DNA from: Xylanibacter ruminicola 23
GTDB lineage: Bacteria; Bacteroidota; Bacteroidia; Bacteroidales; Bacteroidaceae
Direction: 5' to 3'
Assembly: GCF_000025925.1 (NCBI RefSeq)
Contig: NC_014033.1
Location: forward strand, 1,350,001-1,382,000
Length of the DNA stretch: 32,000 nucleotides
Both the position numbers and the translations under genes were made by a program. Each line of letters starts with the position of its first letter. The stretch's first letter is position 1. The notes beneath the pieces are model-generated. The model saw nothing but the letters and a program-made list of their open reading frames with translations. It had not been told where the DNA came from and did no database searches. Shown here piece by piece: positions 1-32,000 of the stretch.

Positions 1-262
1 TCTGCTCAGGCACCCATACCACTCCTGGAATTTTGAAGGCATTGGGATTGGCTTTAAGATGGCCATAGCGATTAACAAGCAACGACTGTTGATGCTCGGA
101 TTCGATACGCAGCAAATGATACGGATCGTACTTCGCCTGCAACTCCACCATAACAGAGTCGACATGATGCATCTCGGCTGTTAAGCTCTGTGCCAAGCCT
201 GCAACAGGAGTCACCAACAATAGCGCTATTAAAGATGTAAAGAATCCTTTTGATGATATCAT
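1..262 (-). CDS. hypothetical secreted protein, 5' part only (gene continues past the left edge)
   Basis: Own translation of the minus strand from ATG 262..260 gives MISSKGFFTSLIALLLVTPVAGLAQSLTAEMHH... It stays open to position 1 and starts with a signal-peptide-like N-terminus. A TACTTTTG -7-type box lies 19 nt upstream. It is absent from the supplied track because it is partial. No family recognised. Confidence 0.5.
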   Translation of the reverse strand, partial: MISSKGFFTSLIALLLVTPVAGLAQSLTAEMHHVDSVMVELQAKYDPYHLLRIESEHQQSLLVNRYGHLKANPNAFKIPGVVWVPEQ

Positions 263-280
263 ACACTTATATTTTGAGGG

Positions 281-288
281 CAAAAGTA
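281..288 (-). promoter_or_regulatory. candidate Bacteroidota -7 promoter box (TACTTTTG on minus strand)
   Basis: Matches the TAnnTTTG -7 consensus of Bacteroides-type promoters. Lies 19 nt upstream of the ATG at 262. Confidence 0.35.
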
Positions 289-330
289 CAAATATGTTTT
301 GGAATTTACAAGGATTTACAGATTTTTGTT

Positions 331-338
331 TACCTTTG
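331..338 (+). promoter_or_regulatory. candidate -7 promoter box (TACCTTTG) for panE
   Basis: Exact TAnnTTTG match 26 nt upstream of ATG 364. It lies downstream of the TTG at 250, which supports the shorter gene model. Confidence 0.4.
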
Positions 339-363
339 CACGGATTTAATTAAATATATCAGC

Positions 364-1281
364 ATGTTAAGTTATTCGATAATAGGTATGGGAGCCATCG
401 GAGGCTATTACGGCGGACGTTTGGCAAAGGCAGGACGTGAGGTGCATTTCCTCGCGCATAGTGACTATCAATATGTGTTACAGAATGGATTGCGAGTAGA
501 ATCGTGCGACGGCGATTTCTGTCTTCCACATATTAATGCCTACGCTACTCAGAAGGATATGCCAAAGACGGATGTGATCATCGTAGGATTGAAATCGGTT
601 AAAAACCACGATGTATTACCAGAGCTGCTACGCCCTATCGTACACCAGAATTCGATTGTAATACTTATACAAAATGGTATAGGACTGGAGGATGATTTGC
701 AGAATGTGTTTCCCGGCCTGCAGATTGTGGCTGGCTTGGCATTTATATGTTCGGCCAAGGTTGGTCCAGGTCATGTTTCGCACCAGTGCTATGGTAGCAT
801 TAATCTGGGTAACTACTCGTGCCAGCAGGAAAAGTTCGAGGTGCTGTTGCAGGATATGACAGATGCCGGCATCCAAGCTGCCGAGGTACCATATCTGGAA
901 GCACGATGGAAGAAGGCTGTATGGAACATGCCATTTAACGGTATGACGGTAGCCCTGAACACCAGTACCGACAAGCTGCTGAAGAACCCAGCCACACGCC
1001 AGCTGATATACGACCAGATGATGGAGGTGATTGGCGCCGCCAATGCCCTGGGTGTAAACACCCTGACATCTGAATTTGCTGATAAGATGATGCAGATGAC
1101 CGACGAGATGGTTCCCTATAGTCCGTCGATGAAACTAGATTTCGACTATCATCGCCCCATGGAGATTGAATATCTCTATTCGCGCCCAATCGCAGAGGCA
1201 AAGAAAGTCGGCTTCGAGATGCCGAAACTAGCCATGCTCGAAGCCGAATTAAAGTTTATAGAAGCCCAGCTGAATAGCTGA
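364..1281 (+). CDS. panE: 2-dehydropantoate 2-reductase (ketopantoate reductase, ApbA/PanE family)
   Basis: ORF 250..1281 trimmed to the first ATG (305 aa). Has the N-terminal Rossmann fingerprint IIGMGAIGGYYGGRLAKAG, then IQNG, KKAVWNMPFNGMTVAL and SPSMKLD...EIEY motifs typical of PanE. Confidence 0.85.
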   Translation: MLSYSIIGMGAIGGYYGGRLAKAGREVHFLAHSDYQYVLQNGLRVESCDGDFCLPHINAYATQKDMPKTDVIIVGLKSVKNHDVLPELLRPIVHQNSIVILIQNGIGLEDDLQNVFPGLQIVAGLAFICSAKVGPGHVSHQCYGSINLGNYSCQQEKFEVLLQDMTDAGIQAAEVPYLEARWKKAVWNMPFNGMTVALNTSTDKLLKNPATRQLIYDQMMEVIGAANALGVNTLTSEFADKMMQMTDEMVPYSPSMKLDFDYHRPMEIEYLYSRPIAEAKKVGFEMPKLAMLEAELKFIEAQLNS

Positions 1282-1284
1282 AAA

Positions 1285-2146
1285 CTAATCAGTAGTCTCG
1301 ATAACGAGTGTATCGCCGTTGTCGAGAGCTGATTTGATGTCGCGGCCACCACTCTGCACCTTACACAGACTGATGTCGTCGCCCTGAACTTCCTCGATCT
1401 TCAGCTTGCCAATCTGCTTCTTTGCCTCCTTACCGGCAACGGTCTTTACGGTATATACACCCATGTGCAGACCCTTGTAAGCACCCTCGGCACTGCCCAG
1501 GTCGATATACACTTCCTTCTGCTTATCCTTCTTATCGCGGGCACCCTCCAGTACGTTAGCGCGCAAAGGCAGCCAGCGGTTGCAGTATATGTTTACATAA
1601 TATGAAAGACGGTCAAGGGCCTTCAACATAGCGCCGTCTTCGGTCTCAATCCACGACAAGTCGGTTTCGGTTACGTTGAACGTAGGACTGGCCAGAATCT
1701 CGTCGGTCTTGGCGCTCTTAAACTGCATGGTAATACCAATCAGCGCCTTGTAATAGGTCTTGGTGCGGGTCTTTTTCTTATCCTTGTCGATATACTCTGT
1801 TTCGGTTTTAGATGTGGTCGATAAGGTAGATACAGTAGCATCTACATAGCGTGCGCCAGGGAGTGCAGCCTCTTGAGCCGACAGCTGTCCGTCGATAGCC
1901 GACATGCGGTGCGACTGCGATATACCCTTCAGGATAGCAGCCCCTAACGGCATCCTGATACTTCGACTGATCCTTCGAAACCTCACCTGTCAACAGTACA
2001 TCCAGTACCTTTTCAAGTGTCTTTGTCTTTTTCACCGTGTAGGTAAGATTGTTCATACCTACCACTACACGGGCATTTCTCTCATCCTGTGCCCAAGTTT
2101 CCAGTCCAAAAACCAGACAGAGGGCCATTATCAGCAATTTTCTCAT
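1285..2146 (-). pseudogene. secreted hypothetical protein split by an apparent 1-nt frameshift (pseudogene or sequencing error)
   Basis: ORF 1808..2146 supplies a signal peptide (MRKLLIMALCLVFGLETWAQ) and about 65 plausible residues. ORF 1285..1986, in the frame offset by 1 nt, carries the remaining about 220 residues but begins only at a GTG. The frames can be joined at the C4 run 1941..1944 (GGGG on the coding strand). Confidence 0.55.
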
Positions 2147-2180
2147 ACGTTGTAATATGGTTAATGTTAATATTTGGCGG

Positions 2181-2188
2181 CAAAGATA
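2181..2188 (-). promoter_or_regulatory. candidate -7 promoter box (TATCTTTG on minus strand) for the 2146 gene
   Basis: Exact TAnnTTTG match 35 nt upstream of ATG 2146. Confidence 0.4.
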
Positions 2189-2272
2189 GTACTTTATTTT
2201 GAAACATACAAGTGCTTGCTGAAGAAAAAAGCAGGTTGGCTGAAATTATTTTGCTGGTATTGAGCATATCAC

Positions 2273-2280
2273 TATCTTTG
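2273..2280 (+). promoter_or_regulatory. candidate -7 promoter box (TATCTTTG) for the 2343 gene
   Basis: Exact TAnnTTTG match 63 nt upstream of ATG 2343. A TTTG at 2250..2253 is in a plausible -33 position. Confidence 0.45.
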
Positions 2281-2342
2281 CAGCGTCGAAATACAACATC
2301 GGCGATATTGATAGTAATAACAATTTTAATAACTTAGAAACA

Positions 2343-2747
2343 ATGAAAAAGATTTTATTAGTAATGATGGCCCTGCTGACTATGACTACAGCAATGGCTC
2401 AGCCATCGGACCGTAAGGCTCCCAAGAAGATGACGCATCAGGAGATGACAACCCAGATGACCAGTAAGCTGAAACTGAACGATGCACAGAAAGCCAAAGT
2501 GGCTGCGCTGAACAAGGAGTATCAGGATATACTGATGCCACCCGAACCACCTAAGAATGCCGATGGCAGCAGACCTGAGCCACCAAAGAATGGCGACAAG
2601 GCTATGCCAAAGAAACCCGACAGCAAGCACAAGGCTAAGCGACAGGAGTACGAGAAGAAGCTGAAGCAAATTCTTACCGACGAGCAGTACAAGAATTACC
2701 AGAAGATGCAGCCGCCACACGGTAAGCGACCAGGAAAGAAAGAATAA
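2343..2747 (+). CDS. periplasmic DUF4890 / Spy-CpxP-like (LTxxQ motif) protein
   Basis: Signal peptide MKKILLVMMALLTMTTAMAQ. Two LxxxQ helices (LKLNDAQKAKV, ILTDEQYKNYQ). Lys/Pro-rich middle with internal repeat PEPPKN x2. Confidence 0.7.
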   Translation: MKKILLVMMALLTMTTAMAQPSDRKAPKKMTHQEMTTQMTSKLKLNDAQKAKVAALNKEYQDILMPPEPPKNADGSRPEPPKNGDKAMPKKPDSKHKAKRQEYEKKLKQILTDEQYKNYQKMQPPHGKRPGKKE

Positions 2748-2756
2748 ACAAATATA

Positions 2757-2790
2757 AAAGCGAGCCTGTTATCAAACAAGCCCGCTTTTA
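2757..2790. terminator. possible bidirectional intrinsic terminator between convergent genes
   Basis: AAAGCGAGC (2757..2765) pairs with GCCCGCTTT (2780..2788) with one mismatch and a 14-nt loop. T-rich tracts follow on both strands. Confidence 0.45.
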
Positions 2791-2793
2791 TAA

Positions 2794-4173
2794 TTATTTT
2801 TCGTATCTTGAAAATACCTGATCTACCAGGGCAGCGAATTCTTGGAAAGCATCGGTGTCGCTGAGCGATGAGAGGCTCTGGGCCAGCTGGCGGTAGTACC
2901 AGGCGTGGCACGCTGGATCTTTCTGATTAAAGCGCTGCCATACCTGCTCGCCCTGCTCATGATAATGAAGGAGCATGGCGCGCATGTTCGACAGTTTATC
3001 GCCAAGCGCCACAATCTTAACATCGCGACTGGCTGCTGCGAGATGATCGATAGCAGCCTGTTTGCGTATCTGCCAGCTGTCGATATGACTCATGCCAGGC
3101 ACCTCGCTGTCGGTCTCGGAATCAACCAGAGCTGCTACACGGTCGCCAAACTCGGTGCGGATATCGGCCACATTTACACCGGCATCCTCAACCACATCGT
3201 GCAGTACGGCTGCTGCCAACAGTTCCTGATCGTCGGTAATACTACCTACGATAGCCATCGCCTCGAGAGGATGAGCAATGTAAGGAATTTTGGTACCCTT
3301 ACGAACCACACCCGAATGGGCTTTGGTAGCAAAACAGATAGCACGATCAACCATGCTTGAATCGATAGTTTGCTTTTTCTTATCGTGAGGCTTCTCGTTG
3401 GTAAGATGCTTCAGCAAATCACTCTGGATGATGCCATTGGTAGCTACCACACTGTTGCCTTGGGTAAAGTCGGCCTCGCCATCGTAATTGGTTACGGTGC
3501 CGCCAGCCTCTTTTACTATCAACGCACCAGCCATGAAATCCCACTGACCGATGTACTGCTCGGCATAACCGTCGTATCGGCCTGCAGCCACATAGCACAA
3601 AGCCATGGCAGCCGAACCGCACATGCGGATGCTACCTACATGGCCGTAAAGCTCATCGATTAAGCGCTTGATAACGGGCTTATAAGCATCGCTGTTATAA
3701 GGCAGTTGCAAGCAGAGCAAAGCATCATTGATTTTCTGTGTACTTACGTGCAGCAGTTGACCGTCCATATAGGCGCCCCCACCCTGCCAGGCGTAAAAAC
3801 ACTCATCGTGACAAACCTCGTAAACCACACCTAACAATACCTCGTGGCCTTGCAACAGCGCAATGCTAACGGCGTAAGGTGCATACTGATGAATAAAATT
3901 GGTTGTACCATCAAGCGGATCTACCACCCATAAAAGCTGCTCCTGATCGTGACCAGCCAATCCTTCCTCGGTAATAAAACCTGCCTCGGGCAGTAACTGG
4001 CGCAATGCGGTTACAATCAGTTGCTCGGAGCCCTTGTCGACATACGACACGTAGTCGTGTGCATGCTTGCGCTCCACGCTCTCTAACGAGAACTTGCTTC
4101 GTTCGTTCCTAATGTAAGCGCCCGCCTGCCTAGCAATCTGGCAGACGGCGCTTGTTAATTGTCTTAACTCCAT
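2794..4173 (-). CDS. fusion protein: inositol monophosphatase/SuhB/CysQ-family phosphatase (N-terminal) + RelA/SpoT-type HD (p)ppGpp-hydrolase-like domain (C-terminal)
   Basis: Uninterrupted 459 aa. IMPase signatures FITEE, WVVDPLDGTTNF and WDFMAG occupy about the first 265 aa. A linker NEKPHDKKKQTIDSS follows, then HD signatures HPLEAMAIV and LHDVVEDAG. Its ATG abuts the stop of the upstream gene (TAAATG). Confidence 0.8.
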   Translation of the reverse strand: MELRQLTSAVCQIARQAGAYIRNERSKFSLESVERKHAHDYVSYVDKGSEQLIVTALRQLLPEAGFITEEGLAGHDQEQLLWVVDPLDGTTNFIHQYAPYAVSIALLQGHEVLLGVVYEVCHDECFYAWQGGGAYMDGQLLHVSTQKINDALLCLQLPYNSDAYKPVIKRLIDELYGHVGSIRMCGSAAMALCYVAAGRYDGYAEQYIGQWDFMAGALIVKEAGGTVTNYDGEADFTQGNSVVATNGIIQSDLLKHLTNEKPHDKKKQTIDSSMVDRAICFATKAHSGVVRKGTKIPYIAHPLEAMAIVGSITDDQELLAAAVLHDVVEDAGVNVADIRTEFGDRVAALVDSETDSEVPGMSHIDSWQIRKQAAIDHLAAASRDVKIVALGDKLSNMRAMLLHYHEQGEQVWQRFNQKDPACHAWYYRQLAQSLSSLSDTDAFQEFAALVDQVFSRYEK

Positions 4174-4719
4174 TTATTTGATTTCCTGGATAATCTTAGC
4201 ACCCTCTTTCAGGGCTTCCATATTCAGAGGAATCAGTCCGTGGTGGCGCTCAGGCAGAGTTTTGTAGAGAGCCTTCTCTACACCCTTGTCGCTTACCACA
4301 GGGGCTACCTTTAAGAGTCCACCCAAAACGATCATGTTGAACACTTTACCGTTTTTCATCTCGGCAGCCTTGTCCATCGCATTAATCTCGTAAACGGTGA
4401 TATCCTTACGGGTTGGCTTGTTGATGATACCAAAGCCATCGTAAATCAGAATGCCACCGGGCTTGATTTTGGGCTCAAACTTCTCGAGTGAGGGCTGATT
4501 GAGTACCACAGCGATGTCGTACTTGCTAAGGATAGGCGAAGAGATGCGCTCGTCGCTAACGATCACTGTAACGTTGGCTGTACCACCACGCTGCTCAGGA
4601 CCGTAAGCAGGCATCCATGTTACCTCCTTATCCTCCATCAGTCCACTATAGGCCAAGATCTTACCCATTGAGAGCACGCCCTGACCTCCGAAACCAGAAA
4701 TAATTATTTCTTTCTTCAT
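4174..4719 (-). CDS. 2-oxoacid:ferredoxin oxidoreductase, gamma subunit
   Basis: 181 aa. N-terminus MKKEIIISGFGGQGVLSMGKIL is typical of POR/KOR/VOR gamma subunits. Sits in an operon with the alpha, beta and delta subunits. Confidence 0.85.
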   Translation of the reverse strand: MKKEIIISGFGGQGVLSMGKILAYSGLMEDKEVTWMPAYGPEQRGGTANVTVIVSDERISSPILSKYDIAVVLNQPSLEKFEPKIKPGGILIYDGFGIINKPTRKDITVYEINAMDKAAEMKNGKVFNMIVLGGLLKVAPVVSDKGVEKALYKTLPERHHGLIPLNMEALKEGAKIIQEIK

Positions 4720-4796
4720 AAAACTTCGTTTTATGCATCATCGGCTGCACCTCAGCAAAGAGTAAACTCTCTGCATTCGGTTTGCACGATAATTCA

Positions 4797-5567
4797 TTAT
4801 TTATTTGTAGTATCTTTTAAGTCACCTTTGGGATAGAAGGGGAACATATTCTCCTTCATCCATTCGTTAGCCTTAGCGGGCGAAAGCTTCCAACCGCTGT
4901 TACAGGTTGAAACAAACTCTACCAGCGATGAACCCTTACCAGCCATCGAAGCCTCGAAAGCCTTACGCAGAGCCTTCTTAGCCTTGTTGATAGAGGCCAC
5001 GCTCTCTACACTCTGACGGGTAACATAGCAGGTACCCTCGAGCTGAGCAGCGATATCGGCCATCTTCAAAGGATAACCGTGAATCTCAGGATCACGACCA
5101 TAAGGACAGGTAGAGGTTTTCTGACCAATCAGTGTGGTTGGAGCCATCTGACCACCCGTCATACCATAAATGGCATTGTTAACGAAGATAATCACGATGT
5201 TCTCGCCACGGTTCAGTGCGTGGATGGTTTCGCAGGTACCGATACAAGCCAGGTCGCCATCGCCCTGATAGGTGAATACCAGGCGATCGGGCCAGGTGCG
5301 CTTGATACCAGTGGCCAGTGCGGGTGCACGACCATGGGCAGCCTCCTGCCAGTCGATATCAATATAATTGTAGGCGAAGACAGCACAACCTACAGGCGAA
5401 ACACCTACGGTCTTGTCTTCCATACCCATCTCTTCGATGACTTCGGCAATGAGCTTATGTACCACGCCGTGGCTACAGCCTGGGCAGTAGTGCATATTGT
5501 TGTCGTTCATCAGCGTCGGCTTCTTGCAGACGATGTTCTCTGGTTGAACTATTTGATTTCTATCCAT
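4797..5567 (-). CDS. 2-oxoacid:ferredoxin oxidoreductase, beta (TPP-binding) subunit
   Basis: 256 aa. Has a CPGCSHG cysteine motif and the TPP motif GDGD...NNAIYGMTGGQ. Confidence 0.88.
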   Translation of the reverse strand: MDRNQIVQPENIVCKKPTLMNDNNMHYCPGCSHGVVHKLIAEVIEEMGMEDKTVGVSPVGCAVFAYNYIDIDWQEAAHGRAPALATGIKRTWPDRLVFTYQGDGDLACIGTCETIHALNRGENIVIIFVNNAIYGMTGGQMAPTTLIGQKTSTCPYGRDPEIHGYPLKMADIAAQLEGTCYVTRQSVESVASINKAKKALRKAFEASMAGKGSSLVEFVSTCNSGWKLSPAKANEWMKENMFPFYPKGDLKDTTNK

Positions 5568-5582
5568 TTTCTATTAATTTTG

Positions 5583-5641
5583 GCAACGGACTACACGACT
5601 AACACGACTTTTCTTAATCCTTAAGTCCTGTTTTCCGTTGC
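5583..5641 (-). other. structured korA-korB-type spacer: 8-bp inverted repeat plus direct repeats
   Basis: GCAACGGA (5583..5590) and TCCGTTGC (5634..5641, overlapping the alpha-subunit stop codon) are perfect inverted repeats. ACACGACT occurs twice (5593..5600, 5602..5609). On the sense (minus) strand the spacer also reads ACTTAAG GATTAAG. Confidence 0.6.
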
Positions 5642-6726
5642 TACATAATTTTCTCTTTTAACGCATCTACAATTTCCTCGGGATCGGGGACGATACCTCC
5701 CAGGCGACCGAACTGCTCTACGGGAACTGCGCCGTTGGCAGCCAGACGAACATCCTGTACCATCTGACCAGCATTGATCTCGGCTACCAGGATACCCTTT
5801 ACCTTCTTTGAAAGCTCGGCAATCTGCTTCTCGGGGAATGGGAACAGTGTGATAGGACGGAACAGACCTACCTTGATACCCTGCTCGCGGGCAATCTCTA
5901 CGCTCTTCTCAGCAATACGGGCAGCACTACCGAATGCTACGATAGCATACTCGGCATCGTCCATCTGCTGCTGCTCAAAGCGTATCTCGTTCTCCTGAAT
6001 CTTGCGATACTTCTCCTGCAGAGCCAGGTTGCGCTGCTCCATGATCTCAGGCTTAAGCTCGAGTGATGTGATGACCACACGCTCGCGGTTCTTTGGCTTA
6101 CCAGTTGAAGCCCAAGGACACTCCTTAATAACCTCCTCGTCGGTACGACGGGGCTTGAATGGGGGCAGAACCACCTTCTCCATCATCTGACCGATAACGC
6201 CATCGCTCAGAATCATGGCTGGGTTACGATACTTAAATGCCAACTCGAAAGCGAGATCTACGAAATCGGCCATCTCCTGAACTGACGATGGAGCCAGAAC
6301 GATAACCTTGTAGTCGCCGTTACCACCACCACGGGTAGCCTGGAAATAGTCGCCCTGCGATGGCTGGATGGTACCCAGACCGGGACCTCCACGCTGAACA
6401 TTGACAAACACACCCGGCACCTCGGCACCAGCCATGTAAGTGATTCCCTCCTGCATCAGTGCGATACCAGGAGACGAAGATGAGGTCATGGCACGCTTAC
6501 CGGCACCGGCAGCACCATAAACCATGTAGATACTGGCCAGCTCGCTCTCGGCCTGAACTACCTGCATACCGGTAGTCTCCCAAGGCTTCAGCTCTGCCAA
6601 TGTCTCGATCACTTCACTCTGCGGAGTAATAGGATAGCCGAAATAGCCGTCGCATCCGCATCGAATAGCAGCGTGGGCAATAGCCTCGTTGCCTTTCATC
6701 AATACAACTTCCTTTTCCTGTGCCAT
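5641..6726 (-). CDS. 2-oxoacid:ferredoxin oxidoreductase, alpha subunit (KorA/VorB-like)
   Basis: 361 aa. N-terminus MKGNEAIAHAAIRCGCDGYFGYPITPQSE is typical of OFOR alpha subunits. Substrate (2-oxoglutarate or branched 2-oxoacids) cannot be judged by eye. Confidence 0.88.
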   Translation of the reverse strand: MAQEKEVVLMKGNEAIAHAAIRCGCDGYFGYPITPQSEVIETLAELKPWETTGMQVVQAESELASIYMVYGAAGAGKRAMTSSSSPGIALMQEGITYMAGAEVPGVFVNVQRGGPGLGTIQPSQGDYFQATRGGGNGDYKVIVLAPSSVQEMADFVDLAFELAFKYRNPAMILSDGVIGQMMEKVVLPPFKPRRTDEEVIKECPWASTGKPKNRERVVITSLELKPEIMEQRNLALQEKYRKIQENEIRFEQQQMDDAEYAIVAFGSAARIAEKSVEIAREQGIKVGLFRPITLFPFPEKQIAELSKKVKGILVAEINAGQMVQDVRLAANGAVPVEQFGRLGGIVPDPEEIVDALKEKIM

Positions 6727-6728
6727 AA

Positions 6729-6959
6729 TTACTCCTCCACTTTTTTACGATACACGGTGATACAACCATCGGGGCAGACGATGCCACACGAAGCACAGCC
6801 CACGCAGGCCTCTTCGTTGACAGCCTCCACGTAGGGGTAGCCGTGCAGATTAACTTTGTTGGCAAGGGCGATAACCTTCTGAGGGCAAGCAACGATGCAG
6901 AGGCTGCATCCCTTACACCTCTCGGTATTCACCTCAATAGCGCCTTTCATTTTTGCCAT
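6729..6959 (-). CDS. 4Fe-4S dicluster ferredoxin, OFOR delta subunit
   Basis: ORF 6729..7121 trimmed to ATG 6959 (76 aa). Two CxxCxxCxxxCP motifs (CKGCSLCIVACP, CVGCASCGIVCP). Its stop lies 2 nt before the alpha-subunit start. Confidence 0.8.
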   Translation of the reverse strand: MAKMKGAIEVNTERCKGCSLCIVACPQKVIALANKVNLHGYPYVEAVNEEACVGCASCGIVCPDGCITVYRKKVEE

Positions 6960-6972
6960 ATTCAGTATTTGT

Positions 6973-7152
6973 TTATGGATTATACATATCTTTACAATAG
7001 AAAGCCATGATGTCGTCGAGCATACGCTTGGCTTCCACAGCGGGACTCTCGGGATCGAGCTCAATAGCCTGGATATAGCTGTTGATAGCCTCGTGCCACT
7101 GACCGCGCTTGCGGGCCTCATTGCCTTGTTCGTAATACTCTTGTGCCGTCAT
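6973..7152 (-). CDS. small tetratricopeptide-repeat-like protein (59 aa)
   Basis: ORF 6973..7161 starts at TTG, so it is trimmed to ATG 7152. Sequence AQEYYEQGNEARKRGQWHEAINSYIQAIELDPES fits a single TPR motif. Sits 13 nt upstream of the delta-subunit gene. Confidence 0.55.
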   Translation of the reverse strand: MTAQEYYEQGNEARKRGQWHEAINSYIQAIELDPESPAVEAKRMLDDIMAFYCKDMYNP

Positions 7153-7187
7153 AATTGTCAATTATCAACTATCAACTGTCAATTATT
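7153..7187. repeat. heptamer array, 5 x 7 bp (AATTGTC AATTATC AACTATC AACTGTC AATTATT)
   Basis: Read directly. It fills the whole folD-to-TPR spacer, overlaps the folD stop codon and abuts ATG 7152. Confidence 0.9.
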
Positions 7188-8061
7188 TATAGTACTCTTT
7201 TTTACCTGCGGCTAAGGTATTCTTCATGAGCGAACAGATGGTCATGGGACCTACGCCACCAGGAACAGGTGTAATATACGAGCACTTAGGTGCAACCTCG
7301 TCGAACTTCACGTCGCCATTCAAACGGAATCCGCTCTTACGGGTAGCATCGGGGACGCGAGTGGTACCTACATCCACAATCACAGCACCCTCCTTCACCA
7401 TATCGGCGGTAACAAAGTCGGGCTGACCGATGGCAGCGATAATAATATCGGCGGCACGGCACTCCTCCTTCAGAGTTTTAGAACGCGAGTGGCATACGGT
7501 AACGGTAGCGTCGCCATACTGCTTCTGCATCATCAGCTGAGCCATGGGCTTACCTACGATGTTTGAACGACCCAGAATGACACACTTCTTACCGCTGGTT
7601 TCGATACCATAGTGCTTAAGCAGGGTGATAATTCCAAGAGGTGTGGCTGAGATGAAGCAAGGCAGTCCGATAGCCATACGACCCACGTTAATGGGGTGGA
7701 AACCGTCGACATCCTTACGGTAGTCGATTGCCTCGATAATCTTCTGCTCATCGATATGCTTTGGCAAGGGCAACTGCACGATGAAACCATCTACATCGTC
7801 GTCCTTGTTGAGCTTATCAACGCAACATAAAAGCTCATCCTCCGAGATATTATCCTCGAAACGGATGAGCGTACTCTTAAAGCCACAAGCCTCGCAGGCC
7901 AGCACCTTATTTTTTACATAAGTTTCCGATCCCCCATCGTGACCCACCAAGACGGCGGCCAGATGGGGTTGTTTGCCTCCTTGGGCAACAATCTCTTTTA
8001 CCTCCTCAGCGATTTCGGCCTTGATAGCCGCCGCTGTTGCTTTTCCATCAATCAGTTGCAT
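7183..8061 (-). CDS. folD: bifunctional methylenetetrahydrofolate dehydrogenase / methenyltetrahydrofolate cyclohydrolase
   Basis: 292 aa. Motifs [25 protein letters not shown] and PGGVGPMT. Confidence 0.92.
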
Positions 8062-8072
8062 ATGTGTTGTAT

Positions 8073-9434
8073 TTAGAACTTGGGCATACCACCTCGCATC
8101 TTCATGGCTGCAGCCATCTGAGCCATTTTCGACGAATTGAGGCCGGTAACCATCTTCATCATCTTGCGAGTCTGCTCGAACTGCTTCATCAGTCGGTTCA
8201 CATCGTCCAACTTGGTACCAGAACCGGCTGCGATACGACGGCGACGGCTTGGATTGATGATATCGGGATTAGCGCGCTCCTTTGGTGTCATCGAGTTAAT
8301 GATAGCCTCGATACCCTTAAAGGCATTGTCGTCGATATCCAGATCCTTAATCTGCTTGCCAACACCAGGAATCATGGCAGCCAGATCCTTGATGTTACCC
8401 ATCTTCTTGATCTGCTGTATCTGACCCATGAAGTCGTCGAAGTCGAACTTATTCTTGCGGATTTTCTTTTCAAGTTTCTTAGCTTCCTCCTCGTCGAACT
8501 GCTGCTGGGCACGCTCAACCAGAGAAACGATATCACCCATACCGAGGATACGGTCGGCCATACGCTCGGGATAGAACACATCGATAGCCTCCATCTTTTC
8601 GCCCGTACCTACAAACTTAATAGGCTTGGTAACTACGGTGCGGATTGAAAGGGCTGCACCACCACGGGTGTCACCATCGAGCTTGGTAAGGATAACACCA
8701 TCGAAATCCAGACGATCGTTGAACTCCTTAGCGGTGTTAACGGCATCCTGACCGGTCATTGAGTCAACTACGAACAGAGTCTCGTTAGGATTAACGGCCT
8801 TCTTCAGGGTCTCGATTTCCTGCATCATCTCCTCATCTACAGCCAGACGACCAGCGGTATCGATAATCACCACATCGTTGGCCTTCGACTTGGCCTCCTG
8901 GATAGCGTGGTTGGCAATCTCTACCACATTTTTATTATCAGGCTCGGAATATACGGGAACACCTACAGTCTCGCCCACTACCTTGAGCTGCTCGATAGCA
9001 GCAGGACGATACACGTCGCAGGCTACCAGCAAAGGCTTCTTGTGGTTGCGCTCCTTCAGCATCTTGGCCAGCTTACCACTGAAGGTGGTCTTACCCGAAC
9101 CCTGCAGACCCGACATCAGAATGATGGCAGGCGCACCGGCACGACCCTCGATCTTCAGTTCGGCAGCCTTACCACCCATCAGCTCGGCCAGCTCATCGTG
9201 AACAATCTTCACCATCAGCTGACTTGGCTTAACGGCTGTAAGCACGTTCATACCCAAAGCTTTCTGCTTAACGGTATCGGTAAAGCTCTTGGCTACCTTA
9301 TAGTTTACGTCGGCATCCAACAGGGCACGACGTACATCTTTCAGCGTTTCGGCTACGTTAATCTCGGTGATTTTACCCTCACCCTTCAGTATCTTAAACG
9401 AGCGTTCTAGTCTATCACTTAAATTCTCAAACAT
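8073..9434 (-). CDS. ffh: signal recognition particle protein Ffh
   Basis: 453 aa. SRP GTPase motifs [14 protein letters not shown] and TKLDGD, plus a Met-rich C-terminal M domain. Confidence 0.95.
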
Positions 9435-9457
9435 ATTACTAATCTATTTTTAGGGCG

Positions 9458-9465
9458 CAAAGTTA
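9458..9465 (-). promoter_or_regulatory. candidate -7 promoter box (TAACTTTG on minus strand) for ffh and the downstream cluster
   Basis: Exact TAnnTTTG match 23 nt upstream of ATG 9434. Confidence 0.4.
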
Positions 9466-9491
9466 CAATAAAAAAACGACACGCCCAAATT

Positions 9492-10124
9492 TTACTCGTC
9501 GTTTTTTACATTTTCTTTTATTTCTGTTGACTTAGGCCGCATACTGAACTCACAGCCGCAATACTGCTGATTATAGAACTGATACTCCTTAAGCAGTTGG
9601 TTGCGGCGTTCGTACAGGCCACCCTTGCGCCAGTTCTGGGCCCAAAATTTTACTTCATTGAACATTGAACATTGAGCATTGACCATTTGCTCTGCTGCCA
9701 GGCCGGCTTGGTTTATCTGGTCCAGATTCTTCCATCTGCTCGATGCCAGCGTGGTGGTGAAATACTTAATACCTAATGCCTGGGCCTGCTTGGCAGCGGC
9801 TATCAGGCGTAATGTAAAACAGCGTTCGCAACGGCGACCACGTTCGGGCTCCGATTCCAATCCGCACACACCACCCAACCACTCCTCGTGGTTATAATCG
9901 CCATCAATCCATCGTAGTCTTAAGCTCTCAGCATGACGCTTACTCTCCTGTTTACGAATCTCGTATTCCTCTCGGGGCCAGATATTTGGATTAAAATAAT
10001 AAATCACAGGTCGAATACCGTTAGCCATCATCCATTCGACGATAGCCGACGAGCAAGGTGCGCAGCAAGCATGCAACAATACCTCGCTGATATCTTCGGG
10101 TTTCTGTATAGCTGGTTGTTTCAT
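9492..10124 (-). CDS. queH: epoxyqueuosine reductase QueH (DUF208)
   Basis: ORF 9492..10133 starts at TTG, so it is trimmed to ATG 10124 (210 aa). Motifs LLHACCAPCS, RCERCFTLRL and the C-terminal YNQQYCGCEFS. Confidence 0.85.
   Translation of the reverse strand: MKQPAIQKPEDISEVLLHACCAPCSSAIVEWMMANGIRPVIYYFNPNIWPREEYEIRKQESKRHAESLRLRWIDGDYNHEEWLGGVCGLESEPERGRRCERCFTLRLIAAAKQAQALGIKYFTTTLASSRWKNLDQINQAGLAAEQMVNAQCSMFNEVKFWAQNWRKGGLYERRNQLLKEYQFYNQQYCGCEFSMRPKSTEIKENVKNDE
9656..9690. repeat. heptamer array, 5 x 7 bp (CATTGAA CATTGAA CATTGAG CATTGAC CATTTGC) inside queH
   Basis: Read directly. On the coding (minus) strand it encodes QMVNAQCSMFNE. Confidence 0.9.
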
Positions 10125-10235
10125 CGGGTGCAAAATTACACAATATTATTGTTAATCTTCCCAAATTTTGCATTTATTTCGCCTAAAATGTGTACTTTCG
10201 CAGAAAATTTATACTTTACTACAATTAATATAACG

Positions 10236-11375
10236 ATGATGAATTTAAATCTAACTAACAGTATTAAGATGCCTAACCACGAGCTTAGACGTCAGGTAAT
10301 CGAACTGTGTGAGAAGGTAGAGAAGCCACTGCTGAAGCTTTCTACCAAGGATTATGTTGAGAATGGACTGGGACACCTGGTTGAGCAATTCGACGGTCAG
10401 GCCGGTCTGGTAAACATCGAGGTGTTTAACGAACTGCAGCACACCATTACTGGTTGGCCCGGCGGCAAACCCAATGTAGATGATAGCACCCGTCCCGAGC
10501 GCGCAAAACCCTACCCCAAGCGTGTGATTGTATTCTCGCCCCACCCCGACGACGATGTAATTTCGATGGGTGGAACCATTCGCCGACTGATGCAGCAGAA
10601 CCACGATGTGCATGTAGCTTACGAGACATCGGGTAACATTGCTGTAGGCGATGAAGAGGTACGCCGCTTTATGCACTTCATCAATGGCTTTAACACCATT
10701 TTTGCCAACGGTAGCGACGAGGTTATTAAGCACTCATACCAGGCAGTAAAGGCCTTTATCAAGGGTAAGAAACCAGGCGATCTGGATAACGAGCAGATTC
10801 TGCGTCTGAAGGGACTGATTCGCCGTGGCGAGGCCCGACTGGCTTGTGAGTACAGTGGTATCGACAGTAAGCATATCCACTTCCTCGACCTGCCTTTCTA
10901 CGAGAGCGGTAAGATTGAGAAGCTGCCTATGACCGAGGCCGACGTAACCCCCATTATCGAGCTGATTAACGAGATTAAGCCACACCAGATTTACGTGGCT
11001 GCCGACCTGGCCGACCCACACGGCACACACCGTAAGTGTACCGATGCTGTGCTGGCTGCCATCGACGAGACCAAGAAGGCTGGTGCCGAGTGGTTGAAGG
11101 ACTGTCGTGTATGGATGTACCGTGGTGCCTGGGCTGAATGGGATGTAGCCGATATCGAGATGTGCGTACCTATGAGTCCTGAGGAACTGCGCGAGAAGCG
11201 AAATGCCATCCTGCGCCACCAGAGTCAGATGGAGAGTGCCCCATTCCTGGGTAACGACGAGCGCCTGTTCTGGCAGCGTGCCGAGGATCGCAACCGCGAA
11301 ACAGCCAAGCGCTACGACAATCTCGGACTGGCATGCTACGAGGCCATGGAGGCGTTTGTAGAGTACAAATTCTAA
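10236..11375 (+). CDS. LmbE/PIG-L family deacetylase-like protein
   Basis: ORF 9933..11375 trimmed to ATG 10236 (379 aa), because the upstream extension overlaps queH antisense. Motif VIVFSPHPDDDVISMGGTI is the PIG-L/LmbE signature. TGWPGGKP and downstream regions resemble the C-terminal part of long Bacteroidales NagB-like proteins (from memory). Confidence 0.7.
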   Translation: MMNLNLTNSIKMPNHELRRQVIELCEKVEKPLLKLSTKDYVENGLGHLVEQFDGQAGLVNIEVFNELQHTITGWPGGKPNVDDSTRPERAKPYPKRVIVFSPHPDDDVISMGGTIRRLMQQNHDVHVAYETSGNIAVGDEEVRRFMHFINGFNTIFANGSDEVIKHSYQAVKAFIKGKKPGDLDNEQILRLKGLIRRGEARLACEYSGIDSKHIHFLDLPFYESGKIEKLPMTEADVTPIIELINEIKPHQIYVAADLADPHGTHRKCTDAVLAAIDETKKAGAEWLKDCRVWMYRGAWAEWDVADIEMCVPMSPEELREKRNAILRHQSQMESAPFLGNDERLFWQRAEDRNRETAKRYDNLGLACYEAMEAFVEYKF

Positions 11376-11376
11376 A

Positions 11377-11411
11377 CGTAATAGATTAAACATTAAAGAT
11401 TAAACATTAAT
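11377..11411. repeat. heptamer array, 5 x 7 bp (CGTAATA GATTAAA CATTAAA GATTAAA CATTAAT)
   Basis: Read directly. It fills the spacer between the deacetylase stop (11373..11375) and the GH20 ATG (11410), which is part of the last unit. Confidence 0.85.
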
Positions 11412-13047
11412 GAAGACCGTAAACATGAAGTTTAAAGGAATGGTGTTAACAGCACTCATCTCGTTAGGCTCAATGACAGCTGCGGCTGGCGAGCCTGCCA
11501 ACTACAACGTGGTACCACTGCCACAGTCGATTGTGATAACAAAAGGTGCAGCCTTTGAGGTTGACGCCGACGTACAGATTCTGGCTCCTGCCGAACTGCA
11601 GAGCGAAGCAGAATTCCTGAAGCAGTACATCAAAGAGCTGACCAAGTGCGACCTGACCATCGTGAACAAGCGTGCTAAGAAGGTGCGCTACATCGAGCTG
11701 GCCGTATCGCCAAAGGTAACCGCTAAGGAAGGTTATGTATTGAACATCAACCAGAAGGGTGTTACCATCCAGGGTGGCACAGCAGCTGGTGTGTTCTATG
11801 GTATCCAGACCCTGCGCAAATCGCTGCCTATCGCCTGCAAGTGCGGTAAGCACAAGGGTGGCTGTCTGCCTGCCGCAACGATTACCGATGCCCCACGCTT
11901 TGGTTATCGCGGTATGATGCTGGATTGCTCACGCCACTTCTGGAGCGTGGATTTCGTAAAGAAGTTCATCGACCTGCTGGCTATGCACAACATGAACACC
12001 TTCCACTGGCATCTGAGCGACGACCAGGGTTGGCGTATCGAGATCAAGAAGTATCCTAAGCTTACCACTATCGGTTCGCAGCGTTCGGGTACTATTCTCG
12101 GCACCAACTCTGATTTGGACGATGGTATCCCCCACGGTGGTTTCTACACCCAGCAGGAGGCTCGCGACATTGTGAAATATGCCCAGGAGCGCCATATCAC
12201 TATCATCCCTGAGATTGACATGCCCGGACACATGCTGGCTGCACTGGCTTGCTATCCCGAACTGGGTTGCACAGGCGGTCCTTACGAGGTAGGTCACTAC
12301 TGGGGTGTTTACACCGATGTGCTGTGCGTAGGCAATCCTAAGGTTTACGAGTTTGTAGAGGGTGTGCTGGCCGAGATTATGGACATCTTCCCTTCGGAAG
12401 TAATCCATATCGGTGGCGACGAAACTCCAACAGTAAAATGGGAGGCGTGTCCTAAGTGTCAGGCCCTCGGACAGAGCAAGGATAAGCTGCAGGCTCACTT
12501 TACACAGAAGGTATTCGGCTACCTGACAGCCCATCAGCGCCGTGCCCTGGGATGGGACGAGATTCTGGATGGCTGTCCACAGGATGCCATGATTATGTCG
12601 TGGCGTGGTAGCGAGCCAGGTGCAAAGGCTGCCGAGTTAGGTCACGACGTGGTGATGACGCCTACATCGCATGTTTACTTCGACTATCTGCAGTCGAAGG
12701 AGGCTCAGTTCGAGCCAAGCCGTTGCGGTGGTTTCATTCCTGTAGAGAAGGTATATTCGCTGGAGCCTGCTCCCGACACCCTGTCAGTCGAAGCTAAGAA
12801 GCACATCTTGGGTACACAGGCCAACCTGTGGGCTGAGTATCTGCTGACCGAAGGACTGGTGGAATATCAGGCCCTGCCACGTATGTCGGCTCTGTCGGAG
12901 GTACAGTGGACACAGCCTGAGCTGAAGAACTACGACGCCTTTAAGGAGCGCTTGACACGATTCACAAAGCTGTTCGAGTTCTACAACTACAAATATGCCA
13001 AGCATCTGTGGCCTGAGCGTCAGTTGCCCAGTCGCTGGCAGTTCTAA
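11410..13047 (+). CDS. GH20 beta-N-acetylhexosaminidase
   Basis: 545 aa with a signal peptide. Motifs RGMMLDCSRHF, HWHLSDDQGWR and the catalytic HIGGDE. Confidence 0.9.
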   Translation: MKTVNMKFKGMVLTALISLGSMTAAAGEPANYNVVPLPQSIVITKGAAFEVDADVQILAPAELQSEAEFLKQYIKELTKCDLTIVNKRAKKVRYIELAVSPKVTAKEGYVLNINQKGVTIQGGTAAGVFYGIQTLRKSLPIACKCGKHKGGCLPAATITDAPRFGYRGMMLDCSRHFWSVDFVKKFIDLLAMHNMNTFHWHLSDDQGWRIEIKKYPKLTTIGSQRSGTILGTNSDLDDGIPHGGFYTQQEARDIVKYAQERHITIIPEIDMPGHMLAALACYPELGCTGGPYEVGHYWGVYTDVLCVGNPKVYEFVEGVLAEIMDIFPSEVIHIGGDETPTVKWEACPKCQALGQSKDKLQAHFTQKVFGYLTAHQRRALGWDEILDGCPQDAMIMSWRGSEPGAKAAELGHDVVMTPTSHVYFDYLQSKEAQFEPSRCGGFIPVEKVYSLEPAPDTLSVEAKKHILGTQANLWAEYLLTEGLVEYQALPRMSALSEVQWTQPELKNYDAFKERLTRFTKLFEFYNYKYAKHLWPERQLPSRWQF

Positions 13048-13076
13048 CAAATTCAAAACATCTACCAACACTTTTT

Positions 13077-15329
13077 ATGAAGAAAATCATTTTACTGCTA
13101 TTTAGTATCCTGAGTCTGGGCATCCAGGCTCAGGTTAACTTAGTACCTGCGCCACAGAAAGTAACTGTTGGCACAGGCGAGTTTAATCTGGCACAAGGCA
13201 CTACCATTGCCTACTCATCGGCTGCACTGAAGCCTGCTGCTGAGTACCTGCAGGTATGCTTGCAGCGCTATGCAAAGGTAAACGCCACGCTGGTTGCCGG
13301 CAAGCAGGGCGACATCCGACTGACTACCAAGAAAGGTATAGCCAAGGACGGCTACCAGTTGAATGTAAAGGCCAACGGTATCGACATCAACGCTGCCAAC
13401 TACAGCGGAACCCTGTCGGCTATTGCCACCTTGAACCAGTTGCTGCTGCAGAACGATGGCAAAGCTGCCATCCCTACTGTTGCGGTTACCGATGCACCAC
13501 GCTTTAACTGGCGCGGATTCCATCTGGATGTATCACGCCACTTCTTTACAGTTGACGAGGTGAAGGAGATTATCGACCTGATGGCGCTGTACAAGCTGAA
13601 CCGATTCCACTGGCACCTGACCGACGATCAGGGCTGGCGTATCGAGATTAAGAAGTACCCACTGCTGACCGAGAAGGGTGCCTGGCGTATCTACAACAAC
13701 CAGGACACTGCCTGCATGCAGCTGGCTGCCCGTGATGATAATCCCAACCTGTTGATTCCGAAGAAGAATACCCGTGTAGAGAATGGCGATACCCTGTATG
13801 GCGGTTACTACACACAGGATCAGATTCGTGACGTGGTGGCTTATGCCAAGCAGCGCGGTATCGAGATTGTACCCGAGATTGACATGCCAGGTCATTTCCT
13901 GAGTGCCATCGAGAACTACGAGGGGCTGTCGTGCTTCCCCACCATCGGCTGGGGCCAGTATTTTACCACCCCACTCTGTCCAGGAAAACAGAAGGTACTG
14001 GATTTCTGCAAGGATATCTGGAGCGAGATTTTCAAGCTGTTCCCCTATGAGTATGTACACGTAGGTGGCGACGAGGTGCGTAAGGATACCTGGAAGGAAT
14101 GTCCCGACTGTCAGAAGCGTATCAAGGATAACCATCTGAAGAACGAGGAGGAACTGCAGTCGTGGTTTATCCATCAGATGGAGGCATTCATCAATAAGAA
14201 CGGTAAGAAGATGATGGGCTGGGACGAAATCCTGGAGGGTGGACTCTCGAAGACCGCTACCGTAACCTGGTGGCGCACCTGGGTGCCCGATGCACCAAGT
14301 CAGGTAACAGCACAGTGCAACGATGTCATCTTCTGTCCCGGTTCGCCCATGTATCTCTCGCAGGCTGAAGAGAAAACCAGCATGCGCAGCATCTACGAAT
14401 ACGACAAGGAGATGCTGAAAGGCATGAACGCCAAGCAGAAGCAGCACGTGATTGGCGTGCAGGGTAACATGTGGTGCGAGTATATCCCTACCCTTGAGCG
14501 TGTGCTGTTCCAGTACTTCCCACGTATCTTAGCGCTGTCGGAGCTGGCATGGACAAAACCCGAACTGAAGGATTACGATGAGTTCTACAGTCGCCTGCCT
14601 AAGCAGTTTGCCATGCTGCACAAGCTGAACGTGCCTTTCCGCACCCCAAGTCTGGATGGTGTATATCACGTAAACGCCTTTACCACTGAGGGTACCATGG
14701 CAGTGAGCTGTGCCGACCCATTGGCAACAGTACGTTACACCACCGATGGCAGCTTCCCCAACAAGAACTCGCAGCTATATAACGGACCAGTGAAGGTTGA
14801 TGAGACCACGCACTTTATTCTGCGTACGTTTGCACCTAACGGACAGGCTGGTGAGATGATGAAGGCCGACTTCCTGAAGCAGGGACTGCTGGAGCCAGTA
14901 AAGGCAGATGCCAGTAAGCTGACTCAGGGTTTGAACGCAGCCTGGTACAACTATCGTGGTGAGAAATGTCGCGAAATCCACAAGGCCCCATTCAATGGCA
15001 ACTATGCTGCTAACGATGTGGTGATTCCCGAGGGTGTAAAAGGTAACATCGGACTGATTATTACCGGTTACCTGCGTGTGCCCGAGGATGGTGTATATAC
15101 CTTCTCGCTGATGAGCGACGATGGTAGCTGGCTGAAGATTGATGGCAACATGGTGGTAGATAACGACCGTCCACAGAGCCCTCACGAGGAAGTAAGTCAG
15201 CAGGCACTGAAAGCCGGACTGCACAAGATAGAGGTTCGCTACTTTGATAGCAACGGCGGTATGCTTCGCCTCTGGGTATTTGATACCAAAGGCCAAAAGA
15301 TGCAACCCGCCGACATCTACTTTAAATAA
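13077..15329 (+). CDS. GH20 beta-N-acetylhexosaminidase with C-terminal chitobiase-C-like and PA14 domains
   Basis: 750 aa with a signal peptide. Motifs RGFHLDVSRHF, HWHLTDDQGWR and HVGGDE. The C-terminal TVRYTTDGSFP and GYLRVPEDGVYTFSLMSDDGSWLKIDG stretches are PA14-like. Confidence 0.9.
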   Translation: MKKIILLLFSILSLGIQAQVNLVPAPQKVTVGTGEFNLAQGTTIAYSSAALKPAAEYLQVCLQRYAKVNATLVAGKQGDIRLTTKKGIAKDGYQLNVKANGIDINAANYSGTLSAIATLNQLLLQNDGKAAIPTVAVTDAPRFNWRGFHLDVSRHFFTVDEVKEIIDLMALYKLNRFHWHLTDDQGWRIEIKKYPLLTEKGAWRIYNNQDTACMQLAARDDNPNLLIPKKNTRVENGDTLYGGYYTQDQIRDVVAYAKQRGIEIVPEIDMPGHFLSAIENYEGLSCFPTIGWGQYFTTPLCPGKQKVLDFCKDIWSEIFKLFPYEYVHVGGDEVRKDTWKECPDCQKRIKDNHLKNEEELQSWFIHQMEAFINKNGKKMMGWDEILEGGLSKTATVTWWRTWVPDAPSQVTAQCNDVIFCPGSPMYLSQAEEKTSMRSIYEYDKEMLKGMNAKQKQHVIGVQGNMWCEYIPTLERVLFQYFPRILALSELAWTKPELKDYDEFYSRLPKQFAMLHKLNVPFRTPSLDGVYHVNAFTTEGTMAVSCADPLATVRYTTDGSFPNKNSQLYNGPVKVDETTHFILRTFAPNGQAGEMMKADFLKQGLLEPVKADASKLTQGLNAAWYNYRGEKCREIHKAPFNGNYAANDVVIPEGVKGNIGLIITGYLRVPEDGVYTFSLMSDDGSWLKIDGNMVVDNDRPQSPHEEVSQQALKAGLHKIEVRYFDSNGGMLRLWVFDTKGQKMQPADIYFK

Positions 15330-15335
15330 AAAAGA

Positions 15336-15372
15336 AATCCCGCTTCAGTTTGTTTGAAGCGGGATTCTTTTT
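15336..15372. terminator. bidirectional intrinsic terminator
   Basis: 12-bp perfect stem AATCCCGCTTCA (15336..15347) / TGAAGCGGGATT (15355..15366) with a 7-nt loop. A T-run follows on the plus strand and a T-rich run on the minus strand. Lies between convergent genes. Confidence 0.75.
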
Positions 15373-16849
15373 ATAGATTAATCAATAACTCGGTTTTGCC
15401 ATCAGCTATGAGTTTTAATACCAACTCGCCAAAGAGTGTGTTCTGCCAAGCAAACCACGGACGGGTGTAATCGTTGGCATCATCCTTATTAAAACTCTCG
15501 TGTATAAAACCTGTACCGGCATCGGTAGCTAACAGGGTTCGCATGCACCAGCGAATCTCATCATCATCGGTGGCGGTAAAGCACTTCATCATAATCGACA
15601 TGGGCCATACCATATCATAACCGATATGCGGACCGCCTATACCCTCGCCTGCCTTGCCACGGAAGAACCAGGGGTTATCCTCGCTCCACACAAAACGACG
15701 GGTATTCTGATAGACAGGATCGTCCATAGGCACATCGCCTAAGTAACCCATACCCAACAAGCTGGGCACGTTGGCATCGTCCATCAACAGATGATTACCG
15801 AAACCATCCACCTCGTAGGCATAAATCTTTCCGTACTTAGGATGATCAACCACGGCATACTGCTTCAGGGCGGTTACTACCTCACTGGCCAAAGCCTGGC
15901 ACTCGGCAGCCTTTTCGGTCTTGGCGTTAACCTTAGTGAGAATCTCGGCCATCTTTTTAAGCGATGATACTGCCATGAAGTTAGAAGGCACCAGGAAAGG
16001 TAACGAGGTACGATCGTCGCTAGGACGGAATACCGAGGCTATCAAGCCAACAGGTTTTACTGGAGCGCCGTAGCCATTCCATCCCACGGTATCGTAGGTA
16101 CGATCGGTCATACGGAAGAATCGGTACGGACCATGTCCATCCTTACGCTGCTGCTCGCGGAAGGTTTTTACGATGTTATCAACTGCCTGCAACCAGATGT
16201 CGCCAAAGATTGTAGCATCACCCGTTACCAGCCAATACCAATAAGCCAGGCGCACGGGATAGCACAGCGAGTCGATCTCGTACTTACGCTCAAAAACATC
16301 CTTCGTCATCCTGGTCACATCCTTCTGCCAACCGGCACCGGTAGGACCATCGTTAAAGGCATTCGCGTACCTATCTATATTAATACACTTCAGCTGGCGC
16401 AGAATCACACCACGCAGCATTTTTCTGAGCTTCTTATCCTTGGCACACAACTGCACGTAAGGCCATACCTGAGCACCCGAATCGCGCAGCCACATAGCAG
16501 GGATATCGCCGGTATATACAAAGGTATCATCCTCGCCATCTACCACACGGTAATGCACGGTAGATTCCAAGGTGTTTGGAAAGCAGTTGGCAAACATCCA
16601 AGCCAGACGGGGATTGCCACTCAGCAGTTTCTGCACCTCACGGATTTTGGCCTCTACGGCATCCGACGTAAAAAGGCGCTCGGCAACCGGTGGGCGTTTG
16701 GAAGGATACACCTTAGTATTGTCGGAAACCACAGAGGTGTATCGGGCATTGACTTGCTGTGCTGAGGCTGTGAATAGTGAACAGTGAATAGTGAAAAGTA
16801 TCACTAAACACCATCTCACACAGCTCACACTTAGCGTATATCTAATCAT
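15371..16849 (-). CDS. GH125 exo-alpha-1,6-mannosidase (DUF1237 family)
   Basis: ORF 15371..16864 starts at GTG, so it is trimmed to ATG 16849 (492 aa). Signal peptide ends ...FTASAQQ. GDIPAMWLRDSGAQVWPY is the signature I associate with GH125. Confidence 0.8.
   Translation of the reverse strand: MIRYTLSVSCVRWCLVILFTIHCSLFTASAQQVNARYTSVVSDNTKVYPSKRPPVAERLFTSDAVEAKIREVQKLLSGNPRLAWMFANCFPNTLESTVHYRVVDGEDDTFVYTGDIPAMWLRDSGAQVWPYVQLCAKDKKLRKMLRGVILRQLKCINIDRYANAFNDGPTGAGWQKDVTRMTKDVFERKYEIDSLCYPVRLAYWYWLVTGDATIFGDIWLQAVDNIVKTFREQQRKDGHGPYRFFRMTDRTYDTVGWNGYGAPVKPVGLIASVFRPSDDRTSLPFLVPSNFMAVSSLKKMAEILTKVNAKTEKAAECQALASEVVTALKQYAVVDHPKYGKIYAYEVDGFGNHLLMDDANVPSLLGMGYLGDVPMDDPVYQNTRRFVWSEDNPWFFRGKAGEGIGGPHIGYDMVWPMSIMMKCFTATDDDEIRWCMRTLLATDAGTGFIHESFNKDDANDYTRPWFAWQNTLFGELVLKLIADGKTELLINL
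16770..16804. repeat. heptamer array, 5 x 7 bp (GTGAATA GTGAACA GTGAATA GTGAAAA GTATCAC) inside the GH125 signal-peptide coding region
   Basis: Read directly. The minus strand reads TTTTCAC TATTCAC TGTTCAC TATTCAC and encodes LFTIHCSLFT. Confidence 0.85.
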
Positions 16850-16853
16850 CACA

Positions 16854-16874
16854 AAACTTTTCACTCTTCACTAA
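16854..16874. repeat. short heptamer tract in opposite orientation (minus strand TAGTGAA GAGTGAA AAGTTTT) in the GH92-GH125 spacer
   Basis: Read directly. Positions 16857..16872 are the reverse complement of 16783..16798 at 15 of 16 positions. Confidence 0.8.
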
Positions 16875-16876
16875 AA

Positions 16877-19054
16877 TTAAGGACGATTCTTAATCTGAGT
16901 ACCCCATGCTGAAGGCTGGTTGCCCATCTCGAGTTCGAGTACACCACCCTTTACGATATCCTGGAACATCAGGTACGACTTAGCATAAGGCTTGCCGTTG
17001 AGCTTAGCACTCTGTACGTAGATATTCTCCTTGCTGTTGTTATGAGCCTTAACAGTAAATGTCTTACCGCCACCTACGTTAACCTTTGCCTCGTTGAAGA
17101 GTGGACTGCCGATGATGTACTTACCACCTGCAGGCTCTACCTGATACAGACCTAACGACGACATGACATACCAAGCCGACATCTGACCTACATCCTCGTT
17201 ACCCGACAGACCGTCGAAATCGTTGAAGTAGAGCTCACTCATGGTCTGGCGCAGCAACTTGGCAGCCTTCCAGGGCTGACCTACGTAGTTATACATATAT
17301 AATATGTGGTGACTAGGCTCGTTGCCATGTGCATACTGTCCAATCAGACCAGAGATATCGGGCGAAGCCTCGGCACCCATATCGCCACTGACGATGAAGA
17401 GTGAATCGAACTTCTCAACAAAACGCTTCTCGCTGGGGAACAAACTAACCAGTCCGTGTACATCATGAGGTACCAGCCAGGTGTACTGCCAAGCATTACC
17501 CTCGGTATAGTCGTCGGCGGTGTGTACACTCTTGAATGGATTGAATGGCTCGTGGAAACTACCATCGCTACCGCGTCCACGCATAAACAGAGTCTTGCGA
17601 TCGAAATAATGCTTATAGCCACGACTGCGGTTGTAGAAGTACTTGTAATCGGCCTTCTTACCCAACAGCTTAGCTACCTTGGCGATACAGTCGTCAGCCA
17701 GGGCATACTCCAAGCCCTTAGCCACAGTCTGGAAAGTAGAGTCCTTATCGTAAGGCAGATAGCCATACTTTTTGAGCAGATCCATACTGCGCTCATCAAG
17801 CATAGCCGATGTCTTCATCGCATTAAAGGCAGCCTCCTTATCGGTTACAAAACCTTTCAGAACCATATCGGCCAGCACAGCTGCACCGGGGTTACCCACC
17901 ATACAGTCGGTCTCGTTACCCATCAGGTGCCATACAGGCAGCTTGCCCTGCTGCTCGAAGATGTGCTGGAAGGTGGCAGCCATATCCTTCTGTTTCTCAG
18001 GATGAATCAGTGTCATCAAAGGATGAGCTGCACGATAGGTATCCCAGAGCGAGAAGGTGGTATAGTTGGTAAAGTCGCCATGATGCACCTTACCATCGGC
18101 ACCACGGTAGTTGCCTGTAACATCGCTGAACACCGATGGTGCAGTCATGGTGTGATAAAGGGCTGTATAGAAGATGGTACGAACGGTCTCATCGTCGGTA
18201 TCTACATCAATCTTACCCAGCTCGTCGTTCCATGCCTGATTAGCAGCAGCTACGGTAGCCTTGAAATCCCAACCTGGCAGCTCGGCCTTGAGGTTAGCCT
18301 TGGCATCCTCGACACTTACTGCCGAGATGGCACATTTTACCATCACTGGCTTTGAGATATCCTCGAAGGTAAGCACCATGATAGAGTCGCCTACCTGCTT
18401 CTTCACTTTTACAGGGGTTGAGAACTCGGCTGCAAAGAACACATGCTGATTGCGGGCCCAACCCGACGACTGACGGAAGCCGGTAACCATGGTAGGACTC
18501 TCAACAGAAAAACCGCTCTTACGCCAGTTGTCCCAACCGGTACCCTGTCGCAAATCGATACGCAGCATACCTTTATGATTGTCGGCACCGAATGTATAAC
18601 GGTGGAAACCAACGCGTTTAGTTGCAGTGAGCTCAACAAATACATTAGGCTGCTGCAAACGAATGGCATAGTAACCAGGACGAACCGACTCGTTGGCATG
18701 TGAGAACTTAGTCTCGGTAGCGCTGCAATGAGCCACTGGCAGGAAACCGATATCACCCAGATCGCCGATACCCGTACCACTCAGGTGGGTATGACCAAAA
18801 CCTACCAGTACCGAATCGCTGATGTGATAGCCCGAACACCAGTCCCATCCATGGGTGTGCTCTGTGGGGCCGAGCTGTATCACGCCAAAGGGTACGTTTG
18901 CACCCAAGAATACGTGACCGTGACCTCCGGTACCAATCCAGGGATTAACATAATTAGTAAACTCGTTTTTGTGTTGGCAAGCATCTGCCGCCATAACCTG
19001 ACCAGACACTGCAGTCATGGTCAACGCCAGAATAAATTTATTTAAGCATTTCAT
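16877..19054 (-). CDS. GH92 alpha-mannosidase
   Basis: 725 aa with a signal peptide. Motifs NPWIGTGGHGHVFLGANVPFGVIQLGP, WDTYRAAHPL and HGNEPSHHILYMY are typical of GH92. Confidence 0.9.
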   Translation of the reverse strand: MKCLNKFILALTMTAVSGQVMAADACQHKNEFTNYVNPWIGTGGHGHVFLGANVPFGVIQLGPTEHTHGWDWCSGYHISDSVLVGFGHTHLSGTGIGDLGDIGFLPVAHCSATETKFSHANESVRPGYYAIRLQQPNVFVELTATKRVGFHRYTFGADNHKGMLRIDLRQGTGWDNWRKSGFSVESPTMVTGFRQSSGWARNQHVFFAAEFSTPVKVKKQVGDSIMVLTFEDISKPVMVKCAISAVSVEDAKANLKAELPGWDFKATVAAANQAWNDELGKIDVDTDDETVRTIFYTALYHTMTAPSVFSDVTGNYRGADGKVHHGDFTNYTTFSLWDTYRAAHPLMTLIHPEKQKDMAATFQHIFEQQGKLPVWHLMGNETDCMVGNPGAAVLADMVLKGFVTDKEAAFNAMKTSAMLDERSMDLLKKYGYLPYDKDSTFQTVAKGLEYALADDCIAKVAKLLGKKADYKYFYNRSRGYKHYFDRKTLFMRGRGSDGSFHEPFNPFKSVHTADDYTEGNAWQYTWLVPHDVHGLVSLFPSEKRFVEKFDSLFIVSGDMGAEASPDISGLIGQYAHGNEPSHHILYMYNYVGQPWKAAKLLRQTMSELYFNDFDGLSGNEDVGQMSAWYVMSSLGLYQVEPAGGKYIIGSPLFNEAKVNVGGGKTFTVKAHNNSKENIYVQSAKLNGKPYAKSYLMFQDIVKGGVLELEMGNQPSAWGTQIKNRP

Positions 19055-19085
19055 AATTTAAATAGGTATATTAGCAATTCGCTTA

Positions 19086-19093
19086 CAAAATTA
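19086..19093 (-). promoter_or_regulatory. candidate -7 promoter box (TAATTTTG on minus strand) for GH92-GH125
   Basis: Exact TAnnTTTG match 31 nt upstream of ATG 19054. Confidence 0.4.
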
Positions 19094-19141
19094 TAAAATA
19101 GTGTACGATAACAGAACAAAATGCAAGATTATTATATGAAT

Positions 19142-19161
19142 TTAACCTAAATTAACCTAAA
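19142..19161 (+). repeat. perfect tandem direct repeat TTAACCTAAA x2 in the divergent PUL promoter region
   Basis: Read directly. Lies 28 nt upstream of the susC -7 box. Confidence 0.85.
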
Positions 19162-19188
19162 AGTCTTGCTAGTTTGTATAATTATGTT

Positions 19189-19196
19189 TAGATTTG
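19189..19196 (+). promoter_or_regulatory. candidate -7 promoter box (TAGATTTG) for susC/susD
   Basis: Exact TAnnTTTG match 50 nt upstream of ATG 19246. Confidence 0.45.
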
Positions 19197-19245
19197 CACC
19201 GTTTTTATAACTATAATTACTATTCAATTAATTAAAACCAACAAC

Positions 19246-22200
19246 ATGAAAATGGGAAATTACTTTCTTAGCTCTCACATGAGAGCGTGTATGATGGCCA
19301 TTTGTCTGCTTTTTGCAGCAGTTGTCAATGCACAGAATGTTACGGTTAAGGGAAGTGTTCTCGACACTAAGGGTGACCCGATTATCGGAGCCACCATTAA
19401 GGCCGAAGGCACCCAAACCGGAACGGTTACTAACTATGATGGCGACTTCACCATCTCTTGTCGCAATGGTGCTACACTTAACGTTAGCTACATTGGCTTT
19501 GCCCCAAAACAGGTAAAAGCCGAGACAGGCAAAGTTCTCAAAATTGTTCTTGAGGAAGAAGCTACTACCCTGAACGAGGTGGTTGTAACAGCTCTTGGTA
19601 TCAAGAAAGACCAGAAGAAACTGGGTTACGCCATCAGCTCGATCAACAGTGATGAGCTGATCAAGACTGGTGCTTCTAACTTCGCATCAGCCCTGTATGG
19701 TAAGGCTCCTGGTGTTCGCATCCAGTCGGCTCCTGGTGGTAACACATCTGCTGTATCTATTTCGGTACGTGGTATGTCGTCAATCACCGGTAACACCCAG
19801 CCTCTCATCGTTATGGACGGTGTGCCCATCCACAATGGTAACACCAATAACGAGGGCTACTGGGACAACCAGCGTATCCGCTCTAACGGTCTGATCGACA
19901 TCAACCCCGAGGATATCGAGAACATCTCAATCCTGAAGGGTGCTGCCGCTTCTGCACTGTATGGTTCAGAGGCTGCCAACGGTGTTGTGATGATCACCAC
20001 CAAGAAGGCTGCCAAGGGTACAGGTACACGTGTTGACTTCAGCGCTAACGTTAGCTGGGATAAGATTGCCTACATGCCTGACATGCAGACAGAGTTCGGT
20101 CCTGGTTTTGACAACTGGGCATATGGTAGCAACAAGGATCCAGAAGCCTTAACAGGTTTCAACACATCGAGATTCGATCGAAATGGAAATTCGATTGTTA
20201 CACCTGCACAGGCTCGTTATTATTCGTATGGTCCACGCTACGATGGCAGAGAGGTAACCTATTTCGATGGTACCAAGCGTCCATACGCACCTATCGGTGG
20301 CAACCAGTGGAACGAGGTATTCCGCACTGGTTTCAACCAGAACTACAACGTAGCCATCACCAACAGCTCTGAGCGTAGCAACATCCGCTTCTCGTACAAC
20401 TTCAACGATTCGAAGCCCATGCAGTATAACTCTGCAAAGCACAACTTCAACCTGAATGGTACATTCGATATCACCAATACCATCAAGTTGAACTACACCG
20501 CTACTTATCAGAAGCAGTACATCAAGAACCGTCCTTATCGTATCAGCCGTATCGTACAGAACTACAGTGGTATGTTTGGTAGTTTCACTGATGTAAAGTA
20601 CATCCGTGAGCACACCATGACCAGCCTGGGCTATATGAATAGCGTTTATGCAGCTAACGGCGGTACCACCAACACACTGACTCCCGACGAACAGTTCCTC
20701 TACACCCCAATGGGTTCTACATCGCTGATTAGCGAGTACTTCTGGAATATCTTGGGTAAGGAGCAGATCGAGGATCACCAGCGTTTCATCGGTAGCATCA
20801 ACCCAACATGGGAGATTATCCCTGGACTGACTCTGGGTGCACGTATCGCTACCGACCTGACATCGGATAAGATTGAGAACATGAACCGCGCAGAGAATGC
20901 TCACATCTTCTCTACCAACGGACAGTATAGCGATGCTTACGCACTGGAGAACAGCAAGTACGAGATTGTTTACGGTGACGTGATGCTGAGCTTCGACAAG
21001 ACATTTGCTGACATCCACAACGTACAGGCTAACTTCGGTTACAACGCACGTCAGGAGACATACTACATGTCAAGCGTTAGCACCAGTCAGGGTCTGAGCC
21101 AGGAGAACTGGTTTAACCTCGCTGCATCTGTAGGTACTAAGAATGCCAACATGAACAAGCAGGACCTGCTACGCACAGGTATGTTCCTGACCGCCAGCTA
21201 CGGCTTCGACAACTGGGCATACATCGAGGGTACTATCCGCAATGAGAAGACTTCTACCCTGAAGAAGGGCAACAACTCTTTCTGGTATCCATCAGCCAGT
21301 GCCAGCATCCTCTTCACAGAGCTGATGAAGGACAACAAGCCTTCTTGGTACGACTATGGTAAGATTCGCGCTTCTTACGGTATCGTAGGTAACGCTCCTG
21401 AGATTTACCGCGCTAACTTGGCATACAGCCAGGGTAACCTGCAGCACGGCGACAACTATGTATATAACTACATGGGAACATCAGTAGGTAACGAGAGCAT
21501 CAAGCCTGAGAAGAAGTACGAGTTCGAGATTGGTCTCGAGAGCAAGTTCTTCAACAACCGCTTAGGTTTCGAGTTCTCTTACTACCATAATGATATCAAG
21601 GACCAGATTCTGCAGACTACTTCTGCCTACTCTATGGGTGCTCAGAGCATGCTAATGAACGTAGGTGAGCTGACTAACTCAGGTGCTGAGTTCAGTATTT
21701 ATGGAACTCCATTCATGAATAAGGACTGGCGTGTTGACCTGCGTGCTAACATCGCTGTTAATAAAAATAAGGTAAAGAAACTGGCCGACGGTCTGGATGT
21801 TCTTTCTCATGCTAACTGGGATAATGGTGCTGCAACCCTCGAATCGCATGTTGGCGAACCTATGGGCGACTTCTACACATACACTTGGAAGACCGACGAG
21901 AACGGTAACCGTATCGTAGGCGAGGATGGTTTGTACATCACCGATACTTCTGAGCGTCATAAGGTAGGTAACGCTATGCCTGATGCCGTTGGTGGATTCG
22001 CTGCTTCGGTAAGCTATAAGAACTTCACACTGGATATGAGCTTCGACTACCGTATCGGTGGCGACGTTATCAACCAGCCTTGGCAGTACTACATGGATAC
22101 CGGTATCATCAAGGACGCTGTTGGTGCTCGTGACTACCAGAGCGGTGGTATCTTCTACTACAGCACTACCGAGAGTGTTGACGATAAGGCCAGCATCGTA

Positions 22201-22653
22201 CGTGTTGATCCTTCACAGGTTCCTAACTACCAGCGTGGTGTAACCATGATCGATGGTCACTATGTATGGGATAACGGTGTTATCCAGCCAGGTGTTAAGG
22301 AGGACGGAACTCCTAACGACATCATCACCACTCAGTTTGCTATCAACGATATGCAGTACGGTTGGGGTACCAGCGCTACTCAGAGCTATCAGGAGGCTAT
22401 CCAGAAGAACAGCTACGTGAAGTGTCGTGAGATCAGCCTGTCATATCAGCTGCCTACCCAGTGGACCAAGCGTTTCGGATGCAGCAACCTCACAGTATCT
22501 GCATTTGCACGTAACCCATTCTATCTCTATCGCACACTGAAGTTGTTCGATTCTGAGACTACTGATGGTACTAACTGGATCTATCAGGCACAGGTTGGTG
22601 GTTCAACTGCCAGCGCACGCACATTCGGTGTTTCACTCCGTGCAAGCTTCTAA
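19246..22653 (+). CDS. susC: SusC/RagA-family TonB-dependent outer-membrane transporter
   Basis: 1135 aa. Signal peptide, then a carboxypeptidase-regulatory-like domain (VTVKGSVLDTKGDPIIGATIKAEG...YDGDFTI) and a plug region (LNEVVVTALGIKK). C-terminal residue is F. A susD-like gene follows directly. No N-terminal STN/anti-sigma domain seen. Confidence 0.93.
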   Translation: MKMGNYFLSSHMRACMMAICLLFAAVVNAQNVTVKGSVLDTKGDPIIGATIKAEGTQTGTVTNYDGDFTISCRNGATLNVSYIGFAPKQVKAETGKVLKIVLEEEATTLNEVVVTALGIKKDQKKLGYAISSINSDELIKTGASNFASALYGKAPGVRIQSAPGGNTSAVSISVRGMSSITGNTQPLIVMDGVPIHNGNTNNEGYWDNQRIRSNGLIDINPEDIENISILKGAAASALYGSEAANGVVMITTKKAAKGTGTRVDFSANVSWDKIAYMPDMQTEFGPGFDNWAYGSNKDPEALTGFNTSRFDRNGNSIVTPAQARYYSYGPRYDGREVTYFDGTKRPYAPIGGNQWNEVFRTGFNQNYNVAITNSSERSNIRFSYNFNDSKPMQYNSAKHNFNLNGTFDITNTIKLNYTATYQKQYIKNRPYRISRIVQNYSGMFGSFTDVKYIREHTMTSLGYMNSVYAANGGTTNTLTPDEQFLYTPMGSTSLISEYFWNILGKEQIEDHQRFIGSINPTWEIIPGLTLGARIATDLTSDKIENMNRAENAHIFSTNGQYSDAYALENSKYEIVYGDVMLSFDKTFADIHNVQANFGYNARQETYYMSSVSTSQGLSQENWFNLAASVGTKNANMNKQDLLRTGMFLTASYGFDNWAYIEGTIRNEKTSTLKKGNNSFWYPSASASILFTELMKDNKPSWYDYGKIRASYGIVGNAPEIYRANLAYSQGNLQHGDNYVYNYMGTSVGNESIKPEKKYEFEIGLESKFFNNRLGFEFSYYHNDIKDQILQTTSAYSMGAQSMLMNVGELTNSGAEFSIYGTPFMNKDWRVDLRANIAVNKNKVKKLADGLDVLSHANWDNGAATLESHVGEPMGDFYTYTWKTDENGNRIVGEDGLYITDTSERHKVGNAMPDAVGGFAASVSYKNFTLDMSFDYRIGGDVINQPWQYYMDTGIIKDAVGARDYQSGGIFYYSTTESVDDKASIVRVDPSQVPNYQRGVTMIDGHYVWDNGVIQPGVKEDGTPNDIITTQFAINDMQYGWGTSATQSYQEAIQKNSYVKCREISLSYQLPTQWTKRFGCSNLTVSAFARNPFYLYRTLKLFDSETTDGTNWIYQAQVGGSTASARTFGVSLRASF

Positions 22654-22702
22654 TAGATGGTGCAATAGAACATTTGAAACTAACTAAAAGATTATAAGAT
22701 TT

Positions 22703-24418
22703 ATGAAAAAGATATTTTTTACAGTCTTTGCCGCAGTGGGAATGATGTCTCTCGTATCTTGCTCTGATTCGGACTTCAACGAGAAGTATGCAGATCCATC
22801 AAAGACAACAACAGTAAGCGTTCCACAGGTGTTCACCGGCGTGCTTGATGCCGGTAACCGCTGGATGAACCTTGATTATTGGCGCTATTACACACAGTCA
22901 AGCACTTCTGGCTGCTTCTCAGGTGTAATTGGTAATGCTAATGGCCGCGGTCGTTTCCGTGGTGCCAGCGAGGGATACTTCAATATCCGTTGGCAGGATT
23001 TCTATAACATGCTAACTCAGTATCGTGTGCTGGAGGATACATACAACAACCTCTCCGACGACGAGAAAGAGGCTAACAAGATTTTCTTACTCCTGGGTCG
23101 TACCATCATGCAGGCTCAGCTCCACGAGGTACTCTCTATCTGGGGAGATGCCCCCTACTCTGGTGCTGGCACACTGTGGAAGACTGGTGACTATGATGGC
23201 GCTAAGAAATCTGCCAAGTACGACGACGACGTACAGATCTACAAGCAGATTCTGTCTGACCTGAAGGAGGCTGGCGACTTCTTTGCCGCTGGCAACCTGA
23301 ATGCCGCAGGTGTTGCTGCTCTGAAGCGTCAGGACTTCAGCTCTGCAGCTGGTTCTGTTGACATCTGGCAGCGTTATGTAAACTCACTCCGTCTGCGCAT
23401 CGCCCTGCACCTGGCTACCAATGGTGACCTGGTTGCTGAGGCAAAGAGCGCTATCCAGGAGTTGCTGAGTAATCCTACTCAGTATCCTCTGATTGAGAAC
23501 AATAGTCAGAACATCGGTGTGAACGGTGATACTGCAACTGATCACTTCAACTATGGTAAGGGTGTTTCTCAGGCTCTGGCAGGTAGCTCAATGGCTGCTG
23601 GTTCACAGGCTATGCTCGACGCCATGAACGTTCCTGCTAACGGTGTGCCCGATGAGAACACTGACCCACGTCTGGCTGCTGTTTATGACTGCAACCCAGA
23701 CGACGCTTATATTGCTTACGATAACTCACTCACAAGCAACGAAATCGACAACATCGCCGAAGAGAAGAATAAGGAGTATGTTGAGCGTGGTATCACCACC
23801 TCTAACTACTACTGCCGCATTGACACCATCGCCTTCACTGGTTGGGCTGCTTATCAGGGTAACGCCAACTTGAACGGCACTTGGATCAATGCTGCCGAGG
23901 TTGCACTGAGCAAGGCCGAGGCTTACCTGATGGGTTACGGTGTAGCTGCCAACGAGGCTGCTGCTAAGGAGAACTTCATCAAGGGTGTAGTACTCTCTAA
24001 CGAATACTACTGGAACATGAAGACCACTTCTTCACTCTACGTGGAGGGTAACGACTCTTATCGTGGTTTCCGTGCACTCACTGTTCCTACAACTGCCGAC
24101 TTCGAGGCTTATGCCAACAAGATCTGGAAGGCCACTCAGGAGTGTGTAGCTACTCAGCTCTGGCTGAACTTCAGCTTCCTGAACGAGCTCGAGGCTTGGA
24201 ACGTGAACCGTCGTACTGGATTCCCCAACGTGAAGTTTGCTAAGGACACCCAGATGGCTGACTATCCTACTCCTCCAAACCGTCTGCCTTACCCAAGCGA
24301 CGAGTTGAACTTCAACAAGGACAACTGCGAGGCTGCTAAGGCTATCAACTACTCAGAGAGCACTGGTTACTACACTAACCTGTTCTGGGCTAAGCAGACC
24401 TACTACTCACTCTATTAA
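22703..24418 (+). CDS. susD: SusD/RagB-family nutrient-binding outer-membrane lipoprotein
   Basis: 571 aa. Lipoprotein signal MKKIFFTVFAAVGMMSLVSC. Directly downstream of susC. Length and TPR-like helical N-terminal half are typical. Confidence 0.88.
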   Translation: MKKIFFTVFAAVGMMSLVSCSDSDFNEKYADPSKTTTVSVPQVFTGVLDAGNRWMNLDYWRYYTQSSTSGCFSGVIGNANGRGRFRGASEGYFNIRWQDFYNMLTQYRVLEDTYNNLSDDEKEANKIFLLLGRTIMQAQLHEVLSIWGDAPYSGAGTLWKTGDYDGAKKSAKYDDDVQIYKQILSDLKEAGDFFAAGNLNAAGVAALKRQDFSSAAGSVDIWQRYVNSLRLRIALHLATNGDLVAEAKSAIQELLSNPTQYPLIENNSQNIGVNGDTATDHFNYGKGVSQALAGSSMAAGSQAMLDAMNVPANGVPDENTDPRLAAVYDCNPDDAYIAYDNSLTSNEIDNIAEEKNKEYVERGITTSNYYCRIDTIAFTGWAAYQGNANLNGTWINAAEVALSKAEAYLMGYGVAANEAAAKENFIKGVVLSNEYYWNMKTTSSLYVEGNDSYRGFRALTVPTTADFEAYANKIWKATQECVATQLWLNFSFLNELEAWNVNRRTGFPNVKFAKDTQMADYPTPPNRLPYPSDELNFNKDNCEAAKAINYSESTGYYTNLFWAKQTYYSLY

Positions 24419-24442
24419 AAAATAGGCTGAAACACAATAATG

Positions 24443-24476
24443 ATCCCGAGACCCTTTGCGGGTTTCGGGATTTTTG
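24443..24476 (+). terminator. intrinsic terminator after susD
   Basis: 12-bp stem ATCCCGAGACCC (24443..24454) / GGGTTTCGGGAT (24460..24471) with one G-U pair and a 5-nt loop, followed by TTTTGTTT. Confidence 0.7.
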
Positions 24477-24478
24477 TT

Positions 24479-24486
24479 TATCTTTG
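24479..24486 (+). promoter_or_regulatory. candidate -7 promoter box (TATCTTTG) for the GH18-GH78 gene
   Basis: Exact TAnnTTTG match 24 nt upstream of ATG 24510. The TTTG at 24455..24458 is at a plausible -33 distance. Confidence 0.45.
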
Positions 24487-24509
24487 CAGCGATAAACCCA
24501 AAAACAAAA

Positions 24510-27500
24510 ATGAAAAGACTACTTTTACTATTTATCGGACTGATGGCCTTCTGGCATGCTGATGCCGGAAAGCAAGTAATGAATCGTGTGGTGGTGGCTT
24601 ACGTCACCGCAGGTACTAACGACGTTCCAGACCCTACGTTGATGACCCACATCAACTATGCATTCGGAACAGTCAACAAAACATTTAATGGTGTAGATAT
24701 CCAGAAGCCAGAACGCCTACGGGTGATTGCTGGTTTGAAACAGCAGAACCCCGACTTAAAAGTGCTGCTGTCGATTGGTGGATGGACAGCAGGACGATTC
24801 AGCGAAATGGCTGCCACCAAACAGAACCGCGCTGCCTTTGCCAAGGACTGCAAACGCATTGTAGATGAGTTCGGACTGGATGGTATCGATATCGACTGGG
24901 AATACCCGTCATCAAGCGAGGCTGGTATCTCGTCATCACCCCACGATATCGATAACTTTACACTGCTGATGAAGGAACTGCGCCGTGTGTTAGGAAAACA
25001 GAAACTGCTTACCATCGCCACCATCTGCACCGCAAAGTATATCGACTTTAAGAAATGTCTGCCTTATCTCGACTTGGTGAATGTGATGTCGTATGATATG
25101 AGCGATCCCAATAAGGCACACCATGCTGCCCTCTACCCCTCGCCTATCTCAGGTTACTGCACCGGCTCTGAAGCTGTCGAGGCACACCTGAAGGCTGGTG
25201 TTCCCAAGGAGAAGCTGGTGATGGGAATGCCTTTCTACCAAAAAGGCAGAAGACAGGACGCTGGTGTTGACGAATATCTGCGTACGGGTATCCTGCCCGT
25301 TGGCTACACACGTCAGTGGAGCGATGTGGCACAAGCCGATTATATTGCCAACGAAAAGGGCGAGTTTGTATGGGCTTACGAAACCACACGTTCGTTAGGT
25401 GCCATCTGTCAGTATATCCTGGATAACAACCTGTGTGGCGGTATGTACTGGGAATACTCGAACGACAGAACGGGTGAGTTCAGTTCGCTGCTGAGTAAAA
25501 TGCTATTAGAGCAGTCCACCACTGTAGGCCATAAAACCGCAGCCCTTAACACATCAGCCTGGCAGAATACCGAATGGATTTCGGTTGTGAATGCCCCTAT
25601 AGTAACAGGCCGTGCCGACCAGGTGATTCGTGCTGCAGATGGCGCTAACTGGTTTGTATCTACCATCAAAAACGAAAAGCCCGTAACCCAAGCTAAATGG
25701 ATGACAACGGGATTAGGTGTGTTTGAACTTTACCTGAACGGACAACCTGTAGGCGACGAAATCCTGAAGCCCGGATTTACACACTACGCCAAAACCAAGC
25801 GTTCGTTTACTTACGATATCACCGAGGCTTTCCAGAAGCAGACTGGTAACGAGAATGTACTCTCGGCTCAGGTCACACCGGGCTGGTGGGCTGATAAGAT
25901 TATCACTCCAGGCGATCACGAAGGTATGATTGGTAAGAAGTGTGCCTTCCGTGGTGTATTGGAACTGACATTTGCCGATGGCACCAAACAGTACTACGGC
26001 ACCAACTGCAAGGATTGGAAAGCAGGTATTGCAGGTCAGGTAAAGCACGCCGGTATATTTGATGGCGAGGCTTTTGATGCCCGCGAACTGCCTGGATTTG
26101 CTACCCCTGAAAAACTCTCAACTCCCGAGGTAAATAGCGAGTTTACTGGCGAGATTGTACCATCCGATGGTGCTGAGGTTTATCTGCGTCGCGACTTGGC
26201 ATTACGCCCCGCCATGGCCTATATCTGGCAAGGTGTAACCGGCGAGAAGCAAGCCGCCGACAAGAAGGATATCGAATATGGTAAGGTTACCATCAAACGC
26301 AACTATGCCCTGGGCGAAACCATCACTCTGAATCCTGGCGAAACGCTGGTTGTAGATTTCGGACAGAATACATCAGGTGTACCATGCTTCAGCTTTAAAG
26401 CCAACGAAGGTACTACCCTGACTTGTCTGCCAGCAGAAATCCTGAACGATGGCAACGGTGCCGAGCGCCGTGGCATGGACGGACCAGAAGGTAGCGTGCA
26501 TCGTCGCAACCTGCGTATCCAGAACACCGGTATCCGCATCGATTACACCTTTGCCAACAACCCCAGCTTTGTAAGCTACTATCCCCACTGCACCTTCTTT
26601 GGCTACCGTTACATCTCGGTAACCGCTACCGATAAGGTAGAGATTCAACGCGTTGAATCACTGCCTGTAACCAGCATAGCCAAAGGTCTGGAAATAGGTA
26701 AAATCACCACAGGTAACGACCTGATTAACAAGCTGATTTCGAACACCGTTTGGGGCCAGCGCTCTAACTATCTCTCGGTTCCTACCGACTGTCCGCAGCG
26801 CGATGAGCGATTAGGTTGGATGGCTGATACTCAAGTGTTTACCGAAGCCGGTTCGTTCTTTGCTAATACCGACGGATTCTTCCATAAATGGACCCGCGAT
26901 GTACGCGACTCACAGAGTGCTACAGGTGGATTCCCAGGCGTATCGCCTATTGCCCAGTATGGTAATGAGATGATGCGTTTGGGTTGGGCCGATGCCGGTG
27001 TGATTGTGCCATGGACAGTATGGAAGCAGTTTGGCGATAAAGCCATCGTAGATGAGAACTGGGAAGCGATGGAACGCTTCATGAATCACATCAACGAGGT
27101 GAAATACAACCACGAGGCACTCGTAAAAGAGAATGGCAACTACCAATGGGCCGACTGGCTGAGCTGCGAGGCTTTGGAGACTTGTATTAACCTCGCTTTC
27201 GACGAGAACTGGAAGCCACGTCCCGATGCCATTGCCTACTGGAATTACCTGAGTGCCTGCTACTGGCAGATTGATGCCGAGATGATGCGTGACATGGCAC
27301 TGGCAACAGGTCGCGATGCCTCGAAATACCAGCAGATGGCAGAGGCTGCCCAGACCTATCTGAAGCAGCAGTTCCTGAATCAGAATGGTACCTTTAAGAC
27401 TGCCGTACTGAACACCATGCAAACCCCTGCCCTGTTTGCCTTGAAGAACCGTCTGGTAGATGGTGCTGCCAAGGAGCGTATGATTCAGCGCCTGCGCCAG

Positions 27501-28037
27501 AATTTTGAGGAACATGGCAACTGCTTGCAGACCGGTTTCCTAGGCACCAGTATCCTGATGGCTACACTCACCGAAAACGGCTTGGTAGATATTGCTTACG
27601 AGCTGCTTTTCCAGCGTAAGAACCCCAGTTGGATTTACTCGATTGACAACGGTGCCACCACCATCTGGGAGCGTTGGAACAGCTACCGTCGCGATAATGG
27701 CTTAGGACCTAACGGCATGAACAGTTTTAACCACTATGCCTACGGTGCCGTATGCGAGTGGATTTGGGAGACTGCAGCCGGTATTGCCACCGACACCCAG
27801 GTGCCAGGCTTTAAGCAGATTATCATGAAACCCGTACCCGACAAGCGCTTAGGTTTTGTGAAGGCCGAATACCAGTCGGCAGCCGGTTTGATTAAGAGCG
27901 AATGGAAATACGAAGGCGACCTGTGGTTGTGGAACTTCACCGTTCCCGAAGGAGCCACCGCCATCGTTACCCTACCCGGCGAGACAACCCCGAAGACATA
28001 TCCAAGTGGCACTTACCACTTACAAAAGAAACTCTAA
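24510..28037 (+). CDS. two-catalytic-domain glycosidase: N-terminal GH18 (chitinase/endo-beta-N-acetylglucosaminidase-like) fused to a C-terminal GH78 (alpha-L-rhamnosidase family)
   Basis: ORF 24456..28037 starts at a TTG inside the terminator hairpin, so it is trimmed to ATG 24510 (1175 aa). Signal peptide MKRLLLLFIGLMAFWHADA. GH18 motifs LSIGGW, DGIDIDWEYP, MSYD and GGMYWEYSND. GH78 motifs GLGVFELYLNGQPVGDEILKPGFTHY and VPTDCPQRDERLGWMADTQVF. Confidence 0.85.
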   Translation: MKRLLLLFIGLMAFWHADAGKQVMNRVVVAYVTAGTNDVPDPTLMTHINYAFGTVNKTFNGVDIQKPERLRVIAGLKQQNPDLKVLLSIGGWTAGRFSEMAATKQNRAAFAKDCKRIVDEFGLDGIDIDWEYPSSSEAGISSSPHDIDNFTLLMKELRRVLGKQKLLTIATICTAKYIDFKKCLPYLDLVNVMSYDMSDPNKAHHAALYPSPISGYCTGSEAVEAHLKAGVPKEKLVMGMPFYQKGRRQDAGVDEYLRTGILPVGYTRQWSDVAQADYIANEKGEFVWAYETTRSLGAICQYILDNNLCGGMYWEYSNDRTGEFSSLLSKMLLEQSTTVGHKTAALNTSAWQNTEWISVVNAPIVTGRADQVIRAADGANWFVSTIKNEKPVTQAKWMTTGLGVFELYLNGQPVGDEILKPGFTHYAKTKRSFTYDITEAFQKQTGNENVLSAQVTPGWWADKIITPGDHEGMIGKKCAFRGVLELTFADGTKQYYGTNCKDWKAGIAGQVKHAGIFDGEAFDARELPGFATPEKLSTPEVNSEFTGEIVPSDGAEVYLRRDLALRPAMAYIWQGVTGEKQAADKKDIEYGKVTIKRNYALGETITLNPGETLVVDFGQNTSGVPCFSFKANEGTTLTCLPAEILNDGNGAERRGMDGPEGSVHRRNLRIQNTGIRIDYTFANNPSFVSYYPHCTFFGYRYISVTATDKVEIQRVESLPVTSIAKGLEIGKITTGNDLINKLISNTVWGQRSNYLSVPTDCPQRDERLGWMADTQVFTEAGSFFANTDGFFHKWTRDVRDSQSATGGFPGVSPIAQYGNEMMRLGWADAGVIVPWTVWKQFGDKAIVDENWEAMERFMNHINEVKYNHEALVKENGNYQWADWLSCEALETCINLAFDENWKPRPDAIAYWNYLSACYWQIDAEMMRDMALATGRDASKYQQMAEAAQTYLKQQFLNQNGTFKTAVLNTMQTPALFALKNRLVDGAAKERMIQRLRQNFEEHGNCLQTGFLGTSILMATLTENGLVDIAYELLFQRKNPSWIYSIDNGATTIWERWNSYRRDNGLGPNGMNSFNHYAYGAVCEWIWETAAGIATDTQVPGFKQIIMKPVPDKRLGFVKAEYQSAAGLIKSEWKYEGDLWLWNFTVPEGATAIVTLPGETTPKTYPSGTYHLQKKL

Positions 28038-28041
28038 CAAA

Positions 28042-28081
28042 AAAGCCGCCCTTCAGCATTTTGAAGAGCGGCTTTCTTTTT
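28042..28081. terminator. bidirectional intrinsic terminator
   Basis: AAAGCCGCCCTTCA (28042..28055) pairs with TGAAGAGCGGCTTT (28062..28075): 13 bp plus one mismatch, 6-nt loop. T-runs follow on both strands. Lies between convergent genes. Confidence 0.7.
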
Positions 28082-28092
28082 GGAATATCTGA

Positions 28093-31000
28093 TTAGTTAA
28101 TCGGAGTTACCTCAATCACAGGACTCTGACCTCTACCATCCTCAGCTTTCCATTCGATGGTAACCACCTTCTGTTCGCCAGGCATCAAGGTGAAGTAGTT
28201 ATCGCTGTAAATCACAGGCAGAATCTGCTCGCCATCGGCACCCTTCAGATTGATACGCAGGAATGGAGCTACCGACTTACCAGTGTTCTTCAATGTCACA
28301 ACAGCCTTGGTACCAGTAACCTTTACGCTCTGCTGCAAGGCTGGTTTTGGCAGGGTGTTCAGGGCACGGAAATTATTCTCCTCTTTGCCCATGATATACT
28401 CGTTCTCAGAAATCACACCACGCTTACCTGCAAGTGTCAAACGCAGGAACCATACATCTGATGGCGCCTGAGCCTGCAACTTAGCCAACTTCAGGATGGC
28501 CTTGGTGGTATCCTCGTTGCTATTCAAACGAACCTTCTGCTGGCGCACTTTCTTACCATTCAGATCGAATACCGTTACTGTAGCGGTGATACCAGCCACA
28601 TTTCCTGCAGAGTGGTTCACTACCTCAACGCTATCCGTCAGAGCGTTATACTGAATATGTAAGGGCTCGCAGGCCTTCTTTACACCAAAGTAAGCCGCTG
28701 TGGGGTCGAAATAGTAATCGTAAGTCTGCCAAACCATCGATGGCCAGCAAGCATGACTCATCCAGATCAACAGTCCTGCACGACTTTTGCTGGTGCTCTC
28801 GTACATGCCACGATAACCGTTATAGTTAATGAGCTGAGCCCAACGGGTAAACTCCTCGGCGCTGCTAGCCTTGCCAAGTCCCTCTTCTACCAGTCCGTTA
28901 AACTCGCGGGCACGCTGGGCACCTAACAGGGTGTAATCGTGCATACCCCACTGTACGCTCTGTGGCCAGAGTGAATCAGGACTCAATGTACGCTTCAAAC
29001 TCTCGATATTCATCACGTTAGGCATACCACGCTCGGTGTGAATCTTACCACTCTGACGAGAGAAGTACTCCTTCATAGGCAGTGCCCAGTATGGACCGTG
29101 ACCACTCACACCATCATCAGCCGAGCTTGAGATAAACTCCAATCCAGGCGACAGGGTATGTACATACTCACGCAACTTGCGATCGATAGCCTCAGGTGGG
29201 AATCCCTCGTTACGTCCTACCCAGATACCAATGCTGGCATGACTGCGGATACGGCGCAGATAATCCTGTGCATTGCTCAGGAACAGCATATCGTCGTGAG
29301 GATCAGGTCCGTCGGCTGGGTTAGCCAACCAGAAGTCCTGCCATACCATGATACCATGCTTATCGCAAGCCTCGTAGAAAGCCTCGTCACCAATCTGTCC
29401 TACCCAGTTACGAATCATGGTGCAGTTCATCTCCTTGTGATACCCTACAGCAATATCGTACTCACGTGAGCGGTACAGCAGATTGTGCTCATCGAAGCCC
29501 CAGTTACCACCCAGTGGAATAAAGCGGCGTCCATTGATATACATGATGAGCGAATCCTTCAGACCCTCGTATTTCATCTCGCGGATACCAGCCTGATAGT
29601 TGATGGTAGATGCCACGCCGTTATCAGGGGTGAAGGTAAAGCCAGCCTCGTACAGATTAGGCTCGCCGTAACCATTAGGCCACCACAACTTAAAGTCGCT
29701 GCTGGTCAACTGCTTGTTGCAATGAGGACAGAAGCTTACCTCCTGCTCGGTGTTGGCAGGCAGCGTCATCTTCTTCTCAAACTTCACGTCACCAATCCAG
29801 CCCTTCAGGGTACCAGTAACTGGCTTGTTATCGTTGTTGCGTACAAACACAGCAGGCTTTACACTGGCGGTTTTGCCATCAGCAGCCAACTTGGTTTTTA
29901 CATATGGATCGCTCACAGTCACATTACCTGTTGAGGTGAGATAAACCTCGTTCCAGATACCAACCTCGCGTCCACGTACAGTGGTAATCCAGTCCCATCC
30001 GATGGTAGCATGGAAGGTAGGATTATCGGCACCAAGCAGTCCACCATTCAACTGTGTGGTGTTGCGGTCCTTCTCCTTTACGGCACCAAAGTACTTGTTG
30101 CACTCCACCTCTACTGCCAGGTAGTTCTTACCCTTATGCAGCAGACCGGTTACATTGAATTTGCCACGCATAAAGGCACCCTCGATACGGCCCAGACGCT
30201 GTCCGTTCAGATAAACGTTAGCTTTCCAGTTGATACCATCGAAGTTGAGCCACTGCTGCTCGCCATCAATACGCTCTACGTTGAACTCCTGACGGTACCA
30301 GAAGTTTGAGCGGAAATATGATTCTGAAATCTGATTGATATCGTCGGCATAGTTTGGATCGGGAACAGCACCGATATTCATAAACGATGCCAGCACGGTG
30401 CCAGGAACTGTAGCAGGCACCCAACTTCTACTATCATAATCAGCCGATGCAATCTGCTCGCCACGGGCATCCACCTCCGATGCACGCTGCAACTGCCACA
30501 TGCCGCCACTCAACTCGTAGCGTCCGTTCTTCATACCAGCCAAAGCATGTGGGGTGTAAACCTGTTTCTGCTTCGACAGCACCTCCAACTCACGCAGAGC
30601 ATAGCAGCCAGCCTCGCCGGGCTCCTGGAGGAGCAAGCGCACGTAGCGGGCAGTACATTGAACATTGACCATTGAAGATTGACCATTGAGAGATGCCACC
30701 TTTTTCCAGGTTTGGGCGTCGTCGGATATTTGAATGATGCCTTTCTTGGGGGCATAAAGCCAGTCGAGATTAATCTGCTCGATAGGCAGACTCTTTCCAA
30801 GGTCGGTGTATATCCACTGCTCGCCGCCACCATCGCTCATCCATACGCTGCTGAACTGCTGCGATGGCAACAGCTCTACATACTCGCCGATGGCATTCTG
30901 GAACTGCAACTCGTACACGTCCCAGTGGGCAGCGCCAGTCATATCCATGACCACACGCAGATGCTGGGTGTTTACAGGTGTTTTAAACTTAATCAGCTCA

Positions 31001-31623
31001 TCCAACTGGCGTGCTGGCAACAGGCTCTCCTCGGTCTGTTTGTTGGGGTCGGAATGCAACTTATAATACAGTGGTTTACCAGGCAGTTTGTCGCCCTTCA
31101 GTTCGCCAACCACCTGCCAGTCTTTTCCATTTTCCGAAGCCTCGCAACGAATGCTGTAGCCCTCGGTAGCCAGCTGGTCGTTATAGGCCATCATACCTAC
31201 CACACGTACCCCGGCAGTTTTTACTGTCATGGCACCGCTATAGTCGTACTGCAGCCAGGTCTTCTCGCCCATCAGGATATTCTTTGAATAGGCACCGCCA
31301 TCGATAGCCCACTCTGCCTCCTTACGGGGCAGCACACCATCCTGGGTAGAAACCTTCAGCAGGATGGGATCGGCAGTATCGCAGATACCATCTGTTACCA
31401 GATGTGCCGTCAGGTTGTAGTCGATAGCCGACGAAGCCCAGACCGCACGGTGGCGTGCTACATTTGTTAATGTCTGGCCATTCTCCACCCAGCTCAGTGT
31501 GGGTGCGTAATACTCACTCTTGGCACCCGGATACTGTCCGATGCCACGCGTGTAATCAGTTGGTTGAGGTGCAGCCACAGCGCACATACCGATACACGAA
31601 AAAATTGCTGTAAGATACTTCAT
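28093..31623 (-). CDS. GH2-family glycosidase (beta-mannosidase / exo-glucosaminidase-like subgroup) with N-terminal F5/8-type-C (discoidin, CBM32-like) domains
   Basis: ORF 28093..31677 trimmed to ATG 31623 (1176 aa), because a -7 box lies between the two ATGs. Signal peptide MKYLTAIFSCIGMCAVAAP. Two ARYVRL/HLRVVM-type discoidin segments. GH2 motifs LWWPNGYGEPNLY, VWQDFW and VGRNEG. Confidence 0.8.
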   Translation of the reverse strand: MKYLTAIFSCIGMCAVAAPQPTDYTRGIGQYPGAKSEYYAPTLSWVENGQTLTNVARHRAVWASSAIDYNLTAHLVTDGICDTADPILLKVSTQDGVLPRKEAEWAIDGGAYSKNILMGEKTWLQYDYSGAMTVKTAGVRVVGMMAYNDQLATEGYSIRCEASENGKDWQVVGELKGDKLPGKPLYYKLHSDPNKQTEESLLPARQLDELIKFKTPVNTQHLRVVMDMTGAAHWDVYELQFQNAIGEYVELLPSQQFSSVWMSDGGGEQWIYTDLGKSLPIEQINLDWLYAPKKGIIQISDDAQTWKKVASLNGQSSMVNVQCTARYVRLLLQEPGEAGCYALRELEVLSKQKQVYTPHALAGMKNGRYELSGGMWQLQRASEVDARGEQIASADYDSRSWVPATVPGTVLASFMNIGAVPDPNYADDINQISESYFRSNFWYRQEFNVERIDGEQQWLNFDGINWKANVYLNGQRLGRIEGAFMRGKFNVTGLLHKGKNYLAVEVECNKYFGAVKEKDRNTTQLNGGLLGADNPTFHATIGWDWITTVRGREVGIWNEVYLTSTGNVTVSDPYVKTKLAADGKTASVKPAVFVRNNDNKPVTGTLKGWIGDVKFEKKMTLPANTEQEVSFCPHCNKQLTSSDFKLWWPNGYGEPNLYEAGFTFTPDNGVASTINYQAGIREMKYEGLKDSLIMYINGRRFIPLGGNWGFDEHNLLYRSREYDIAVGYHKEMNCTMIRNWVGQIGDEAFYEACDKHGIMVWQDFWLANPADGPDPHDDMLFLSNAQDYLRRIRSHASIGIWVGRNEGFPPEAIDRKLREYVHTLSPGLEFISSSADDGVSGHGPYWALPMKEYFSRQSGKIHTERGMPNVMNIESLKRTLSPDSLWPQSVQWGMHDYTLLGAQRAREFNGLVEEGLGKASSAEEFTRWAQLINYNGYRGMYESTSKSRAGLLIWMSHACWPSMVWQTYDYYFDPTAAYFGVKKACEPLHIQYNALTDSVEVVNHSAGNVAGITATVTVFDLNGKKVRQQKVRLNSNEDTTKAILKLAKLQAQAPSDVWFLRLTLAGKRGVISENEYIMGKEENNFRALNTLPKPALQQSVKVTGTKAVVTLKNTGKSVAPFLRINLKGADGEQILPVIYSDNYFTLMPGEQKVVTIEWKAEDGRGQSPVIEVTPIN
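30656..30690. repeat. heptamer array, 5 x 7 bp (CATTGAA CATTGAC CATTGAA GATTGAC CATTGAG) inside the GH2 gene
   Basis: Read directly. On the coding (minus) strand it encodes LNGQSSMVNVQC, just before ARYVRL of the second discoidin-like domain. Confidence 0.9.
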
Positions 31624-31650
31624 ATTGTCGTAGTTTCTGATTTTTGTGCA

Positions 31651-31658
31651 CAAAAGTA
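31651..31658 (-). promoter_or_regulatory. candidate -7 promoter box (TACTTTTG on minus strand) for the GH2 gene
   Basis: Exact TAnnTTTG match 27 nt upstream of ATG 31623. Confidence 0.4.
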
Positions 31659-31701
31659 CAAAAAAAATGGATACCATACTAAACTTTCGTCATTTTTTTG
31701 C

Positions 31702-31709
31702 TATCTTTG
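31702..31709 (+). promoter_or_regulatory. candidate -7 promoter box (TATCTTTG) for the GH29 gene
   Basis: Exact TAnnTTTG match 29 nt upstream of ATG 31739. Confidence 0.4.
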
Positions 31710-31738
31710 CAACCATAACTAATATACAATTTCTATTT

Positions 31739-32000
31739 ATGCTAAAAACAAGAAGATTATGTCTGGCCTTAGGGCTGGCAGTGTGCCTGACGGTAGGCGC
31801 ACAGGATAACGAGATTCATCAGCGTTCCGAAACCTACGAGTGGCCAACCGACCAGCTGGTAGTTAAGAATCTTAAAGCATGGCAGGACCTGAAGTTCGGC
31901 GTGCTGTTTCATTGGGGATTGTATGCCGTACCAGGCATGGTAGAATCATGGGCTATCTGCGACGAGAACTGGATAACCCGCGACTCTACACGCACCTATC
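31739..32000 (+). CDS. GH29 alpha-L-fucosidase, 5' part only (runs off the right edge)
   Basis: Own translation gives MLKTRRLCLALGLAVCLTVGAQDNEIHQRSETYEWPTDQLVVKNLKAWQDLKFGVLFHWGLYAVPG... It has a signal peptide and the KFGxxxHWG motif typical of GH29. Open to the window end. Confidence 0.7.
   Translation, partial: MLKTRRLCLALGLAVCLTVGAQDNEIHQRSETYEWPTDQLVVKNLKAWQDLKFGVLFHWGLYAVPGMVESWAICDENWITRDSTRTY

Follow-up and report, generated by a model that had tools for sequence, protein, structure and literature searches.

In the rumen bacterium Xylanibacter (Prevotella) ruminicola 23, the last gene of an operon for a 2-oxoacid:ferredoxin oxidoreductase (OFOR) encodes an inositol monophosphatase (IMPase)-family domain joined in frame to an HD domain of the small alarmone hydrolase (SAH) type. 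With a probability of roughly 60%, we consider the product to be a bifunctional but uncoupled enzyme, i.e., a SuhB/ImpA-like phosphatase and a RelH-type (pp)pGpp hydrolase sharing one polypeptide. The IMPase-SAH architecture appears to be uncharacterised; our literature search found no paper naming both a small alarmone hydrolase and an inositol monophosphatase, nor one describing this architecture, and the author of the earlier note on this DNA likewise knew of no characterisation.

The fused gene closes an OFOR operon

The window analysed here is a stretch of 32,000 nucleotides of contig NC_014033.1, and its features are listed in Table 1. ORF calling on the window bore out the proposal of a single uninterrupted reading frame, and the identical 459-aa product, with a predicted mass of ~51 kDa, is present in public sequence collections. 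As the last cistron, the fused gene completes the OFOR operon: its start is abutted, exactly as had been claimed, by the stop codon of korG, the gamma-subunit gene, and a terminator-like hairpin lies downstream. The spacing between korG and the fused gene is also 0 nt at loci L001 and L008 to L012 and is 5 nt at L099 and L102, while in the unfused sister locus L002 an 80-bp spacer with a terminator-like hairpin replaces the abutment. The gene is positioned for co-transcription with the OFOR operon and probably for translational coupling with it. The co-expression with a central-carbon enzyme put forward in the earlier note therefore stands as far as placement is concerned but not as a wider association, since in our locus survey the linkage of the IMPase gene to the OFOR operon was confined to one small X. 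ruminicola-group clade. A scan for sigma-70 promoters returned no more matches than in shuffled sequence, the sigma-70 model being uninformative for Bacteroidota.

Table 1. Features of the fused gene and its operon (window positions)
Feature	Position	Strand	Basis or remark
Terminator-like hairpin	2753..2792	-	18-pair stem followed by T-run, 3' of the fused-gene stop; closes the operon
Fused IMPase-SAH ORF	2794..4173	-	Uninterrupted, 459 codons plus stop, ATG start
RelH-type HD module (K265-K459 plus stop)	2794..3381	-	Pfam HD_4 and RelH matches
Internal ATG (M274)	3352..3354	-	Derived codon by comparison with orthologues, strain-specific
Fusion joint T258-D264 (TNEKPHD)	3382..3402	-	Alignment; sole newly made linker, ~7 residues
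IMPase-family domain, SuhB/ImpA-like (residues 1-258)	3400..4173	-	Pfam PF00459 and SuhB alignment
TAAATG, korG stop abutting fused-gene start	4171..4176	-	TAA 4176-4174, ATG 4173-4171
Four-subunit OFOR operon	4174..6944	-	Upstream of the fused gene; Pfam
OFOR gamma (korG)	4174-4719	-	Pfam POR
OFOR beta	4797-5567	-	Pfam TPP_enzyme_C
OFOR alpha	5641-6726	-	Pfam POR_N and PFOR_II
OFOR delta/Fer4	6729-6944	-	Pfam Fer4

The N-terminal half is a SuhB/ImpA-like member of the IMPase family

The profile searches suggested in the earlier note placed both domains above the Pfam cut-offs. For the N-terminal half, Inositol_P (PF00459) matched residues 3-258 with 210.5 bits (cut-off, 27; E = 4.4e-62), and the match spans profile positions 2-267 of 271, as in a full member of the family. 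The alignment of the half with E. coli SuhB (6ib7; E = 5.6e-45) runs the full length, pairing residues 7-259 with SuhB residues 9-263, and the segments FITEE, WVVDPLDGTTNF, and WDFMAG fall on the metal-binding motifs of that enzyme (E-E, DPxDGTxNF, and WDxxAG in structures 2QFL, 6IB7, and 6TQN). VVDPLDGTTNF corresponds to VIDPLDGTTNF of SuhB, FITEE to ITEE, and WDFMAG to WDFAAG, and the three motifs are kept in all fused orthologues. Stand-alone Prevotella IMPases of ~262 aa are orthologous to this half, with 70-85% identity.

Within the family, the half scored below every NCBIfam equivalog cut-off, with 167.9 bits against 332 for the SuhB/inositol-1-monophosphatase model (NF008027). SuhB-typical motif 5 reads RR-x-GSAAL-D-L (PMC5516325); the motif found here, IRMCGSAAMAL, has a single Arg and A-L in place of D-L, and this atypical motif, together with the C-terminal SAH module, sets the protein apart from E. 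coli SuhB. CysQ proteins are marked by a Ser before E-E in motif 2 and by Pro replacing Gly in motif 6, and the HisN type of IMPase-like histidinol-phosphate phosphatase has no Gly at motif-6 position 219 (PMC5516325). In the fusion, T-E-E of motif 2 is without the Ser and WDFMAG keeps the Gly, and the scores were correspondingly low for CysQ (TIGR01331, 111 vs 228.8; NF008182, 77 vs 379) and HisN (TIGR02067, 136.7 vs 275). There was also a weak match to the NCBIfam model for bifunctional NADP phosphatase/NAD kinase. Of the IMPase, SuhB, and CysQ signatures reported earlier for this region, the IMPase motifs were thus recovered and the CysQ signatures were not, and on alignment the label SuhB/ImpA-like suits the half better than that of a proven SuhB orthologue.

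The C-terminal half resembles RelH-type small alarmone hydrolases

HD_4 (PF13328) matched residues 278-406 with 69.7 bits (cut-off, 27.2; E = 3.1e-19). The (p)ppGpp-hydrolase signature attributed to this half proved complete on alignment: RKG..PYIAHP, LHDVVED, and GDKLSNMR match the catalytic motifs of RelH small alarmone hydrolases and Rel; VRKGTKIPYIAHP, LHDVVED, and GDKLSNMR align with RelH (7qoc/7qoe), Lmo0812, and Thermus thermophilus Rel; and the catalytic residues (R-x-G, HP, LHDxxED, D-x-L-x-N) are kept in all fused orthologues. The nearest solved relatives are Corynebacterium glutamicum RelH (7qoc, E = 7.8e-24), Leptospira levettii RelH (7qoe), and Listeria Lmo0812 (4yf1). The module is collinear with RelH (7QOC/7QOD, 7QOE) and Lmo0812 over ~175 residues (E = 8e-24 to 1e-22) and shares R-x-G..PY-x-HP, LHDxxED, and DKLxN with RelH-type SAHs. 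Long RSH enzymes (Rel/SpoT) and Mesh1 have the same HD fold and catalytic residues but are far weaker matches (E = 1e-14 for Rel and 1e-9 to 1e-11 for Mesh1). Moreover, long RSH enzymes carry synthetase, TGS, and ACT domains, whereas a Pfam search found no synthetase (PF04607), TGS, or ACT domain in the fusion, consistent with a hydrolase-only module. The claim that its size matches stand-alone SAHs is also correct (~195 aa compared to 192-198 aa), and the module is collinear with stand-alone Prevotella HD_4 proteins of that length, with 65-78% identity.

Unlike RelH and other SAHs, which are small stand-alone proteins, the module forms the C-terminal half of a 459-aa fusion, behind an IMPase and within an OFOR operon; judged from its sequence, it would work like a SAH module but is not a classical stand-alone SAH. 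RelH, a small alarmone hydrolase with solved structures, homodimerises via its N-terminal helices (PMC9293644). In the fusion, this N-terminus is tethered to a fold that is itself dimeric, and the quaternary structure may differ. By homology to characterised SAHs such as RelH and XccSAH (extracts of PMC5954133), a group described in extracts of PMC9765508 as hydrolysing pppGpp, ppGpp, and pGpp, we infer Mn2+-dependent hydrolysis of (pp)pGpp to GTP/GDP/GMP and PPi by the HD module. The gene for one stand-alone HD_4 protein (P0124) follows a RelA_SpoT synthetase-domain gene at a distance of 12 bp, which supports an alarmone role of the module. Adjacency of SAS and SAH genes is not a general rule, however, since at L094 and L097 the SAS gene follows STAS and SpoIIE genes without an adjacent SAH gene. 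The SAS encoded next to the closest stand-alone SAH, used as a query, belonged to a large family, and the contig of the window was absent among the 120 matches listed.

AlphaFold predicted two folded domains joined by a tether (residues 260-270) with pLDDT below 50 and an overall pTM of 0.53, from a shallow alignment of 52 sequences at an identity of at least 57%, with parts of the IMPase half scoring poorly. At this depth and pTM, no fixed interface between the domains was predicted, and in the model the domains stand independent of each other, linked by a flexible tether.

The fusion is genuine and appears young

A gene fusion had been proposed, together with a check of the junction for a missed stop or frameshift. 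Besides the window, the gap-free fused ORF is present in five GTDB species representatives of the X. ruminicola group, i.e., isolates D31d, Ga6B6, and MA2016 and metagenome-assembled genomes RUG13469 and SIG140, and in metagenomic clusters P0001-P0004 at 79-99% identity; the main metagenomic cluster comprises 405 member sequences of 458-459 aa. In 10 fused sequences the junction is open and gap-free with many synonymous differences, and this occurrence of the same in-frame junction in independent, synonymously diverged assemblies speaks against a missed stop or frameshift; on these comparisons the fusion is genuine and not an assembly artefact. With dN/dS ratios of 0.04-0.11 (IMPase half) and 0.045-0.15 (HD half) over a dS range of 0.3-1.8, both halves are under strong purifying selection; the ratio for the 22-codon junction alone was not used, as it has too few sites and dS there is saturated or undefined.

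Alignment with unfused proteins delimits the joint. Unfused IMPases end in ..HLRSI or ..AHIAL, and the stand-alone SAH start M-KKKKTID aligns with D264-KKKQTID, placing the D264 codon at the ancestral SAH start. The Lys-rich stretch described earlier as a linker is thus the native N-terminus of the ancestral SAH.

Among the best 150 matches of a HMMER search with the full protein against 1.84 billion representatives, we found no independent fusion of IMPase and HD_4; fusions with less than ~30% identity per half would score below the matches listed. The absence of the fusion elsewhere is weakly supported, because the 50% clustering of the library hides the query's own family, placing it under a 263-aa IMPase representative (P0269). 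With that qualification on its range, the fusion appears to be young and restricted to one small X. ruminicola-group clade.

Both folds have other partners. Five proteins (P0376, P0279, P0274, P0321, and P0313) share the HD_4 module at 42-60% identity and carry it fused to a second domain, namely ADP-ribosylglycohydrolase, APH kinase, AraC-HTH, AIG2/GGACT, and SpoIIE plus tyrosine phosphatase; none has an IMPase partner. To our knowledge, none of these multidomain proteins has been characterised. Their existence shows the SAH-type HD_4 module to be a frequent fusion partner. The IMPase fold is elsewhere fused to HutD, AraC-HTH, and NUDIX domains, and in P0040, from a sister lineage, the same IMPase is fused to NUDIX.

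The HD module is present or absent among close relatives

The syntenic loci L099 and L102, the former unfused and the latter fused, are set apart by a clean indel of ~603 bp that holds only the HD module, and unfused L002 has another breakpoint. For the direction of the L099/L102 indel, the C-terminus of the convergent hydrolase was compared, the loci comprising no outgroup copies. In bootstrap analysis, the unfused IMPase P0005 grouped with the fused P0003 in 99 of 100 replicates and the fused IMPases were monophyletic in none of 100; monophyly of the fused HD modules was recovered in 53%. By these phylogenetic comparisons, the HD module is a presence/absence polymorphism, with unfused IMPases nested among fused ones. 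Because very close syntenic relatives lack the module, the IMPase is independent of it.

Fusion of neighbouring genes was rejected as the origin, because in the 75 unfused genome loci surveyed the IMPase gene never has an HD gene beside it. We favour a scheme in which a SAH, taken from another place in a Prevotella genome, was attached in frame behind the end of the IMPase from the second SAH codon onwards, leaving a flexible joint of ~7 residues. The fusion would have arisen once, followed by loss or allelic exchange in close relatives; where present, it would be maintained by selection yet dispensable.

An uncoupled bifunctional enzyme is the favoured reading

Under the favoured reading, each half would retain the activity of its ancestor, the IMPase half as the ordinary SuhB/ImpA-like Mg-dependent phosphomonoesterase of the lineage and the HD half as a Mn-dependent 3'-pyrophosphohydrolase of (pp)pGpp and possibly related nucleotides, and no obligatory hand-over of substrate between them would be expected. 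As the gene is the last in the OFOR operon, the main effect of the fusion would therefore be to tie the dosage of an alarmone hydrolase to the expression of the IMPase and the OFOR operon. The protein would then pair two domains in a new and mildly interesting way without constituting a new type of system, and would also be a clean natural case of the capture of a signalling-nucleotide hydrolase, its hard-wiring to a housekeeping operon, and its loss, within a few closely related rumen species.

The earlier note envisaged sequential breakdown of 3'-phosphorylated nucleotides by the two folds. RSH hydrolases and SAHs remove the 3'-diphosphate as pyrophosphate in one step, with no 3'-monophosphate intermediate; the IMPase half has neither CysQ residue and falls far below TIGR01331; and near-identical syntenic loci do without the HD module. 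The proposal was not sustained on these three points, and they also weigh against a coupled nucleotide phosphatase, in which both domains would jointly process 2'/3'-phosphorylated nucleotides as a single unit for detoxification or cofactor balancing, the HD half attacking (pp)pGpp, pppApp, or NADPH and the IMPase half stripping the 2'/3'-monophosphate from pGp- or ppGp-like by-products, pAp, or NADP(H). In favour of such cooperation, both folds have members that act on 2'-phosphorylated NADP(H), with hydrolysis of NADPH by SAHs and Mesh1 (extracts of PMC9765508) and NADP(H) phosphatase activity of an archaeal IMPase and bacterial CysQ (Fukuda et al. 2007, cited in PMC4518329), and it would suit the weak NADP phosphatase/NAD kinase match, the IMPase-NUDIX fusion P0040, NUDIX being another nucleotide-diphosphate hydrolase fold, and the strong purifying selection on both halves. 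Given also that no IMPase-SAH gene neighbourhood was found outside the fusion in the loci surveyed and that AlphaFold predicted no interface between the domains, we regard it as unlikely. If it were correct, it would suggest that IMPase-family enzymes have a so far unrecognised part in the alarmone or NADP(H) metabolism of the Bacteroidota, in which the enzymology of the stringent response is poorly known.

Strong purifying selection has retained the fusion beyond a dS of 1, which could be a sign of real functional coupling out of reach of comparative data. In that case the fusion would be a Rosetta-stone signal, i.e., evidence of a real link between IMPases and alarmone or phospho-nucleotide turnover in Bacteroidota, which we think improbable. 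Such a link could take two forms: a dual 2'/3'-phospho-nucleotide phosphatase with (pp)pGpp, pGp, and NADP(H) as its substrates, possibly with the alarmone and NADP(H) pools tuned together with OFOR expression, or a SuhB-like dock bringing a ppGpp hydrolase to the machinery of transcription or ribosome biogenesis. If the link were true, P0040 would be a second, independent hint of it.

Docking as such is a highly improbable explanation. In E. coli, SuhB serves as a Nus factor within the complex for rRNA antitermination. The SuhB-like half would correspondingly hold the hydrolase at RNA polymerase or the ribosome-biogenesis machinery for local (p)ppGpp clearance; the flexible tether fits such a dock-plus-enzyme design, the nearest solved relatives are E. 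coli-type SuhB proteins, including the 'Nus factor SuhB' chains 6tqn and 8wdq, and association of E. coli SuhB with Nus factors is described in extracts of PMC4807359. Bacteroidota IMPases, however, are not known to act as Nus factors. The SuhB-typical motif-5 residues (RR, D-L) are not conserved in the IMPase half, its catalytic residues are fully kept, as for an enzyme, and close relatives manage without the HD module. Natural fused and unfused strains (L102-like and L099-like) form an experimental contrast that needs no engineering.

The internal ATG is derived and has shaped annotation

An internal Met had been taken to mark the place where a separate HD gene would begin. An ATG at the M274 codon occurs only in the window and D31d, with CTG or CTC (Leu) in the other fused orthologues, and stand-alone relatives start 10 codons upstream, at D264; by this comparison, M274 is a CTG-to-ATG substitution derived in two strains and not a relic start codon. 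The view that there are two products, through a missed stop or frameshift or through separate translation of the HD half from this ATG, which is in frame in both strains and at which NCBI records of a 186-aa HD protein begin, is largely refuted by the comparative data and close to negligible: the frame is open in all 10 fused sequences, most orthologues have Leu at the codon, the ancestral start maps to D264, a start at M274 would delete the conserved N-terminal KKKxTID segment, and a record of the 459-aa product exists for the same contig as well. The 186-aa 'HD domain-containing protein' records (WP_175456329.1, WP_338063379.1, and WP_369793402.1) belong to X. ruminicola strains and Prevotella sp. 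RM4. The fusion has affected annotation in two ways, as some NCBI records reduce the fused protein to this HD-only call, and JGI names stand-alone HD proteins 'myo-inositol monophosphatase' owing to the fused protein.

The fused gene closes an oxidoreductase operon

As the earlier note had it, the IMPase-HD gene is a single uninterrupted frame of 459 codons, initiated by ATG and abutting the gene for the gamma subunit (korG) of a 2-oxoacid:ferredoxin oxidoreductase (OFOR); the korG stop codon TAA (4176-4174) is followed by the ATG (4173-4171) with no nucleotide between them (TAAATG). Pfam searches placed the OFOR beta (TPP_enzyme_C), alpha (POR_N plus PFOR_II), and delta (Fer4) genes upstream of korG; because these genes lie upstream and a terminator-like hairpin stands right after the stop codon, the fused ORF is the final cistron of the OFOR operon.

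Coordinates of features in the window
Feature	Positions	Strand	Remarks
Fused IMPase-HD ORF	2794..4173	minus	uninterrupted, ATG start, 459 residues
korG, OFOR gamma subunit	4174..4719	minus	Pfam POR; precedes fused ORF
Terminator-like hairpin	2792..2753	minus	18-pair stem, then T-run; immediately past fused ORF stop
korB-korG spacer	4720-4796	minus	77 nt
186-aa HD-only calls	2794-3354	minus	
233-aa ORF	1285-1986	minus	just downstream of fused gene; no Pfam match
134-aa DUF4890 protein	2343-2747	plus	Lys/Pro-rich, signal-peptide-like N-terminus; convergent to fused gene
Single-TPR protein	6973-7161	minus	right after folD
GH18-GH78 ORF	24456-28037	plus	1193 aa; N-terminal GH18 (endo-beta-N-acetylglucosaminidase-like), complete GH78 alpha-L-rhamnosidase
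N-glycan-type polysaccharide utilisation locus	11410-31677		two GH20, GH125, GH92, SusC/SusD, GH2; includes GH18-GH78 ORF

The fusion is genuine and narrowly distributed

The protein encoded at the Xylanibacter ruminicola D31d locus shares 99% identity with that of the window, and the full-length ORF also occurs in X. ruminicola Ga6B6, Prevotella sp. MA2016, and the MAGs RUG13469 and SIG140 (92 to 98% identity), as well as in four rumen-metagenome clusters (P0001-P0004, 90%-identity clustering; 79 to 98% identity), the main fusion cluster having 405 member sequences of 458 to 459 aa. The junction was without gaps in 10 of 10 fused sequences examined, among which synonymous differences are many, and pairwise Nei-Gojobori dN/dS fell in the range 0.04-0.11 over the IMPase half and 0.045-0.15 over the HD half (dS 0.3-1.8). 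Gap-free junctions, synonymous divergence, and low dN/dS exclude both an artefact of sequencing and a domain in decay, and the gene fusion proposed at first reading stands, the frame being open across all ten junctions with no missed stop or frameshift.

The 150 best matches of an exhaustive search, the power of which is limited by the library's clustering, included no further protein with the IMPase+HD_4 combination. A literature search found no work combining both domains' terms; within the literature searched the architecture is uncharacterised, as the earlier note had supposed. Its range is limited to a small set of Xylanibacter/Prevotella species from the rumen, and its two component domains are both from well-known families.

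Likely activities of the two halves

In the Pfam search that the earlier note had proposed, Inositol_P matched residues 3-258 (E 4.4e-62) and HD_4 residues 278-406 (E 3.1e-19), both far over gathering scores. The IMPase half aligned over its full length with SuhB of E. coli (6ib7, E 5.6e-45), with the metal-binding motifs ITEE, DPLDGTTNF, and WDFxAG kept. It reached no NCBIfam equivalog cut-off, scoring 168 bits for inositol-1-monophosphatase (cut-off 332), 137 for HisN (275), and 111 for CysQ (229). Discriminating family motifs were taken from PMC5516325: motif 6 (WDFMAG) carries Gly, and therefore this half is neither HisN nor CysQ, and the CysQ-type Ser of motif 2 is absent. The IMPase half is SuhB/ImpA-like, and motifs and cut-offs argue against a pAp/CysQ-type 3'-nucleotidase.

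The best structural matches of the HD half were solved small alarmone hydrolases (SAHs), namely RelH of C. glutamicum (7QOC, E 7.8e-24) and L. levettii (7QOE), their PDB identities per PMC9293644, and Lmo0812 (4YF1), whereas resemblance to Rel, SpoT, and Mesh1 was weaker than to these RelH-type SAHs. The motifs R-x-G..PY-x-HP, LHDxxED, and D-K-L-x-N are all retained. These intact motifs and closest solved relatives bear out the RelA/SpoT-type HD hydrolase recognised earlier, and the HD half is predicted by homology to be a (pp)pGpp 3'-pyrophosphohydrolase.

The halves are probably uncoupled

We consider it probable (roughly 0.6) that the protein is a bifunctional but uncoupled enzyme, the main novelty of which is regulatory. 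Two uncoupled activities would share one polypeptide, and the 0-nt stop/start junction would tie alarmone-hydrolase dosage to IMPase and OFOR-operon transcription. L002, an unfused sister locus, differs in that an 80-bp korG-IMPase spacer (L002:4921-5000), lacking in the window, precedes its IMPase gene and contains a terminator-like hairpin (CACAATTATCC..GGATAATTGT, then a T-run).

Evidence for functional coupling of the halves is little. In an AlphaFold2 model (52-sequence alignment; mean pLDDT 77, pTM 0.53), the HD half is folded with confidence and residues 260-270 have pLDDT below 50; the model depicts two domains on a flexible tether without a predicted interface. No IMPase-SAH gene neighbourhood was found apart from the fusion itself. 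Both folds readily fuse with other domains: SAH-type HD_4 with ADP-ribosylglycohydrolase (P0376), an APH-type kinase domain (P0279; several such proteins, of ~560 aa), AraC-HTH (P0274), AIG2/GGACT (P0321), and SpoIIE plus tyrosine-phosphatase domains (P0313), and IMPase with HutD (P0366), AraC-HTH (P0278), and, in a sister Prevotella lineage, NUDIX (P0040). This last case is a second fusion, independent of the first, in which a nucleotide-diphosphate hydrolase fold has been joined to the IMPase orthologue (85% identical). P0040 (L093:290-1555; 421 aa, 22 member sequences) is encoded directly upstream of an OFOR delta (Fer4) gene. Multidomain 'SAH' proteins of other organisms form a diverse, apparently uncharacterised set.

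A coupled nucleotide phosphatase is unlikely. The sequential degradation of 3'-phosphorylated nucleotides envisaged in the earlier note relied on a pAp/CysQ-type 3'-nucleotidase, and the IMPase half is without CysQ signatures. A 2'/3'-phospho-nucleotide theme may still be common to both halves, because characterised SAHs hydrolyse pppGpp, ppGpp, pGpp, pppApp, and also NADPH (PMC9765508) and NADP(H) phosphatase activity is recorded for IMPase-family enzymes (Fukuda et al. 2007, cited in PMC4518329); this is a lead rather than a result. Much less credible is a device that targets the hydrolase through the SuhB-like half. In E. coli, SuhB acts as a Nus factor (PMC4807359), but the SuhB-typical RR and D-L of motif 5 are missing here (IRMCGSAAMAL).

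The junction preserves the hydrolase N-terminus

Among Prevotella HD_4 proteins, the HD half has stand-alone relatives that are 192-198 aa long and 65 to 78% identical to it. Their start, M-KKKKTIDTQ.., aligns with D264-KKKQTIDSS.. of the fusion, and therefore what had been taken for a Lys-rich linker is the captured hydrolase's native N-terminus. Unfused IMPases terminate beside residue 257 (..HLRSI-stop or ..AHIAL-stop), and the sole new sequence is ~7 residues, T258-D264, with the D264 codon at the former SAH start-codon position.

That two separate products are made, the HD half starting at the internal Met where NCBI records begin, is highly improbable, as M274 (3354-3352) lies 10 codons past the ancestral start and its codon is ATG in the window and D31d only, with CTG or CTC in all other fused orthologues. 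M274 is a derived substitution and not a relic start, and independent translation of the HD half is impossible in most of the fusion clade.

The NCBI records in question are 186-aa 'HD domain-containing protein' entries (WP_175456329.1, WP_338063379.1, WP_369793402.1), and the 459-aa product is recorded too for the same contigs. The fusion is hidden in such records, the IMPase half presumably having no protein record where the 186-aa call is made. Stand-alone HD_4 proteins of ~195 aa without IMPase (P0131, P0148, P0156, P0181, P0199, P0238), and likewise members of a second sequence cluster, carry the JGI/IMG name 'myo-inositol-1(or 4)-monophosphatase', which probably came from the fused protein and looks like an annotation error spread through the fusion.

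Presence/absence polymorphism of the HD module

When HD-like sequence was sought by tblastn within 6 kb of the IMPase gene, it was found at 5 of 80 genome loci, all five the fused ones; origin by merging of neighbouring genes was rejected accordingly. The closest stand-alone HD relatives sit at other loci, away from IMPase: a 12-bp gap separates P0124 from an upstream gene for a 360-aa protein with a RelA_SpoT synthetase domain, the two forming a synthetase/hydrolase pair, and P0127 comes after a Big_7 protein gene. Only the fusion clade and the loci most closely related to it (L002-L004, L099-L101) showed IMPase-OFOR adjacency; L085 and L093 have an arrangement of another kind.

Synteny is complete between locus L102, with fused P0003, and locus L099, with unfused P0005, in the order KorG, 5-bp spacer, IMPase with or without HD, convergent alpha/beta-hydrolase, PPIase, and CobT/U/S. 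Their nucleotide difference is one clean block of ~603-605 bp, the HD module alone, running from after ..LLAHI to the fused stop codon with 2-nt microhomology at its bounds. In L002, a second unfused lineage, the breakpoint differs and the hydrolase and PPIase genes are also missing. Homology among the fused lineages window, L001, and L102 ends precisely at the stop codon of the fused gene; downstream of it the flanks are unrelated and entirely different.

In neighbour-joining trees (100 bootstraps), the IMPase halves of fused P0003 and unfused P0005 grouped together in 99/100 replicates and the window clade in 97/100, with monophyly of all fused sequences in 0/100; the HD tree gave 53/100 for that monophyly and 99/100 for the window clade. 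Only one 'unfused' sequence, P0122, fell inside the fused HD group when 127 sequences were placed in a tree, and it is a fragment that matches P0003 exactly. From the identical junction in all fused proteins we infer a single fusion event, the module having probably been lost later, or fused and unfused alleles exchanged, in close relatives. Under either direction of change the HD module is a presence/absence polymorphism, and it is not needed by the IMPase. The fusion is real, clean, and instructive on evolution; the evidence is against the mechanistically exciting reading, and close relatives manage without the extra domain.

Additional observations

A conserved Prevotellaceae RelA_SpoT synthetase-domain protein of ~356 aa (L094:714-4068, L097:1-4080, L091:3907-5588) is usually encoded after genes for a STAS anti-sigma-antagonist and a dCache/HAMP/SpoIIE phosphatase, which suggests a STAS/SpoIIE-linked alarmone synthetase under partner-switching control; at L091 and L092 the stand-alone SAH instead follows this synthetase gene, 12 bp on. 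The korB and korG genes overlap by 4 nt in L002, and the window's korB-korG spacer has no apparent resemblance to the L002 korG-IMPase spacer. The single-TPR protein (59-62 aa) keeps its place right after folD in distant Prevotella loci too (L005:9654-9833).

Follow-up and report, generated by a model that had tools for sequence, protein, structure and literature searches.

Heptameric repeats and the arrays of the window

Tandem heptanucleotide repeats, named STRR, were reportedly described in Calothrix and Nostoc by Mazel et al. in 1990. Among simple-sequence repeats (SSRs) with units of 5-11 nt, heptamers are the most abundant class in repeat-rich genomes, and polymerase slippage has been proposed as the origin of such long SSRs (Mrazek 2007, as summarised in PMC4679880 and PMC4692102). 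Reported heptameric SSRs run forward by start codons and in reverse inside ORFs (PMC4679880, PMC4692102), most often have about 4 units, vary between strains and include convergent inverted pairs (PMC4692102). TAACTGA direct repeats, which have no proven function, occur in marine Beggiatoaceae, some Cyanobacteria and five Bacteroidetes (MacGregor 2015, PMC4679880); GGGAATC and GGGGA(T/C)T repeats are dispersed in Xanthomonas and Nostoc, mostly in intergenic positions between co-directional ORFs (Rehm 2015, PMC4692102); and in Nostoc PCC 7120 effects on reporter expression have been described for TTTTGAA/TTCAAAA repeats near start codons (bioRxiv 10.1101/2022.06.06.494920).

The window, that is the whole 32,000-nt stretch of DNA that was analysed, contains the following features:

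A1: 7153..7187, minus strand, TTGAYAR-type array of about 4.5 units (TRF and direct reading)
A2: 9656..9690, plus strand as the TGA-carrying strand, ATTGAAC-type array (TRF and direct reading)
A3: 11377..11411, plus strand, (GATTAAACATTAAA)n array (TRF and direct reading)
A4: 16770..16804, plus strand as the TGA-carrying strand, AGTGAAW-type array (TRF and direct reading)
A5: 16854..16874, minus strand, TAGTGAA-type array, 2-3 units in the window (direct reading)
A6: 30656..30690, plus strand as the TGA-carrying strand, ATTGAMN-type array (TRF and direct reading)
GH125 5' region: 16755..16895, minus strand, holding A5, the start codon (16849) and A4 (predicted fold)

Direct reading of the window recovered all six arrays letter for letter as an earlier note on this DNA had quoted them. 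TRF reported five period-7 arrays (7153-7186, 9656-9687, 11385-11410, 16770-16799 and 30655-30689; scores 40-50, 3.7-5.0 copies), and the sixth (16854-16874) comprises only about 3 units. At a cut-off of TRF score >=40 and period 7, these 5 arrays compare with 0 in 200 dinucleotide-preserving shuffles of the window, an enrichment over composition-matched expectation that applies to the window; arrays of other periods with >=3 copies were absent from it. The view that the units are variants of one heptamer holds only in part. The core A[GT]T[GA]A is present in >=3 units of 4/6 window arrays as against 6 of about 33 unselected arrays of related genomes (rough binomial p ~0.01), but four heptamer types are found in the window, namely TCAATGN (A2, A6), AGTGAAW (A4 and A5, mutually inverted), ATTAAAS (A3) and TTGAYAR (A1), and dozens of unrelated units in related genomes.

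The placement given in the earlier note was borne out: A1, A3 and A5 constitute essentially the entire 30-, 34- and 27-nt spacers between co-directional genes, and A2, A4 and A6 lie inside the CDSs of queH, GH125 (signal peptide) and GH2, respectively. Its emphasis on arrays open, or stopped, in all three frames adds no information, since both follow from period 7 alone. As 7 = 1 mod 3, a single reading frame meets all three unit phases within three units; hence an array open in the used frame is open in all three, and a single stop triplet per unit closes every frame.

The earlier note recognised no described element class, and this has to be revised. Heptameric SSRs are described and over-represented in many bacteria (PMC4679880, PMC4692102), and the arrays belong to the broad class of heptameric long SSRs of Xanthomonas, cyanobacteria, Beggiatoaceae and some Bacteroidetes; the six sites are tandem 7-base repeats of a fast-changing, little-studied yet already described kind. 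Its statement that they are neither CRISPR nor a palindromic REP was upheld. With the long SSRs of Mrazek, Guo and Shah (2007), as far as that study is summarised elsewhere, they have in common 7-nt direct tandem repetition beyond chance, and the dominance of period 7 recurs in the present sample; however, Prevotella and rumen Bacteroidales are absent from the genomes described in these summaries, and half of the present arrays are inside CDSs, an uncommon location for repeats whose unit length is not divisible by 3. Like the present arrays, TAACTGA repeats form sets of 2-6 units, often overlap the upstream stop codon, mostly run forward, closed by stops in every frame, a few nt ahead of a start codon, and in reverse are translated within ORFs at the protein periphery (PMC4679880). 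TAACTGA itself is absent here, the nearest unit being TAATTGA in strain L008; several heptamers coexist, whereas related heptamers are rare as repeats in BOGUAY, the Orange Guaymas 'Maribeggiatoa' genome (PMC4679880), and strain-level polymorphism is documented here.

The Xanthomonas and Nostoc repeats resemble the present arrays in their four-unit mode and in the variation of length and sequence between close relatives, and they form 70-75 convergent inverted pairs per genome with the polarity of A5/A4 and of the pairs described below (PMC4692102). In contrast to the AT-rich Prevotella units, which cannot form G-quadruplexes, their G-rich units can; they also lie closer to the end of the upstream ORF, and coding copies are rare (7-11%) (PMC4692102). 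Cyanobacterial heptamers likewise comprise several unit families per genome, some of which abut or overlap start codons, and the Nostoc TTTTGAA resembles the ATTGAAN units; the phylum and the STRR unit sequences differ, and the regulatory effects are claimed for Nostoc.

Strain variation and probable slippage

Comparison of ten strains (94.5-98% identity) revealed that the arrays are hypervariable, with both presence/absence and unit-number polymorphism at orthologous loci. Array length varies from about 2 to 8 units, contrary to the near-constant 5 units proposed earlier, in steps of 7 or 14 nt, the slipped-strand type of variability that had been suggested, and between strains that are 98% identical about 11% of the array positions differ. 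A3, which fills the spacer from the stop of a PIG-L-family gene (11373-11375) to the GH20 ATG (11410), has 4 units in the window strain, L006 and L007, 6 in L011 and 8 in L002, L005 and L010, its copy-number alleles extending as perfect 14-mers; L003, L008 and L009 carry a non-repeat spacer instead. A5 separates the GH92 stop codon from the start of GH125 and has forward orientation relative to the sense (-) strand; its 7-nt steps take it from about 2 units in some strains up to 6.6 in others, corresponding to regions of 41, 48, 62 and 69 nt.

A1 (sense strand TAA TTGACAG TTGATAG TTGATAA TTGACAA TT ATG) fills the gap between the folD stop (7183-7185) and the start codon (ATG at 7152) of a TPR gene encoding 59 aa. 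It is a 31-bp insertion that only the source strain has; all nine other strains have an overlapping stop and start, TAATG. The POR beta/gamma junction, a 77-nt spacer without an array in the window, carries AGTGAAT arrays in L006 and L009, TAATTGA in L008 and TTAAGAG in L132; a single operon junction thus bears unrelated heptamers in different lineages.

In the coding sequences, A2 lies within the PF02677 match of queH and is reverse on the coding (-) strand, where (AATGGTC)(AATGCTC)(AATGTTC)(AATGTTC)AATGAAG encodes MVNAQCSMFNE. Most QueH homologues have ..AEEMVNE-VKFW.. (GAAATGGTCAATGAAGTA) at this site, with the seed TCAATGA included, and A2 equals array-free GAAATGGTCAATGAAGTA plus three TCAATGN units (+21 nt, 7 aa); A2, at least, grew out of a heptamer that array-free queH contains. 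In strain L006 the loop differs in sequence and is shorter by 21 nt, and the loop heptamer varies by lineage (TCAATGN in the window, ACCCATC in L134). A6, also reverse on the coding (-) strand (TCAATGG TCAATCT TCAATGG TCAATGT TCAATGT, encoding LNGQSSMVNVQC), maps to a loop in the GH2 F5/8 type C domain. An identical array is present in L135 (99% identity), a non-repeat loop 9 nt shorter in L138 (90%), which has GTGAATGTAAAG where the A6 array ends in TTCAATGTACTG, and no loop in L141-L143. A4 (ACTTTTC ACTATTC ACTGTTC ACTATTC AC on the coding (-) strand of GH125) encodes the hydrophobic core of the N-terminal signal peptide (..LFTIHCSLFT-ASAQ); in L003, L007, L008 and L011 the 5' region and signal peptide are entirely different in sequence, shorter by 21 nt and free of arrays.

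The preference for period 7 extends beyond the window. With the array used to select each locus excluded, period 7 accounts for 32/47 tandem arrays in rumen Bacteroidales loci and 121/189 in other phyla. AKTGA-type 4-unit arrays are widespread, with at least 120 matches in a collection of species-representative genomes against a chance expectation of about 17 (our own estimate, assuming equal base frequencies).

The arrays therefore exceed chance, gain and lose whole units between close strains, and come and go per site. We consider it probable (roughly 0.6) that they are slippage-driven heptamer SSRs kept where they are tolerated. This reading rests on the unit-step polymorphism at A3 and A5, the birth of A1 in one strain, the local seed of A2 and the L138 sequence at the end of A6, the in-frame coding alleles, the recurrence of unrelated arrays at permissive sites (POR junction, QueH loop), and the array excess over shuffles together with the dominance of period 7 and the widespread AKTGA-type arrays. 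Slipped-strand mispairing or unequal exchange, at replication or in the course of repair, would expand a short seed in the local sequence to about 4-5 units and subsequently resize the array, the 7-nt loops presumably evading mismatch repair. Selection would retain arrays only where harmless: in AT-rich form between a stop codon and the next start in operons, and within genes only on the strand whose units carry no stop triplets, with a frame-preserving net length and in indel-tolerant segments such as the QueH loop, the GH2 discoidin-domain loop and the signal-peptide core. A sequence-specific or dedicated function of the arrays is not supported.

Several observations count against plain slippage. 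It leaves the preferred unit length of 7 nt unaccounted for, and the arrays are internally heterogeneous: A1 would have required about 4 duplications and numerous transitions although its strain has diverged by only 2%, and slippage must therefore be supplemented by recombinational import or an error-prone process. Nor does A6 look like plain expansion, since the segment is only 1 aa longer than its counterpart in a 55%-identical homologue. The core similarity of the four window arrays also speaks against plain slippage.

Spacer arrays and a possible role in translation

A tentative alternative, which we regard as unlikely, is that the spacer arrays act in cis on mRNA, as a leader or landing pad for Shine-Dalgarno-free initiation or as a multi-site target of a protein that binds single-stranded RNA and covers 7 nt (S1, Csp, HutP-like); the number of units would then tune downstream translation, and the CDS arrays would be by-products. 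All informative spacer arrays of the species (A1, A5 and the POR junction in L006/L009 and L008) are forward and stop-bearing and extend from the upstream stop codon to within 2-10 nt of the ATG, and the POR junction was colonised three times by different AT-rich heptamers. Such a role was proposed for the TAACTGA repeats (MacGregor 2015, PMC4679880), reporter effects near start codons are reported in the Nostoc preprint, and each CspB protein reportedly binds a single heptamer.

The forward orientation noted earlier, however, holds for the species and not for other rumen Bacteroidales, whose spacers contain about 9-10 forward versus 6 reverse arrays, with both orientations in consecutive spacers of a single operon in L111. 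The suggestion of an unusually unstructured start leader did not stand either: predicted folding of the -40..+20 region gave -7.5 (A1), -7.9 (A5) and -2.3 kcal/mol (A3), no less structure than at ten array-free junctions (about -1 to -9 kcal/mol). Moreover, the dozens of unrelated units in related genomes make one sequence-specific binder unlikely, most strains lack A1 and several lack A3 and A5, and half of the window arrays are inside CDSs.

Inverted pairs, a hairpin element and the remaining alternatives

It is also conceivable, albeit quite improbable, that a DNA-level mobile or recombinogenic system makes or targets the arrays, like arrays co-originating by transposition or ectopic gene conversion; candidates are foldback/MITE-like units with heptamer-array arms or a small CGCTC double-hairpin element. 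A4 and A5 form an inverted pair with 17-18-nt arms (89-94% complementary), and the GH125 5' region has a predicted MFE of -39.6 kcal/mol (shuffles -29.9 ± 3.3, z = -2.9), in which the main pairing partner of A4 is not A5 itself but the degenerate GTGA-rich units that lie between the two. Across phyla, 92/326 arrays stand in adjacent inverted pairs (median gap 30 nt), with the G-rich arm 5' in 42/46 pairs (polarity 42 to 3), which simple slippage does not predict; in the Fibrobacteria locus L089 three pairs flank homologous inner sequences, as in a MITE.

A 30-nt hairpin insert, CGCTCCAGCT(C/T)TGCTGGCTTGCAAGGCAAG, splits TCAATG-type arrays in both queH (L003, L007, L011) and GH2 (L136, L137; 86-87% identity) in identical unit phase, which hints at ectopic exchange or targeting. 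Members of the same family also sit at different unit boundaries, stand reversed in L145 and reach 39 nt in L147, with compensatory changes preserving both stems. Like REP/BIME and Rickettsia palindromic elements, the insert, a comparison that excludes the arrays, is small, structured and dispersed, though far shorter (about 29-39 nt). Rickettsia palindromic elements integrate into protein-coding genes without breaking the frame, as the CGCTC element does in queH, GH2 and one ORF of L115. No transposase tied to it was identified, and the window contains no copy. Its copies outside arrays (L005, L008, L010, L115) lack a 7-bp flanking duplication, so an origin of the heptamers as a target-duplication footprint is not supported. 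The A1 insertion has neither terminal inverted repeats nor a target duplication nor a second copy in 1.18 Mb of sequence compared, the A2 unit was seeded locally, and heptamers at one site vary by lineage; a conventional mini mobile element, as proposed earlier, is thus disfavoured.

Heptad arrays are a known operator architecture. Operators of the pSM19035 omega repressor are repeats of the heptad WATCACW, from which the A5 unit ATTCACT is one position off, and the V. cholerae ctxAB promoter contains TTTTGAT heptads. That the arrays are iterons or heptad operators is nevertheless very improbable, given that 3/6 lie inside CDSs, the three spacer arrays are intra-operon, from stop to start codon, and not at promoters, the units are too diverse for a single regulator, and the arrays are dispensable in close relatives. 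Equally little can be said for contingency loci switching queH, GH125 or GH2 by frameshift: a single-unit change would shift the frame, as 7 is not a multiple of 3, and spacer-array unit number is demonstrably unstable, but every allele in 10 strains and 120 QueH cluster representatives is in frame (length differences in multiples of 3 nt), as are the GH2 alleles, the A4 unit number is identical in all six strains that carry it, and the gene products are housekeeping or glycan-catabolic enzymes, unlike the surface genes that typically undergo phase variation.

The Prevotella arrays are a new instance of a known, unexplained kind of heptamer repeat, and the CGCTC double-hairpin element of the TCAATG-type arrays of other strains is a new lead. 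For the organism, the gain of A1 turns an overlapping TAATG junction into a 30-nt spacer and alters gene spacing, and the coding arrays add short in-frame peptide loops to enzymes.

Heptamer arrays and their setting in the window

The sequence read at all six sites where the earlier note had placed arrays of 7-nt units matched its quotation. Tandem-repeat analysis (TRF) of the 32-kb window revealed period-7 arrays at five of the six sites, with scores of 40-50 (threshold at least 40) and 3.7-5.0 copies, and no array of any other period with at least three copies. In 200 dinucleotide-preserving shuffles there were 0 period-7 arrays at a score of at least 40, versus 5 observed in the window. The window arrays are head-to-tail heptameric long SSRs, longer than chance would give. 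Their units are of the types TCAATGN, AGTGAAW, ATTAAAS and TTGAYAR, in DNA with a GC content of 49.6%. The window matches a stretch of the source-strain contig BPTT01000001.1 (GCA_019973335.1, L004) at 100% identity; contigs related to it originate from rumen isolates and metagenomes, and a QueH homologue of 78% identity bears the NCBI name Prevotella ruminicola, which suggests that the source is a rumen Prevotella belonging to this group.

Arrays and genes of the window (genes based on Pfam scans and gene calls in related loci)
7153-7187: array A1, 30-nt spacer between co-directional genes
9656-9690: array A2, reverse-oriented in queH, encoded peptide MVNAQCSMFNE
11377-11411: array A3, 34-nt spacer between co-directional genes
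16770-16804: array A4, reverse-oriented in the GH125 signal-peptide region, encoded peptide LFTIHCSLFT
16854-16874: array A5, 27-nt spacer between co-directional genes
30656-30690: array A6, reverse-oriented in the F5/8 type C domain of GH2, encoded peptide LNGQSSMVNVQC
6729-6959, minus: 4Fe-4S ferredoxin
6973-7152, minus: 59-aa TPR gene
7183-8061, minus: folD
8073-9434, minus: ffh
9492-10124, minus: queH
about 10269-11375, plus: PIG-L-family deacetylase
11410-13047, plus: GH20 (first)
13077-15329, plus: GH20 (second)
15371-16849, minus: GH125
16877-19054, minus: GH92
19246-24418, plus: SusC/SusD pair
28093-31677, minus: GH2

The three spacer arrays occupy 3 of the 14 co-directional junctions of the window, each starting at a stop codon and ending 0-10 nt before an ATG. 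The open or closed status of all three frames, which the earlier note had offered as added evidence, fails as such: 7 = 1 mod 3, so that one reading frame passes all three unit phases within three units, and a coding array is stop-free in every phase for this reason. One stop triplet per unit likewise closes all frames and adds no evidence.

Some further features were observed in the same DNA. On the sense strand, the ATG of the TPR gene immediately follows A1. The 130-aa ORF listed for 6729-7121 is too long: the annotation of related strains shows two proteins instead, a 76-aa ferredoxin (6729-6959) and a 59-aa TPR protein (6973-7152). The divergent queH/PIG-L intergenic region holds a 19-bp direct repeat (TTTCGCAGAAAATGTATAC, 2.2 copies, 10177-10217), and the divergent GH92/SusC region holds two direct copies of TTAACCTAAA (19142-19161); the equivalent site of a distant relative (L132/L133, 2493-2514) has a comparable TTTAGGTTAA-type repeat. 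The GH92/SusC repeat is a possible regulator site of the glycan-utilisation locus. A GC-rich hairpin (ATCCCGAGACCC TTTG CGGGTTTCGGGAT, 24419-24480) lies directly 3' of susD. It overlaps the listed TTG start of the ORF at 24456-28037; that start is probably wrong because the gene calls of L001 on the same DNA begin 29 codons later.

Variation among strains and homologues

Ten other assemblies with an identical Ffh protein, 94.5-98% identical in DNA over about 19 kb, were aligned site by site. A1 is a 31-bp insertion found in the source strain only (1/10 strains); in strains lacking it the folD stop and the TPR start overlap as TAATG. A3 is a perfect (GATTAAACATTAAA)n array of 4, 6 or 8 heptamers by strain, and in three strains an ordinary A-rich spacer stands in its place. 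A5 varies in 7-nt steps, its alleles having about 2 to 6.6 units. Arrays A1, A3 and A5 are thus polymorphic in unit number and sequence among close strains, through unit steps as well as birth and loss, which bears out in part the earlier note's interpretation, namely that these could be slipped-strand tracts of variable length. A2 is kept with unit variants in most strains, is replaced in L006 by non-repeat sequence 21 nt shorter, and is interrupted in L003, L007 and L011 by a 30-nt insert. Four strains lack both A4 and A5 and carry a different 5' region, 21 nt shorter, with a conventional signal peptide.

Heptamer arrays also recur at permissive sites. The POR beta/gamma junction (window 4720-4796) has, in the window and most strains, a 77-nt non-repeat spacer with an imperfect inverted repeat (GCAGAGAG-TTTA-CTCTTTGC). 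At the same junction, L006 (14606-14636) and L009 (14610-14633) have an AGTGAAT array, L008 (14544-14571) a TAATTGA array and the more distant relative L132 (15468-15501) a TTAAGAG array, each spanning from the stop codon to 4-5 nt short of the ATG. As a separate observation, an insertion of ~4.6 kb in L007 and L011 (12479-16787; window equivalent about 6960-6972, between the TPR and ferredoxin genes) interrupts the folD-TPR-ferredoxin-POR gene string with four minus-strand genes (YjbH, one without a Pfam hit, one with a weak CarboxypepD_reg hit, and OmpA).

Among 120 QueH cluster representatives, the A2 site is an indel hotspot with 0 to about 24 additional residues, the commonest state without an insert being ..AEEMVNE-VKFW.. 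or ..AEQAVEG-VKFW... The array-free queH DNA GAAATGGTCAATGAAGTA already has TCAATGA within it, and the A2 allele equals this sequence plus three further TCAATGN units (+21 nt, in frame); A2 therefore amplifies a local seed. In further Prevotella lineages the same QueH loop carries an unrelated ACCCATC-type array encoding HPSPIT.. (L134, 1153-1184), with a degenerate form in L132 (around 10450-10500). For GH2, a metagenome scan yielded ten relatives and a protein-word search 6 fragments only. The A6 array is identical in a 99% relative and broken by a 30-nt insert in two relatives of 86-87%; a 90% relative has a non-repeat loop, 9 nt shorter, ending GTGAATGTAAAG, and the loop is absent from relatives at 58-64% (L141-L143). 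The A6 segment is nearly equal in length to its counterpart in a 55% homologue. Every queH, GH125 and GH2 allele examined across strains and homologues is in frame; hence the arrays were rejected as an SSR contingency (phase-variable) locus, and the frameshift role proposed earlier found no support.

Inverted pairs, a hairpin element and wider distribution

A4 and A5 form an inverted pair with arms of 17-18 nt, 89-94% complementary and 56-63 nt apart. Across loci L012-L132, drawn from other genomes, together with the window pair, 92 of 326 heptamer arrays (28%) lie in adjacent inverted pairs (median gap 30 nt), and direct neighbour pairs are rare except in locus L127. The G-rich, purine-rich arm stands 5' in 42 of the 46 inverted pairs, on both strands; A5/A4 (16770-16874) conform to this polar arrangement. 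A Fibrobacteria MAG (L089) has three inverted AAAGTGA-array pairs (175-407, 4511-4672 and 6904-7062) whose interiors, 100-170 nt long, are homologous to one another (common to them: ..GCCGCTTCCAAGG.TCAA..CACTGGCGA.GCCAC..), an arrangement resembling a foldback or MITE family with heptamer-array arms.

The A5-gap-A4 transcript region is predicted to fold more stably than shuffles (z = -2.9). An A5-A4 stem sequestering the GH125 start codon was rejected, since in the MFE structure A4 pairs with the intervening degenerate units and not with A5. The unstructured all-frame-stop ramp considered in the earlier note was likewise dropped: from -40 to +20 around starts, array junctions are predicted (ViennaRNA) to be no less structured than ten array-free junctions. 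Rfam families and tRNAs were searched for in the window, L008 and L010, with no hit.

One and the same 30-nt insert, CGCTCCAGCT(C/T)TGCTGGCTTGCAAGGCAAG, interrupts the arrays of queH and GH2 in other strains, at an identical unit phase. It belongs to a family of 29-39 nt elements built of CGCTC, hairpin 1 and hairpin 2, in which both stems are kept by compensatory changes; the window holds no copy.

Copies of the CGCTC double-hairpin element
L003/L007/L011, 9739-9768: in the queH array
L136/L137, 1795-1824: in the GH2 array
L146, 488-517: hairpin element
L145, 699-728 (minus-strand coordinates): reverse orientation
L147, 885-923: 39-nt form inside an AAAGTTC array
L008, 20550-20588: outside arrays
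L010, 20664-20702 and 20741-20769: outside arrays
L005, 19662-19690: outside arrays
L115, 6803-6832: outside arrays, in frame in an ORF

Within the queH and GH2 arrays the element lies between units, in both orientations and at differing unit boundaries, always in frame. Outside arrays it is also found intergenically, at the edge of an island that varies among strains. A larger palindrome of L010 (AACCAAG...CTTGGTT) encloses two inverted copies. Identical heptamers flank the in-array insert, which suggested insertion-excision cycles adding units; this model of a 7-bp target-duplication footprint was rejected because the copies outside arrays have no flanking 7-bp duplication. Viral contigs and phage genomes gave no match to the hairpin core, so that its derivation from a phage or other virus was also rejected.

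A cross-species scan (one genome per species, four AKTGA cores at 7-nt spacing) returned at least 120 matches against a chance expectation of about 17 for the whole collection (our own estimate, assuming equal base frequencies), and the matches are true tandem repeats. Tallied by record title among the matches listed, many phyla are represented: roughly 38 matches are Bacteroidota, including about 20 rumen Prevotella or Bacteroidales MAGs, while Acidobacteriota contribute about 22 and Cyanobacteria about 13. Further heptamer arrays with many unrelated units (among others CTCTAAC, GACAACA, TAAGAGT, TGGTGCT, AGCATCC, TATCTAT) cluster in the same 2-8-kb stretches. In loci chosen for one heptamer array, and with that selecting array left out, 32 of the 47 arrays of at least three copies have period 7 where the locus is from Bacteroidales, as do 121 of 189 in the remaining loci. 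The A[GT]T[GA]A core occurs in 4 of 6 window arrays versus 6 of about 33 unselected arrays (rough binomial p about 0.01), so that the core common to the window arrays is only moderately unusual against background. A forward-orientation rule, with stop-bearing units on the sense strand, was rejected as general: it is true of the informative spacer arrays of the focal species, but not of other rumen Bacteroidales (about 9-10 forward vs 6 reverse) or across phyla (crude test: forward 13, reverse 22, n=108).

Class, origin and meaning of the arrays

Reports of heptameric tandem repeats in bacteria go back to 1990. TAACTGA repeats of 2-6 units lie mostly just 5' of starts in stop-bearing orientation in Beggiatoaceae, Cyanobacteria and five Bacteroidetes, and their reverse copies are translated at the protein periphery (MacGregor 2015, PMC4679880). 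Heptanucleotides were the most abundant long-SSR class in Mrazek 2007, as related in PMC4679880, with polymerase slippage proposed. Xanthomonas genomes have about 185 GGGAATC arrays each, for the most part between genes and most often of four units; these vary strongly between close relatives and form 70-75 convergent inverted pairs per genome (Rehm 2015, PMC4692102). In Nostoc, TTTTGAA repeats close to start codons are reported to have effects on a reporter (bioRxiv 10.1101/2022.06.06.494920). Like the TAACTGA repeats, which can overlap the upstream stop, the spacer copies studied here stand directly 5' of starts, and reverse copies are translated in ORFs; unlike them, the window arrays are built of the unit types given here, TAACTGA occurring in none of the six. 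As in Xanthomonas (PMC4692102), inverted pairs are present (A4/A5; 46 pairs across loci), and their polarity is the convergent arrangement reported there. With these three studies (MacGregor 2015, Mrazek 2007, Rehm 2015) on record, the class is not undescribed; the earlier note had not recognised it as a described one. Our literature search found no paper on Prevotella heptamers; this is therefore a known class, in a new taxon and with new units.

As to their origin, we favour amplification of local seeds combined with purifying selection. Slippage or unequal exchange would amplify local seeds into heptamer arrays, and purifying selection would then leave them in operon spacers and indel-tolerant coding segments only, where surviving coding arrays would keep the frame and occupy the strand free of stops. 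Slippage as the mechanism, and the neutrality of the arrays, we infer. Several observations sit uneasily with this reading: units are heterogeneous within arrays, array alleles diverge fast relative to their flanks, the A6 segment nearly matches its counterpart in a 55% homologue in length, and inverted pairs are polar.

The hairpin element and the polar inverted pairs are the reason why we leave some room for a more active, element-linked origin. It is improbable, in our estimation, that a dedicated DNA-level process, active in rumen Prevotella and many other phyla, leaves the arrays as its trace or favours them as its substrate. Such a process would write about 4-5 heptamers at gene boundaries and in permissive protein loops, often as polar inverted pairs, and would be linked to very small structured elements, for instance the CGCTC double hairpin of 30-39 nt. 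Iterons or heptad operators would lie at an origin or promoter and be bound by a cognate protein; the location of the arrays in operon-internal spacers and CDSs and the variety of their units speak against this role. A MITE or insertion element is not supported, as the filled and empty A1 sites differ by a 31-bp insertion without terminal inverted repeat or duplication and A2 amplifies local sequence. REP/BIME-type palindromic elements were rejected, the repeats being direct, with a weak internal 13-nt inverted match in A1 only. CRISPR repeats are 23-47 nt long, with unique spacers of like length between them and usually cas genes; a CRISPR array was rejected, the 7-nt units being contiguous, without spacers, and no cas domains occurring in the ten proteins scanned.

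If such a dedicated process exists, it would constitute a new kind of micro-element system, one by which operon spacing is edited and enzymes gain in-frame peptides. Heptamer arrays move predicted start sites and inflate apparent enzyme allelic diversity, and in metagenomes they are likely assembly and annotation traps. The many sequenced rumen Prevotella strains make the locus a natural experiment, comprising the birth of an array in one strain and arrays that change length by 7 or 14 nt. One operon junction holds three unrelated heptamers in different lineages and one enzyme loop holds two, and arrays encode in-frame peptides within a tRNA-modification enzyme, within a glycosidase domain and within a signal peptide. 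Hence, rates, orientation rules and expression effects are directly measurable.
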